Below are positions 1 to 64,000 of a DNA stretch of 64,000 nucleotides, one piece after another. Made by a program: the position numbers and the translations under genes. The DNA is taken from positions 436,001 to 500,000 of the forward strand of contig CM075992.1 of the NCBI GenBank assembly GCA_038087875.1, given 5' to 3'. The DNA is from Malacoraja senta (taxonomy: Eukaryota). Positions within the stretch are counted from its first letter, which is position 1, and each line of letters starts with the position of its first letter. The notes below the pieces were generated by a model. That model ran no database searches, was not told the origin of the DNA, and saw nothing but the letters and a program-made list of their open reading frames with translations.

Positions 1-1363
1 CTGGCCTCAACTACCCTCTGTGGCAGAGAGTTCCAGAGATTCACCACTCTCTGTGTGAAAAAGTTTTTTCTCATCTCGGTCTTAAAGGATTTCCCCCTTA
101 TCCTTAATCTGTGACCCCTTGTCCTGGACTTCCCCAACATCGGGAACAATTTTCCTGCATCTAGCCTGTCCAACCCCATAAGAATTTTGTAAGTTTCTAT
201 AAGATCCCCTCTTAATCTCCTAAATTCTAGCCAGTATAAGCCAAGTCTATCCAGTCTTTCTTCATATGAAAGTCCTGACATCCCAGGAATCAGTCTGGTG
301 AACCTTCTCTGCACTCCCTCTCTGGCTATAATGTCCTTCCTCAGATTTGGAGACCAAAACTGTATGCAATACTCCAGGTGTGGTCTCACCAAGACCCTGT
401 ACAACTGCAGTAGAACCTCCCTGCTCCTATACTCAAATCCTTTTGCTATGAAAGCTAACATACCATTCGCTTTCTTCACTGCCTGCTGCACCTGCATGCC
501 TACTTTCAATGACTGGTGTACCATGACACCCAGGTCTCGCTGCATCTCCCCTTTTCCTAATCGGCCACCATTTAGATAATAGTCTGCTTTCCTGTTTTTG
601 CCACCTAAGTGGATAACCTCACATTTATCCACATTATACTGCATCTGCCAAACATTTGCCCACTCACCCAACCTATCCAAGTCACCTTGCAGTCTCCTAG
701 CATCCTCCTCACAGCTAACACTGCCCCCCAGCTTAGTGTCATCCGCAAACTTGGAGATGTTGCTTTCAATTCCCTCGTCCAGATCATTAATATAAATTGT
801 AAATAGCTGGGGTCCCAGCACTGAGCCTTGCGGTACCCCACTAGTCACTGCCTGCCATTGTGAAAGGACCCGTTTACTCCTACTCTTTGCTTCCTGTTTG
901 CCAGCCAGTTCTCTATCCACATCAATACTGAACCCCCAATACCGTGTGCTTTAAGTTTGTATACTAATCTCTTATGTGGTACCTTGTCGAAAGCCTTCTG
1001 AAAGTCCAGATACAACACATCCACTGGTTCTCCCCTATCCACTCTACTAGTTACATCCTCGAAAAATTCTATAAGATTCATCAGACACGATTTACCTTTC
1101 GTAAATCCATGCTGATTTTGTCCAATGATTTCACCACTTTCCAAATGTGCTGCTATCCCATCTTTAATAACTGACTCTAGCAGTTTCCCCACTACCGATG
1201 TTAGACTAACTGGTCTGTAAATCCCCGTTTTCTCTCTCCCTCCCTTCTTAAAAAGTGGGGTTACATTAGCTACCCTCCAATCCTCAGGAACTACTCCAGA
1301 ATCTAAAGAGTTTTGAAAAATTATCACTAATGCATCCACTATTTCTGGAGCTACTTCCTTAAG
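1..1363 (-). mobile_element. CR1-clade LINE, 5'-truncated ORF2 (RT) portion running off the window start; frameshifted
   Basis: Minus-strand ORF 845-1339 reads ...[13 protein letters not shown]...YRPVSLTS...[13 protein letters not shown]. The sequence is nearly identical to the reverse complement of 49192-50550. A 1-nt deletion near 864 breaks the frame. Confidence 0.95.
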
Positions 1364-1483
1364 ACTGGAGAATGGCAGAATAGACTTGATGGGCCGAATG
1401 GCCTAATTCGGCCCCTATGATTAAAACAAATATCCCTGCACTGCCCGGCCTCTTGTAGCCGCTGCTCCCGGTGCCGCTCGGGC

Positions 1484-1539
1484 CTCCAGTCTCCAGTCTC
1501 CAGTCTCCAGTCTCCAGTCTCCAGTCTCCAGTCTGCAGT
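1484..1539. repeat. (CTCCAGT)n heptamer tandem repeat, 7 perfect + 1 degenerate unit
   Basis: Read directly from sequence. Confidence 0.95.
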
Positions 1540-1760
1540 CTCCCGCTACCGGCGATGATGCCCCACTACCTGAGCCCAGGCCTTCTCTCCGCCGCCTGCC
1601 TGGGCCGGGGGGCGGGACATCGGTCGCCATGGCAACGGCCAATCCCGCGGCGTCGGCGGCGCTGAGTGACGGGGCCCAGGGCCAATGGCAGCGCGCGTGG
1701 CGGGGGCGGGCGGCCCGGAGACAAGATGGGGGGCGTGAGGCTGGAGATCGCGCGGGTAGG
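1540..1760. promoter_or_regulatory. CpG-island promoter of PET100 with RFX X-box, CCAAT boxes and GC boxes
   Basis: CpG-rich. GTCGCCATGGCAAC at 1623-1636 fits the X-box consensus. CCAAT at 1639-1643 and 1682-1686; GGGGCGGG near 1609 and 1703. Confidence 0.75.
1726..1755 (+). CDS. PET100: PET100 exon 1 (MGGVRLEIAR)
   Basis: ATG at 1726; donor CGG|GTAGGA. Confidence 0.9.
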
Positions 1761-4700
1761 AGAGGGGAAAGGTGGGGAAGGGAGAAGAGAGGGGGGAGAG
1801 GGGAGATGGGAGATGGCAGGGGTAACGTGCGGCGGGGAAAGGGGTGAGAGAGAGTATAAAGGGGGTAACGCGGGGTGGGGGGGACGAGGGGAAAACCCCC
1901 GAGGCCTGAGGGGTGGATGAGAGCCTCACGGGAAGCTGCAGGAGGGTCACTCACACTGGGCCAGGAGTCACTCACACTGGGCCAGGTGTCACTCACACTG
2001 GGCCAGGAGTCACTCACACTGGGCCAGGTGTCACTCACACTGGGCCAGGAGTCACTCACACTGGGCCAGGTGTCACTCACACTGGGCCAGGAGTCACTCA
2101 CACTGGGCCAGGTGTCACTCACACTGGGCCAGGTGTCACTCACACTGGGCCAGGTGTCACTCACACTGGGCCAGGTGTCACTCACACTGGGCCAGTGGTG
2201 GCTCACAGTGGGTCAGAGGGTGTTGACACTGGGCCAGAGGTGGGATGGTGCAGGGGGGGTCTGAGTTTGGCACTCCGAGGAGATGGCTCACACTGGGTTT
2301 AGAGGGCATGCACACTAGGCCAGAGGTGGCTACAGGCCAATGATTAAGGCACTGCAGAGACTGAGTTTGGAGGGAAGAGTTAACAGGAACACAAGGAATG
2401 CAGATGTGGAATCAGAAACAACACACACATGTTCTGTAGGAAGTCAGACACCAAAAACTGAGTAACTCAGCGGGACAGGCAGCATCTCTGAACAGAAGGA
2501 ATGGGTGACGTTTCGGGGCGAGACCCTTCAGACTTGGAAGTCAGCTGGTCAGGCAGCATCTTTGAAGGGACATGCTGATTTAAAATAAGGGGCAGTTATT
2601 TAAAACTGAGGTGCATAAAAATGTACCAGAAGGCAAAAAATCCCTGCCCCTGAGTTATGAGAAAGGTGTTTAAAAGGCTTTTAGATATGCAGGGTTATGG
2701 ATTATGTGCAGGCAGATAAGAGTTTGATCTTGGCATTATGTTCGGCACAGACATTGTGGGCTGAAGGGCCTGTTCACGTGCTCCACTATTCTATCTTTCT
2801 GAGGTAGTGGAGACTAGATATGTAGATATAATCTCCACCTGTTGAGATCTTATTGAAATCTTTCTGACATTCCAAATACATGAAATCTTCAGATCGTTCC
2901 GTTACTGCTCCAGCAGATACATCTTCAAAGAACTTCCAGTTGATTAGCTAAACATGACTTACCATTCATAATTCGATGTTGACTCTTGTCAACCATATTG
3001 TTAATTTCTTAAGTATTTTACTATCACATCCTTTATTATATATCCCAGTGCTTCCCTGCTATGATATCAGGCTAACAAATTAGTAGTTCCCAATTTCTCT
3101 TCCTCCTTTACTAATCGTCAATCTGCAGGGACCATTTCAAGGCCTATAGAAGCGTGGAGAATGGAGAGAGGGGTGGAAATAGCATGGGCATTTCCAGCAT
3201 TTTCTGTTTTATTTCAGGTTTCTAGCATCTGCATTTTAAAAAATGTCAAGGAAGTTAATACCATTGTTCTCCCACTGTCCATCATCCATCAACAGGACAA
3301 ATATTTTTTGTCTGTAGAACTCGACTCTGCATGAATTTTCTATAGTACTGTACTTCCTATATTTCAATAATGTTGCATTGCAGAAGTACTTGATTAACTG
3401 TAAAGCATTTGAGAAATGCTGAGGTTATGAAAGGACTAGAATGAACCAAAGTAAAGAGAATGTTTCCATATAATGGAGTGTTCATAAATAAACGGTGATC
3501 ACTGTTAATCGGACAACATTTGGCAAGTGATTGGTGCAGAGGTTGGGATCACTACAAACTGTACAACTCCCCCTTCTGTGGTGGGGTTGACTGACTCCCC
3601 TTCCCCTCCCCAATCCTGGACTTTCCACTCATCACTTTAATTTCATGTATCTTGTGTTTTGTGACTGTTGGCAGATCAATTTCCCTCCTGGGATAAATAA
3701 AGTTCTATCATATCAGTGATTGGTGCAGAGGCAGACAAGTGCAACCGGATAGGGATGGGCAGATGGGACCAGGTAGAGGATTGGGGTGGAAAATGGTCAA
3801 AGTAACAGAGGGTGAAGAAACCTGGCTGGACAGTTGAGTGTGTGGGAGAAGCTTCTGTTCCACCCTCTCTTCCTTTGCCATAACCTGGCAATCTTTCCTC
3901 TTCCCTCCCGGTCCTGATGCAGGGTCTCCACAGATGGTGCTTGACCTGCTGAATTCTTCCAACATTCTGTTTCTTTGTTTAAGATTCCTGCCTCTGCAGA
4001 CCCTTTGCTCTTCTTTGTGTTGATCGGATACTTTATTTTGTTGGTGAATTTGAATAGGTTTGTCATAAACTATGAAACATTTTCACAACTTTTTGACGCA
4101 TTTATGCTGAACGTGTATTGAATTTTCAATTTTATTTCCAATTCCTTGCGTCTGCCATGTTATATGTTGTACGTAGAGTTTTATTGAAATGTTTTCTCAT
4201 AACTTTTCCTCTAAAATCTTTTTATTCCATTGCTTCAATTTTATTTAGTCAACTCTGCCTTTTTTCTCATCCTTTATTCTGATCATTTCTTACAATTACA
4301 TTTTTCATTTACTTTCTGTAGTTCATTGATCATTGTGTCCTGTGTTTTCATGTTGTCTCTGCTGGAGATAGCAGTCATGTTGAGACTAATTTACATGGGA
4401 GATGTAAAAAACTGCTGAATTATTTGAGCAGTTATTTAGAACTCATTCCATTCAGCGAGACATTTGCACATCCTTCATTACCTGTGCAGTGAAGAACTCT
4501 GTTCCATGTCGTAGGTGGTTTGATTTCTTAACAGAGTGCAGAAGTATTTCTCGTTATAAAACAAATTTCTATCATCTCAGAGAGAATTGCTTATTGCAAT
4601 GTGATGGTCCAACTCAGCATGGGGTTTAGCTTTGAAGTTCAAATTCATAACAAGATATGTAAACAAATAGCCATTTTCGCATCTGACTCACAAGGATGAA

Positions 4701-7142
4701 GAAGTGATGAGAGTACAGAACAGTTGTGTTGTGTCTGACGATGTTTGTGCCAAATATGTCAAATTAAACTCATCTCTCCTGTCTGCACATGATCCATATC
4801 CCTCCATTCTCTGCATATCCAGGTGCTTATCTAAAGGCCTCTCAGACGCTACCATCTTTTCTGCTTCCACCACCACCCCTGGCTGTGTAACAGGGCCCCA
4901 CTACTCAGTGTAAACAAAAAGCTTGCCCCACACATCTCTTGCACCCCGTCCAAAGTCAATAGATGTAACTTATCTATCAATTCGTGGTCATTAGAAGTTG
5001 TTAAAGTGAAGGTAGATGTATTTTTTGATTTTTGAAGGAAAGTCCCACCTGAAAATGTCTTCTGGCTATTCCCTCCACAGATGCTGCCTGACCCACAGTT
5101 CCTCCAGCGGCTTATGTTTTGCACAAGATTGCAACATCTGCAGTCTATTGTGTGTCTAATTGTTTGAAAGATTGGGGAATTGAGGGCTGTGAGTTAAATG
5201 CAGAGATTCAGCCCTGGAGTAAATCAGCCATGGTTTTATTGAATGACAAAGCAGAATTGAGGGGGGGCAGATGGCCTACTCTTTTGTTCTTGTCTTGTGT
5301 AAAGTTGCATTTGATTTCTGAAACACCACGTTGCAACTTGTGGATACGGAGTTTGTACGTTCTCCCCGTGAACTGCATGAGTTTTCTCCGAGATCTTCGG
5401 TTTCCTCCCACACTCCAAAGACGTACAGGTTTATAGGTTAATTGGCTTGGTAAATGTAAAAATTATCCCTAGTGGGTGTAGGGCAGTGTTAATGTGCGGG
5501 GATCGCTGGTCGGTGTGGGCCTGGTGGGCCGAAGGGTCTGTTTCCGCGCTGTATCTCTAAACTAAACTAAACTAAATCTGATTGTGCTTTTCTTTGTTTC
5601 AGATGTTCATTTACCTGTCATTTCCTGTGACAGTGTTTTGGATCTCAAATCAAGCAGAGTACTTTGAAGAATATGTCGTCAAAAGAAAGGTCAGTGTTAT
5701 GAGATGCATTTTGCAGTTGTTCACCAGATAAAATTGAAATGAATACTAGGACTGGAATTTGAGAGAACCTGCTGAGATGTTCCAACAAGCCTGCAGATAG
5801 TTTTTTATTAACATTACCCTCTTGTTAGATTAAAGCTTGAATGCATAAGAATCTGTGTATTTCCTCCTGGTCAGATTTGGAGCTCTACTGATGGCAAACG
5901 ACTCCTGGGAATTTGAACGTGAAGCACTGTGAAATGGTAGAATGCATGTTAACAAGGTGGATTCTATATTCTGCTCATAGTAGCACTCGTGGCCTTTGCT
6001 GGAACTTCAAACAGTTTTTAAAAATCCCATTGTATTATGGCATCCATGTTCTTCAAGCACCATTTCCAATTTGTATTTTTCCAGAGAGAAATCTATCCGC
6101 CAGAAGAGAAGATGCACGTAAGTAGCTGAGCTCCTGATCCCATATATAACATAATTGTTGTCAATGCAAGTAACCGGTTATAGATAAACAATGAGCACAT
6201 TTCACCACTTTTATCAAAGTACATTTGTTATTTACATCGAGGGTTTAACTCCCTGCTTATTCCTGGCATTTGGGATGAGAGTCTCACACAGCTGCAGTTC
6301 CTTGTGAATAATATGGCTGCTTGGCATTAACCTTCAATAATTGCAAAACTGATGCTTTTATTTCATGGAATGACCACAGATTTTTTAAATATATGTGATC
6401 ACATTTATCTGTTGTTTAGTTTTATTTAGAATTTGCAAAGATGGTCATTGACCGCCAACATTAAGCTGGAGAGAGTACAGAGAAAACTTACAAGGAGGGC
6501 CTGAAGTATAGGGTGAGGTTGGGCAGGCTAGGACTAGTGACTGCATAGGGTAAGGGAATCAAGAACCAGAGGAGATAGGTTTAAGGTGAGAGCGGAAAGA
6601 TTTAGTTGTTATCAGGCAACTGAACCATCCTATCACAACCAGAGAGCAGTCCTGAAATACTGTCTACCTCATTGGTGACCCTCGGACTATCCTTGATCGG
6701 ACTTTGCTGGCTTCACCTTACACTAAACGTTATTTCCTTATCATGTATCTATACATTGTAAATAGCTCGATTATAATATGTATTGTCTTTCTGCTGACTG
6801 GATAGCACGCAACAAAAGCTTTTCACCGTATCTCGGTACACGTGACAACAAACTAAATTTAACTCATATGTACTTGAGGGCCAACCTTTTCACTCAGTTG
6901 TTAGTTGTGAAAGTACCTAACTTGCCTTTGATACACCCTCATCCACAGGAGCTGGTGAGCGCTTGTTATATATCCTCACTTACACATATCTTTCAAGTGA
7001 GTTCAGCCCCTGAGCTGTTTCTAATGATGCTCGTTTCTGATCACAGCGCAAAGAACTGGAAGACTTCAAGGAACGGATGAGGGTGAAGCGGGAACAGAAA
7101 CTCCTGCGTCAAGCAGAAACACAGAAAGTTCCGGAACAGTAA
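1726..7142 (+). CDS. PET100: PET100 cytochrome c oxidase chaperone, 4 coding exons, 81 aa
   Basis: Exons 1726-1755, 5603-5689, 6085-6117 and 7047-7142, all GT-AG phase 0. Spliced protein: MGGVRLEIARMFIYLSFPVTVFWISNQAEYFEEYVVKRKREIYPPEEKMHRKELEDFKERMRVKREQKLLRQAETQKVPEQ. It matches the PET100 family (human MGVKLEIFRMIIYLTFPVAMFWVSNQAEWFE...) and lies upstream of STXBP2 as in human. Confidence 0.95.
1946..2240. repeat. 21-bp minisatellite (GTCACTCACACTGGGCCAGGW)n, about 12 units plus degenerate tail, PET100 intron 1
   Basis: Read directly; explains the repetitive ORFs 1421-2206, 1875-2264 and 1913-2302. Confidence 0.95.
5341..5577 (+). mobile_element. tRNA-derived SINE (HE1/V-SINE-like), 5'-truncated
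   Basis: V-domain-like GGAGTTTGTACGTTCTCCCCGTG...CTCCCACACTCCAAAGAC and (TAAAC)n tail, shared with many copies in the window. Confidence 0.85.
5603..5689 (+). CDS. PET100: PET100 exon 2
   Basis: tttcag|ATGTTC...AGAAAG|gtcagt; MFIYLSFPVTVFWISNQAEYFEEYVVKRK. Confidence 0.95.
6085..6117 (+). CDS. PET100: PET100 exon 3
   Basis: ttccag|AGAGAA...ATGCAC|gtaagt; REIYPPEEKMH. Confidence 0.92.
6604..6865 (+). mobile_element. Rex1/Babar-like LINE 3' end
   Basis: Shares sequence with 59700-60000, which encodes a ...RFRDSFFPAVIRQLN C-terminus, and with 21715-21870 and 61580-61700. Confidence 0.65.
7047..7142 (+). CDS. PET100: PET100 exon 4 (terminal)
   Basis: tcacag|CGCAAA...CAG TAA; RKELEDFKERMRVKREQKLLRQAETQKVPEQ*. 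Confidence 0.95.
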   Translation, partial: RKELEDFKERMRVKREQKLLRQAETQKVPEQ

Positions 7143-7302
7143 TACAGAATCAGAAGTTGCCGGTACTTACGGGCAAAACTTCAATTGATGCAGCCTGTTG
7201 GAATTTTGCAAAATTATTATTTCTTCAGGGGAGTTTTATCAGCATATCTTACCATTACCTTACCATTTCTGTCATGACCTGATGAACTTAAGTTATTTTT
7301 TA

Positions 7303-7308
7303 AATAAA
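7303..7308 (+). terminator. Candidate PET100 polyadenylation signal AATAAA
   Basis: First AATAAA 160 nt after the stop, followed by T/GT-rich sequence. Confidence 0.55.
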
Positions 7309-7961
7309 ATTATTGAGTATAATTATACTGCGGCAACAACTGTTTTACACACTTTGACTTGGTTGCTTTTTTAATTTTGGAATTGACATTGATGCGTTAA
7401 CCTCTGGCGGTTATCTGAGCAGGGATAATACATGAGGTCACGGCTGCACTTTGCTGGGCTTTAAACTGAGTCAACCTAGTTTTGACTCCTGTATTGGTCT
7501 GAATTTAACGAAATGAGGTAGGTGTTGATTCATTTAAAGCTTAAAGTTGTCTGTATTTTGCTAATGCCAATGCAAAGGCATATGTTCCACCTGCTTTGTC
7601 TCAGGGCTTGCCAGTGAGAAGTCTGAAGAAGGGTCTTGACCTGAAACGTCCTCCGTTCCTTCTCTCCAGAAATGCTGCTTGTCCCGCTGAGTTCCTCCAG
7701 CATTTGTATGCATATCCCTGCAAGTGAGAGTTGTGCCAAAGCCAAAATGATGACAAAACAGAAACAGTTTCTAAACACAGGCTCCTTTTTAATACTTCTA
7801 TCTAGAGGATGTGTTTGATTTATAACATTGATGGCTCACCTCACTATGCATGCTTGGTCCAAAAAAATGTGTTTGCATGAGAGAGAAAAATAAAACTGAA
7901 GAAATAGCGACAGGCTGCTCTCATGGGGAAACTAGGTTGGCCCAGATAGTTATTTTAGTAA

Positions 7962-8091
7962 TGTGTAGGAAAGAACTGCAGATGCTGGTTTAAATCAAAG
8001 GCAGACACAAAATGCTGGAGTAACTCTGCATCTCTGGAGAGAAGGAATGGGTGACGTTTCGGGTCGAGACCCTTCTTCAGACTGACTTGTA
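7962..8091 (-). mobile_element. Short Penelope-like pLTR-derived element with hammerhead ribozyme core
   Basis: Minus strand 8053-8080 = CTGAAGAAGGGTCTCGACCCGAAACGTC; flanked by direct repeat TATTTTAGTAA (7951-7961 / 8092-8102). Confidence 0.8.
8053..8080 (-). ncRNA. Minimal type I hammerhead ribozyme motif (consensus copy)
   Basis: CUGAAGA-A-[GGGU CUCG ACCC]-GAAA-CG-UC: conserved core, 4-bp stem II and palindromic ACGU minimal stem III. Confidence 0.7.
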
Positions 8092-9356
8092 TATTTTAGT
8101 AAAATATACAAGCTGGGTTTTACAGACTTTGATATCAGGTCACACAGAATGACTTTGACATTAGCTTGGGTGACATTATGGAGAAAAAATAATTGAATAC
8201 ATAAGCATTCGTAGGGTGAGTCATGGGACAGGTGAAATTGTAAATATCAAAAAGTTACAGAGAACCAAGAGAGAACATTACAGGTGACAATTTGCATTTA
8301 TACAGAGCCTATAATGTTACAATGTTTTGAGATGTTAGCAAATAAATTTGATACTAAGCTATGTTAGGAGATATTGAACTATTTGCCCAAAACCAATATT
8401 CTAAGGAGGGTCGTAAAATGGTCGGGAGAGATGAAGAAGTTTATGGAATTCCAGAGCTTGTGGTCAAGGTAGCTGAAGGCACAAAAGACTGCAGATGCTG
8501 GAATCTAGAGCTGTAAACAGTGCTGCAGGGCCTCAGTGGGTCAGGCAGCATCTGTGGAGGGATTGGACGGATGGTATTTTGGGTCGGGACCCCTCTTCAG
8601 ATGGATCCGTCTCCGGAATTTTGAGCTGAAGGTACAATATGGAGATGCAGGAAAGATCAGCGCACAGTGTCGATCACAAAGCAAACAGGAAGAGAAATCT
8701 TACAGTGAAAAGGCTTGGTATATCTGTTCTGATGCAGTGCAAGGGAACAAGAGCTCGTGATGCTTTATTTCTGAGCAAATTAACAGAAGCAATTATCATT
8801 TTAAGAACGTGACAGAAGGAAATTAGTTACAGTCTGTGTGACAACAAGTGCATTAATTTAATGAGTGTAATTGCTCGGAACAGTAGGGTCAGAATTAGGG
8901 AAACAACAAAACAGTCTGTGGGTTCAGGCACCTGCTCACATGTATTATTTTCACCAAATCATAATCAGTCAAGCATTCTTCATTGCTCCCTTTTTATTAT
9001 CCCAAAATAACATATTATGGTTGTGCTGAAAGCAACTTGTGTATTCAGGAGGTGTGATTACTGTTTTTATCCGTTCTGGTGGAAGTGATTGATTGACATT
9101 TTCTAAACTAGGTGCACTAGAGGGTTTGCTTTAACTCTGAATTCCCTTTCTAAAAGCATAGATGGTTGGAGTGTCTGGTAAGTTATCATTATCTCTGTGG
9201 GGCAGGACATCTTTAGTCTATTAAACAACAGGCTGTTGTCCTTCAAACTAATTTGCTTGTACTGAACCTTTTTAACAAGCGGCTCAATTCAAACATTACA
9301 TTGATTATTGTCTTTGAAAGGCTCAGGAAACATTTTGTATGGAAATGGTAGTTATA

Positions 9357-9660
9357 GGCGACAGAATGGCGCAGCGGTAGAGTTGCTGCCTCACAGCGCT
9401 TTTAGCACCAGAGATACGGGTTCAATCCCGACTACGGGTGCTGTCTGCACGGAGTTTGTACGTTCTCCCCGTGACTGCGTGGGTTATCTCCGAGATCATC
9501 CGTTTCCTCCCACATTTCAAAGACGTACAGGTTTGTAAGTTAATTGGTTTACAATTTACCTTGCAATTGGCCCTAGTGTGTGTAGGATAGTGTTAATGTG
9601 CGGGGAGAACGTACAAACTCCGTGCTGCTTTCTGCGCTGTGTCTCAAAGCTAAACTGAAA
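9357..9660 (+). mobile_element. tRNA-derived SINE (HE1/V-SINE-like)
   Basis: A-box-like TGGCGCAGCGG, B-box-like GGTTCAATCCC, V-domain. Confidence 0.85.
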
Positions 9661-10216
9661 GACCACACCTGAAGTATTGTGTGCAGTTTTGGTCACCTAA
9701 TTTGAGGAAGGACATTATTGCTATCGAGGGAGTGCAGTGTTGGTTCACCAGGTTAATTCCCGGGATGGTGGGACTGACATATGATGAAAGAATGGGTCAA
9801 CTGAGCTTGTATTCGATGGAATTTAGAAGGATGAGAGGATATCTTATAAAAACATATAAAATTCTTAAAGGCTAGATGCAGGAAAAATGTTCTCGATGTT
9901 GGGGGAGTCCAGAACCAGGGGTCACAGTTTAAGAATAAAGGGGTAAGCCATTTTGGACTGAGATGAGGAAAAACTTCTTCACCCAGAGAGTTGTGAATCT
10001 GTGGAATTCACTGCCACAGAAGGCAGTGAAGGCCAATTCACTGGATGTTTTCAAGACAGAGTTAGATTTAGCTCTTGGGGCTAAAGGAATCAAGGGATAT
10101 GGGGGAAAAAGCAGGCACGGGGTACTGATTTTAGATGATCAGCCATGATCATATTGAATGGCGGTGCTGGCTCGAAGGGCCGAATGGCCTACTGCACCTA
10201 TTTTTCTATGTTTCTA
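9660..10216 (+). mobile_element. CR1 LINE 3' fragment
   Basis: Encodes [11 protein letters not shown]... and [18 protein letters not shown]; ends in TTCTATG-type tail like 50700-50735. Confidence 0.9.
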
Positions 10217-13200
10217 AAACAAAACTCTATTTTTAAACAATTTGCATTGAGCTATTTATTACCCAATGTGGGAATCAATTTTGTAACAAGAATCTAACTG
10301 GTAAATCTGCCAGCACATGCATCAGGACTTTGCATTTGCATGTGATATTGGTTTTAAGGCTTGGAGAGCCTGAATCTGCTCATCCTGTAACCCCTCTCCC
10401 CTGCCAGCACTGACATTGTGATAAATACATGTAAGCTACTCTTACAGTAAGCTTTATCCTCACTCCCTGTACCACCAGCCGCCACCTCTGGAATCATCAG
10501 TATCGCTAAATGGTTATGAAGTCATACCGCACAGAAACAGGTCCTTCGGCCCAACTCGTCCATATCGGCTCAGCTGCCCCATCTATACTAGTCCAATTTA
10601 CACCTGTTTCCCCATGTCCTTCTAAAGCTTTCCCATCCATGTACCTGTCCTTTAGGTGTTGTGATAGTCCCTGCCTCAGCTATTTCCTCTGGCAGCTCGT
10701 TCCATATACCCACCATCGTCTGAGTGAAAAGGTTTCCCCTCGGGTTCCTATTAAATATTTCCCCTCTCGCCTTAAACCTACACCCTCTTTTTCCTGACTT
10801 CCCCAATCCTGGGAAAAAGATCCTGTAAATTCACCCTATCCTCCTCGTGATTTTATACACCTTTATAAGATCACCCCTCCGCATCCTGCACTGCAAGGAA
10901 TGAAGTCCCAGCCTGCCAAGCCTCTCCCTGTAGCCCAGGCCCTCTAGTTGACCATCCCTATAGAAGCTCCACTGATGAGGATAGGGAGCATGCTGTTGTG
11001 TTCACCCCCTCACTTCCACTGTTGTCCATGTTAATCGGGAGAAGTCGCTGTTGCTTCCTTTGTTCTTTAACAACACTCTATTAGTGGTGCAAGATCATCT
11101 TTCTGCTGATTACCTATATCCAAAACGTTTACTCAAAGATCTTTATCAAACGCTGTCTTTCCCCTCCATGTGCATGCCAGCTATTTTTTTTATTTTAACA
11201 AGGATTTCAACAACAGTGCCTTCAAAATGCAGTTCATAAAAATGTTAATTGCTTGGCTAATGCATTTATATTTTTAGTCATTTTTTTAGGAGAATTTTTG
11301 TTTATGCAAATGACAGGCAATTTCTGGAGGAAAGGTTATCCAAACCAGCGGCGTGAAGGAGCCTATTCAGTGTCGTAAACAACCCTTAACGCACAGTCCT
11401 AACAGCCCTACCATTTAATTGGATACATTAATTAACACAACTCTCATACTTTTTTTAGCTTTAACTATTCTCTGATCATGAGCCAAGAAACAAAAGGGTG
11501 TATGTAGGAAGGAATTGCAGATGTTGGTTTACCCCGAAGATAGACACAAAATACTGGAGTAACTCACCGGGTCAGGCAGCATCTCTGGAGAGAAGGAATG
11601 GGTGACGCTTTGGGTATCTATTCTACATTTTCCTTGATATTTGTCCCCTTTGATGTCTCGTTTTCACACCTACCCTTCCATATCTCTGTGTTTCTCTCTC
11701 GCCTGACTCTCAGTCTGAAGGATATTGATCCGGAACGTCACCCATTTCTTTTCTCCAGAGATGCTGCCTGACCCGCTAAGAAACTAAAGGGCCTCGGCTG
11801 AATCTTGTATTAATTATATTTGTATAAAAATCTTGCCTTTGTGTGGCACTGTTTGTGAACTCTCAGTCACGGAGCTGTGCAGCATGGAAACGGCCTTCAG
11901 CCCACCTTGTCCATGCCGACCAAGTTGGCATATTAGGTCAGTTACATTTTCCTGCATTTGCCCCATATCCTTCCAATCCCTTCCTATCCATAATTCTGTT
12001 AAATGCTTCCATAGCTTCCTCTAGCAGCTCATTCCAGATACAGACTACTCTCTGAGTTGCCCCTAAGGTTTATTTTAAATCTTCCCCTCTCACCTTAAGC
12101 CCTTGCCCTCTAGTTTTCCAATTCTCTACTCTGGACATTCACTTTATCCATGCCCCTCAGGATCTTGTACACCTCCATAAAGTCACCCCTCAGCCTCCAA
12201 TGCTGCAAAGAGAAATATCCCATTCCCTAGTTGGAAGAAATATCCAGCTTAATTAAACCTGGAAGCATCCTGGTGAATCTCTTCTGCACCCTTTCCAACG
12301 TATAGTATTCTCGCATCTTCAAGGATGAAAGGAGGTCAAGAAGAAAGAATAAGTGAAGGAAATCAACTTGATTTTAAAGATTTTAAATTAATGGATTCTC
12401 CTTGATATTCAAAAAGCTTTCATCTTTGTATTCATTGATTAATGGCATCAAAGCCACTTTTTTGGCATGTTGTGTAATTCATACAAAGTTCATAAGTGAA
12501 AGGAGCAGAATTAGGCCATTCAGCCCATCAAGTCTACTCCGCCATTCAATCATGGCTGATCTGTCTCTCCCTCATAACCCCATTCTCCTGCCTTCTCCCC
12601 ATATGCCCCGACACCGGTACTAATCAAAGTTACTAATCTGTGATCACCCGTGATCTGATGGAGGACAAATGATAAATAGGTGAATGGATATGCATGATAG
12701 AGGAAGGCATAGTCCTTCTAAATTATCTGACATGAAGAACTTATTGAAATAACAGTTCAAGAAAGATTGAGATTGTTTCAAAGTTGGACTGGAATCGTGA
12801 AATAGCTTTCTAATCTCCTGAAACACATGCAAATGATTATTGGGGGAATTGATAGGGTGAATGCACAGAGTGGGGGAATCGGGAACCAGGGGGCATAGGT
12901 TTATGGTGAGTGAGGAGACATTTAATAGGAACCTGAGGGGAAACCTTTTCTCACAGGGAGTAGTGGTTATATGGAACGAGCTATCAGAAGATGCAGTCGA
13001 GGCAAGTAGTACAACAAGATTTAAAAGACATTTGGACAGGTAAATGGATAGGAAAGGTTTAGGGGGATGTGGGCCAAATGGGACCAGTGTAGATGGGCCT
13101 TGTTGGTCAATGTGAACAAGTCGGGCCGTAGGGCCTGTTTCCATACTGTATGACTTTAAAAGGAAACATGCATATTTCGTGACATGAATACGACTTCAAG

Positions 13201-15245
13201 CATTTTACAGCAAATTAAGGGCTTTTGAAGTTTGGCTCCTAAAGGAACTGTCTTCTGCTTCGCAAGGTTTCACAAGCAAGGAGTGAGAGGCTGGCAACTG
13301 ATGAGGGTTGCCTTGTGGACAAGTCACGGGCTTTGTGATTTTCCGCAGTAACTATTTGCAGGTTGTATATTTCATAAACCAGGATTTAAAATTAAATAAA
13401 TGTAATTATTTCCACTGTCCCCTCGCATCCATTATCCCATTTCATCCTCTGCATCTAATGGGCATCGTTCCTTTAAGATGTACTGTGTATCATTGACAGT
13501 GTGACAAAGCATTCCATGATCTGCCACTAACCCCATTCCCCACTTCATTCAGTGAGAAAACTTCTCAACACCTTGTTAAACTTTGTCAAGATTAAACAAA
13601 AATCTACATTAAATCTATTTTTAATCTCCTTAGTATTAGTCAACTCAGACTTTATTTTTGTCTATTCTTTTCTCAAAGGGTTAAAGCCTATTCACTGTGG
13701 ACTTTGTTTTTGTTGCACTTGCACGATGTTGGTCCAGCATTAGTGATTATTAAATCATTTCATTATTGATTATTGTATATTTATTTGTATGTTTTGTTTT
13801 TATGGGTTGGTTAAACTGCAACAAGTACAAATGTCATTGTTCCAATACTGCTACATGTGACAATTAAATACTATTGACCATTTAACCACCTCCAATTTAG
13901 CTGACAGAACAGATTACTCGCTCTTCATTGCGTTTCCAAAATCCTGTGATTCAGGAAGGCATTTGTCCAATATAAGATTCAGCTCTCCTGCACCAAACCT
14001 CTTATAGATCCTAAGACTTCCATTCTCTTTGCAAACCCCAGTGGAATGACAGAGAATAAAATAGCGTGAATTCAAAACAGATTTTAAAAAGAGAAAGAAA
14101 AATCTTAAAGAAAATAATCAAATTTAATTCCAGAAATCTTTCACTGGATATCTTCACTGGATTAAGGCAGAGATAGATAGATTCTTGATTAGTACAGGTG
14201 ACGGGTTATGGGGAGAAGGCAGGAAAATGGGGTTAGGAGGGAGAGATAGATTAGCCATGAATGAATGGCGTAGTAGTCTTGATGGGCTAAATAGCGTAGT
14301 AGTCTTGATGGCCGAATAGCCTAATTCTGCTCCGAAAACATGAACTTACAACAACATGTTTAAATTGTATTGAGTGCAATCATTGACACACCTTTATGGT
14401 GCAAAGCCCCACCTTTATTTTCTAGGCCATTGTAATTAATAATTAAGGTGCAAACATTGCAGCCTGAGCTGCCCCCTTTATTGTACAGAATCCACTCACC
14501 GATTCATGGATGAAAAAATTCCCCCCTTCCCACGGGCCACTGGGCAGTGTACACATTGGTGAGTGACAGTAAAGAAAACATATCAGCAGTGAAATTTGAG
14601 TTGTTGACTTTAATACCTCCCATCATTATTAAACGCAAATTATTTTATATTGTGCAGTAGAAATATCAGGAACCAAGCCCCAAAGTATTTAGTGTTCAGA
14701 CAGGAATATACTTGACTATGAAATCTTGAATAGTAAATTTTAATTTAATTGGAGTATCAACTCAGTCGGAGAGTTTCATTATTTAACACGTATCATGCAA
14801 ATAATTCCTCTGAGAAAATGTAAGTGTTGCATATCGATGAAATCGCCAGATGGGAGAAGCATTTCTGAGCATTATACAATTGAGACCATTCAGTCAAGAA
14901 AATCTCTTTAAGCCAGAGTAGGAAGATTCAAAAATCAATGCAATGACATTTAATTAAAATTTCATGTAATTAAATACATGGGAAGAGAAGGCATTGCAGT
15001 GTAACAGTGCTGAACTGTGTCTGAGGATTATTGAATGGGTATGCTTTTCAATCAGAGCACAGAAAGAGGCAATTGAACCTGCAAGCCTCTGCTAGCTCTT
15101 TGACTGATTATCTCCGTTTGCCTGAATAAATCCTTCCCCACTCACAATTATACTTCAGCAAAATAAGATGCAAGGAGATATTTGCCCAATTTACTAGACA
15201 ATCATCTCCAAACCAAGGGCCATCATCCCTTCATCTTCATGAAGT

Positions 15246-15273
15246 CTGAAGAAGGGTCTCAACCCGAAACGTC
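15246..15273 (+). ncRNA. Minimal hammerhead ribozyme motif in a truncated PLE-derived element
   Basis: CTGAAGAAGGGTCTCAACCCGAAACGTC, core intact. Confidence 0.6.
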
Positions 15274-15719
15274 AATCATTTCTTCTCTCCTGAGATGTTG
15301 CCTGTACCTAGGGTTGCCAACTGTCCCGTATTAGCCGGGACATTCCGTATATTGGCCTCCACAGCTTTCTGTGGGAATGAATTCCACAGATTCACCACCC
15401 TCTGACTAAATAGATAGATAGATAGATAGATTCCTTTATTGTCATTCAGACCTTTCGCTCTGAACGAAATTATGTTGCCCGCAGTCATACACAGAACCAA
15501 TAATAACAAAACATACAATAAACACAAATTAAATTAATTCTTTAATTAAAAATTAAAATGTTTAATTAAACACAAATTAAAGAATCTTTAAACTCTGCTT
15601 TGCGGCGGACTGGAGGATGTTTGACTGGCCACCACTACAGGCTGTGAACCTGGAGTAGATCTCTTGGAAGGACGTGCCAGGACGCCATTCCAATTCAAGT
15701 GCAGGGACTATCTCTCTCT

Positions 15720-15840
15720 CTCTTTTGTGACGTCACACTCACCGCCCGCCGACGTCAACGAACCGCACCCTGCGTGACGTCACGAAGGGAAGGGAAGTGA
15801 CGTGTCCTCCGGAGACGCGGAAAGGCCAAGATGGCGCCGA
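15720..15840 (+). promoter_or_regulatory. STXBP2 CpG-island promoter with CRE cluster, ETS-CRE composite and YY1 motif
   Basis: TGACGTCA at 15728-15735 and 15775-15782; GACGTCA at 15751-15757; GGAAGTGACGT at 15793-15803; CAAGATGGCG at 15827-15836 overlapping the ATG. Confidence 0.8.
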
Positions 15841-15867
15841 CAGGGCTGAAGGCGGTGGTCGGGGAAA
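15831..15867 (+). CDS. STXBP2: STXBP2 exon 1
   Basis: [12 protein letters not shown](K); donor A|GTAAGT. Confidence 0.95.
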
Positions 15868-18800
15868 GTAAGTTGCCGTCGTCCGGCCTTAGTTTACCGC
15901 CGCTGTTGTTGTCCGAGCTCTCAGCGGGGCGCGGCTTCCTCTGCGGAGGGTGGCGAGGGCGGGCAGCGCAGCGCAGCGCAGCACCGGGTCTCGGGGATGT
16001 CGGAGCTCCGGGCCGGGCCGGGCCGGTCGTTGTGTCGGAAGGAACTGCAGATGGCTGCTGGTTGACACCGAAGATAAGACACAAAGTGCTGGAGTAACTC
16101 GGTGGGACAGGCAGCATCTCTGGAGAGAAGGAATGGGTGATGTTTCGGGACGAGACCCATCTCCAGACTTGTTGACAAGGGGAGTCCCGCCCCTTCAGCA
16201 GCCCGATTACTCCGTCAGCTCACTAGCATTTCGTGTCTATCAGTGATATCACCACATTAATTTAGCCTCACTGATATGTAACATGACTTCACACAATACC
16301 TGGAATAAAGGGAAACAGAGGTAGACAAAAGTGCTGGAGAAACTCAGCGGGTACAGCAGCAGCATCTATGGAGCGAAGGAAATAGGCAACGTTTCGGGCC
16401 GAAACGCTTCTATCAGGCCTATAAAGGGAAACAAGCTATTTACTGGTTTAGTTTAGAGATACAGCATGGAAACAGGCCTGTGGCCCACCCAGTCCGTGCC
16501 CTCCAGCAATCACCCCGCATGTGCTAACGCTATTCTACATGCACTCGGGACAATTCACAATGTTAGCAAGTCAATTAACCTACAACCCTGTATGCTTTTG
16601 GAGTGTGGGAGGAAACCGGAGCACCAGGAGAAAACCCACACAGGTCGCGGGAGGACCGTGCAAACTCCGTACAGATAGCATCCCCACAGACAGGATAGAA
16701 CCTTGGTCTCTGGCGCTGTGAGGCAGCAACTCTGCCGCTGTGCCACCGTGCTGCCTGTGTTTGGGCTGATGGATGTAGCAGGTCCTGGGCTTTACACAGC
16801 TGGCCTAGGGCATGCACCCATTGCCACCGCTCCGCCGCTTCTCTGCTGCTTATATGCTTGTTTATATGCACCAGACTTGGGGGGTAACAAAAGTGTCTTA
16901 ATAAAAAAGGGGGAAGGAGTCGGATGGTCCTGTGGTTGCTCCTGATAAAATCATATAAACTTATCGGCTCTGAACTCAATGTTTCCTGTTTTGTGAAAGT
17001 TGTGAAATGCAGTGCCGTTAAATGACACTGCCTTAAAAAGGAACACATACTGTTCTTTGAAATAGAAAGATCCCTTTGGGAGGGGGGTGTGAATCACAGT
17101 GGAAGAAAAAATTACCTTCCCCCAATGAGCATTATTCCCAATTAGTTAGTGAAATGTTCATATCGAGGTTCTTCAGTGGGGTTCAGTGCAGTTGGAGGCG
17201 TCTCATATCAGCCACCCCTTTGTTCATCAGCTTTAATTTTCATTTAGAAATTCGAGCCTAAGATTTCTTAATTAAAATATAACTTGTCTGTTTAAAAATA
17301 AACATTGATAAAATTATTTGGGTGTAATCTATGGAAGGGACGATTGAATTGTTTTGGCTATTACAGAAAAAGTAGAGTTATCCAATGTCATGAGCATCTT
17401 GACTGCGGTGCATCTTGGACAATACAGCTCACCCCCTCCATGACACACTGGTCAACCTGAGGAGTACGAAGGTAGATAAAAAGGCTGGAGAAACTCAGCG
17501 GGTGTGGCAGCATCTATGGAGCGAAGGAAATAGGCAACGTTTCAGCCCGAAATGTTGCCTATTTCCTTCGCTCCATAGATACTGCTGCACCCGCTGAGTT
17601 TCTCCAGCATTTTTAATCTAACTTCGATTTTCCAGCATCTGCAGTTCCTTCTTAAACAACCTGAGGAGTACCTTCAGCAACAGACTGCAGTACTGAACAC
17701 CACAGGGGATCCTTCTTCCCTGTGGCTATCAAACAGTACATCTCCTCCCCCTTCTGTTGTGGAGTAAGATTGGCTCCCCTCCCTTCAGACTTCTGAGTAT
17801 GTGGTTAATGGAAGGTTCAACATATTGTTGAAGAGAAGCATTCTCAAAATTTGTAGGCAGTAGAAGGGACAAGAGATGTGTATGTGAGCTTCAGATGAAT
17901 TGTCAGTGACATCTGAAAACTGTATTGTCATGTTGTTACTGGAGGGGGGATTGTTGGAATTGCAGATAGATGTGAAATGGAATGTACATTCACTGAAGGT
18001 GTGGGATGATATAGTGTCCAAGTGTGGCCAGGTTTTTCTGGGCAGAATAATGACAGGTTTCAATGCCTTATGGTTCAGTTTGTTATAGTTGGTCTTAAAT
18101 TCCCAATCTCTTCCGGTCTGATGCAGTACTGTACCCACACAGCGAAAAGGGTACTGTAGATGTAAACAATCTGTTCAATCAGGATAGATTGTAACCAGGT
18201 ATCCATTAATAATCCCCAAAAAGGTTCTCCCCTTTGCTATGCCTATGTAGCCTAACTGTCATTATGCTGCCCATTTCTCTCCACTACTTTGCATTTGGCA
18301 ACATTAAACCGTTTAATTTCTCAGCTGACCTTCCCAACTTTGCAAAGTTTCTGCACCCGATCAATTGGTGAATTCCGGTTCCTTACACGGTCTGCTTATA
18401 ACCCAACAAGCTATGCTTAACTAGTTGCATCAAATTCTGGGTAATTGTTATCTATAAAAGTTTCATTTTATTTGCTTGTGTTCTTTCCACCACAGATAAT
18501 ACTAACTCACCAACACTGCACTCATTTGATTTTCCTTCCCATATGATCTATGACTGGATGTTTCACAATACCCTGTAACATTTTATGCAAAAACATTGCA
18601 AGACACCCAAAGTACTGTAAAAAGCTTTGAAGTATCCTTACGTCATTTGAGATTAATTGCACTGAGAGCCATTTTGTGGAACCCTTGGTACATTCATTGC
18701 ACTGAGAGCCATTTTGTGGAACCCTTGGAGCACTGAGCCCCAAGGCGAGATAGTGTTACCGCTGACCCCAGATCTCCTGTGACTGCCAATTTTCCATCAG

Positions 18801-21800
18801 TCCATTCTTCATGCAAAACCTTTCCTTGGACAAAGGACTTGCAGTGCAATTGGAGTGCATTGAAATAAGCTTGCCTGTCTTGCATAGAAGAATTCCACAA
18901 TGTGTTCATCCTGAGTATTCCCAAGAATGAAGACAAACTGGATAACTGTTTGTAAAATCACAGTATTGATAATTCTCAATTGTTTAGTATATCAATATGG
19001 CAAAATACCAATGAAACTGAAGTGTTTTAATTTCATGTGGGTTAGCTGTATCATTCTACTGAATTCACATTGCCCTGGGCAGTCGCCACAAATCGTTCAC
19101 CCGTCACCAATAATATTTACTCCCTTAATTTTTCTGGAGCCTTAGCACAATCCCATTTAATGCTTTAGCAGTGTGTCGATATCTTGTGTCTGTTTCATTA
19201 ACATCATTGAAATTTCAGTGGCTACATTGATGTCAATTGGAAGGTAGCTAAAGAGACAATTTGTGGTAAATATCCCACAGATATGCTTTGGGTGATTATT
19301 TTGTTCTAAAACAACTCTGCATAAGTTGTTCCCGATGTTCCTATAATGTTCCCCATGTTGGGGGAGTCCAGAACCAGTTTAAGAATAAGGGGTAGGCCAT
19401 TTAGGACTGAGATGAGGAAAAACATTTTCACACAGAGAGTTGTGAATCTATGGAATTCTCTGCCACAGAAGGCAGTGGAGGCCGATTCACTGGATGTTTT
19501 CAAGAAAGAGTTAGATATAAGCTCTTGGGGCTAATGGAATCAAGGGATATGGGGAGAAAGCAGGAACAGGGTACTGATTTTGGATGATCAGCCATGATCA
19601 TATTGAATGGTGGTGTTGGCTGGAAGGGCTGAATGACCTACTCCTGCTCCTATTTCTATGTTTCTATAAGGATTTGGCTATCGTGAGTGCTGCCTATATA
19701 CTCGGTGACTCTGAGTTGGTCATTTTGCAATCACTCCTTTCCCATAACTCTACTATTAAACTAGGAGTGAACTTAATTTTGTTTTGGTTCATTAATGACG
19801 TGGTTATGTTCTGTCTTCACAAAGTACCAAACCGTGTACGCCATTCTTCTCACCTTTAGCAGAACTAGGAAACTTCTTTTAGTTAATTTGTTCCTTTTTC
19901 TGAAACAACAGTAAATTCCAATTTGAAATTGGTTTCCTTGCTATTTTAAATGAACACTTAAAATGGTCTCTTAAATAAACATCTTGCAACGTCACTTAAA
20001 ATACTTTGAGTTTGTAATGTTTTTGACAGTTCTTATCACATGACTTTAATTTTAAGAGCTTCCTGGAAATACTTTTAAAGCTCTCGCCATTAGTGATATC
20101 ATTAAGATCTTGGTAGCAATTGTGTGAAACTCATTGAATTGTTGCTGGAAGTGCAAAAAACACGAAGTATGACATTTGTAGTCTTAAGTGTTTGTGCAGA
20201 ACATTTACATGATAGCATTTTGCAGATGTTTGATGTTTCAGTCATGGCTGATCTATCTTTCCCTCCTAACCCCATTCTCCTGTCTTCTCCCCATAACCTC
20301 TGACACCCGTACTAATCAAGAATCTATCTATCTCTGCCTTAAAAATATCTATTGACTTGTCTCCGACAGCCTTCTGTGGCAATTCATTCCACAGACTCAC
20401 CACCCTCTGACTAAAGAAAATTAGACATAGAAACATATAGGTGCAGGAGTAGGCCATTCGGCCCGTCGAGCCAGCTCCGCCATTAAGTATGATCATCTAA
20501 AATCAGTCCCCGTTCCTGCTTTTTCCCTATATACCTTGATTCCGTTAGCCCTAAGAGCTAAACAATTCCTCCTCATCTCCATCCTTAAGGAACATGCTTT
20601 AATTCTGAGGCTATGTCCTCTGGTCCTAGACCCTCCACTAGTGATTGCATCAGGAGTCAGATAGCAGTGAGGGGAGAAGCTGTTCTTGGATCTGGACATA
20701 AGTTTTCAAACTCCTGCATTTTCTCTCAAAAGGTCGGGGAGAAAAGGAAAAATCCAAGGGAACAGGCATCTTTAGCAATACTTCTAGCCTTTCTGATACA
20801 GTGGAAGCTGAAAATGGACTGGATATTGAATCTGTGATGGACTGGGCTGTATTTGGAGGGACGGTGGGGGGGAATAAACTGCAGGCGAGAAAAGATCAGA
20901 ACAAATCGGGGCCGGCAACAGGTCACTCAGGAAGGGTGGAGCCAGCTGATATAAACCAACATCTGCAGTTGCGTTGTATACAAGAATACGTTGTCGGGCT
21001 ACTGGGGAATAAGGGGTGGGGAGGGAATAGTGCTGGTGGGATTGCTCTGCTAGGAGCTGGTGTGAACATAATAATTGAATAGCGGTTTCTATGTATATAT
21101 GTTAAGTATATATCTGGAGTTTAAATAAACTGCTTTCATTTATTGGGCTGGACATTTTAAGTCATGAATTGTAAAAAGCGTTTTAAAGTGAAACGTGAAG
21201 GATAAAGAACAACATTGAAGAATGGTCTACAAGGTCTCGACCTGAAAACGTCACACATTCCTTCTCTCCGGAGATGCTGCCTGTCCCTCTGAGTCACTCC
21301 AACATTTTGTGTCTATCTTCGGTTTAAACCAACATCTGCAGTTCCTTCCCACACATTGAAGAATGTTTGCTGTTGTGAATCATTTTGTTCAAAGCATGTT
21401 TTATAATAAATAGTTTTGATAAATTGTCAGCAATCTAGAAAATATCTGCTATTTATCTTCCATGGGTGCTGTCTGACCTGACTGGTGTTGGTGTTTCCGG
21501 CATTTTCTGTTTTTATTTCAGATTTCCAGCATCTGCAGCATTTCTTATTTTTCAGTAGCCTATTTTATGTTGGTTGAATTCAAGTTATTTTATGTGAGTA
21601 ATGGTAAGCTGAGGAAGAGGGTGTTGTCAAAATTGTGTGTGTTTGTTTCTGGCAATGTGCATGTTTGGTGAGTACGAACATAGCCTTATGTCTGTGGGTG
21701 TGACTATCTTTAATTGGACTGTACTGAACTTTACCTTGCACTAAATGTTATTCCCATTATCATGTATCTGTACACTGTAAATGGCTCGATTGTAATCATG

Positions 21801-24800
21801 TACTTTCTGCTGACTGGTTAGGACACAACAAAACACTTTTCACTGTACCTCGGGACAAGTGACGATAAACTAATTGAGCATATTCAAACTTGCTGGAGGT
21901 GTCATAAGTCATATGAGCAGAAATAGGCCTTTCAGCCCATCGAGTCTACACCGCCATTCAATCATGACTTTCTCTCTCAACCCCATTCTCCTGCCTTCTC
22001 CCCATAACCTTTGACACTTACTAATCAAAAACCTGTCAATCTCCGTCTGAAAAATACCCAATGATGGCACCCACAGCCGTCTGTGGCAATTAATTCCACA
22101 GATTCACCAACCTCTGACTAAACAATTAAATTCTTTGGCAACTGTTTACATATTTTGCATTTATTGGGGTGTTGTCTCTTGAACTGCTGCATTACATAGT
22201 ATCTTGCCCTTTAAATTGGAGACTTTCTGTTGCTTGTGTGTTTTAGATGCTGCTATTGATTTCCCTGTTTAAATACCCCAAGGATTTCCCTCTTACTGGG
22301 TAACAGATGCTTCAAGTGGTTGAGCAAAGAGAGGTTTGCTGGAAACAATCAGAAATCTGCGCTCTGGGCAGTTGTTGCTTCCGCAAAAACAAGAATGTTC
22401 AGCATTGTGAGCATTCCTGCCTCTCCCTGTCACGGTAATTTTTAAAGGGTGTATTGTAAACGAAGGAATGTTTAAAGATCTTGATTGTGATAACTGAGCG
22501 ATGAGGAATGATAAAGATGCACACATTCGGGTTTGGAAATTAGATAGTGGTGACACCTGGTAGGTATTTTAAAATGGAGGCGTTGCTCAGTAGGTCAAGA
22601 AGCATGGCAGTGGAGGGATGAATGAAATTTAGTGCAAGTTAGCACAGGTGCTGGGGACTTTTGATTGTATTTTGGTAAGTCAAATCAGGGCAGGGCTTGT
22701 ACAATATTGGTGGGACCCTGGCGATTGATGTGGGGCAGTGAGATGTGTAGAAACGGACATATAGCGCTGGAGTAATTCAGCAGGTCAGGTAGCATCCCTG
22801 GGGAACAAGTATAGGTGCGAGAGTCCTCCCAGCGGCCTCTCGCCGCTGGGATGACTCTCCCAGCGGCGAGACTCTCCCAGGGGGCGCTGACCTGTGTGCG
22901 GCTGCCCAGCCAGCAGCTGTCTGTCCTTTCACCTTTATTTTTTATTTTAGTCAGTAAAGTGTTTTGTTTTGGAGGTCTAGACTTTTTTGTGTGGGGGGGG
23001 GGGAAGGGGGGAAACTACCTTTCAGGGTCCCTACCTGGCCAGAGAGGCAGCTTTTCCTCCGGGCTGCAGCTTCGACCCGTCCTCGCGGCCTACCAGCGGG
23101 CGTGGAGCGGCGGTTCCTGTCGGGGACCGCCCAGAACCTCGGCTTCGGCGGCGGCACAGCGCTGGAGCGCTATCGCGGAGCGGGCGATGCCTTGCCCGGG
23201 TCGCCGCGCTGGAGCTCCGGTGAGCTGAGGATCGCTGGAGAAAACATCACAGAGCTGCGGGGACTGTGGAGCGACCAGCTGCGGGCGGCGGCGCTGAACT
23301 TTACACCGGGAGCCTGGGATCTCTAGATGAGAGCGGCAGTTGTGGAGCTCCAACCGGCACGGCCTTGTTAGCTTCGGAAGCCGCGGCCCCCAGTGCGGAA
23401 GCGGCCGTTCCAGGGTTCCCAGCCGCTGGGAGGACTCTCCCGACGCCGGAGCAACATCACCCGGCGAGAACGGCCTGGAACATCGGGCCTCCGTAGAGGC
23501 AACTGTGGAGGCCTCAATGGGCCCGACTATGGGTGAACTGGGGTTGGGGACTGGACTTTGTGCCTTCCCTCATGGTGGGAGTCATTGTGGGGGGATGTTC
23601 AGTGTTAAGACTATCTTGGTGTTGTGTCTGTATTCTCCTTATTCTCTTTTTTGTGTGCTGCATAATGGCAAAAAGCATTTCACTTCACTACACCCGGGTG
23701 TATGTGAATGTGACTAATAAAAATATCTTGAATCTTGATCTTGAATCTTGCTGCTTGACCTGCTGAGATACTCTAGCACTTTGTGTCCTGTTGTGTATGA
23801 GTTGGGCTAAGGGGCCGGTTTCCATGCTGTGCGACTAGTCTCCAATGGAAGGCCTTCTCTATCTTTCAGTCTGAAGAAGGGTTCTGACCCGAAACATCAC
23901 CTATTCCTTTTCTCCAGAGATGTTGCCTGACCCACTGAGTTACTCCAACATTTTGTCCATCTTTAGACTCTAATGTAATTTGATCTCCAATTTGAGTATC
24001 TTTCACAGCTATTTGTGACTGGTTTATACTACAGCTAGCAAAAGCCCTTCAACCTCCTCCATGTGTACAAAACAGATTTTAATGTGCACAAGCACAATTT
24101 TTGTAAAATAATTGGTTTGCCTCTTGCTGATTCTGTTTAAGAATATTTCCTCTTTTAGGCGAATACTCAGGGCCTGTATCACAATTTCTTGAAGGTTATT
24201 TGCAAATTGAAATTCTGTATTTAAATCTAATTGAGTAGATTTGTAAGTTTTTATAATGTTAAGAATATAACACAGCCCCAACTCCCCATGATTGTTTTGA
24301 CATTGCCCGTCTCCTCATTGCAAAAATAGAAATTTGCCCATTACTTCCGTTTTTGGCAACTTAACTGGATCTTTTTTGTTTCTCTCATAGAAATTTTAAC
24401 TGGAGTCATCAAGAATTTGAAGAAGGACGGCGAATGGAAGGTTTGTGACTGCAGTTGGAATGGAGACGGTGTGAACGCTTTGGCGTGGGGGCGGATCATT
24501 AGGGGCTGCCTTTGGCCATTGGGTTTTTTCATTCATTCATTTGCACCTCTCCAGTGTAAATACTGTAGAATTTGGAAGTGGGACAACAAAACTCTGATAT
24601 TGGGTTATGGTGGAGTTTAATGACAGTGAGTTAACCAAAATTGATCAATTCAATATTGAGCACAAAAACCTTCAGATTTTGATGTCTACGTAATTTCAGG
24701 CCTGTCCCCCATGCACACACCAGTCTCCTTCCTTCTCAGGATGCTTTGGCTACATTTACACATTTATTAAAAAAATTGTGAAGTTTCAATTTGTGCTTGG

Positions 24801-27800
24801 TTTTGATTTTGTCTAAACCTTTACTAGGTGCTACTGGTGGATCACCTGAGCATGAGGATCCTGTCTTCCTGCTGCAAGATGTCAGACATAATGGCAGAAG
24901 GAATAACCAGTAAGTAGAGCAGAGCTACAATACAACAATTGACCTGACTTCATAACTAAGATGTAGTTGAAGAGCAGGCCGTTGAAGTGCAGTGCATAAT
25001 CTTGTCAATTGAAAAAGGAACTTTTACAATCATCACTCTTTGCCTGAACGACATCCCACTGAGAACGATGGAGGTATTTCCGGCAACAAATTTGTATTTA
25101 ACTTGGCAAATGCTCATTTTAGATATGAATTCATTTTACCTCTAAAATTAACACTGAACATGGAACAGTATAGCACTGGAACAAGCCCTTTGACCCATCA
25201 TATCCATGCTCAAAATGATGGCAGGTTAATCCCCTCTGCCTGCTTGCGATCCAAACCCTCCATTCCCTGTATATTCATGTGCCTATCTAAAGCCTCTTAA
25301 ATGCCAACATCGTATCTGTGCCCACCACTATTCCTGGCAATGCATTCCTGGCATCCCTGTGTGTGTGTAAATAAAAAAAAAACTGGTTGCACATCTCCTT
25401 TTGAAATTTGCCCCTCTCACCTTAAAGCTGTGCCCTCTTGTTATTGACATTTCCACCCTGTGGGAACATGATTGTGACTGTCTACCATATCTATGCCAAA
25501 AAGCAGTTTTATATACTGTTATCAGGTCTCCCTCCGCATCCAACACCAGAGAGAGCAATCTTGAATTTATTCAGCAGTTACCATTAATCCATAAACCATC
25601 ATTACAAACATCTCATTTATTTGTTGTTAATTTGATTCCTAGTTTTCCATCTTATGCAAAATTGCCATGGTTATCCCTGCAGGAAACAAACTTATTGAAC
25701 CTTTGCTTCTGGCTATAATGTAATAAAGTAAATTGAGTCATAATGTAAAAGTCAAACCAGGCTGTTTACATACTTCAGTGTTGCACAAAACCACATTTTA
25801 AAGAGGAGCAGATTGATGGAAGTATTTATACTGTTCACAACAATTTTAAATTTAGGATCCTGCAGGAGTGTCAATTTTTTTTCCAAGTTACAATTAATGT
25901 TGATATTTTCCCTCAATTATTTTCATAAATGTGTGCATTTGTTAAAGTTGATGCATGATTTCTGCCAGGATAAGCCAATTAGTACTCCTTTATTTATACT
26001 GCTGTGAAATATTAACATCACAATTCATTTCTAATCAGCAAACATTTGCTCCTGAGCTATTATGTAATAAAAGACATTGCTAACAATAATATGGAAGATA
26101 GACGCAAAAAGCTGGAGTAACTCAGCGGGACAGGCAGCATCTCTGGAGAGAAGGAATGGGTGACACTAGGGGGTCAAGACCCTTCTTCAGACTTCCTTCT
26201 TGCACATTTCATCTGCTCCACTAACAATAATATAGAATGTATTTAGCATTTTAGTAGTCTCCTGCACAGAAGTTGGAGCATGTCGTGATTGTTAGAATAT
26301 TACTTCATTTAATCCCTTTTTTTATTCCAGTTGTTGAAGATATCAATAAACGGAGGGAACCAATTCCAAGTTTGGAAGCTATTTACTTGATCACGCCATC
26401 AGAAAAGGCATGTGCTGAGTGCAGGCTGCAAGTATAAACACTCAGTATTACCACACAGACCATTGTGGTTATTCCAGTGTGGTCTGTGTACAATAGAGCT
26501 CTGCAATATATATGCTCTTATATTTGCCTAAGAAAGAACCTCCACTCCCTAGAACAAAAGTCACAGTGCTCCTTGAGAGGGCATTCAATAGGTTTGATTT
26601 GTACAGTAATTACGTATTTAAATCCAGGAAATTCTGTTTGTATTGGATAGAGAAATCCACTGCAACACATAGCTGCTGATAAGTGCGTACGTGCAGTAGT
26701 CACTTGAGCTTGTTATCTTTAACGCGGGTAAGTTAGTGCTCAAAGCACTTCAAGCATGTTGAACTCCTAACCAGTCTAAGTAGCTGACAAAGTTATAAAG
26801 TGCGCCGGCTCCTCCCTTGTTCTCCCCCCCCCTCCCCAGCGGTTCCCCCACGCCGGATCCCCATTGTCCAATTTTTCACCCCCCTCCCTCCCCATTGTCC
26901 CTTGTTCTTTGCCCTCCCTCACGCGCCCGGGTCCTCCATGCTCTTCCCCTTTTCCCCCCTGTATACCTGCATACACACACACACGCACACATGTACACAC
27001 AGAAATTCTGTGGTGCAGATGGTTCATTTTGCAACATCCTGGCCAGTTCTGACACGCGTAGCTGGGAAAATGATTATGAGCATTGAGTGCTGAGGGCTGA
27101 ATGAGAGATGAGGTGCTGTTCCACCAACCGACACTGGGTTTCATTGGAACGCTGTGGGAAATCAAAAGTCGACGGCGGCGTGGGAATGGTTTGGAGAATT
27201 AAAGTGGCAAGTGATTAGGGTTTCTTCTCTGACAAAGAGAGAAGACACATCGCGAGCACCGAATGCTGCTCTGTAGATTGGGTGAGATACAAATGAATTG
27301 CTGCTCCACCAGAGGGAATGATGAAGGTGTTCAGCCTGAAACTTTACCTCTTTCTCTTTCAACATTCACTTCCTCACCTGAGAGTGTCTCCAGCAATTTC
27401 CCCTTTTTTCAGATTTTCAGAATCTGAAGTATAATTGTTTAATTTTCAAAATAAATTTTGATTTTGCTAATTTTTTTTAGATTATGTAATTTTTTTTTTT
27501 AAATGATATTGCCACAGAGTTCCAGATGAATTGTTTTTGTGTGAAAATTATTATTGGAGGGGGGGGGATAGACAATCGTCAAGTAGAACTATCTGCGACA
27601 CCCTCATGAATGACCAGATATCCAATTTGAAACTTGATTTAGATTTTTCTTTTGTCTTCTTAGTTTAGTTTAGAGATACAGTGCGGAAACAGGCCCTTCA
27701 GCCCACTGAGTCCGCACCGACCAGCGATCCCCCACACATTAACACTATCCTACACACACTAGGGACAATTTACACTTATACCAAGCCAATTAACCGACAA

Positions 27801-30800
27801 ACCTGTACATCTTTGGAATGTGGGAGGAAATGAAAGATCTCGGAGAAATGCCTCGCGATCACGGGGAGATCATACAAACTCCATACAGACAGCACCTATA
27901 GTCGGGAATGAACCTGGGTCTCCAGCGCTGTAAGGCAGCAACTCTACCGTTGCGCATCTGTGCCACTCTTCAGGTGCCTCATTTCCCCCCCACATTTAAA
28001 TGCAATTTCTTGTTGTAAATCAGTTGTTCAACTTTAGGTTAAGTCTGAAAGACAGGTTGGGCAGGGATTAGCAAATTCATTTTTCTGCCTGGTCGTTGCT
28101 GGATGTGGGGCACTTGAATGCCAAAAGCCATTTACATTATTAGATTTACTAAGCAATATAATCAGCTTAAACATGTTTGTGATGCTAAATTATTCTTGGG
28201 GCATTAAGGGTGGTGAATTCTTCTCTACACAAGATGTGAAATAATTATCTGGTGAAGAATAGGCAAGATTAAATATTACAATGGACATTCAAAGTACACC
28301 GAGCTGTAAGGTTTGGAGATCGGTAAGAATTTGAGAAATGCAATTTCTACTTACAGCTGAATAACAGATTGCTGTATTTGATTAGTTGGTGCCTTCACTT
28401 TGTCAATGTTTGGATCCTTCAGCTGCATTCCATGGAATATTTTCAGCAGTGGATTTATGTGGTCTGCTCACACATTTATCTATCCTGTGAAAGACACAAA
28501 ATGCTGGAGTAACTCTGCTGGCCAGGCAGTACCCTGGAGAATATGGACAGGATGTGCAACATTTCAGGTTGGGACCTTTTTTCAGACCCGACCCGAAGCG
28601 TCACCTATCCATGTTCTCCAATGATGCTGCCTGACCTCCTGAGTTACACCAGCATTTTCTATCTTTGATATAAACCAGCATATGCAGTTCCTTGTTATTT
28701 CATTATATCTATCTTACTACTTCATTGAAACTTTGATACTTGCGGGTAGAATACAATAAACAAATATCTCCCTCCAGTTAGTGGTTGGTTGGTTTATTGC
28801 CACGTGTACAAGGTATAGTGACTCCATTATATGTGAGTATCCAATATAATTTGATCTGTGTTACCCAATCTATCTGTCCACTAGTTCTTGAATGAATGCC
28901 TACAATGACAAACATTCTGTACTGTACAGCACCTATCAATGTAAGAATGTTGCCACTTTTTGTTGCTTAAATAAATTGGGTTGTACCAAATCACAGTGCA
29001 AATTGTATGCACTTTGGAGGAATTGTCCTTGAAGGCTTGGATATTTTTTTAAATTGGTTTTGTATTCTGATTATTGCAGATTAATGATTGTGAATGTAGT
29101 CAACAAAAAATATGTGCTTGTTTTGCTCGGCTTTTTGTTGCACTGTGTACAGCAATCTTGTTTTATGATCCTGATTCTTGGAGCTGATAAAACGAGTGCA
29201 GGGATTAATAGTAACCTGCTTGATAAGTTTGTTTTTCTACACTGGTATGGTCGTATTCTTTGGTGGGTCTTAGGTCTTTTGATAGAACTTAACATAAATC
29301 ACCTCCTTCTGGGTTCAATGGCTCCTTTAAAAAAAAGCTTTAAAAAAAAACCTCGGTACACATGACAACAAACTAAACTGAAACTGAGTTAGTATTGTAA
29401 AAGGAAAGACAGATTATGATAAATTTGATCTCGATGGTGTTCTGATGAAAGATGTACTTCCTGTGGATTTAGACAATAATATGGTGGATATCTTGTGCAA
29501 CTCTATATGATTAGAATGTTCAATCTTTGCAATGCCAGCCAAGTGCCTTAACTAAACTAAAGTGCCCCAATGACTCATAGCCATACTCAGTACAACATAA
29601 GCAAAGTTTGCATCTGTCTTTTTGTCCTGAGTTCTATTATTTCCTCCTTTTAGTCCGTGCGGGCCCTGATTAATGACTTCAAAGACACACCAATGTTTAT
29701 GTACAAAGCAGCTCACGTATTCTTCACTGACAGTGAGTATTAAAGTTTTCTTGATTGTGTTCCTTAAGCTCATCTGAACTAAAACCAACTTTAATTATGC
29801 ATGCGGCAATTCTCAATACTTTGTAATATTGATTCTGGAATGTGGCTACCTGTGCAAATGTTTTTAATACAATATGGTTGTCCTTTTATGTTTGGTGGCA
29901 GAAGGACATGTATTTCTCATGCTAATATGGTTTTCAGATCATTGAAACTGTATATCATCTTTGAGATAATGGAATAGTTATTACAAATGCAGTTGAGGCA
30001 GAGCCCAATATAATTTATCAAGGGATTGGAGTGTTAGAATTAAAACATGTGGAAGGCAAGGAAAAGAATATATCTCTGGAGTTGAAGTGTTTCTACTTCA
30101 GAAAACAGATGGCCTGATATTTCTAAACTTAATTAAAATGTGCTTGTTATACATTTTAATAAAGACATGCAGAAGTATTGTATTCAGTGCAGTCCTGTTT
30201 TAAGTGCTGACATTGTCCTTTTATGTAGGACCGACATAGCCCAAGTTGCTCTTTTCCAATGAGTTAATGCAAGTTCATAAGTCGTAGACAAGAGACATTT
30301 ATTGTCACATGTACCAATTGGTACAGTGAAATTTGTGGTCACCATACAGCCATACGAATAAAAAAAAGAGCACAGAACATGGTAGTCTTTAACATGGACA
30401 TCCCCACACAGTGGAATCAAAGTTTCCCACTGTGAGGGAAGGCACCAAAGGAGCAGAATTAGACCATTCGGTCCATCGAGTCTACTCCACCGTTCAGTAA
30501 TGGTTGATCTATCTTTTCCTCTCAACCCCCAATCAGGAGGGGACTGAGCAAGAGGGATAGGAAGGATCACGGTATGTGGAGATGGGTTCCGTGGACAGCA
30601 GCAGGTAGAAACAATGGCTCTGCCGGGACAATCCTGTGTGGATTTCAGAAAGGTAACAGAAGTGGGCAGGGCGGGGTATGTTTTGAGTACTGGACTTGCT
30701 GTTATTCTGTTGCATCTTTGCACCAGTAGATGTAATCTACCTGAAATATTAGGATAAGCATTAATCAGAATATTTGTTTTTGTATTTCATTGATAATTCC

Positions 30801-33800
30801 CTCTCGCAGCCTGCCCCGAGTCCCTGTTTACTGAGCTTGGAAAATCACGATGCACAAAAGTAATCAAGACTCTCAAAGAAATACATGCATCTTTTCTTCC
30901 TCTTGAATCCCAAGTGAGTAACTGCAGCAAGCATACCTGAATCGGTATTGATTTGTGTACCATTTCTGATGCTGCAGGATGTGTGGATGAAAGACAGTCA
31001 CATTCTCCACTAATGTCTCTTCATTTTGAGTTAAATTGAAATATATTTCACTCTGACAACCTGCCTTTCGTGGGGTTTTTCTGCAACAAAGTTAAAAGTG
31101 ACGCCTTGTAGTGATTAACAAATTAGCAACGTTCATTCGGACAACTGCAGCATTTAATTTTGTTTTAATGTGATTTGACTTCATAACAATATTACAGTTG
31201 TTATTTTCTTGTTTTTATCCCAATCAAATACTTTAATGTATCTGTAAATGTACAGCCAAAACGATAGCGTTCTACAGTATTTTGGTTGTGAGTAATTCAA
31301 TTTGGGGACCTATCACAAAGCAGCAGTACGGATTTCATTTCATCAGCACAAGTTTTGTTTAGTTTAGAGATGCAGCGCGGAAACAGGCCCTTGGGCCCAT
31401 TGAGTCGTCGCCGACCAGCGATCCCTGCACATTAACACTATCCTACACACTCTAGGGACAATTGTATTTGTTAATATTTTTTTAATGCAGTACTAAACTA
31501 AACTACTGAAGTGAATTATCCTGGATATACTTCAGAATATTTTTGCTTTCCATTAAAAAAAAAACTATTGCAATGTCAACAGTACAATTTCAATTTTTTA
31601 TATTTTTTGTTAAAAGATCTCCGCATTAATTCACTTGACTGATCCATGTTCTGTGTGTGTAATCTCCAAAAGGTGTACTCGCTCGATTCAATGGATTCAT
31701 TTCATCACCTCTTCAACTCTCACGCGGCAAATAGCAACAGCACCTTGCTGGAGAGTATGGCTGAACAGATAGCAACGTTGTGTGAAACTCTGAAGGAATA
31801 TCCAGCTGTGAGATATAGAAAGTAAGCATGTTCAGAAATCTCATTGCCATCGATGTTTGCTTTCTGCCAAGTCAGGTGCCATGGCCCACTATATTAAGGT
31901 ACAAAGGCCCGTGCAATTCTTTCTTCAGACTCTAATTTCGACCCGAAACGTCATCCATTCCTTCTCTTCAGAAATTCTGCCTGTACCGCTGAGTTACTCC
32001 AGCATTTTATGTCTATCTTTGGTATAAACCAGCATCTACAGTTCCTTCCAATATATATTGGCTTTTAGTTCTAATCCTGAGATTTAATAGTATTGCTCCC
32101 TCCTGGTCTACAGTTGTTAGCTTTGCTGTCAAAAGCATTTTTTCTGCTAAGCACCTGATCTCTTCAAGTGCTCCTTAAACTCAGAGTAAACAACGAGTAG
32201 GAAGGAACCACCCAAGTCACACTCTCTCTCTATCCCTCCCCCACCCAAGTCGCACCAGCTTCTCGTTTTCACCCAACAAGCAGCTAACAATAGCCTGTTT
32301 CCTTTATCATCGTTACTTTTTTGCATATCTTTCATTCATCGTTCTTATCTTTCAACATGATCGTCTATATCTCTTGTTGGCCTTTCCTGTGTCTGAAGAA
32401 GAGTCTTGACTCAGAACGTCACCCATTCCTTCTCTCCAGAGATGCTGCCTGTCCCGCTGAGTTACTCCAGCATTTTGTGTCTATCTTCAGTGTAAACCAG
32501 CATCTGCAGTTTCTTCCTACATAGAATGGGTTTAGTGCAGGATTAGGTTGATAGCATGGACCCCGTGGGCTGCTAGGCCTGTTTTCATGCTGAATGACTT
32601 TGAGACGAAAATGGTTGAAATACAGAAGTTGAGAGCATGGGTGCATCAAATGAGGAGCAATGCTTGTTTTAAAGGCTGAAAACATCATATTTAAGCTGCT
32701 TCCACTTGTTGACTGTTCACTGACCACAACTACAATTCTGCAGTGATGTTTGTATGAGTAGTGTATCACTGTTTTGATTCCTGCAGCTAAAGCATTGTGT
32801 GATGAAGCGTCCTGCAGCCTTCTCGATTTCCCCTCTTTGACAAACTATAAGGTTTGGACCTAATGTTATCCCCTCTTGCCCTCAGCCACACTGTTCTTAA
32901 AACTTGCAGCAAGCTAATTGCTTGAGTTATGATTTGTTTTTTTAATTTGTTTCTTTAGGGGCCCAGATATGAATGCAGCCCTGGCAAATCTAATTCACGA
33001 TAAACTGAATGCATACAAAGCTGATAATCCCAGCATGGGGGAAGTAAGTAATATCACTTATTTATTCCTCTGATTATCCATTCTGTCATCTTTATTTATA
33101 CTCTCTGCCTTCTCTATGACAGAGAGCCAATAGTGTTTAAAAACAGACGTGCTGTTTGGAAAGTATATTCTATGCTATTTTATGGATACTACTTGAAGCA
33201 TTTCAGTGGTCCTAATGCCTCATTACTGATATAGGCTGAGAAACAAGGTCGATAAAATAGCACCTCTCTGGGAATTCTTTATAACCTTAATAACACAGCT
33301 TGCTCAGATAACATTTGGTGCACAGTGCGTGCGGAAGCACCACTCTAAAGCTATTAGCTTACAATGTCATAACAAATCTCTGTGCTTTTGAATTCTGTTT
33401 CTAAATCGAACCTGTTGTCACATCTGCAGTTTCAGCAGATGCTTGGAGTCTGAGTTTTCCCTCGTGTTTACAATTGTAGGCCATTGCTATTTTTCAATTA
33501 CATCAAACTGTGTTTTAATGTGAACTGAACCTGCAATTACTGGAGAACTTCATCATGACCCAGGCTACTGAAACTGCAACTTCTGATGTAGTAGCATTAA
33601 ATGTTGGCTTACTCTTATTCATCGCTGTATCCAACGCCTTTTGACATTTGACATGGAATAACCGACTGGAATTGATGAAGCAATTCCTTGAAGTTATCCA
33701 GCAGAGTGATGTGTGGATGGTGGGAGTCTGAGGTCGGGGGTCATTCATCAAAGCCTACATCTTCTATTTCCCTATATACAAAATGACCACTTTAAAAGGG

Positions 33801-36800
33801 TCTCCTTGTTTCTTTCTCTTCTGCTGCCTTCTCTGTCCATTTCCCTGTGTCCAGTGAGCAAAGACCAAGGAAAGGAAAGTTGTCAAGACTGCTTGCCAAT
33901 GTGCACTATCCAGAATTGTGCGTGTTGAGGTGGTGCTGTGGCTAAGTTAGAAGATTGGGAACTTGGAGACCCAAGTTCAAAACCCACCAGAATTGTTAAT
34001 CTGGAATTGTCAGCAGGACATCGGGTCTTTGCTAATGGTGTCCACAAAACCATTGGATTGTTGTTTTTAAAAACTCAAAAGTTTGCTGTTGCCCCTTTTG
34101 GAGGAAAGCTACCTTGCTTGCCTCTTCTAGCGTGTGTGTCCTGAAATATATTGTCTTTCCACTGACTGGTTAGCACACAACAAAAGCTTTTTGCTGTACG
34201 TCGGTACACGTAACAATAAACCAAACTTCCTGTCAGAGGCAGGAACAGGATGGATAGTAATTGCCTGAATTCCCACTGATGTGTGGCAACATAGTGGCGC
34301 AGCTGGTAGAACTGTTGCTTCACAGTGCCAGAGACCCAGTTCTATCCTGACCTCTGGCATTACGTATGTGGAGTTTGCACGTTCGCCCTATGGCCGTGTG
34401 AGTTATTCACACATCCCAAAGGCTTGTGGATTTGAAGGTTGTGTAGGATAGAACTGCAGGTGCTGGTTTAAATCGAAGATAGACACAAAATGCCGGAGTA
34501 ACTCAGCGGGACAGGCAGTATCTCTGGAGAGAAGGAAACGTCAACCATTCCTTCTTGGATTTGGAGGTTAATTGGCCCCTGTAAATTGTCCTTAATGTGA
34601 ACGAGTGATTGATCGGTGTGGGCCGAAGGGCCAGCTTACATGCTGTATGAGTCAGCATGATTCAATGATGTTCATTTTCAGGATGTGAACAACTAAAATG
34701 TGTCTTGAAATATAATGATCACCCACAGATATTCAGACATGATGTTCCCTATGATTCAGGAGTCTCTCAGTACTTTGCCTGTCTAAGCAATCTAATAACA
34801 AGCAGAGTTTGCCAAAATCATAACCTGGGATACATCTCCCAACCAGTTCTTTTCTACACTGGAGTAGATGGGAGTATTTTGGGTTTATTTTGCTTTAGCT
34901 GTTGTTATCAGAAAATGTATTTTCCCAAATATTTTTTTCCATTGCCAATTTCTTAAAGTGACAATAATTTGTTTAATTGATAATCATTCTGAATTAAAAA
35001 TGTTCTCGGAGATGGGATTTAAGTATTCCATTATTTCCGTGTACCTTCTCTGTTCATTACCGATTTTAATATAGTGGGGAAATTGTCTGTAATGTAATCA
35101 AAGTAAAGGCATTAAGCTAGAACCCGACAGCAGCAGCTGGTTAGATTTGCAAGGCAGCATCAATTATCTGGATTGTTTAAAGAGCAATTAACCAACAGTA
35201 GGCTAGGCTTCTGACTGAACACCAGTCCGCTTGCAATCAGCATTTGTTTTGTTTTAAATTGATCTAAATTTCAATGTCGCCAAGATGTTAATGTATCATT
35301 GAGGTGGGGCTAAAGCTGAGCTCTATGGAAGGTCTCTGGAGTGAACCTTGTTGGGTAGGGGTCAGCGTGTATCAGCATTATGTTTCTTACTTCTTACTCT
35401 CTCAAACTCTATTCTTTCTCATTCCTTCTGGCCCACCCTTCCTTGTCCTTTCCAGTTTCCTGTGTTTTTTCTTCCAGAATGCGAACAATTACTCCATTTC
35501 AGCTAAGGGTAAATAACTGTGCTTTTATCTGTTTATTGTGTGTCTCTTTGCAGACCATGCAAAGCCAATTCTTTATAATAGCTTTCTGCATGTTGTGCTA
35601 TTATAAAATCATGGACTTCACATGCTGTAGATTTATGCTAAGCTAAATCTGTACAATTATGCCAAACTAAAACAGACTGGGGAAGGGGAACCTGTGCTAG
35701 GAGACACAAGACACTGCAAGGAAATGAAATTTGGAGATTGGAAAGTTGCAATTATCTAAATGTGCTGTGTTACTTTCCAATCTTCAAATTGTGCTACATA
35801 CATTTTGTTTTGCTACTTTATCCAGTTTGAAAGATGTTTGTGACTTGGATAAGTAATGAAAGACATCTATCTGATGGAAGGGAGGTGAGATAAAGTTAAT
35901 GTTCTTGCAAAGGCAAGATGCATTCCAATACACACTTGGTGTAGATATACGATTTGAATTACAAGCAAGAACTTACATTTAGAACCTATCACTTCCGCAG
36001 GAGCTCTAAGAATCGTTTTCCACGTTCAGAAATGCTTTGAAAGATATTTGGCCCCACAAGCCATTAAATGCTAAATCACTTGTGAACATGCAGTGGTATT
36101 GTTGGTTTAGGAATATTGTATTTGTCAAATAGTAGAAGCATTGGATCCATTGCACGAATGGAGAAAGGATGTCATGAGGTTAAAACTATTCTCTGTCGCA
36201 CAGTGAAGTAAAGTGAGACGATTTGGGGTATTTATAGATGAATTTTTGAAAAATTGCCAAGCTAACAGCTACGAACAATTGGCACAGAATAGGGTATTAG
36301 CGTTTAGGAAACCATTACAGGTGATTCCTAGGCTTTGATGAGAATGGAATGATACAGTTGTAGTCCCGTCCAGTTGGGTTGTGGGAGAATGTGACCGTGT
36401 CAAAGGTTGGGAGCGGTCAGGGAGAGCGGGGAAGGACAACTTATTGTTGTCACAGTCACATTGGTTCCCACTTCTGGTTTTGGCAAAGAGCCACATGGAT
36501 TGGGGCAAGACCTGATTTGAAGGGATTTAAATTCAAGTTCTAGTTATGAAGGATGTTGTTAAAACAAATTGACCTGCAAGAGTAGATGGGAATGAGAAAA
36601 TAAATACCATTCACATTTATAATAATTGATGACTATTCCTACTCGGTCCTAAATGCCTCCCCTCCCAACACTACCCTGGGATTAGATGAGTCTGGCTGTC
36701 AAGTTAGTGAGGTGGATTTGTAAACATAGAGTTCACTAACTCGGCTGTAATATTTACCTCCACAGATCTCCTAAATTTAGTATACAGTGTATGCCTTTTG

Positions 36801-39800
36801 TTTAATCTATTACATCAATTCTTATTTAAAAATAAATATAGATTTGCAGTTGGAAAAGACTTATTATAATGGAAATATTTCTCAATCATTTTTAGTCATT
36901 GCTATAGTCATCGTTTTATTGAAGACTGGAAGTGTGGAAGCTTTTATTATTTCCAACCTGCGAGGATATGATTAGAACTTAATAGGTTAAAAAACAGTTA
37001 ATCACCCGTAGAAGCGCAGGTGGATCAGATGTTTGCCTTGCTCAAGGAAAGGTGATTTTGTGTCAATTGCTGAATGCTGATTGAATTCCCCCTCTTCCCC
37101 CCCCCCCCCCCCCCCCCCAAGCGCTATGCAACTGCTCCCTCTACCTGCAGATTTTGAGCTTGGAAAAACGTAGTCATTGTCCCAATGCCTTGACCCAGTT
37201 GTGACAGTGCAAACTACCCACTACAGCAGTAATGTCTCCACAAAAATATAGGTCTTGGTTTGTAGCAGTCTCAGCTTCATTTGCTCAGTATTTGTTTCCA
37301 TTTATATTTCTAAAGATTACTTTGTAAGGTGACATAAAGGAAAATATTTTGATCAGCTTTCTCATTTTTTTTATTGATTAGCTTTCAATAGTTCAAAGTA
37401 TGTCTTGTACATTTGGACCCATGTGAAATAATGTCTTGAGGAGATGCAAGGAATTGCAGATAGACACAAAATGCTGGAGTAACTCAGCGGGACAGGCAGC
37501 ATCTCTAGAGAGAAGGAATGGGTCTGAAGAAGGGTCTTGACCCGAAACATCACCCATTCCTTCTCTCCAGAGATGCTGCCTGTCCCATTGAGTTACTCCA
37601 GCATTTTGTGTTTATCTTCGATTTAAACTAGCATCTGCAGTTCCTACCTAAACAAGGAATTGCAGACACTGGTTTAAAAGAAAAAGACAGTGCTGGTGTA
37701 ACAAAATGGGTCAGGCAGACTGAAGAAGGGTCCTGACACGAAACATCATCTATCCATGTTCTCCAGAGATGCTGCCTGACCCGCTGAGTTACTCCAGCAC
37801 TTTGTCTTTTTTTTTGGACAAAATGTCTTTATGCGAATTGTGTAATTGTTTTCTGTAATGCTGCTACTGAGATATCAGAGAGGAATAATAAATAAAATGA
37901 TGCCATCTCAAACCTTTAGCACGATTTATAAACTTGGTTAGTTAGTTGGTCTGACATAAAAATGGACAATGCTGGAGACCCTCAGCAAGTTTGGCTGCAT
38001 CTGTGGAAAGAGTTAACTTTTCAGACCAGAAATCCCAGCCCCATAACTAGGATAGAAAGGCAAGGGTCTTAGAAATGAAATGTTACTTTGATTTCTCTTT
38101 CTACACATGCTCTCTGACAATTTTTCCAGTATTTTCTGTTGTATTTCCAGTTTCCACCATCTGCAGTTTATTTTTTGTCCTGGTCTGAACTTGGGTGGTT
38201 TCTGGCATTATAGCCTGTGGTGTGGGTATCAAGCAGTTACAGGTATGTGGGATCTGGATGGGGAACACAGGAACATGTGGTGATCAAGCTGATTTACAAG
38301 ACTGTTCTAACTACACAAGCAATTCCCATCCAGATGTTGTCACTGGTAGGCTAAAAGGATAGTCAGTGAGTCCTATGTAATATAATTTGGCTTGATGTTT
38401 CTGTCTGTAATTGAAGATAACCCCTTAATCCTGTGTGCACTCTCATATGCTCATTTGTCTGCATCTTTTTGACCAGGGTCCTGAAAAGTCACGTTCACAA
38501 CTATTGATTCTGGACCGGGGTTATGACTGTGTATCCCCAATACTGCATGAGCTCACACTCCAGGCAATGGCCCACGACCTTCTGCCCATTGAGCAGGACA
38601 TATATTCGTAAGTTACCTTTTAAACTACCTTTTTGTGTTGGGAGCTGCTGCAACTTTCTTGGGACACATTCCATTGAAGGTTGTGAAAGAATCCCATTAT
38701 TATTAAGGATAACACTTTCAGGTAAAGGCCAATTTGAACAGTATAAAATGTTTGTTCGTTGTTTCCTTTGAGATCATTAGCTCTTCATTCTGAGTTTTTC
38801 TGCCTTTAGTTGATTTTAATATTCCATTTCTCAGTTCCTCGTGATTCAAGAGGGGAGAATGGAAACTTTAGTTTAGAGATACAGCAAAGAAACGGACCCC
38901 TTCATCCCACCATGTCCGAGCTGACCAATTATCACCCATACACCAGTTCTATGTTATCCCAGTTTTCCATTCGAGACACTAGGGGAATTTTACAGAAGCC
39001 AATTAATCTACAAGCTGGCACTTCTTTGGAACGTGGAAGGAATCCGGAACACCTGGAGAAAACCCATTTGGTCACAAGTAGAACATACAAACTTCATACA
39101 GACAGCGCCCATAGTCAGGATCGAACCTGGGTCTCTGGCGCTGTGAGGTAGCAACTCGACCACTGACCCACTGTGCCGAACCTAGAGATATTTTGTCGGG
39201 AATAAATTGCAATCTCAGCAACTTTCTGTCTTTGTAGTAAGCTGGGTACATGCTTGAACACTTTACTGCTTTATTCCTCAGGTATGATACTACAGGAGTG
39301 GCAGAGCAACGTGTGAAAGAAACCCTTCTCGACGAGGACGACGAGCTGTGGATGAAGCTGCGCCACTTGCACATTGCTGACGTCTCCAAGTATGTGCACT
39401 TGAATTGCAGCTAAGCTTCAAAAGCACTTTATTTGTTGTGATATAGTGAAGGATGCCTGTGGGGCTGGAGTGAACAATTCACTAATGGTTTGGAAAAATG
39501 TTGTGCATTCTGCTTCAGTTAGCACAGTTGCTGTTTTCCATGTGGTCAACATTTCCACACTGAAGTGCCATAATCTTTGCTCTGTTACATTCTCAGAAAA
39601 CTAGTAAAATATAAACACACATGCACACTTCTAGAATAAGAATAATAATTGCCGTCTACAAATATTGAACAACAACATTATTTTATCTAACCTTCCTGTG
39701 CTCATCCACTTAGTGTTGCTTGCCCCATGGAGAATAGTAAAGGAATTTAAAATTACAATTCATTGATTCTACATGTACACACATTAAAAAGCAAGTCTCC

Positions 39801-42800
39801 TTTGTGCCTTCCACATGGAGGGCTCCGATGACTTGATATGACGGACAAATTATACTCCAATTCCATTGTGTGAAAACTGCTTGGTAAATGACTACAGAAT
39901 ACTTGTGAAGCAGTATTGCTACTATGCTCTAGATTTGCTGTGAATCAAAGAGTTTCAACTCCAAGACAAAAGTGTCCATCATGGGCACTGATCTCATAGA
40001 AAATAGGCGCAGGAGTAGGCCATTTGGCCCTTTGAGCCAGCACCGCCATTCAATATGATCATGGCTGATCATCCAGAATCAGTACCCCGCTCCTGCTTTT
40101 TCCACAGATCCCTTGATTCCGTTAGCCCTAAGAGCTAAATCTAACTCTCTCTTGAAATCTCCCCATCATCTAAGGGGTCTACAGGAGTCACTGCCTCAAA
40201 AAGGCAGCCAGCATCGTCAGAGACCCACACCGTCCTCGACACACTCTCATTTCACTCATGCCATTGGTGAGAAGGTACAGGAACCTGAAAACTGTCACAG
40301 CCAAATTCAGGAGCAGCTTCTTCCCCACACCCATCAGGCCATTAAACATTACAACCTCCAAACTACATCGATTTGGGGATTTAGTTTTTGTTTTTGCACT
40401 ATTACTGTTTGTTATAAAATATTCTTGACTCTCCTTCCTTTCATACAGGCAGGTGACAGAGTTATTAAAGACATTCTGTGAAAGCAAAAGGATGACCACT
40501 GATAAGGTGAGCAGAAATTTTTTGAATGCTTATTCCACAGCATAATTTGTTACTCCAAATGAAGGTTAAATAAGTGAAGGGGATTGGACTCTTCATTGCA
40601 GAGCTAATTTTATACCTTGTCATGAGACTGATTATTTTTGTTGGAATGCCTAGGCACAGTGGAGACCTTGATCAAAGCACATAAAATTATGAGAGACATA
40701 AATAGGATAAGCAGTCAGAACCTTTTTCCCCAGGGTGGAAATGTCAAAGACTACAGGGCATAACTTTAAGGTGAGAAGCACAAAGTTTAAAGGAGATGTG
40801 CAGGGTAGCTTTTTGATACAGAGGGTGTAGATGGCTGGAACACACTGCCAGGGATGGTGGTGGAGGCAGGTATCTAAGGAGCTTTTAGGTGGGCACATGG
40901 ATATGCAGGGAATAAGGGTCTATGGATCACGTGCAGGCAATGAGATTAGTTTAGCTTGGCCGAAGGGACTCAAGGGCTTTTTCCTGGGCTATTCTCTTAT
41001 GGTCTATGTTTGATTAGTTGCTCCTTATTGATGTGGGGTTGTGATGCTAATCATCATTATCAGTGATTGGAGGTTAAGAATGTTGACATCTTGTACAGGA
41101 TTTGTTTACCACGGAAATTAAATGTGAAACATTAATGTACAAGAAGCAGATTTTGGGAGTTAAAGTTGGCTAATATTAAATTTGAACCCCAGTCCTTCAT
41201 TGCATCGCATCTCTGTCCAAAACTTCAATTAATGGTTCCAATTTAAAAAAAACTAATGGTCATTGAGGTCATTGAGGACCCAAGAAGCTGGTTCACAAGT
41301 GTTAAAGTCTATTCGTTGGATGTGGACAGTATAAATGAATATTAAATTTGGAGGTGCCCAGTGTAACTTCAGGCACACACATGCTAGTTTCATACTTTGA
41401 ACAGTTGATGTTGAAGTGAAACTGATGACAAAATCACTGATTTTTCTTTCAGGCAAATCTGCGGGATCTTTCTCAAATGCTGAAGAAAATGCCACAATAT
41501 CAGAAGGAGCTCAGTAAAGTACGTGCTCTGTTTCCCATCTGTCAGTCGGATGCAAGAATAAATGAGCAGACGTGTTTACAATGCAAGCTCTAGCAATCTG
41601 TTCCCACAGCTAAATACTGAATGGAACATTAACCCTTTTATAATTGCAGGATATATTGATGAGACCATATCTGAAGTACAGTGCAGAGTTTTGGTTATCT
41701 TATTTAAGAAAGGATATCCTGTGCTGCCATTAGATGCAGTCTGAAGGAGGTCCACTGGGCTAACGTAGTGAGAGGATTGTTATGCCGCCAGTTCCTGAGG
41801 AAATTTAGATCCGAATCTTTGGATTTGAGAAGGGTGATCTTATTCAACATACAAGATTCTTGTAGGACTTGGTGGTAGCTGTTTAGATGGTCCCACTATT
41901 GGAAGAATATCAAATTAAGGGGCATAATTACAAGATTGAGGGGTGGGGACGGTCTTATAAAAGTGTGCATCGGAACTTCTTGCGAAGGCCTCTTTAATTA
42001 TTTGATATTGCCATGGTTCTTGTAATAATACTTTTTTTCCCCTTCCAGTACTCAACACACTTGCATTTAGTTGAAGACTGTATGAAGCATTTCAAAGGCA
42101 CAGTTGAGAAGATGTGCAAAGTGGAGCAGGTCAGATCACTGGGAGCACGTACTAATGTAGTTGATAGTAATGGTCAACGGGCATTGGCCATTTTCTGTGA
42201 CGTGAATAATAAACTGGTCATTTTGATATGAGCCTGTCAAAGGTTCTGTTCTGATTGATTGAAAGATACAAGGTGGAAAATGGCCCTTCTCCCCACCTAG
42301 TCCTCGCTGACCATCAATCACCCATTCACACTAGTTCTATGTTATCCCACTTTCTCATCCACTACCTACACACTAGGGGCAATTTACAGAGGGCCAATTA
42401 GCCTCCAAAAAAACACACACGCACACACACACACACACACACACAACCCCCCCACCCCCACCCCACCTGAGGTCAGGATTGAACCGGGGTGGGTCTCTGG
42501 CGCTGTGAGGCTGTGCTGCCCGTAATTAGGGGTCTATTATAAACTGCTGTGTAAAATGAAATTTTCTTCATGGAACACATTAATAAATACATCTCTGCCC
42601 TACATGTAGGACCTTGCTATGGGAACTGACTCAGAGGGAGAGAAGATCAAAGATCCAATGAAAATAATCGTGCCGATTTTACTGGATACAAGTATCAAAT
42701 CCTATGACAAGATTAGAATCATCCTTTTGTATATCTTCCTCAAATCAGGTGTGGTATTTTTTCATTAAAATACTATTCAGTTCATCCATTGAGAATTACT

Positions 42801-45800
42801 TGGTGTACAAATGTTTTTACAAGGCAGATTAGGTGAGGCTATACTCAGCAGAGCCAGCATGAGAGTTCTTGTTGCTACAGCTTGGTGGCCAGAATGGAAA
42901 GCATGACCATCTTTTAAGTGGCACATCAATGTATCATCATTATGGGAGTTTATTCTAGTAAAGAATACTCAGCTACTGATTCAACTTGATGTGATAGATT
43001 TTCTGGAGTCTGATCACTCAGTCTGTTAAACATGGTGTAAACAGTGAAGTGTAGTAATACTAAGCTGCTCATTTCAGCCTCTGCCAAGTTTATCGATGTT
43101 GGCCAGGGTTCCCTTCACCTTCTAGGCCTTTCAGTTTGGCATTGCAAACTAAGGAGGAGAAAGTTATAAATGTAATTGCTTGTAAATATCTTAAGTGTAG
43201 ACTTCGATTGATCTGGTAACTTTTATTTTTAGATGTCCCAATATACTTTGCAACCACTGAAGCAGTTTTGAAATGCAGTTATTGCACATTATGTAGGAAA
43301 TACAACATCTAAATTCACACAGGAAGTTCACAAAGAGAAGGATGTCTCTTCATAGCAATGCTGATCTGAGCTATGGGGGGGAGGGGGGGGGGCGTAACCA
43401 TGTCTGAAGAAGTATCCTGACCCGTAACGTCACCTATTCCTTTTCTCCAGGGATGCTGTCTGACCCGCTGAGTGACTCCAGCATTTTTGTGTCTATCTCT
43501 GGTATAAACCAGCATCTACAGTTCCTTCCTACACGTCAAGAATGTGTCAATTGTCATTTGTACCGGCAACAGAACAATGAAATTCATACTTGCCACAGCT
43601 TCACGACCCATGAACAAAATAGCAGACAAATAAATATACAATCATCCATAATGCAATATATTAATAAGTAGTAATAGTAGGTAGCCATAATAGTGCCAAA
43701 CTAACGTGTGGTGCAACCAAAACAAAGTCCAGAATAGGTCCTAGACGCTGAGATAGGGTTATGGTTAATGTTGTGTAGTGTTCAAGAACCTGATGGTTGT
43801 TGAGAAGAAGCTGTTCTTGAACCTGGTTGTCACATTTTCAGGCCTAACCCAGAGAGTTAAGCAGCATCTGTGGAGGGCAACAGACGGAATGTTGTGGGTG
43901 GGGTCCCATCTTCACTCTGGTGGAGCAGAGAGAGGGGATAACATCTAGAAACCACCTATCCCGTCTCAACTCCATCTGCCCAAAGAATGGTCCCAATCCA
44001 AAACATTCCCTCTGTTTCCCTCCACAGATGCTGCCCGACCCGTTAAGTTCCTCCAAAACTTTATTTTAACTCAATATTCCAGCATCTGCGCAGTCTTGTC
44101 TCTCTCGTGACTCAGTTATCATTTCTGTATTTGAACCTGGTGGCCTTTGGTTTTTTTCAGGGATCACAGAGGAGAACCTCACCAAACTTATACAGCACGC
44201 AAACATCCAGGTTGACAGCAGCATCATCCAAAATGTTCAGAACCTAGGCACTACCATCATCACTGGGGTATGTAATACCTGGATAGACTACAGTTCAATT
44301 TTGCTTCTGGTCACTTTTGGTAACAATGCAACAATAGGTATTTTTGAACTAAATTCTTGTTTTGTTCAGTATGTTTTACAGGTATAATTCAGTGTATATT
44401 AACCTTATCAAATTGTAATGTTTTAAAATTATTTATGGTATATATCCATGTTAGACGTTTGGATAAGCATGTGGCTCTGCAGCGAATGGAAGAATATGGA
44501 TTTTGTTCAGTGTGATTGCCAGGACGTGGTGATGGAGGCAGATATGACAGTGGCCTTTAAGAGGCGTTTGTATGGGCACATGGACATGCAGGTATTGGAG
44601 GGATATAGATAATACACAGGCAGATAAGAGATGGTCCCGGCATCATGTTTGGCAGAGACGTTGTGGGCCGAAGGGCCTCTTCTTATGCTGCACTGTTCTC
44701 CGTTCTAATATCCTTTTCCATTTCATTTTAAGGGTGGATCACCCTCCAAGTCTAAACAAGACAGAAAACATCGAACAGAGTCAACTTACCAACTCTCCAG
44801 GTGGACACCAGCCATTAAAGACATTATGGAGGTTGGTGCTTACAGTACAAATCCAGTTTATGTGCTGCAGATTTGTGGATGGAAAGTGATGAGTATTTTC
44901 ATTGCAAAACATGCTTGTGCCATGCGTCACGGAAATACCTGGGATATATATCTTGTCTCTGAGATCTATAGGCAAACAGCAGTGCAAGCGCGAGTGTAAT
45001 GTGAATTCTCAGCACTGTTGGAGCTGTGAATGTTTTCAGTGTCAACAAATATGACGTCCCTCTTCATGGTATCTGCCTGCAGGATGTAGCCCACCCTGAA
45101 TAATTTAGCTTGTGTTGTACCAGAGACTGGGAACCCATCCAAATCTGTTACTTTGCAATGGTGTCGATATTTCTGCGTAACAGCTTGTGGTTTTCACAGG
45201 ATGCCACAGAAGAAAAGCTTTGCAAAAAGCAGTGGCCATTTGTCTCGGACCCCACTCCAACAACATCCACTCAGACAGCAGTGAGGTATGTGATCGAAGC
45301 CTACTCTAACCTATTTAGTTGAAAACCAAAGTCAGATGTGGGGTGTGTTGCACAGATTGAACAGGCGACATGGTGGCGCAGCGGTAGAGCTACTGCCACA
45401 CAGCGCCAAAGACCCGGGTTCAATCCTGACTACAGGTGCTTGTCTGTAGGGAGTGACCTGCGTGGGTTTTTTCTGAGATCTTTGGTTTCCTTCCACACTC
45501 CAAAGATGTACAGGTTTATAGATTAATTGGCTTGGTGTAACGTCAAATTGTCCCTAGTGTGTAGTGTAGTGTTAATGTGCGGGGATCGCTGGTCGGTGTG
45601 GACTCGGTGAGCCGAAGGGCCTGTTTTCACTCTGTATCTCTAAACTAAACCAGTAAATATCTTGTTTCTCTTTATTACAGGTGTTGTGTGAATCTATGTT
45701 ACATAGCAGTGAGACTAAATAAGTGGAGTGATATCACTGATAGACACAATGTTAGCTTAACTCAGCAGGTCAGGCAGCATCTGCGGAGAGAAAAAGACGG

Positions 45801-48800
45801 GTGATGTTTTGGGTCGGGACTCCAGGGATGCTGCATGACCCGCTGAGTTACTCTAGCACTTTGTGTCTATCTTTGGTATAAACCAGCAGCTGCAGTTCCA
45901 TTTTATTATATCTTTAAACTCTTCAGTTGTATCAAAATGCTTTGATGGGCAATAAGTGCTGACCACGCCAGCAATTCCCACAGCCAGAGTAAAGGCTTAA
46001 ATCTTGTATTAATGAAGATTAGATTCAAGTTCAAGTTCACATTTATAGTCACATGCACAAATTGGTACAGTGAGATTGTGTGCATGCGTAGAATAACCCG
46101 CTCCCAGTATTTATTAATACTGTGTTCATAATATCTGAGGAATCTTTAACTGAAGTGAACATTTCTTCCACCTTCCAGTGCCCGCTTTGGTCACTGGCAC
46201 AAGAGCAAGACTCCAACAGAGTACAGAAGTGGACCCCGACTCATTGTTTTTGTTATCGGAGGCATCGCCATGTCTGAGATGCGCTGCGCCTATGAAGTAA
46301 CAAAAGCCACCGATAACAAATGGGAGGTGTTGATTGGTAAGTGTCATTCTAGAGTCATACAGCATCAAAACAGGCCCTTCCACCCAACTTGTCCACGCCA
46401 ACCAACATGTACAGGTGTCAGGGGTTATGGGGAGAAGGCAGGAGAATAGGGTTAGGTGAGAGAGAGAGATAGATCAGCCACGATTGAATGGTGGAGTAGA
46501 CTTGATGGGCCGAAAATGGCCTAATTCTACTCCTATCACTTATGATCTTATGATGCCCCATCTACACTCATCCATCTACCTGCGTTTGGCCCATTTTCCT
46601 CTAAATCTATCCTATCCATGTACCTGTCTAAATGTTTCTTTAATGTTGTGATAGTAAAATATCTACGTGGGATCATCTATACTGGAAACACTTATAGAAT
46701 TTGTCCAAATATTGTAGACTTTGACCCATTCTATCCAAACGGGGTACGTCAAGGGTACACTATCAGCTGGCACATGAAATGGCAGCTGGGAATTGTGGTT
46801 TGAATTCACTCATAAAGGCAAGTCACCCATTTCAGTTCGTCCTGCTTTTCATATTCCTGTCAGAAATAGTTATCATAGAAAATAGGTGCAGGAGTCAGCG
46901 ATTCGGCCCTTCAAGGCATTCAATACAATCATGGCTGATCATCCAAAATCAGTATCCCGTTCCTGCTTTCTCCCCATATCCCGTGATTCCGTTAGCCCTA
47001 AGAGCTAAATCTAACTCCTCTTATCATTGTGAGTGGCAAAATATTCTTGCCATGTAAGTCACTCGCAAAGGAAAACAACCATCTAATTTGTGTACAGGAG
47101 GCTCTGAGAAGCACAGTCTGATACTGACCATCCACTTGCAACAAATGCTAAATACAAGGTAATAGTCAAAGTTTGAGGTAATATGTTCATAAGTGATAAG
47201 AACAGAATTTAAGTCAAGTCTACTCCCCCATTCAATCTTGCCTGATCCACCTTTCCCTCTCAAACCCATTCTCCCATAACCCCTAACACCCGTACTAATT
47301 AAGAATCTATCAATCTGTCTTAAAAATATCCATTGACTTGGCCTCCACAACCGTCTGTGGCAATGAATTCCTCTGTCACGGACCTGCCTGTGGGAATTTT
47401 GCCTGTGGCCTCCACAACCTCTTTTGTGGAAGGTGCGACCTGTACAAAAAGGATGGGTTGCACTTGAACCTGAGGGGGACCAATATCCTGGCGGGGAGAT
47501 TTGCAAAGGCTACTGGGGAGACTTTAAACTAGAACGGTTGGGGGGAGGGACTCAAATAGAGAAAGCTATTAGACAGTGTGTGAGGCAGGAGGCAGAGAAG
47601 GAAAGCACCCAGACCCAACATGTAGGGGGGAAAGAAGAAAACAATAATAAACAGAGAATAAGAGGTGGTGGGGTTCTTAAATGGGTGAGCAGAGAAACAG
47701 AGGGGTGTAAAATGCGGGCGGAAGCAATAGGTAGCAAGGTGAAAAGTAAAAGTGGCAGGCAGACAAATCCAGGGCAAAAATCAAAAACGGCCACTTTTCA
47801 ACATAATTGTAAAAGGGGTAAGAGCATTGTAAAAACAAGCCTGAAGGCTTTGTGTCTCAATGCAAGGAGCATTCGTAATAAGGTGGATGAGTTGAACGTG
47901 CAGATAGCTATTAATGATTATGATATAGTTGGGATCACGGAGACATGGCTCCAGGGTGACCAAGGCTGGGAGCTGAACATCCAGGGATATTCAATATTTA
48001 GGAGGGATAGAGAGAAAGGAAAAGGAGGTGGGGTAGCATTGCTGGTTAGAGAGGAGATTAACGCAGTGGAAAGGAAGGACATTAGCTTGGAGGATGTGGA
48101 ATCGGTAAGGGTAGAGCTGCGAAACACTAAGGGGCAGATAACACTAGTGGGAGTTGTGTACAGGCCACCTAACAGTAGTAGTGAAGTTGGGGATGGCATC
48201 AAACAGGAAATTAGAAATGCGTGCAACAAAGGCAAAACAGTTATAATGGGTGACTTCAATCTACATATAGATTGGGTGAATCAAATTGGCAGGGGTGCTG
48301 AGGAAGAGGATTTCTTGGAATGTATGTGGGATAGTTATCTAAACCAACATGTAGAGGAGCCAACGAGAGAGCAGGCTATTCTAGACTGGGTATTGAGTAA
48401 TGAGGAAGAGTTAGTTAGCAGTCTTGTTGTGCGTGCCCCCTTGGGCAAGAGTGACGATAATGTGGTTGAGTTCTTCATTAGGATGGAGAGTGACATTGTT
48501 AATTCAGAAACAATGGTTCTGAACTTAAAGAAAGGTAACTTTGAGGGTATGAGACGTGAATTGGCCAAGATTGACTGGCAATTAGTTCTAAAAGGGTTGA
48601 CGGTGGATATGCAATGGAAGGCATTTAAAGACTGCATGGATGAACTACAAAAATTGTTCATCACAGTTTGGCAAAAGAATAAATCAGGGAAGGTAGTGCA
48701 TCCGTGGATAACAAGGGAAATCAGGGATAGTATCAAAGCAAAAGATGATGCGTACAAATTAGCCAGAAAAAGCAGCATACCAGAGGACTGGGAGAAATTC

Positions 48801-50907
48801 AGAGACCAGCAGAGGAGGACAAAGGGCTTAATTAGGAAAGGGAAAATAGATTATGAAAGAAAACTGGCAGGGAACATAAAAACTGACTGCAAAAGTTTTT
48901 ATAGATATGTGAAGAGAAAGAGATTAGTTAAAACAAATGTAGGTCCCTTGCAGTCAGAAACAGGTGAATTGATCATGGGGAACAACGATATGGCGGACCA
49001 ATTGAATAACTACTTTGGTTCCGTCTTCACTAAGGAAGACATAAATAATCTGCCGGAAATAGCAGGGGACCGCGGGTCAAAGGAGATGGAGGAACTGAGT
49101 GAAATCCAGGTTAGTCGGGAAGTGGTGTTGGGTAAATTGAATGGATTAAAGGCCGATAAATCACCAGGGCCAGATAGGCTGCATCCCAGAGTACTTAAGG
49201 AAGTAGCTCCAGAAATAGTGGATGCATTAGTGATAATTTTTCAAAATTCTTTAGATTCTGGAGTAGTTCCTGAGGATTGGAGGGTAGCAAACGTAACCCC
49301 ACTTTTTAAGAAGGGAGGGAGAGAGAAAACGGGGAATTACAGACCAGTTAGTCTAACATCGGTAGTGGGGAAACTGCTAGAGTCAGTTATTAAAGATGGG
49401 ATAGCAGCACATTTGGAAAGTGGTGAAATCATTGGACAAAGTCAGCATGGATTTACGAAAGGTAAATCATGTCTGACGAATCTTATAGAATTTTTCGAGG
49501 ATGTAACTAGTAGAGTGGATAGGGGAGAACCAGTGGATGTGTTGTATCTGGACTTTCAGAAGGCTTTCGACAAGGTCCCACATAAGAGATTAATATACAA
49601 ACTTAAAGCACACGGTATTGGGGGTTCAGTATTGATGTGGATAGAGAACTGGCTGGCAAACAGGAAGCAAAGAGTAGGAGTAAACAGGTCCTTTTCACAA
49701 TGGCAGGCAGTGACTAGTGGGGTACCGCAAGGCTCAGTGCTGGGACCCCAGCTATTTACAATTTATATTAATGAACTGGATGAGGGAATTGAAGGCAACA
49801 TCTCCAAGTTTGCGGATGACACTAAACTGGGGGGCAGTGTTAGCTGTGAGGAGGATGCTAGGAGACTGCAAGGTGACTTGGATAGGCTGGGTGAGTGGGC
49901 AAATGTTTGGCAGATGCAGTATAATGTGGATAAATGTGAGGTTATCCACTTTGGTGGCAAAAACAGGAAAGCAGACTATTATCTAAATGGTGGCCGATTA
50001 GGAAAAGGGGAGATGCAGCGAGACCTGGATGTCATGGTACACCAGTCATTGAAAGATGCAGGTGCAGCAGGCAGTGAAGAAAGCAAATGGTATGTTAGCT
50101 TTCATAGCAAAAGGATTTGAGTACAGGAGCAGGGAGGTTCTACTGCAGTTGTACAGGGTCTTGGTGAGACCACACCTGGAGTATTGCGTACAGTTTTGGT
50201 CTCCAAATCTGAGGAAGGACATTATAGCCATAGGGGGAGTGCAGAGAAGGTTCACCAGACTGATTCCTGGGATGTCAGGACTTTCATATGAAGAAAGACT
50301 GGATAGACTCGGCTTATACTCGCTAGAATTTAGGAGATTGAGAGGGGATCTTATAGAAACGTACAAAATTCTTATGGGGTTGGACAGGCTAGATGCAGGA
50401 AGATTGTTCCCGATGTTGGGGAAGTCCAGGACAAGGGGTCACAGCTTAACGATAAGGGGAAAATCCTTTAAGACCGAGATGAGAAAAAACTTTTTCACAC
50501 AGAGAGTGGTGAATCTCTGGAACTCTCTGCCACAGAGGGTAGTTGAGGCCAGTTCATTGGCTATATTTAAGAGGGAGTTAGATGTGGCCCTTGTGGCTAA
50601 AGGGATCAGGGGGTATGGAGAGAAGGCAGGTACGGGATACTGAGTTGGATGATCAGCCATAATCATATTGAATGGCGGTGCAGGCTCGAAGGGCCGAATG
50701 GCCTACTCCTGCACCTATTTTCTATGTATCTATGTAATTCTTGATCCTTCACTTGCGGCTGAGGCATGTCTATTTTTATCTGGTCAATAACAGAACAACA
50801 TTTATCCATTTTTTGTCTCCACTCTAGGTTCTACTCACATCCTCACTCCAGAAAAATTCCTGGACAGCCTGAAGAATTTAGACAATCCCTTGGAGGCACA
50901 AAGCTGA
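15831..50907 (+). CDS. STXBP2: Syntaxin-binding protein 2 (Munc18-2, Sec1/Munc18 family), 19 coding exons, 591 aa
   Basis: Exon lengths 37,50,82,77,79,104,149,85,131,108,58,66,81,139,107,99,86,158,80 sum to 1776 nt in one open frame. N-terminus [15 protein letters not shown] and motifs [11 protein letters not shown] and SARFGHWHK are STXBP2-type. Lies next to PET100 as in human. Confidence 0.97.
16447..16755 (-). mobile_element. tRNA-derived SINE (HE1/V-SINE-like), near full length
   Basis: Reverse complement of the SINE consensus seen at 9357 and 45363. Confidence 0.85.
17468..17656. mobile_element. Fold-back PLE-derived element inserted in a Rex1/Babar LINE 3' fragment (17415-17785), 15-bp TSD
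   Basis: Inverted arms; direct repeat CAACCTGAGGAGTAC at 17453-17467 and 17657-17671. Confidence 0.8.
18656..18728. repeat. 40-bp-period tandem duplication
   Basis: ATTGCACTGAGAGCCATTTTGTGGAACCCTTGG occurs twice. Confidence 0.9.
19345..19668 (+). mobile_element. CR1 LINE 3' fragment
   Basis: [19 protein letters not shown] plus conserved 3' UTR and tail. Confidence 0.9.
22817..23750 (+). mobile_element. CpG-rich, apparently young non-autonomous interspersed element nested in a PLE-derived element
   Basis: High CpG content, 3' AATAAA plus (ATCTTGA)n tail; interrupts the PLE-type arms at 22760-22816 and 23751-23790. Confidence 0.6.
24391..24440 (+). CDS. STXBP2: STXBP2 exon 2
   Basis: (K)[16 protein letters not shown]; ag|..|gt. 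Confidence 0.95.
24828..24909 (+). CDS. STXBP2: STXBP2 exon 3
   Basis: [27 protein letters not shown]. Confidence 0.97.
26331..26407 (+). CDS. STXBP2: STXBP2 exon 4 (GC donor)
   Basis: [25 protein letters not shown]; donor AAG|GCATGT. Confidence 0.92.
27075..27320 (-). mobile_element. Decayed Penelope-like element GIY-YIG endonuclease fragment
   Basis: Minus-strand frames give [19 protein letters not shown]..., [10 protein letters not shown] and [10 protein letters not shown], resembling the PLE endonuclease pattern (FTC.S.N.IY.I.C..C...HFN...H...LEEQHLI). Confidence 0.7.
27660..27966 (-). mobile_element. tRNA-derived SINE (HE1/V-SINE-like), full length
   Basis: Reverse complement of the SINE consensus. 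Confidence 0.88.
29654..29732 (+). CDS. STXBP2: STXBP2 exon 5
   Basis: [26 protein letters not shown]. Confidence 0.97.
30535..30690 (-). mobile_element. Decayed Penelope-like element reverse transcriptase fragment
   Basis: Frameshifted [13 protein letters not shown] / [14 protein letters not shown] / TEPISTY, resembling the PLE RT motif P....FY.LPKIHK...PGRPIVS...CPT..IS.YLD. Confidence 0.75.
30810..30913 (+). CDS. STXBP2: STXBP2 exon 6
   Basis: [34 protein letters not shown]. Confidence 0.97.
31673..31821 (+). CDS. STXBP2: STXBP2 exon 7
   Basis: VYSLDS...[21 protein letters not shown]. Confidence 0.97.
32959..33043 (+). CDS. STXBP2: STXBP2 exon 8
   Basis: [28 protein letters not shown]. 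Confidence 0.97.
37461..37652 (+). mobile_element. Fold-back PLE-derived element with hammerhead core at the hairpin apex, 14-bp TSD
   Basis: Arms 37461-37523 / 37552-37614; core 37524-37551; TSD CAAGGAATTGCAGA at 37447-37460 / 37653-37666. Confidence 0.8.
38477..38607 (+). CDS. STXBP2: STXBP2 exon 9
   Basis: [43 protein letters not shown]. Confidence 0.97.
38868..39178 (-). mobile_element. tRNA-derived SINE (HE1/V-SINE-like)
   Basis: Reverse complement of the SINE consensus. Confidence 0.85.
39282..39389 (+). CDS. STXBP2: STXBP2 exon 10
   Basis: [35 protein letters not shown]. Confidence 0.97.
40160..40400 (+). mobile_element. Rex1/Babar-like LINE C-terminal fragment
   Basis: Encodes ...[15 protein letters not shown]...[18 protein letters not shown]. 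Confidence 0.7.
40449..40506 (+). CDS. STXBP2: STXBP2 exon 11
   Basis: [19 protein letters not shown]. Confidence 0.97.
41453..41518 (+). CDS. STXBP2: STXBP2 exon 12
   Basis: [22 protein letters not shown]. Confidence 0.97.
42049..42129 (+). CDS. STXBP2: STXBP2 exon 13
   Basis: [27 protein letters not shown]. Confidence 0.97.
42610..42748 (+). CDS. STXBP2: STXBP2 exon 14
   Basis: [26 protein letters not shown]...[15 protein letters not shown]. Confidence 0.97.
44161..44267 (+). CDS. STXBP2: STXBP2 exon 15
   Basis: [35 protein letters not shown]. Confidence 0.96.
44733..44831 (+). CDS. STXBP2: STXBP2 exon 16
   Basis: [33 protein letters not shown]. Confidence 0.95.
45200..45285 (+). CDS. 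STXBP2: STXBP2 exon 17
   Basis: [28 protein letters not shown](S). Confidence 0.95.
45363..45650 (+). mobile_element. tRNA-derived SINE (HE1/V-SINE-like), near full length
   Basis: TGGCGCAGCGG A-box, GGTTCAATCCT B-box, (TAAAC)n tail. Confidence 0.88.
46179..46336 (+). CDS. STXBP2: STXBP2 exon 18
   Basis: [52 protein letters not shown]. Confidence 0.97.
47420..50735 (+). mobile_element. Near-intact CR1-clade LINE (end of esterase-type ORF1, APE + RT ORF2, 3' UTR) in STXBP2 intron 18
   Basis: ORF1 tail [11 protein letters not shown]...* ends at 47532. ORF2 has APE motifs (LNARS, GITETWL, GDFN) and RT motifs ([15 protein letters not shown]), split into 47424-50120 and 50056-50643 by one frameshift. 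Ends in a TCTATGTATCTATGT tail. Confidence 0.97.
50828..50907 (+). CDS. STXBP2: STXBP2 exon 19 (terminal)
   Basis: (G)[25 protein letters not shown]. Confidence 0.96.
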
Positions 50908-51162
50908 AACAACTTGGATGTCACCATCCCTTCAAAAGCTTATAGTTTTCCGACTGTAATTAAATCCACAGACTCTAAATAATCTGTTGTATGTTTAGCT
51001 CACGAGAGATAGATGTAATTATTTATTTATCCTTCAATTGAAGTTTACAGTTTTATCCTTTTATAATTGTCACGCCTGGGTGCCATCAGTGCTAATTCGC
51101 TTGCCATTTTGTAAGCTTCCTATGAGTTCTTCCTCTTCCACACCATTTTGCTGCCTCTCCCA

Positions 51163-51168
51163 AATAAA
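51163..51168 (+). terminator. Candidate proximal STXBP2 polyadenylation signal
   Basis: AATAAA about 255 nt after the stop. Confidence 0.4.
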
Positions 51169-54100
51169 AATGTCCCCCACCACTTGGATGGTGATTCATT
51201 AAATGTTGCCCGAGCCCACTTTATATACGCTCTCACTGTTGGAATAGTTAGTCTGTATTTTCCAATAAGTGGCAGGTTACCCTTTTGCTAAGTGCGAAGG
51301 TGTTACGGTGTGTAGCTAAGTCGGGGGACTCCTGCCGTCGGTGCCTGGTCTACACGGTCTGTGGCCTTGAGCTCTGGGTGACCTGTAGCTGGTGGTGATA
51401 GCGATCTTGTGGCTTCCATCCTTCCCTGTGGTCAGCTCATCTGGCCCTTCCTTCCACCCAGTCTTCACTCTGCCCTTGTCTGTGCCTCCACATCACAACC
51501 TACACATCACAACCTCCCCTCCTGCACCCAACCACACACCTTTGTCAGTGGAACCTTTAACCAGCAGAAGGAGTTGTGGGGTGACTCACCCCAGGTAAAG
51601 TTAGAAAGGGGCGAGAATGAGTTACAACGGTTGTCATGAACCAGAATCTACAGGTGGAGGAATGAGGTGCACTGATGCTATCTGCTACTATATGAAACGC
51701 AACCAAAGCTAGCAAACAACTTGCCTTCTGGTGAGTTGGTTTACTTCTGTAACCAATCTTTTCATGTGTAATTGCAGAGAGTGCCTCGACACCAATGAAA
51801 TCCTTCTTGTAAACACATTTTTACTGCACTTTTCATTGTTTGTAAACTGAAAGCTGGGATCAAATCATAAAAGATGATATATTTGTAGTGTGTTGCATAA
51901 TCTTTACCATGCCCCTCTGCTTGCATGTGTGAACAGGCATTAAACTTGTGTGTTTCATTCTTTAGATTCAGTAGGTTCAGATAAAGTTAACCCAAATCCC
52001 TTTGATTGGACTGTGTAGAATACCAACTGTGCAGCCACCCCATTGTTGCTTTGTATAGGCATACATTATATATGTTTGACATTTATTGAAGTATATTTTT
52101 TAAACCAAATAATGAAAAATAGAATTTAGGACAAAAATATGTTTAAGGATCAGTGGGACAGATGTTGAATTTGAAAATTACAATTGCAATAAGTACATTT
52201 AATCTGAAACCAAAATATATATTGCAGATTATACATGTTTCGTATCATATTTTCCATTGCCAGTAATCTTCCTTAAATTCCTGTTGGATGATGTGCAATT
52301 GACGACACATTGCTGAATCAGGTTCCCTCTGACTAATTCGGGAGCTGCGACCTTATTGCTTGCCCTCTCTATTGTCCTGACCCTCCATGGTCAGTAGGAA
52401 AACATCTACTCAAGCTATTGAGCCCACTTGAAGGAAGGGGTCGAGGGTGATTTGCACTCTGGATTTTCCACAGGTAGAGCTCTGCTGTTTATGCCCCCCC
52501 CCCCCCGCACCCACCCTCTGCCTCCTCTGCTCCTGTGCCACGAGCACTGCCAAAACTAGAGGCTTAATGTGGAATCGTGGCCCAAACCTACATCCGATTA
52601 CAGGTTGGCATGGACCAGCGTCCCACAGGATGCACAACAGGAGATGAATTGATTTTCTAGATTATTTAACCTAGTGAAGCTCGTATACAAAGATATTTTC
52701 ACGGCATTTATTTTCATGCCTAAACACTTAATACCTCGAAGGTAAATTATTAATGAAGTTCTCTTTATTAACTGAGGGCTTTCCTCTAGGGAGTATTTTA
52801 AATGTGTTTTGTTTTTATGTTTACTGGAGAAATGTGACAAGATTATTTTCTTTACCCATCCTCTAAGTTGAATCCAGTTTTCTGAGCTGTAAGTCCAGCT
52901 ACACCTAGCGAGCACAACATTCCTTCTCTCAGTCAAGCGACCAGGTTGCAACAACGGTATTGTCACATTTCACACCAAAGGGGATGTCGTAGGTTTTTCA
53001 GCCAAGGCCTAGTTTGTCAATGTTCGCAAGAACTCCTGCCCTTCTGCAGCTCGAGGAGATTATTAGGAGACTACTAGGAGCCTCTGCTCACGGTGAGGTC
53101 CGCCAAGCTGCATGTGTTCACTTTCTGAAGCTTTATTGCACTAACTAAATGCATTGCCGACCCACTCTGCACAAGTTCTACGTAAATGGGATTTTTTAAA
53201 TGCATTGGATGTCTGTAAACTTTTTTTCCAATAATATTATGGATTTAATTTGTCCGTCTACATTGAAAATGTATTTAATGACATGTAGAAAACGTGGGTG
53301 GATTCATCTGGTTGTGGATAACCTTGCAGTCCAGTTTAAACTATTCATGGGATAGCTAGCTAGCATGCCACTTTTCAAAATGTTTGCCTTAATCCACATG
53401 TATCCTGTTTAATTACAATGTATGCCTGAATTACAGAACTCTCCCAACACTCCGCTCTTTTAATGGAATGATACTAAAAATTGTTCCGAATGCATTGCAG
53501 CTTTGAAACGGTTTAGCAATCTGCTCTCCATTGGCACATTTTGGTAATTGACCCTGCAAAAAGCACTTGTGGGAAAGACATTTGTAGTTCAAGGTGCATT
53601 GGGTTGCAGTGATATTTTCTGGTTTCTGTTGGAAGGTGATCCATCAATAGCCATAGGGCACAAGGCATTATCCAAGGTGCATTGTGCTTTGTGTTCAGCT
53701 GTATATTTACTCTTGTACATACAGCTTGGCCTTTTGAAAGATTGCAGTGAATTCATTCACTTGCCTGAAGCCCTAAGCACTTTTCAAGCTAGGTTACATT
53801 AGTGTTGTATTCCAACCATGCTTTCCTCACCTCCACCAAAGACCCAGATCAACCACTTGTCTTCACTGGAACTTCTGAATTTGGTCAGTACCTTCCTGGT
53901 TTCTTTATGCTCCTCTCAACAGTATGACTGTATATTGAGACAGAGTGCTGGAGTAACTCTGCGGGTCAGGCAGCATTTCTGGACACACAGATAGATGACA
54001 TTTCGTGTCGTGATCCTTCTTCTGTCACTTCTCCGTGTTCTCCAGAGATACTGCCTGATCTGCTGAGTTGCTCCAGCTCTTTGTGTCTTTTGTTTTTAAA

Positions 54101-55734
54101 CCAGATCTGGGTATCCTTCAGCAATTTACAGGAGCTTCCCGTTCCTTCAGAAGGTGGTTGTGAGGGGATTGTTGTGACTAAAGGGTATTCTCACACCTGC
54201 AGTCAGATCGCATGCCTTGAACTGGAAGGAGCAATTTGATTCAATGTTCTGCCCTTGGACTCCACCGGGTAATGTGCCTATAGTCAACAATCCAATGGAT
54301 TTAATTGCAGTATGTACATGATTTAACTGGATGGCAATAATCAATGTAAATATTTCTTCTTTAGTGGTAATAGCCAGAATATTTTTTGTATGTACGTGCA
54401 TTTAACAATGACAGTGCTACTCGCGTGGTGTGTGTTGTGTATAATCTGCAAAAGATATAATAAACTTATCCTTTTGTTATTTAATTGAATTCTGTTTCCG
54501 AAATGAAAACCTAGCATTTTTATACCATGACCTTGGGACAAGCTGAACAATCTTTTGAACATGGATAGGTGACATTTCAGGTAGGGATCCATCTACAGAC
54601 TCTGGTAAAGCCATCACGTGTCCATGTTCTCCATGGCTGCTGTCTGACCCAATGAGTTACTCCAACACTGTCCTTTTCTGTAAATCAGAGCCCATGGTTC
54701 CTTGTTGATTCATGTACTCCAGGTCTTCCTTCATTCATTCATTAGCCATTTCATTCTCAAATGTGAATCAAATCGAACAATTAATAAGCAACCTCCTATT
54801 CTCATCTTTATTTTTGAGGAGGTTTGTGATTGAATCAGCTGTTGATGGTTGGCCTTTGAACAGTTGTGATGGTTCAATATAGTTTAGTTTATTGTCACGT
54901 GTACCGAGGTACAGTGGAAAACATTGTTGTTGCGTGCTAACCAGTCAGCAGAAAGACAATACATGATTACAATCGAGCCACTAATTTTGTGCAATCAGAT
55001 GGCTTCTCTCTTGGTCTTTGACCGTTTTCCATTTAATTTCACTTTAATCAATGTCGTCTTTGAATTGTTCCTAGTTACATTAGTCTATCTTGGAGCTTCC
55101 ATGTACAATTCTGTTTTTAAGCCAAGTCTCTAAAGCAAGCAGTTATCTGAAATATACTTTTCGAATGCAGGGAATTGCTTGATAAAACAGTGGAGTTACA
55201 GCAAATAAAACGGTCCTTCATGCACCCTTGTCTATGTTGACCATCCAGTTGTAACCAGAAAATTAGAGTGACAGAGTTGGAGGACATGTGGGTTCCCGCA
55301 GTGAGGAGCAGAGCGAGATTTGTACATGTACTGACTTGAGATTGCCCTTGCCACTCTTTTAATTGTAATGGGGTCTTCAGATCCAATAGAAAGATGAAAC
55401 CTTGGGGTGACAACACTGGAACTCTCCAACTCGAGCAGCATCTGTGCAAGCAAAGGGTCGGATGTCATTTCTGGTTGAGCACTGCATCAGGACCAAGAGT
55501 GTGGATGGCAGATTGTCAGAAGAAAGAGATGAGGGATAGGGGTGAGACGCTGCTAGGCTAAGAGATGAGGGATAGGGGTGAGACATGCTGCTAGGCTATG
55601 AGTGGAATTGGGTGAGGAGGAGGAAGTACAGAGAGACTGGATGTGAAAAATGAAACAATCAAAAGATAGGACCCTTGTGGAGAGACTATCAATACTTCCC
55701 AATGCCTGACTGCAGACAGAACAACCAAAGGTAG

Positions 55735-55920
55735 CCACAAAAAGCTGGAGTAACTCAACAGGACAGGCAGCATCTCTGGAGAGAAGGAATGGGTGACGTT
55801 TCGGGTCGAGCCCCTTCTTCAGACTGGTTATGGATAAGGGAAACTAGAGATATAGACGATGATGTAGAGAGATAAAGAACAATGAAAGATATGCAAAAAA
55901 CTAACAATGATAAAGGAAAC
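55735..55920 (-). mobile_element. PLE pLTR-derived element with intact hammerhead core (55795-55822) and extended upstream segment
   Basis: Minus strand CTGAAGAAGGGGCTCGACCCGAAACGTC; 55830-55920 matches the reverse complement of 32295-32390. Confidence 0.75.
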
Positions 55921-56466
55921 ATGCTGACATCAAGTGAAATCTGACCATCTCTTCAATAGTTTGTATTGCACTAATGTGGACTTTTCAGGAAAGTTATTTA
56001 AACCTTGTCATTGCCGTGATCAGATCCAACGTTGGAATGGATTCATTGAGAGGATGATCTAATTATTTTTAAACAGAAATCTGTCACACACAAAAATGAT
56101 CAATAAACCAACAGTAGACAAAAAATGCTGGAGAAACTCAGCGGGTGAAGCAGCATCTATGGAGAGAAGGAATAGGCGACGTTTCGGGTCTCGACCCAAA
56201 ACATCACCTACACCTTCTCTCCATCGATGCTGCCTCACCCGCTGAGTTTCTCCAGCATTTTTGTCTACCTTCGATTTTTCCAGCATCTGCAGTTCTTTCT
56301 TACATAAACCAACGGTGGTATGGAGGGGAAGAAAACTGACTTGTGCTGATTTACTGGTAAAACAATGACCTGGTGCTATGTCACAATGTGAGCAATTGCA
56401 GACTCTTTATTCAATGTCAAAAGCTCTGGAGATGGTGCATGTGTTTTAACAAAGTGGGGAAAGAAA

Positions 56467-56524
56467 ATGAAATTAGTTTATATTTGTATACTTATTTGGA
56501 TCGTGCTTGGGTGTTATTGTCAAG
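56467..56524 (+). CDS. Protease-like gene exon 1 (signal peptide)
   Basis: MKLVYICILIWIVLGCYCQ(G); donor AAG|GTAAGT; phase 1 matches exon 2. Confidence 0.8.
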
Positions 56525-59500
56525 GTAAGTATGGATACTTGTTTCAGACATTTAGCAGTTGTAGAGCAGATTCAGGAGTACAAAAATGTTGTTCGACAAC
56601 AACTTTTGCTGTCTGTCTTTGAGGTATACTGTTGTAACCTGAAGCAAAAAATATTCCTTTGGTATCAAGTCTCTGTTTAATTGCGAGAGCTGATTCACCT
56701 GTAAACCATCTGCCCTACTTAAAGGAGGACACAATTAGAATAAAACTCGAGTATGCTTATTACTTGGTTTGCTGTAAGATTGAAAGGGATCACTTTTCAG
56801 AAAATACTTTCATAGTAATTTCCTCAGTGGAGGAGTATTCCTTGGGTTGATCTGCCTAAAATCATCCTTGTCCCGTTTCATAAGTATTAAACATCAAAGT
56901 GGAGCCTGATCCAATTCATGTTCACAGTGGTGTTTGTGTGGAGTTTGCACGTTCTTGCTGTCATTACATGGGTTCCCTCTGGGTGCTAGGTTTCCATAGA
57001 TACATAGACAATGGGTGCAGGGGTAGGCCATTCGTCCCTTCGAGCCAGCACCGCCATTCAATGTGGTCGTGGCTGATCCTACATACTAAACACATGCAAA
57101 TTTGTAGGTTAATTGGCCTCTGTAAAATTTGCTCCTAGTGTGTAGGGAGTGGGTGCGAAAGTGCGAGGATTGGCAGAAGGGCCTGTTTCCATGTTATACC
57201 TCTAAACTAAAGTAGATGGCCCTAATGTTTGTACTCCCGTCTTTCGCATCCCTTCCCATCAGCAGTTAATCCAACCACACACACACCCTAGATACCTGAA
57301 ACGTCACCCATTCCTTCTCTCCAGAGATGCTGCCTGTCCCGCTGAGTTACTCCAGCTTTTTGTGTCTACAGTTTAAGCCAGCATCTGCAATTCCTTCCTA
57401 CATCCTACGTACCCTTACTTTGAAACCACTTCACAAACTATAGAGCACTTAATGAGAATTGTCAAAATCCTATTGGTATACTGTCTTGAGATTATCCAAC
57501 GCAGATGTTCACAAGCTTACACAGTAGGTGTAAAGAGGACACTACACCCACGAGCACAGGATTGAAACCTTTGTATCTTTGCGCACTTTTACAGGATGTG
57601 GTGTACCAACAGTGAGATATAAAAACAACTTTGCCAGAGAGATACGCATTGGAGAGTTCCCCTGGCAGGTCCATCTACAACTGAAGTGGAAATACCTGTG
57701 TGGTGGGGACATACTCAGCCGGTGGTGGGTTGTGACCACAGCGCACTGCATCTTCATGTAGTAAGTATCATGTGATTTTGGAGCAGCCATAATTTGTGGA
57801 AAATATCAATATTGTTAACTCGTCAGTTTGAAGAAGGGTCCTGACCCGAAACATCACCTATCCATGTTCTCTTGAGATGCTACCTGACCCGCTGAGTTAC
57901 TCCAGCACTCTGTGAAACGTCACCTATCCATGTTCTCCACAGATGCTGCCTGACCCGCTGAGTTACTCCAGCACTCTGAAACGTCACCTATCCATGTTCT
58001 CTTGAGATGCTACCTGACCCGCTGAGTTACTCCAGCACTCTGTGAAACGTCACCTATCCATGTTCTCCACAGATGCTACCTGACCCGCTGAGTTACTCCA
58101 GCATTTAGTGCCTTTCCTTGTTAACCTATCAATTCTAACTTCGCAGACCTGCATTTATTAACTGTTTAAGAAAGAACTGCAGATGCTGGAAAAATCGAAG
58201 GTTAGACAAAAATGCTGGAGGAACTCAGCGAGTGAGGCAGCATCTATGGAGCGAAGGAATAGGTGACGTTACGAGAACCGTAACGTCACCTATTCCTTCG
58301 CTTCATAGATGCTGCCTCACCCGCCGAGATTCTCCAGCATTTTTGTCTACCTAGCATTTATTAACTGATGACCAGTCAGATGGTTGTGAATCTGTGGAAT
58401 TCATTGCCACAGAAGGCTGTGGAGGCCAAGTCAATGGATATTTTTAAGGCAGGGATAGATAGATTCTTGATTAGTACGGGTGTCAGGGTTTTTTTATGAA
58501 CCTGATCACTCTGGTGTGCCAGTACAGCCGACAGCTACCAGTGCACAAGGTGGAGCAACAGACCACCATCATGCACGCTCCTCTTCAGTCAATGTTCATA
58601 GTTTGATCAAAAGAGACTGAAGATGTGGGAATCTTGAGCAAGACACAATCCTGGAGGCCCTCAGCGGGTCAGGCAGCATCTGTGGAGGAAATAGGAAATG
58701 GACAGGCAATGTGTCTGGTCGGGACCCTTCGTCAGACTGGGTTGAAATGTCATCTGTCCACTCCCTCTGCAGATGTTGCCTGACCCACTGAGTTCCACCA
58801 GCTCTATGTGAAACATATTGATTGTGAAATTATTAAATTCATTTAATTTCACCTTTCCATTAGATATACACCATGGAAACATGCCCTTCAGCCCACCTTG
58901 TTTGTCCATGCCAATTAAGATGCCCCATCTATGCTAGTCCTACTTATCCTCATTTGACCCCTTATCCTGATCCTTTTCTATCCATGTACCATGATTTGTA
59001 GAAATTAGGAACTACAGATGCTGGTTAATAAACAAAAGGACACTGGAGTAACTCAGTGGGTCAGGCAACATTTCTGGGGAACAAGGATTGGTGACTTTTT
59101 GGGTTGAGATACTTCATCAAATTCCTATTTTTAGTTTGAAGATAGACATAAAGCTGGAGTAACTCAGTGGGTCTGACAGCATCTCTGGAGAAAAGGAATA
59201 GGCGACGTTTCGGGTCCCTTCTTCAGACTCCTATTTTTAGTTTATTCCTTTTTATTACTGCAAACACAATTAAATTACTTTTGTGCTGCTTTATTCAACA
59301 GTTCTGAAGCTCTCTTTGAAAGTCTCGTCATTGTCACTGGCACACTCAAGCTGGAAGGCTTGCGGATTATTTATGGAGTTCACAAGGTCATCTTGCACGA
59401 ATACTTTATTTTTGAACTGTTTGGGTTTAAAATCCCAGACAACGACATTGCTCTCGTCATGGTGAAGGAACCAATCGTATTCAACAAACTTGTATCGCCC

Positions 59501-62155
59501 ATATGCTTCCCTGATGACCACTACCTTGACATGAGCACCCTGGAGAACTGTTGGGTTACTGGATGGCAGATGTTAAGTCTCGGTAATTATTGTGACGTTT
59601 CTTTCAATATTGTGTGCGTTCGTTTCCCTCCGATGAACCCCATGTACTGTACACCTTGAGTTTAGCCCCCACCCCCTCACACCAACCTCCCCTCTCCCAT
59701 CAGGCCAAAGGTATAAAAGTGAGAAAATGCACACCTCCAGATTCAGGGACAGTTTCTTCCCAGCTGTTATCAGGCAACTGAACCATCCTACCACAACTAG
59801 AGAGCAGTCCTGAACTACTATCTACCTCATTGGTGACCCTCGGACTATCCTTGATCAGACTTTGCTGACATAACCCTGCACTGAACGTTATTCCCTTATC
59901 ATGTATCTATACACTGTGAATGGCTCGATTATCTTTCCGCTGACTGGATTGCATGCAACAAAAGATTTTCACCGCACCCCAGTACACGTGACAATAAACT
60001 GTAGGACCTCTCAGAAGATAAAGGGGAAAACTTTGCTGGTTTACAGTAAAACAAGAGTGCTCTTCTTCCCCTGATAACTTGAAGACAACCCAGACTGTGA
60101 CGTCTGCACCCTCTCCAATACCTCCACTTCCTTCTTGTAATGGGAAGATGAGAACTGCACGCAATACTCTAAATGCAGTCTGACCAAACTGCTGTAAAAC
60201 TAACACACGACTTGCTGATTCTTGTACTCTTTGCCTCGGCCGAGGAAGGCAGGCATACCATATGCATTCTTCACCACTCTGCCTACTTGTGTTGCCACTA
60301 TCAAGGGGTTATGGACGAGGACCCCAAGATCCCACTCTATATCAGTGCTGTTCATGGTCTTGCCATTAACTCTACACTTTCCCCTTCCGCTTGTCCAAAG
60401 TGCAACACCTTTTGATGCTATTTGCTTTGTCTGTGTAGCTGGAAGTCCCATCTCTCCCATCTACCAGACTGTGAAACAGACTGTCAGCCATGAGAAGCTG
60501 GAGGTCTGTGAGAAGTTCTACCCTGAAAACCTGAGGGAAAGTGTGATTTGTGTGACCAACTTGGACAAGCAGCAGTCTCTCTGCATGGTAATGTACTTCA
60601 ATGCAATCCATTCCATCAAACAAGGTCAAAAGTTAGTGGTGCAGCGGTAGAGTTGCTGCCTTACAGCGTCAGAGACCCATGTTCGAAATCTGACTACGGG
60701 CGCTGTCTGTACGGAGTTTGTACGTTCTCCCCGTGACCTGCGTGGGTTTTCTCCCACACTCCAAAGACGTACAGGTTTGTAGGTTAATTGGCTTTGGTAA
60801 AAAATTGTGAATTGTCCCTAGTTCCTCCCCTGTGGGGCAGAGAGAGGTCAGAACCACTCCTCGCCCCAACCTCCCCTCTCCCCTCAGAACCACTCGCTTG
60901 CTGTATCCCCCCGCGTACCCTGTACCCATGTGTTAGTGAGCGGCAATCGCTGGTCGGCACGGACTCAGTGGGCCGAAGCGCCTGTATCCCTAAACTAAAC
61001 TAACAGAGGCCACCTGCCCCACAGTTGTAGTTGAGGGGTTCTGCCACTGGAGGGAGCGTTGAGAACCTATCATGACACTACGTAGAATTGGCATCATTGA
61101 TTATCAATTTAGTGTCTCTAAAACAAAGTAAACGATTGTTGGAACCTGAAACGTCGCCTGTCTATTCCCTCCACATATGATGCCTGACCCGCTGGATTCC
61201 GCCAGCACTTTGTGTTTTGGCTCACCATTCCAGCCTCTGCAACTCATTCTTGTCTGTAATGGATATACTGAACAAGTCAGGCAGTATCCATGAAGACAAA
61301 CTGAGTTAACAGATATTGAGCATTATTATAGAATTATTCATGCATCCTACCTCACTGAAGAAGTTAGCCATACAGCATGGAAACCAGCCCTATTGGCCCA
61401 ACATCCATGCCCACCTAGATGCCCCTCTGTGCTAGTCTCGTTTGCCCACATTTGGACTATATACTTCCTAAATCTTTCTTATCCATGTACCTGTCCAAAT
61501 ACAGTTTTAAATGTTGGTAACATACCTGCCTTAACTAACTCCACCAGCAGCTCATTCCATATACCCACCTGTAATAAACTGTAAATGCACTGAATGGCTC
61601 GATTGTAATCATGTATTGTCTTTCCGCTGACTGGTTAGCACGCAACAAAAGCTAATCACTGTACTTTGGTACACATGACAGTAAACTTAACTGAACTGAT
61701 CCTGGTCTCTTTTTTCCCAGGGAGGTTATGGTGCCCCACTCGAGTGTCAGGACAAGAGGACTAAAATGTGGGTGGTGGCCGGGGCAGCAAGCCACTGCCC
61801 CCCGTCCTGTAACCACACGGCCCTCTTCACCAGCTACATCCACTATGTGGACTGGGTGGAACGTGTCACCATCTCGGCAGGGCGCCCCTTCATTCCCTAT
61901 GGACTTCCTCCCAAACCCACCCTGCCCTGCCACCAAATCCAGCACCCCAAACCCACCCTGCCCAGCCACAAACTCCAGCACCCAGTCGAATTGAACCCGC
62001 GGCAGAAGCCAAAGAGAAATCGAGAAGCCAGGAGTCAGTGGAGGGGTCGACACCACAAGGTCACTTTTGAGAGCAACTCATCGAATGCAGAGCGGAAGCC
62101 ATGGCAAGTCCTTAGTACAGCTGTGTGCCTCGTACAACTTGCACTGCTCACCTGA
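56467..62155 (+). CDS. Trypsin-family (S1) serine protease homolog, catalytically inactive, PRSS54/PRSS55-like, 5 exons, 362 aa, signal peptide and putative GPI signal
   Basis: Exons 56467-56524, 57595-57760, 59302-59582, 60439-60587 and 61721-62155 total 1089 nt in one open frame, all GT-AG. Motifs GEFPWQV, LCGG, TAHC, DNDIAL, PICF and CWVTGW are present; CMGGYGAP replaces CxGDSGGP. Confidence 0.9.
57595..57760 (+). CDS. Protease-like gene exon 2 (His57 region)
   Basis: CGVPTVRYKNNFAREIRIGEFPWQVHLQLKWKYLCGGDILSRWWVVTTAHCIFM; donor TA|GTAAGT. Confidence 0.92.
57848..58103 (+). repeat. Tandem array of four 64-66 bp PLE-derived units (A-B-A-B)
   Basis: Units start at 57848, 57914, 57978 and 58044. 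Confidence 0.9.
59302..59582 (+). CDS. Protease-like gene exon 3 (Asp102 region)
   Basis: ...VHKVILHE...DNDIALVMVKEPIVFNKLVSPICFP...ENCWVTGW. Confidence 0.93.
59700..60000 (+). mobile_element. Rex1/Babar-like LINE 3' end
   Basis: Encodes ...HTSRFRDSFFPAVIRQLN, followed by the shared 3' UTR. Confidence 0.7.
60439..60587 (+). CDS. Protease-like gene exon 4
   Basis: GSPISPIYQTVKQTVSHEKLEVCEKFYPENLRESVICVTNLDKQQSLCM; phases 1 and 0 fit the neighbouring exons. Confidence 0.88.
60633..61003 (+). mobile_element. tRNA-derived SINE (HE1/V-SINE-like) with internal insertion
   Basis: SINE consensus 5' and 3' parts. Confidence 0.8.
61721..62155 (+). CDS. Protease-like gene exon 5 (terminal)
   Basis: GGYGAPLECQDKRTKMWVVAG...YVDWVERVTISAGRPF...VLSTAVCLVQLALLT*. 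Confidence 0.92.
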   Translation, partial: GGYGAPLECQDKRTKMWVVAGAASHCPPSCNHTALFTSYIHYVDWVERVTISAGRPFIPYGLPPKPTLPCHQIQHPKPTLPSHKLQHPVELNPRQKPKRNREARSQWRGRHHKVTFESNSSNAERKPWQVLSTAVCLVQLALLT

Positions 62156-62737
62156 CGGTTGGCATTAAGCACAGGTTGTCGAACTGAGAATAATTATTGT
62201 GCAACGGACAATCCTATTACCTCGAGTTCAACAGGGCGTGATATTGAATTGATTTTGTTGATCCTGCTCTTTTGTGGGCTAGGATCAGATGGAAGGACTT
62301 GGGAGGCAGTCGGAACATTACGAAAAGCACGGTGGCTGCGGGAAAAGGAGCTGTTCTCAGAGCTGGCATCGACTCAATGGGCCGAATGGCGGCACCCTAT
62401 GTTGGAAAGAAAGAACAAGTTAATATAACATTTGCTATAACAGTTTGCAATTGGGATTTTTATTTTCCTTTATGTTCCCATCAGCACATCAAGATAATTT
62501 CTTGCACCAGTTCTTAATATAAAGATATTTTGCAGATCCAGGAAACTCAATGCCAAATGCATGGCTTTGTATTAATTATCCTGGGCAAGTAAGTCATGTG
62601 TGTGTTGTGGACAGCACTCGCGTGGTGCCTGTGGTGGGGCTATATCACTCGAGCTGACATTCTTACTCTACATGCCTATTAATGCATAAAAGCAAGATAA
62701 ATATATAATGTACAATAATTTATTTTTTTATATAGTA

Positions 62738-62936
62738 TTCTCTGCCTCAGAGGGCGGTGGAGGCCGGTTCTCTGGATACTTTCAAGAGAGAGCTAGATAG
62801 GCTCTTAAAGATAGCGGAGTTAGGGGATATGGGGAGAAGGCAGGAACGGGGTACTGATTGGGGATGATCAGCCATGATCACATTGAATGGCGGTGCTGGC
62901 TCGAAGGGCCGAATGGCTTACTCCTATTGTCTATTG
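62738..62936 (+). mobile_element. CR1 LINE 3' fragment
   Basis: Matches the CR1 3' end/UTR of 50520-50730. Confidence 0.85.
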
Positions 62937-63379
62937 CCTAAGCGACTTTGAGTCCTGAAAAGCGCTATATAAATAAAATCTATTATTATTATTATTAATA
63001 CATCAATAACAATAATACTAGGTAATAATAGTGCTAAACCCAAGTCTATAGTGCAACCAAAGACACTGTCCATAGAAGATCATAGTTGCTGAGGTTAGTG
63101 TTGTGTAGTGTTCAAGAGCCTAATGATTGTTGGGAAGAAGCTGTTCTTGAACCAGGAATGAGTAGGTTAACCTACGATGGTTTTGAAGCAATAACATTAT
63201 TGGGACATAAAAATGTAATTTGTGTCACAAGAGCAGTTTGAGTCTGAAGCAGGGTCTCGACCCGAAACGTCACCCATTCCTTCTCTCCAGAGATGCTGCC
63301 TGTCCCGCTGAGTTACTCCAGCATTTCGTGTCTATCTGCCCCTTATGGCAGCAACAGAAGCAGCTGAACGCCAGCGGGT

Positions 63380-63830
63380 GAAGCAAGGATGTCAGCTGTC
63401 AACGTTAAAGTAGCATCTGACCAATTCAGGCAGCAAGCAGTCTTGGTAGACTGGGGCAGAGGGGAAGGCATTTGAATGACTGGTGTCAGACTTTGTACAG
63501 TGGATGATGACTGACTGGTGGAGGTTGGTCTGGGTCCCAGCACACTGCTGCCCTTCCTCAGGATAGTCTGGACATAGCCATCTTCAGCTGTTTCATCAAC
63601 AACCTTCCTTTCTCCATAGAGTCAGAAGTAGTTACGTTGGCTTATGATATGATTCACCATTCCTCAGCAAATAAACCACTCTGTGCCTGCGTGCAGCAAG
63701 ACCCAGGCAACATTCTGGCTTGGACTGATTCACGTCACAAACGTGCCAGGCAGTAACCATCTCTAACAAGAGAGCATCTAATTACCTATCCCTGGCATGT
63801 TCATTGTCATACTGAGACACAAGGAACTGC
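63380..63830 (+). mobile_element. Old, decayed non-LTR retrotransposon RT fragment
   Basis: Degenerate GKAFEWL..., PQDSL.., IFSCFINNLP and QQDPGNILAW segments with stops and frameshifts. Confidence 0.55.
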
Positions 63831-64000
63831 AGATGCTGAACTCTTGAGCAGAACACAAAGTGCTGGAGAGACTCGGCATCAGGTGCTGTTTCAGGTCAGG
63901 ACCCTTCTTCATTGCCAGTTTCCTGACTGACAATATCCACATAGTCTCCACTGCCTGGGGCCACGTGTACACTATGACTAACAGAGGCAAAACATGCCAT

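Follow-up and report, generated by a model that had tools for sequence, protein, structure and literature searches.

The motif class to which the repeat described below belongs was published in 2014, as the minimal hammerhead ribozymes (min-HHR) of metazoan Penelope-like elements (PMC4209133). In the accessible part of that report these ribozymes feature a CUGANGA box followed by an extra base, a G10.1-C11.1 pair and a GAAA box; helix III is replaced by the palindrome ACGU, and the motif is found in both repeats of the elements, mostly as dispersed single copies. All these traits are shared by a repeat of the skate Malacoraja senta. Helix I is 2 bp long in the skate, against mostly 3-5 bp, and 2 in some sequences, in the alignment of the same report; helix II has here 4 bp. 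At least 18,728 exact copies are hosted by the skate genome, compared to about 4,000 motifs in the coelacanth and about 9,000 in Xenopus, and no cartilaginous fish was found in the searchable part of the supplement (PMC4209133).

Among Penelope-like elements, the closest match is Neptune, as described in the accessible text of PMC8557442. A single ORF encoding a reverse transcriptase (RT) and, at its C-terminus, a GIY-YIG nuclease, a cysteine linker, pseudo-LTRs, inverted 5' copies and an optional tail of 30-40 nt are common to Neptune and the skate element; the same linker is found in Nematis. The microsatellite targeting of Neptune was, in contrast, not evident in the skate flanks inspected (uncounted).

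PAc, the Poseidon element of Anolis carolinensis (PMC11167929, accessible part), has two RT starts and an optional tail, and its two 3' ends lie downstream of the hammerhead; the skate 3' ends match. PAc uses uncleaved RNA as template, and the same is proposed here. The PAc ORF has its start within helix II and is itself the place of priming, whereas both main 3' ends of the skate copies fall in the 5' UTR. A fixed 5' edge is seen in the skate copies, and was not found reported in the available PAc text. Non-LTR retrozymes, as far as described in the accessible parts of PMC7229834 and bioRxiv 10.64898/2026.07.22.740005, similarly carry type I hammerheads and have a proposed pseudo-LTR origin. 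They occur, however, as 150-450-bp units in tandem arrays, their hammerheads are canonical and their circular RNA is abundant, whereas the skate copies are dispersed single insertions flanked by target-site duplications.

Hammerhead motifs in the window

The window, i.e. the whole stretch of DNA analysed, spans 64,000 nucleotides of M. senta (assembly GCA_038087875.1, contig CM075992.1, positions 436,001 to 500,000, forward strand). Positions of features refer to the window; within the repeat, the first core base C3 is numbered 0, and the predicted cleavage site falls between +27 and +28.

Six hammerhead cores and nine decayed sites had been reported by a first-pass annotation made from the sequence alone. 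The six cores are present at the coordinates and on the strands there reported, and exactly those six were retrieved from both strands by an independent descriptor (CUGANGA, an optional extra base, a stem II of at least 3 bp, GAAA, two bases, UH), which gave a total of 2 matches in 20 shuffled windows. Each of the nine decayed sites also belongs to this repeat, and about 50 tail-anchored copies are found in the window, exceeding the original list. The proposed class, the minimal type I hammerhead of Penelope-like elements, agrees with core, extra base, palindrome and pseudo-LTR location. The motif search gave a mixed outcome: the minimal descriptor finds the six sites, whereas Rfam models detected no hammerhead family at E values up to 10, returning only hairpin look-alikes under gathering scores.

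The sole window site combining core, ACGU palindrome, 4-bp helix II and 2-bp helix I is at 8053-8080(-). This fully intact core resides in a short copy (7962..8084, - strand) that has its 5' edge 4 nt before C3, a long tail and an 11-nt target-site duplication. The core at 7623-7650 is intact in a short copy (7618..7705, + strand) located upstream of the Munc18 gene described below, with helix I unpaired (0 pairs). The copy at 15244..15308 (+), with the core at 15246-15273, has one helix I pair and a shortened tail; the likely Munc18 start codon follows it at a distance of about 560 nt. The palindrome has been lost through CpG decay in the intronic sense copy 23856..23963 (+; core 23871-23898) and in the head-to-head pair 37458..37653 (+; core 37524-37551). 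The latter is made by an inverted arm, which begins one base past the predicted cleavage site, fused to a full copy, and the fusion yields a long perfect helix I. A second sense copy with a decayed palindrome (37720..37805, +) lies 196 nt downstream of the 37524 core. The sixth core (55795-55822) has a helix II of 3 bp, and is part of a copy retaining about 106 nt of the element 3' UTR (55731..55924, - strand).

Additional copies illustrate the variety of ends. A longer one (32222..32521, +) retains about 175 nt of the element 3' UTR and has a broken core. Short copies flanked by target-site duplications are found at 59138..59229 (-; edge at -3, 15-nt duplication, deletion in helix II), 21233..21355 (+; edge at +9, 13-nt duplication) and 16319..16416 (-; younger A2 subfamily, 13-nt duplication). 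At 57816..58116 (+) a copy is followed by tandem tail units of 64-66 nt, which lack the first half of the core. The palindromes that suggested MITEs are head-to-head pairs of one-directional copies, and a MITE reading was rejected.

Host gene

Many copies reside within a Munc18/STXBP gene on the + strand, which spans 15831..46338, counted from its presumed start codon up to the last exon that could be placed. The first exon and its start codon at 15831 are presumed ones, recognized by resemblance to the Munc18 N-terminus. Two Sec1-family exons are found at 38471-38593 and 46171-46338 (+ strand). Their scores were 55.5 and 84.7 bits with STXBP1, 51.2 and 84.1 bits with STXBP2, and the second exon aligns to STXBP2 free of gaps. 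The gene family given by the first-pass annotation holds; its STXBP2 label is a tentative one.

The sense copies that the same source had placed in the pre-mRNA are there, 11 being listed along with 10 antisense copies (the sense copy at 37720 is absent from the listing), and no orientation bias was found among copies within the gene. An effect on the Munc18 pre-mRNA is nevertheless unlikely, because no sense copy in the gene has a core plus palindrome.

Abundance and decay of the repeat

Massive amplification had been surmised from the window, and the assembly bears this out: in 1.94 Gb, the 28-mer core has 18,728 exact matches (9,309 + 9,419), and the reversed control has 0. In forty 10-kb stretches taken at round coordinates, 109 tail-anchored copies cover 13,059 of 400,000 bases (3.3%); a rough extrapolation from these forty stretches gives an estimated genome-wide total of about half a million copies.

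Decay was measured on an alignment of 120 motif-spanning copies, out of 121 selected. Divergence from the commonest letter of each subfamily is 8.6% of cells in the non-CpG core and 8.3% in the tail. Genomic copies decay neutrally, because core and tail diverge alike. The core plus helix II is intact in 41 of the 120 copies, and 30 have the palindrome as well. Eleven core positions are constant between subfamilies, except that in the oldest group G12 has undergone CpG decay; loop 2, H17 and wobble pairs are where changes are found, and about 14 of 50 tail positions differ. The excess of conservation of the core over its flanks, expected for a ribozyme, is missing among copies, whereas the core is kept in the commonest letters of the subfamilies.

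The parent element

The repeat is, on sequence grounds, the pseudo-LTR and tail of a predicted 4-kb Penelope-like element encoding RT and GIY-YIG domains. Several of the first 30 genomic matches translate upstream of the core to a GIY-YIG C-terminus, and loci L031 and L032 have in common the 1.9 kb upstream of the core (80% identity), which include RT motifs. In single natural fragments Pfam detected RVT_1 (E 6.5e-06; 26.4 bits, under the 29.6 cut-off) and GIY-YIG (E 8.2e-05; 23.3 bits, over the 22.6 cut-off); two other natural fragments gave no Pfam match. A full unit was found at L063:3088-7097, in which motif-bearing repeats (3088-3294 and 6846-7097) enclose a 5' UTR, an ORF of about 3.5 kb and a 3' UTR. 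The ATG is located about 165 nt after C3. The single ORF reads RT, then GIY-YIG nuclease, across broken frames; out of 15,669 candidate RT matches 150 were scored, and none had an intact ORF, the longest open frame measuring 593 aa. An RT coding fragment is also present in the window (30536..30645, - strand), with 76% identity to the full-length copy in L063.

The nuclease is preceded by a linker C-x4-C-x2-C (L013, L031), which fits CX2-5CxxC; its three cysteines are invariant or nearly so in alignment A1. The element is a likely member of the Neptune clade, as assigned by the linker. Its nearest named proteins are from skates (77-84% identity), followed by those of other rays and sharks. Partial tandem junctions, from which pseudo-LTRs derive, and inverted partners are both present. 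The repeat family may already have a Repbase entry.

The first-pass annotation had taken the family as non-autonomous. This is not supported: motif and tail flank an RT plus GIY-YIG element, and in longer copies each of the subfamilies checked (A, B and C) is joined to the nuclease ORF (4 of 13 B-type 3' UTR matches extend to it). The junction from tail to ORF start was found in subfamily A only.

Structure and relatives of the ribozyme

Related elements have been identified in metagenome contigs. In 18 of 62 loci the same core, with different helices, is found 144-209 nt after the nuclease match; 80 loci had been fetched, 62 having enough flank, and reverse strand and shuffled controls gave 0 each. 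Across five local and nine metagenome sequences 94% of cells are paired, and both partners have changed in 5 of the 7 pairs, in a set that represents about 3-4 independent lineages and from which the structure itself was drawn. Within the skate genome helix changes affect one partner of a pair only, and a mismatch occupies the third pair of helix I.

In predicted folds the hammerhead (-3 to -4 kcal/mol) is not the minimum, a competing hairpin reaching -6 to -10 kcal/mol. Such a weak predicted fold would fit the low activity and the protein dependence described in the accessible parts of PMC4209133 and PMC11167929, respectively. A conserved hairpin in the tail was considered and discarded, since five natural copies showed no significant fold (z +0.6 to -1.9).

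No excess of copies starting at the predicted cleavage site was found: 506 start at +28, 226 at +26 and 557 at +30. Among 100 listed at +28 and judged by eye, 33 have the appearance of slippage deletions and 13 that of fold-backs, and about half of those at +30 are single-base deletions; after removal of slippage and fold-back cases, the three positions +28, +26 and +30 have about 270, 226 and 280 starts.

Edges and ends of the copies

Copies were anchored on the tail, and not on the core, in 664 kb corresponding to the window plus 60 stretches; 242 were found, 231 aligned, and 225 had enough flank. Their 5' edges pile up just before the core. Seventy-nine of the 225 lie at -7..0 (9.9 per nt) and 15 at -30..-8 (0.65 per nt); 22 are farther upstream than -30, 73 are at +1..+24, 4 at +25..31, and 32 at +32..60. 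In other words, 116 copies reach C3, and 79 of these stop within 7 nt. When the window and partnered copies are left aside, the edge is at -7..0 in 42 of 103 copies. This edge extends over some 8 nt, and microhomology blurs it; a splice-acceptor-like AG preceded by a pyrimidine tract is found at the same place, as is a short inverted repeat.

The 3' ends of the same 225 copies cluster at two sites about 37 nt apart, 97 at +85..97 and 76 at +119..131, with 13 in between. The peaks, near +94 and +130, match the optional tail of 30-40 nt. As reference sequences ended near +131, the 152 full-tail ends were followed further, and run-on into the 5' UTR was found only in near-full-length elements.

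Fifty of the 79 edge copies have unique flanks, 23 have an inverted and 5 a tandem partner, and one has a pyrimidine-rich flank. Target-site duplications of at least 8 nt flank 15 of 121 copies with unique flanks, against 0.5% of random pairings. They are found in 16 of 30 copies cut at -6; duplications are found in 7 of 30 cut at -3, not all of which abut the edge. Edges and flanking duplications together indicate that each short copy was inserted separately and that the 5' edge is genuine, and the duplications substantiate the spread by retrotransposition which had been suspected at the outset.

The edge is not restricted to short copies. Among 30 loci picked by the 5' UTR and ORF start, 8 begin at -7..+4, 9 farther upstream and 9 at +27..+64, and 4 have no forward motif; the near-full-length L064 begins at about +1. 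Twenty of these 30 loci are dimers: the ORF-start part breaks off at +209 to +657, and a second unit follows directly. Seven of the 20 second units start at -4..+3, and several follow a short A run (L132 is a duplicate of L133). The 66-nt tail array has been found at several loci.

Origin of the short copies

The copies of 100-135 nt are probably run-off cDNAs of the Penelope-like element, primed inside its RNA and stopped at the RNA 5' end. The pile-up at -7..0, the two 3' ends, the duplications and the ORF-start copies sharing the edge all argue for this origin. The first transcribed base would be an initiator-like A located 3 or 6 nt ahead of C3; an RNA start at the edge is likely, as judged from the DNA copies alone. 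The element protein would then nick the target DNA and begin priming near +94 or +131, in the manner shown for the anole element. Were priming to occur at the 5' repeat, the RNA end would be reached after about 100-135 nt, and the product could be joined to the target to give a solo copy, fold back to give a head-to-head pair, or jump, giving dimers and partial tandems. The template would be uncleaved RNA. The hammerhead seems to be kept in active lineages, where cleavage is probably weak, aided by protein or taking place in dimers, and dead in most copies.

The edge sequence TCAGT is initiator-like. In a capped RNA, an extra G would be expected at the 5' end. Preceding bases were counted by eye in the first 100 matches listed per position. 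An extra G precedes the edge at -6 in 64 of the 100 listed (42 expected, p 8e-6) and at -3 in 38 (27 expected, p 0.008), and a G is found before position 0 in 25 (30 expected). At -6 the G also completes a palindrome, and 39 of the 64 G cases are TG. The extra G at -6 can also arise when cDNAs are joined end to end, as in one perfect head-to-head case; in non-palindromic cases at -6 the extra G is found in 25 of 44 (p 0.03). The enrichment at -3 is as strong for A (51 of 100) as for G. In the best covered of four sets of assembled contigs of a guessed type, loose ends fall at -6..-1 and 4 of the 12 joints listed, with 258 more rows outside the listing, have a single G before -6 or -3; these are weak hints on repeat ends, from which no start, strand or level is readable. 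The palindrome-completing G, the A enrichment at -3, the blurred edge and its overlap with an acceptor-like AG and an inverted repeat, the junction found in subfamily A only, the lack of an intact ORF among the matches scored, the 2-bp helix I and the non-minimum hammerhead fold all weaken the run-off reading. A site similar to the edge has been noted in a rotifer pseudo-LTR, in the accessible part of PMC3846280.

A bolder extension, to which we attach a low probability, is that Penelope-like elements perform a retrovirus-like strong-stop transfer, the terminal repeat being made by the hammerhead. The RNA would start 3-6 nt before the core, and the cut of the downstream hammerhead would leave about 30 identical nt at both ends; RT would prime near the 5' end, run off, re-anneal at the cut 3' end and copy the ORF. 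Solo copies, fold-backs and A-linked dimers would then be failed transfers, the hammerhead would gain a function, and pseudo-LTRs would be explained. Against this, ribozyme mutants left insertion in vitro unchanged, and no RNA-seq reads ending at the cleavage site are recorded in the accessible part of the same report (PMC11167929).

It is improbable that the short unit is instead a self-propagating non-autonomous element, the solo pseudo-LTRs having a promoter inside them and relying on the Penelope-like protein for mobilisation in trans. The unit contains the presumed start and both priming sites, short copies far outnumber ORF-bearing ones (an upstream extension of more than 30 nt is seen in just 22 of 225), no tail-to-ORF junction has been found for the abundant B type, and the 66-nt tail arrays present at several loci imply that some derived copies have been re-mobilised. 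The tails of A, B and C are, however, each found joined to the nuclease ORF, the 5' edge is common to copies that continue into the ORF start, and no short-only subfamily emerges from the alignment of 120 copies; some short copies may still propagate by themselves.

Equally doubtful is that short copies are 5'-truncated insertions from the 3' repeat, with the edge marking a hotspot of stalling or processing (due to the short inverted repeat, to structure, or to a splice acceptor such as that of the Drosophila virilis hammerhead) and not the RNA start. Severe 5' truncation is normal in Penelope-like elements (PMC8557442, accessible text), a CAG after a pyrimidine tract occurs 1 nt before C3 in all subfamilies, a Drosophila virilis intron ends at helix I (PMC4209133, accessible part), and inverted partners accompany 23 of the 79 edges at -7..0. 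Yet the AG lies inside the edge, duplications abut the edge with no intervening upstream exon, and a spliced or back-spliced form, in which the 5' UTR is joined upstream to the acceptor-like AG, was found in 0 of 94 edge copies; L064 and ORF-start copies, moreover, begin at the same edge.

The retrozyme-like nature claimed by the first-pass annotation, with tandem units self-cleaving as dimers, circularising and being copied as circles, is very improbable: the palindrome permits dimers, dimers with two hammerheads 200-650 nt apart do exist, a 61-nt tandem array at L143 begins exactly one base past the predicted cleavage site, and an origin of retrozymes from such repeats has been proposed (bioRxiv 10.64898/2026.07.22.740005, accessible part), but copies are dispersed, dimer breakpoints differ from locus to locus, head-to-tail core-bearing arrays are absent (of the 62 cores in 664 kb, just 5 pairs on one strand are less than 1 kb apart), L143 units and the other arrays seen lack the core, helix I has 2 bp against the canonical 6, and copies span the predicted cleavage site with no excess starting there.

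Implications

In the literature searched, which did not cover most subscription journals nor Repbase, no description of the skate repeat family in cartilaginous fishes, nor of the strong-stop model, was found. A chondrichthyan family is included in the supplementary tables of bioRxiv 10.64898/2026.07.22.740005, and could affect how new the skate family is. Elements of this kind are expected to carry the ribozyme, and the usefulness of the family is in its scale. In annotation, a major repeat of this genome belongs under Penelope-like elements, and not under MITEs. What the hammerhead does and how pseudo-LTRs arise are indicated as open questions in the accessible parts of PMC8557442 and PMC11167929. 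About half a million copies likely log where reverse transcription began and ended in vivo, and with a 5' edge fixed immediately ahead of the core, a transcript-start or a strong-stop model becomes testable.

Tandem arrays and composite units

Tail units of the repeat are found in tandem at several loci. At L143 (G000:C4:32315047-32318160) an array of 61-nt units lies on the opposite strand, about 380-700 nt upstream of the match to the ORF start of the Penelope-like element. The first base of each unit is precisely the one that follows the cleavage site, and a joint matching this array is listed among the assembled contigs compared with the element (run X19). One and the same array of 64-66-nt tail units is found in the window (57816-58116) and at L161 (560-1030), as well as at L091 and L117; this recurrence indicates that a derived unit was re-mobilised.

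At L203, the ORF start of one element copy holds an inserted short copy, flanked by a 16-nt duplication, an arrangement read as self-targeting. A truncated element with an inverted repeat is found on several small contigs (L050, L054, L059, L062) within near-identical flanks (99%), and thus belongs to a larger amplified unit.

Other features of the window

A CR1/L2-like LINE is present at 47367-50643 (+), with a 917-aa open frame in which endonuclease and RT motifs were recognised by eye, and as an inverted partial copy at 1-1402 (-). The latter is 97-98% identical, which argues for a young family. Plus-strand frames with serine-protease-like words, also spotted by eye (59177-59659 and 60219-60650), suggest exons of a second, downstream gene. 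A 21-nt minisatellite of at least 13 copies (1883-2279) adjoins a GC-rich stretch, likely a first exon on the minus strand.

Splice-like sites and fold-back copies

A strong splice-donor-like site overlaps the start codon of the element's ORF (L141:1540-1555), and an acceptor-like site immediately precedes the hammerhead core; with both, sense copies could be exonised. Pieces of the element's nuclease are fused to host domains in annotated skate, ray and shark proteins (P0001, P0002, P0006, P0009), probably representing exonised or mis-annotated elements.

In the fold-back copy at window 37458-37653, an inverted arm beginning with the first base 3' of the cleavage site is fused to a full copy, and supplies the core with a helix I that pairs perfectly over about 60 bp. 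Fold-backs make up about 13 of 100 among the +28 junctions listed. Given this long perfect helix, fold-backs whose palindrome is intact may cleave better than any other natural copies.

Follow-up and report, generated by a model that had tools for sequence, protein, structure and literature searches.

The window, that is, the whole 64,000-nucleotide stretch of Malacoraja senta DNA that was analysed (contig CM075992.1), carries the gene STXBP2, whose exons span 15831 to 50904 on the + strand as mapped by tblastn. Between the eighth and ninth exons lies a fold-back of a short repeat, inserted in sense within intron 8 of the skate gene, as the initial annotation had claimed. In a PDB search the host protein was ambiguous between STXBP1 and STXBP2 (54.6 vs 51.5 bits); a homolog search separated the two, exon 9 showing 100% identity over 40 aa to syntaxin-binding protein 2 of Leucoraja erinacea. 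Of the words sampled from 34800-39800, 96% and 88% were present in two sequencing runs of one organism. The last STXBP2 intron furthermore harbours nearly intact LINE-type endonuclease-reverse transcriptase frames of 917 aa and 196 aa (47367-50643, + strand), and a second partial LINE-type copy is found at the window start (193-1402), both of which we take to be CR1-like. A GC-rich region at 1421-2300 contains a coding-like tandem repeat with a 21-nt period that is open in several frames, and downstream of STXBP2 exon-like frames occur at 59177-60650 (+ strand), which we assume to resemble a trypsin-type serine protease.

Architecture of the fold-back

Family positions are counted throughout from the C of the CUGANGA box as position 1 (37524 in the focal copy); the preceding base has the number 0, and the first base 3' of the cleavage triplet (37552) the number 29. 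From left to right the focal insert consists of a target duplication, a tail-less inverted arm (29-91), a tailed forward copy (-1 to 129) and the second duplication (Table 1), the left arm stopping at 91-94 and the right arm at about 129, so that a tail is present on one end only. The arms 37461-37523 and 37552-37614 are indeed reverse complements over 63 nt, with 59 of the 63 bp paired, the first 16 bp from the apex perfect and mismatches at 37568/37507, 37587/37488, 37588/37487 and 37612/37463. This pairing does not continue further inward and extends by 3 bp outward, into the target duplication. The hammerhead core forms the apex loop and the right arm begins directly after the triplet, both as initially described, which places the junction at 29-31 given the overlap of the arms. 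The RNA fold predicted for 37447-37666 has a free energy of -148.5 kcal/mol (z -19.9), and none of 200 shuffled sequences was equally stable. The four differences between the arms are all C>T or G>A, as are the two informative changes in the core, a pattern that looks like neutral deamination.

The exact 14-nt direct repeat that brackets the insert belongs to the inverted tail of an older fold-back of a sister subfamily, whose left end reaches about 37439; hence the focal insert is nested in a relative, with the inverted tail of that older copy as its target. We also considered the left 14-mer as an extension of the inverted arm, set apart by a deletion, and rejected this, as it matches the right repeat at 14/14 positions vs 11/14 for the reverse-complemented tail of the focal copy itself.

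Table 1 Coordinates of the fold-back insertion and its surroundings (window positions)
Feature	Position	Strand	Basis or remark
STXBP2 exon 8	32960-33043	+	tblastn
STXBP2 intron 8, host intron	33044-38476	+	tblastn exon map
Left target-site duplication, 14 bp	37447-37460	+	exact repeat of 37653-37666
Inverted tail-less arm, family positions 29-91	37461-37523	-	ambiguity of 3 nt at the outer and 2 nt at the inner end
2-nt overlap common to both arms, native 2-bp helix I	37522-37523	not assigned	GT in 14/15 other copies
Minimal type I hammerhead core	37524-37551	+	CUGANGA, extra A, stem II, GAAA, AUC; helix III absent
Forward body (29 to ~97) and 30-nt tail (~37621-37652)	37552-37652	+	sequence alignment
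Right target-site duplication	37653-37666	+	exact repeat of left 14-mer
Older decayed sister-subfamily fold-back, insertion recipient	37653-37809	not assigned	tailed inverted arm ending at 37718; forward core starting at 37720
STXBP2 exon 9	38477-38608	+	tblastn

The repeat family and its hammerhead core

The repeat is very abundant, with about 45-50 pieces in the 64-kb window (blastn) and, in four runs from three organisms, 100,870 to 177,287 contigs per run aligning to a single monomer (55700-55950). In family copies a minimal hammerhead core is followed by a body that runs to about 91-98 and, optionally, by a tail that reaches about 127-129, both tail-less and tailed 3' ends being present among the window copies. 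Including the focal one, 13 fold-backs of the same repeat were found in the window; those at 17545, 56190 and 58275 share its architecture, with duplications of 10-15 bp, and have their apexes in stem II. A direct repeat of at least 10 nt was present at 4 of the 10 loci tested for a target duplication. A pattern scan for further fold-backs gave no matches in prokaryote genomes and 7 further short matches in viral sequences. Another 116 metagenome and 119 viral loci from pattern scans were rejected as chance matches, because none of the 235 matched the element by blastn. Our literature search yielded no paper that deals with this skate family or with where inversion points lie with respect to the hammerhead sites of Penelope-like elements (PLEs); repeat databases presumably already hold the family.

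Several features point to a Penelope-like element: an inverted 5'-truncated copy adjoins a forward copy in all 13 fold-backs, a tail is optional and confined to one end, a hammerhead motif lies in the terminal repeat, and target-site duplications and partial tandems occur. This assignment rests on architecture, given that no reverse transcriptase plus GIY-YIG endonuclease ORF of at least 100 aa linked to the family was found within the 64-kb window. The copies do not behave as MITEs, as ends and apexes differ between them and the duplication measures 10-15 bp instead of being fixed, nor as non-LTR retrozymes, the focal insert being inverted and not tandem and the 66-nt tandem at 57848 lacking a CUGA box in its units. 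We regard the focal insert as a probable ordinary case of Penelope-type retrotransposon insertion with inversion, in line with the earlier view that the inversion was made by retrotransposition. Some further copies deserve description. The tandem just mentioned (57848-58103) holds 3.9 units of family positions 21-86 at 91% matches behind one full core. At 27077-27400 (- strand) a frameshifted remnant is joined to an inverted old hammerhead-end arm; its part 27077-27321 presumably resembles the C-terminal end of a PLE GIY-YIG endonuclease, and a Pfam search of three pieces of this remnant gave no hits. At 8081-8110 a short piece of the flanking target DNA is repeated in inverted orientation at the 5' junction of a plain copy, which suggests a template jump onto the flank.

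The focal core 37524-37551 is made up of the CUGANGA box and an additional A, a stem II of GGGU/ACCC, GAAA and an AUC triplet, most window copies having GUC instead. Within 37524-37547 we found the features of minimal type I hammerheads, namely the core boxes, the extra base before 10.1 and the G10.1-C11.1 pair; as Rfam at its gathering score gave no matches in the whole 64-kb window, the hammerhead call rests on the motif together with the description of minimal hammerheads in the available part of PMC4209133. With only two bases between A15.1 and U16.1, helix III cannot close in cis, and its pair probability in the folding prediction is 0. Pairing in a dimer is likewise hampered: the G-to-A change at 37549 turns the ACGU palindrome into ACAU, so that the focal copy lacks the dimer palindrome, its predicted self-duplex having an energy of +3.4 vs -1.7 for ACGU, and a helix III forced in the dimer is predicted to be 10.8 kcal/mol worse than two hairpins. 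Among 24 window cores the palindrome reads ACGT in 14, ACAT in 6 and ATGT in 4, and its CpG-decay variants make up 12% and 8% of depth in run X1; judged from these sequence variants, the focal palindrome loss is ordinary CpG decay. Single minimal hammerhead motifs are described as not cleaving and dimers as cleaving at a low level (PMC4209133). The idea that the ribozyme would work once helix I is complete is not supported, since helix III cannot form and single minimal hammerheads did not cleave (PMC4209133), and we predict the focal ribozyme to be inactive.

The long double-stranded RNA announced for the insert is borne out by prediction, as a 61-bp helix in the sense pre-mRNA. Comparable helices of 64 and 67 bp are predicted at 17467 (STXBP2 intron 1) and 58165, and since two other fold-backs of the window give such helices, the proposed role as ADAR substrate is generic: editing of the focal hairpin is as conceivable as that of other long duplexes in introns. 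For the present-day focal copy we predict an inert hairpin within the intron.

Inversion junctions and the cut site

The initial annotation took the position of the inversion point on the predicted cut site as a possible sign of a self-cleaved template. We scored the 26 arm ends of the 13 window fold-backs, a small sample with an end uncertainty of about 3 nt in old copies; five ends (17545, 37718, 54601, 58742 and 11615) were set by eye because the aligner crossed the palindrome or a reference was lacking, and the fold-back count does not include a pair of inverted pieces, both very short, near 31925 and 32200. Only the focal end falls within 2 nt of the cut site (27-31; 1/26, with a chance expectation of 1.7-2.2), and 3/26 do so with a 3-nt margin (26-32), whereas 8/26 lie at the family's usual 5' edge (-3 to +3) and 11/26 in or beside stem II (9-21). 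Under a uniform spread, the probability of at least one end in a 3-nt interval is 0.65-0.74. Of the non-inverted copies, 17/23 start at -4 to +2 (14 called by the aligner and 3 by eye; references may limit the calls for five old-subfamily copies), 2/23 have long upstream sequence, 3/23 start at 14-17 and 1/23, the copy at 22817, starts near the cut site at position 28. With 1/26 arm ends and 1/23 plain copies near the site, both at chance level, the coincidence does not show a self-cleaved template.

Moreover, breakpoints were tabulated in about 600,000 contigs from four runs (X1, X2, X3 and X8) of three organisms, the element position being 55823 minus the window position; 24 of 1228 loose ends (six per run) and the 15 best-supported of 228 joints were listed, and some others remained uncounted. 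The top listed upstream loose ends at -1/-2/-3 comprised 524/705/1244 contigs in X1, 739/1007/1815 in X2 and 989/1351/2124 in X8, those at -2/-3 comprised 1368/2254 in X3, and a further listed upstream end at 41 corresponds to the divergence point of the sister subfamily. No peak at 29 was found among the six loose ends listed per run in the four runs. In X1 the summed depth falls about 8-fold across the -3 to -1 edge (1.53M to 0.18M), with no comparable step at 28/29. Six of the best 15 of 228 joints change strand, namely (43,-3) with 13 contigs, (41,6) with 7, (41,-2) with 37, (41,-3) with 35, (36,-3) with 13 and (29,-3) with 17, whereas the focal joint itself (29-31 with -1 to 1) is absent among these 15. 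The joints at 41, and perhaps those at 36 and 43, probably pool clipped alignments of the sister subfamily. As the other strand-change joints are more easily blamed on such clipping, the opposite-strand (29,-3) joint, which recurs in all four runs (4, 3, 6 and 4 contigs), possibly reflects a real minor preference; CpG changes at 25-26 could also clip alignments near 29. The listed 5' ends thus peak at -3 to -1 and not at the cut site, although one point in favour of the initial reading is that the (29,-3) joint, with one arm ending exactly at the cut site, recurs in 17 contigs. Breakpoints fall mainly at the 5' edge of the core, and at the cut site at most a small excess may exist, the listed joints and loose ends being a part of the total.

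The dominant edge itself (-3 to -1; 55824-55826) is preceded by a pyrimidine tract, a CTGAC resembling a branch point and a CAG (11695-11716, + strand; about -25 to 0), and it also reads as an initiator-like TCAGTC. By these motifs it could be the 3' splice site of a PLE intron or a transcription start; the splice-site idea draws on the PLE of D. virilis, in which helix I has 2 bp and its 5' end coincides with the intron end (PMC4209133). Furthermore, the listed joints 55826-55792 and 55826/55825-55795 come from contigs with apparent tandem repeats of the core alone (about -3 to 31-34). Minimal cores placed side by side in this way could form a dimer ribozyme, the type of the 55795 joints being our interpretation.

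The family sequence itself can explain the focal junction. GT precedes the core in 14 of the 15 other aligned copies that cover the site, so it is the family's own sequence, and at -1/0 it pairs with AC at 29/30 as the native 2-bp helix I. AC occurs in the family at 17, 24, 29 and 72; as a GT/AC match offers only three sites in the first 60 nt (17, 24 and 29), a junction at 29 is about a 1-in-3 event, and chance, together with the 2-base match, probably placed the focal junction at the ribozyme cut site. Stem II holds the apex in three more window copies, whose duplications measure 10-15 bp.

With reasonable confidence we favour a Penelope-type insertion in which both target strands were primed and the cDNAs were joined by the 2-base match, RNA cleavage being unneeded. 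A staggered cut, 14 nt apart, would have been made in the AT-containing tail of the older copy, a Penelope-type reverse transcriptase-endonuclease would have primed cDNA on both nicked strands, and reverse transcription from two internal start sites would have given one tailed and one tail-less cDNA. The long cDNA would then have stopped at the usual edge (-3 to -1) and annealed with its 3' end to a complementary stretch of the other cDNA; alternatively, a single cDNA might have snapped back on itself, for which the same junction is expected. Directly seen are the duplication, the tail on only one of the two arms, the 2-nt overlap and the older copy's tail as target, and the focal forward arm starts at the family's usual 5' edge. 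Because antisense cDNAs would be complementary where the RNA has stems, junctions should gather on hammerhead helices whether the RNA was cut or not. In PLEs, an inverted 5'-truncated copy adjoins the forward one, with an optional 30-40-bp tail on one arm and short overlaps or palindromes at the junctions (PMC8557442, PMC3846280), and cDNA snap-back has been proposed in general terms (PMC3846280). According to the available part of the lizard PLE study (PMC11167929), the protein, a predicted dimer, cuts and extends both target strands in vitro, starts reverse transcription at two sites delimiting the tail, prefers ATT and inserts uncut RNA, hammerhead cleavage being dispensable in vitro, and no RNA reads started at the cut site. 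From this mechanism and from PMC3846280 we infer double priming or snap-back, both of which give the focal junction without cleavage; twin priming as such is putative for PLEs.

A template cleaved by the ribozyme would give a related insertion, in which the short arm is cDNA of the 3' cleavage product (RNA 5' end at 29) joined to cDNA of uncut RNA, as a minor class. For the focal copy this seems unlikely: although its arm end is compatible with 29 exactly and the non-inverted copy at 22817 begins at 28, such ends are at chance level in both sets (1/26 and 1/23), no loose-end peak at 29 appears among the six listed per run, the focal joint is missing from the best 15 of 228 and the 2-nt match accounts for the junction without cleavage. 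The template was nevertheless probably dimer-competent at insertion, since the ACGT palindrome is kept in 14/24 window cores, and protein-assisted hammerhead cleavage occurs in vitro (PMC11167929). Mainly the (29,-3) joint, present in all four runs with 17 contigs and among the best 15 of 228, keeps alive the rather doubtful idea that a minor inversion class records germline hammerhead cleavage, with an arm from cut RNA (29) and one from uncut RNA (-3), the -3 end then being the putative splice-acceptor or start site.

Origin after insertion, by fork template switching or break repair, or spread of a fold-back master in a MITE-like manner, is improbable. Short overlaps as seen at the junction are also typical of DNA repair joints, and recurrent joints could descend from a master copy; on the other hand, both arms lie inside the duplication and stop at the family's two 3' ends, one tail-less and one tailed, each of the 13 window fold-backs has a different apex and the ends are not the terminal inverted repeats of a fixed element. 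We give very little credence to the long stem I as an active ribozyme or as a selected ADAR or splicing regulator of STXBP2. The intact CUGANGA and GAAA boxes, the AUC triplet, which is of a cleavable hammerhead type, and the 61-bp predicted helix in the sense pre-mRNA would fit such a function, but helix III is absent in cis, the palindrome is broken, the four arm changes and both informative core changes are all C>T or G>A decay, and equally long helices occur at 17467 and 58165; moreover, single minimal hammerheads are inactive (PMC4209133).

Significance and comparison with known systems

The role of the hammerhead in PLEs is described as unclear (PMC8557442). The single focal copy matters little, being one among many decaying inverted insertions. 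As a dataset the family is useful, and a genome-wide breakpoint table for the skate could cheaply test that role, the sharper signal being that the start of most copies lies 1-3 nt upstream of the core instead of at the cut site. If the cleavage reading is true, the (29,-3) joint recurring in three organisms would represent a first genomic trace of PLE hammerhead activity in vivo, and a family of more than 100,000 copies would let both RNA ends be mapped at base resolution.

In twin priming of L1, a 5' inversion lies inside one target duplication with a microhomology joint. The focal insert shares the enclosed inversion and the microhomology joint, but involves another enzyme class and lacks poly(A), and unlike in L1 both arms cover the same 3' sequence, giving a hairpin. 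As far as they are covered in the available parts of PMC3846280 and PMC8557442, Penelope/Poseidon and Neptune, endonuclease-positive PLEs with inverted pseudo-LTRs, also carry a head-to-head inverted 5'-truncated copy with a tail of about 30 nt on one arm only, and they share the target duplication, the junction overlap or palindrome, partial tandems and a terminal-repeat hammerhead. In contrast to PLEs with pseudo-LTRs, the skate arms hold no ORF and only the terminal 60-130 nt, the repeat reaches about 45-50 pieces in 64 kb, and its duplications measure 10-15 bp vs 8-10 bp in the rotifer examples (PMC3846280, PMC8557442).

The core resembles the minimal hammerheads of metazoan PLEs in the extra base between 9 and 10.1, the G10.1-C11.1 pair, the palindromic 15.2-16.2, the missing loop 3 and the mostly dispersed single motifs (PMC4209133), whereas in the focal copy the palindrome is lost and a 63-bp helix I has arisen by accident; skates or sharks were not found in one of the two supplement files of that study. 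With the Poseidon element PAc of Anolis the skate repeat shares two 3' ends delimiting the tail, an AT-containing target, insertion into its own terminal region and the lack of a 5'-end peak at the hammerhead cut site, although PAc, unlike the skate repeat, is autonomous (PMC11167929). As to non-LTR retrozymes, the available parts of PMC7229834 and bioRxiv 10.64898/2026.07.22.740005, the latter having sampled one cartilaginous fish, describe elements that are likewise non-autonomous, carry a type I hammerhead and are thought to be mobilised by PLEs; these form tandem units of 170-400 nt with canonical hammerheads, whereas the skate copies are scattered, many of them inverted, and their truncation lies at the core.

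Follow-up and report, generated by a model that had tools for sequence, protein, structure and literature searches.

Towards the end of the window (i.e. the whole stretch of skate DNA analysed here, 64,000 nucleotides long) lies a five-exon gene encoding a serine protease homologue of the S1A family that lacks the catalytic serine. It is preceded on the same strand by a PET100 exon and by the exons of a Munc18 gene. All five exons have GT-AG ends and are joined in phases 1, 2, 1 and 0 into an open frame of 362 codons followed by TGA, in agreement with the five-exon model of 362 aa proposed in an earlier note on this DNA. The genes and exons are as follows, with residues numbered as in chymotrypsin unless given as aa:

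5582-5728, + strand: PET100 exon (E 1.5e-11), upstream of the pseudoprotease gene
31643-46336, + strand: exons of the Munc18 gene, upstream of the pseudoprotease gene
56467..56524, + strand: exon 1, with ATG, predicted signal peptide (aa 1-19) and phase 1 GT donor
57595..57760, + strand: exon 2, with Cys1, degenerate activation segment (Asn at position 16, no IVGG), EFPW, Cys42, His57 and Cys58
59302..59582, + strand: exon 3, with Asp102 (59444-59446), Cys122 and Cys136
60439..60587, + strand: exon 4, with Cys168, Cys182, Ser189, Cys191 and a phase 0 donor immediately 5' of GGYGAP
61721..62155, + strand: exon 5, with GGYGAP, the remaining domain, a Pro-rich and basic linker, a hydrophobic tail and TGA

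Trypsin- and kallikrein-type genes usually have the same layout, in which exon 2 has the His close to its end, exon 3 carries the Asp and exon 5 opens with the Ser motif. The canonical cysteine pairs of S1A proteases are 1-122, 42-58, 136-201, 168-182 and 191-220, and all ten of these cysteines are present in the skate protein (aa 21, 55, 71, 143, 158, 192, 206, 217, 227 and 248). When single exons were compared with the Pfam Trypsin family, two of the four scanned gave a match (exon 2, E 1.7e-9; exon 3, E 4.2e-7) and exons 4 and 5 gave none; whole orthologues match PF00089 with E 6.6e-32 and 5.8e-33. The signal peptide was called by hydropathy alone (mean 2.38 over aa 1-15 of exon 1), and the X1 model of the catshark Scyliorhinus canicula starts with a similar signal sequence.

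Upstream genes were sought in 300 of the 381 listed non-repeat frames. One exon of the Munc18 gene scores almost equally with STXBP1 (80.0 bits) and STXBP2 (79.4 bits), and the human gene order PET100-PCP2-STXBP2 favours STXBP2. By this order, human presumably has no such protease gene at the corresponding locus. The gene interval is rich in short repeats, and no paralogue of the gene was found within the window by tblastn.

Active site, C-terminal tail and conservation

The residues that set this protein apart from active S1A proteases, and the features of its C-terminal part, are distributed as follows:

57744..57746, + strand: His57 codon (CAC), kept; TTAHC in 5/5 rows with a complete exon 2
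61724..61729, + strand: Gly194 and Tyr195 replacing Asp194 and Ser195; identical in 9/13 chondrichthyan rows (8 species)
61796..61798, + strand: Cys at position 216 (normally Gly, at the S1 pocket entrance); Cys in 6 elasmobranch rows and in 0/49 others
61928..61930, + strand: tail Cys (aa 288); PTxxCxxI in 8/13 chondrichthyan rows
62000..62059, + strand: basic linker (aa 312-331); K+R 13-20 vs D+E 2-3 in 7/7 elasmobranch tails
62072..62152, + strand: GPI-signal-like end; small residues at aa 336-340, polar spacer, hydrophobic C-terminus

His57 and Asp102 (codon GAC) are kept in the skate gene, and the GDSGGP motif has become GGYGAP, with TAT (61727-61729) as the codon of Tyr195. The alignment of the catshark orthologue (CMGGYGAPL) with elastase (CNGDSGGPL) fixes the assignment of Gly194 and Tyr195. 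The remaining four of the 13 chondrichthyan rows come from models truncated or fused ahead of this exon, and positions 194/195 of Callorhinchus and His57 of Lissotriton, derived from truncated models, were left out of the residue counts. GGYGAP is identical in all eight skate and shark species with that exon (window included), and His57, Asp102 and Ser214 are retained across all complete elasmobranch rows. At the activation site, Asn30, the residue 13 places before the EFPW Trp, occupies position 16, and IVGG is absent. This position is Asn in all five complete elasmobranch rows, and the residue before it varies (Lys in three, Glu in two), so that no conserved activation cut is left in these rows. 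By sequence comparison with active S1A enzymes, the triad is thus broken by Tyr195, and both R/K-IVGG and Asp194 are missing, with Asn16 and Gly194 in their place. The earlier note had described the retention of His57 and Asp102, the GGYGAP motif and the K-NNFA segment, all of which are now confirmed by the codons located, the elastase alignment and the count to position 16. According to established S1 biochemistry, changes at positions 16, 194, 195 and 216 remove the nucleophile and the salt bridge and narrow the S1 entrance; with neither Ser195 nor the Ile16-Asp194 salt bridge, the skate protein would be expected to cut no peptides and to stay in a zymogen-like state.

The AlphaFold model of the whale-shark orthologue, built from a 30-sequence alignment (mean pLDDT 76.4, with the tail below 50), has a chymotrypsin fold, with 226 residues aligned to chymotrypsinogen at Z 29.6 and rmsd 2.1. 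Zymogen and active structures tie as matches to this model, which is therefore silent on conformation.

Beyond the domain, the best 12-residue hydropathy at the C-terminus ranges from 1.94 to 3.06 in all seven elasmobranch rows. Judging by this hydropathy and by the conserved layout of the tail, the skate pseudoprotease is likely anchored to the membrane, either directly or by GPI. The preceding linker holds 6-10 K+R in the nine other members of its clade (see below) that were checked, and a strongly basic linker was not seen in them. Cys216 and the tail Cys may be disulfide partners. The basic linker, the hydrophobic GPI-like tail and the two extra conserved cysteines had been overlooked when the gene was first noted.

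Skates and sharks separated well over 200 million years ago, and the domain is still identical at 174/257 positions between the skate and the whale shark (34/72 in the tail), with exon values of 42/55 for exon 2, 58/94 for exon 3, 33/50 for exon 4 and 42/59 for the core of exon 5; between the window and the skate Amblyraja radiata, domain identity reaches 171/183. In the DNA of a relative (sequencing run X21), 11/16 exon differences are synonymous among the differences listed, and in exons 2-3, again among those listed, synonymous changes amount to 10/15 vs 94/444 sites (pN/pS ~0.13, binomial p=0.0002). A second sequencing run gave 3/6 synonymous exon differences among those listed. An in-frame deletion of nine bases is seen in X21 at the start of exon 4. 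On these substitution patterns, the gene is under purifying selection, and it is almost certainly a functional pseudoprotease. The invariance of GGYGAP in eight species, the domain identity and the synonymous excess uphold the view that this is a maintained non-catalytic protein and not a pseudogene; the host had also been rightly placed among cartilaginous fishes from the letters alone, the closest relatives of the protein being those of two skates.

Orthologues and family position

A search with exon 3 returned 24 candidates including one longer protein, annotated as 'inactive serine protease 54-like' in Amblyraja radiata, which in turn used as query gave six relatives among 126 candidates; Leucoraja, Hemiscyllium, Chiloscyllium plagiosum, the full S. 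canicula isoform and Cetorhinus were then retrieved from protein clusters. The same gene as that of the skate window is found in RefSeq under two names, 'inactive serine protease 54-like' (A. radiata, XP_032868086.1; Leucoraja erinacea, XP_055520026.1) and 'serine protease 52-like' (Rhincodon, XP_048473773.1; Hemiscyllium, XP_060710946.1; Chiloscyllium plagiosum, XP_043550789.1; Scyliorhinus canicula, XP_038640495.1), all of these proteins belonging to one orthogroup with GGYGAP, Cys216 and the tail in common. These names are automated and inconsistent, and those of sharks carry no flag of inactivity. Since some of them already mark the gene as inactive and PRSS54-like, it is less unknown than the earlier note implied. 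No publication on the gene was found in the literature, in a search that covered few subscription papers. Inactive S1 homologues are common; what is likely new here, from sequence comparison, is the full five-exon model, the invariant Gly194/Tyr195/Cys216, the likely GPI tail and the position of the gene as a chondrichthyan branch of the PRSS54/55/PRSSLY clade that lost its activity on its own.

The quality of the database models is uneven. Both skate RefSeq models lack exons 1-2 and begin at an internal Met of exon 3 that is Leu in the window, so that these two models look truncated. In the lamniform sharks Carcharodon and Cetorhinus, exons 3-4 run into two GoLoco motifs, and the chimaera model (Callorhinchus) ends after exon 4; three sharks, S. 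canicula, Rhincodon and Hemiscyllium, have complete models. Nothing in the window matches the GoLoco part of the lamniform models (best E 0.17). This part may be PCP2, and the fusions would then agree with PCP2 lying close to the gene in sharks.

To place the orthogroup, 380 domains were reduced to 74 rows for a quick tree. Removal of 23 redundant or long rows and addition of four then left 55 rows, with 260 alignment columns, for a more careful tree. The choice of rows favoured similarity to the query and did not include human PRSS54/55, PRSS37, testisin or HGF; the two-row outgroup of the 55-row tree did not form one side of a branch. In this tree, the orthogroup (the Callorhinchus protein and those of the window, of two other skates and of three sharks; support 100/99) nests in a 26-row clade (support 100/99) that also contains PRSS54 of echidna and alligator, PRSSLY-like domains from newt, caecilian and lizard, proteins of lungfish, coelacanth and amphibians, and another chondrichthyan paralogue, likewise inactive. 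Adding PRSS55 and PRSS52, which branch outside it, gives a 36-row clade (support 97/84), and the 36-row and 26-row splits are both recovered in the 74-row tree (SH-aLRT 99 and 97, respectively). The named members of the 26-row clade include no teleost in this non-systematic sample.

AU tests, run on 39 of the 55 rows under LG+G4, did not reject five of the six hypotheses compared: the orthogroup can be grouped with the lungfish proteins (p=0.46), the chondrichthyan paralogue (p=0.45), PRSS54 (p=0.41) or the PRSSLY-like domains (p=0.33), and its grouping with PRSS52 is borderline (p=0.056). Orthology with PRSS55 was considered as well, and the grouping with amniote PRSS55 is rejected (p=0.024). 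The kinship with PRSS54/55 put forward in the earlier note therefore stands at the level of the two shared clades and falls as regards orthology with PRSS55.

A clearly intact triad is seen in 4 of the 26 clade rows (two lungfish, one axolotl and one coelacanth). In the PRSS54 rows both His57 and Asp102 are gone, and that of alligator retains Ser195, the opposite of the pattern seen in the skate gene; as different catalytic residues were lost, the two inactivations look independent. A triad-intact ancestor, followed by separate losses of catalysis within the clade, would be the simplest reading of these sequences. The protein had been described as 'deep-branching or convergent', and both terms turn out to apply, the first to a homologous clade and the second to its independent loss of catalysis.

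Function and rival readings

Taken together, the gene would encode a secreted pseudoprotease of cartilaginous fishes with a chymotrypsin fold and probably a GPI anchor. Its clade may be as old as jawed vertebrates and its ancestor there would have had an intact triad, catalysis having presumably been lost independently of PRSS54. The invariance of a dead His57/Asp102/Tyr195 cleft suggests a binding surface, possibly used as the Tyr195 region of HGF is, and the protein may act at the cell surface as an adaptor or regulator of other proteases. By analogy with PRSS54, PRSS55 and PRSSLY, its site of action would most likely be spermatids or sperm. Chondrichthyans are reported to keep acrosomes and acrosin (PMC13762310), which makes a sperm role plausible, and, judging from the relatives of the gene, we consider it moderately probable that expression is mainly in testis or sperm. 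The whole explanation, i.e. a surface-anchored, zymogen-locked binding protein, probably of the male germ line, is held with slightly more belief than doubt.

The search of sequencing runs, in which the short repeats of the interval predominated, listed no RNA run. Reads of four out of 24 runs were aligned, and no splice joint appears among the 15 joints listed for them. In run X1 (one study, depth 2.6, labelled 'RNA? probably DNA'), pieces end near 59582 and 60437, i.e. at the exon 3 donor and the exon 4 acceptor, a signal too weak as expression evidence, and in run X6 repeat-free exon bins are without cover. The term 'serine protease' is absent from the main text of a catshark semen proteome (PMC11083954), and the main text of a catshark testis proteome (PMC13052469) does not mention the gene.

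Could the gene still encode an enzyme, by means of an alternative GDSGGP exon or of an unusual nucleophile working with the His57, Asp102 and Ser214 kept in all complete elasmobranch rows? This is very unlikely, as the alternative exon raised in the earlier note as a counter-argument was sought in six frames over the whole window and no other GDSGGP-type exon was found, the GGYGAP exon is common to eight species, and Asp194, the activation site and Gly216 are changed too. That several database models are truncated or fused (skate RefSeq, lamniform and chimaera) might suggest a decaying pseudogene, a reading that is hardly credible against an open frame with canonical splice sites, the identity to the whale shark, the synonymous excess and the complete models of three sharks. 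Orthology with amniote PRSS54, from a different locus, would agree with the shared 26-row clade, with the AU test of the joint clade and with the RefSeq name in two skates. It is nonetheless quite unlikely, since the two are not joined in either free tree and lost different catalytic residues, and since identity to echidna PRSS54 (74/236) is below that to the lungfish (95/240) and coelacanth (96/240) proteins. The lungfish, paralogue and PRSSLY-like groupings fit as well in the AU tests, and the neighbours in the window are PET100 and a Munc18 gene, a setting from which the human PRSS54 neighbourhood presumably differs.

More weight, still that of a minority possibility, goes to the same pseudoprotease having a somatic role (immune, epithelial, endocrine or in the female tract), in which it would act as a ligand or regulate proteases without any link to sperm. 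The structural and conservation evidence fits it equally well, Tyr195 recalls HGF, a signalling pseudoprotease, and PRSSLY orthologues outside eutherians are reported to be broadly expressed (PMC9178871). The three characterised mammalian members of the group are however described as testis or sperm proteins, and the layout of signal, domain, linker and hydrophobic tail matches that of PRSS55. If the role is somatic, the gene would still stand for a pseudoenzyme conserved within one lineage, now with its model corrected. If instead the protein does serve reproduction, the PRSS54/PRSS55/PRSSLY group, known almost exclusively from work on mammals, would date to the jawed-vertebrate ancestor. Its repeated inactivation along separate routes, with Tyr, Ala, Pro, Ile, Glu, Arg or Asn found at 195, would then offer a set of natural variants in which to study the task of sperm proteases without catalysis, and the protein itself might serve to mark the sperm surface in sharks and skates. 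A bolder and rather improbable extension would be that jawed vertebrates had from the start surface-anchored sperm proteins of the PRSS54/55 type that repeatedly lost catalysis. In cartilaginous fishes, the gene would then encode a zymogen-locked ligand kept unchanged over hundreds of millions of years, with its Tyr195 pseudo-active site (convergent with HGF), Cys216 and basic linker binding a partner of the egg or the female tract during internal fertilisation and sperm storage.

Comparison with known systems

The closest parallel to the pseudo-active site is found in the HGF beta chain, which also has Tyr in place of Ser195, and whose Tyr195 region is reported to bind MET (PMC11399343). The resemblance is convergent: unlike the skate protein, HGF no longer has His57, has retained the Val-Asp194 activation salt bridge and contains other domains, and the analogy is only partial because this salt bridge is absent from the skate protein. 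The invariant His57/Asp102/Tyr195 cleft of the skate gene would be a clean case of a selected pseudo-active site. Within the 26-row clade, the PRSSLY system is represented by protein domains of the newt Pleurodeles (from a cluster named PRSSLY-like), triad-broken like the skate gene. Amniote PRSS54 shares with the skate gene its clade, its inactivity and its architecture (signal, S1 domain, linker and hydrophobic end), but has Pro or Ser at 195 and lacks His57/Asp102, whereas the skate has Tyr195/Gly194 with His57/Asp102 kept. PRSS54 is described as acrosomal, with knockouts of reduced fertility according to a review (PMC13184221), and as dispensable for mouse fertility in one knockout study (PMC7013879). 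PRSS55 and PRSS52 have in common with the skate gene a C-terminal domain motif ending in G(R/K)PF, and squirrel PRSS55 differs from it in keeping IVGG and the full triad. The order of signal, domain, linker and hydrophobic tail is the same in PRSS55, which is reported to be testis-specific and predicted to be GPI-anchored (PMC7401375), and whose loss blocks sperm migration (PMC7401375, PMC7882947).

A second chondrichthyan paralogue and the lamniform models

In the tree, protein models from Callorhinchus (P0155) and Scyliorhinus (P0159/P0038) form a second chondrichthyan member of the clade that holds the skate pseudoprotease. By its sequence this paralogue is inactive as well, with Ala195 and a lost His57 (chymotrypsin numbering), and it carries a hydrophobic tail; the database name of these models, 'chymotrypsin-like protease CTRL-1', is wrong.

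In two lamniform RefSeq models, Carcharodon P0005 and Cetorhinus P0199, protease exons 3-4 run on into two GoLoco motifs. Either the annotation has fused the protease gene with a PCP2-like neighbour, or exon 5 has truly been lost in Lamniformes.

Surroundings of the skate gene

Two genes lie upstream in the window:
5582-5728, + strand, PET100 exon (Pfam PF09803, E 1.5e-11)
29654-46336, + strand, exons of a Munc18/STXBP gene (Pfam Sec1 matches and candidate exons)

Compared on one exon, STXBP1 and STXBP2 tie as matches to the latter gene, which is likely STXBP2 because its neighbour is PET100, the gene order in human being PET100-PCP2-STXBP2.

Short interspersed repeats fill the introns of the pseudoprotease gene, and 28% of the window is self-matching through such repeats. 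The copy number of a Pro/His-rich linker repeat unit (window 61900-61990) differs among skates, Leucoraja P0195 having one extra copy. Contig pieces of a single sequencing run, X1 (59433-59582 and 60437-60476, ends taken from distance-to-end values), stop near the splice donor of exon 3 and the splice acceptor of exon 4; this run, of low depth and uncertain kind, carries no weight as evidence.

Triad state in other relatives and placement of PRSSLY

The triad is lost in part in squamate (lizard, snake) proteins labelled PRSS55 (P0087/P0128/P0116), with Arg195 in that of Zootoca and Asn102 in that of Pantherophis. Latimeria P0153 (XP_014345810.1) keeps His57, Asp102 and Ser195 despite its name, 'inactive serine protease 54-like'.

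The PRSSLY-like domains P0010, P0015 and P0110 fall nearer to PRSS54 and the skate pseudoprotease than to PRSS55 in our tree, where support within the clade is low, whereas PMC9178871 gives PRSS55 as the closest relative of PRSSLY.
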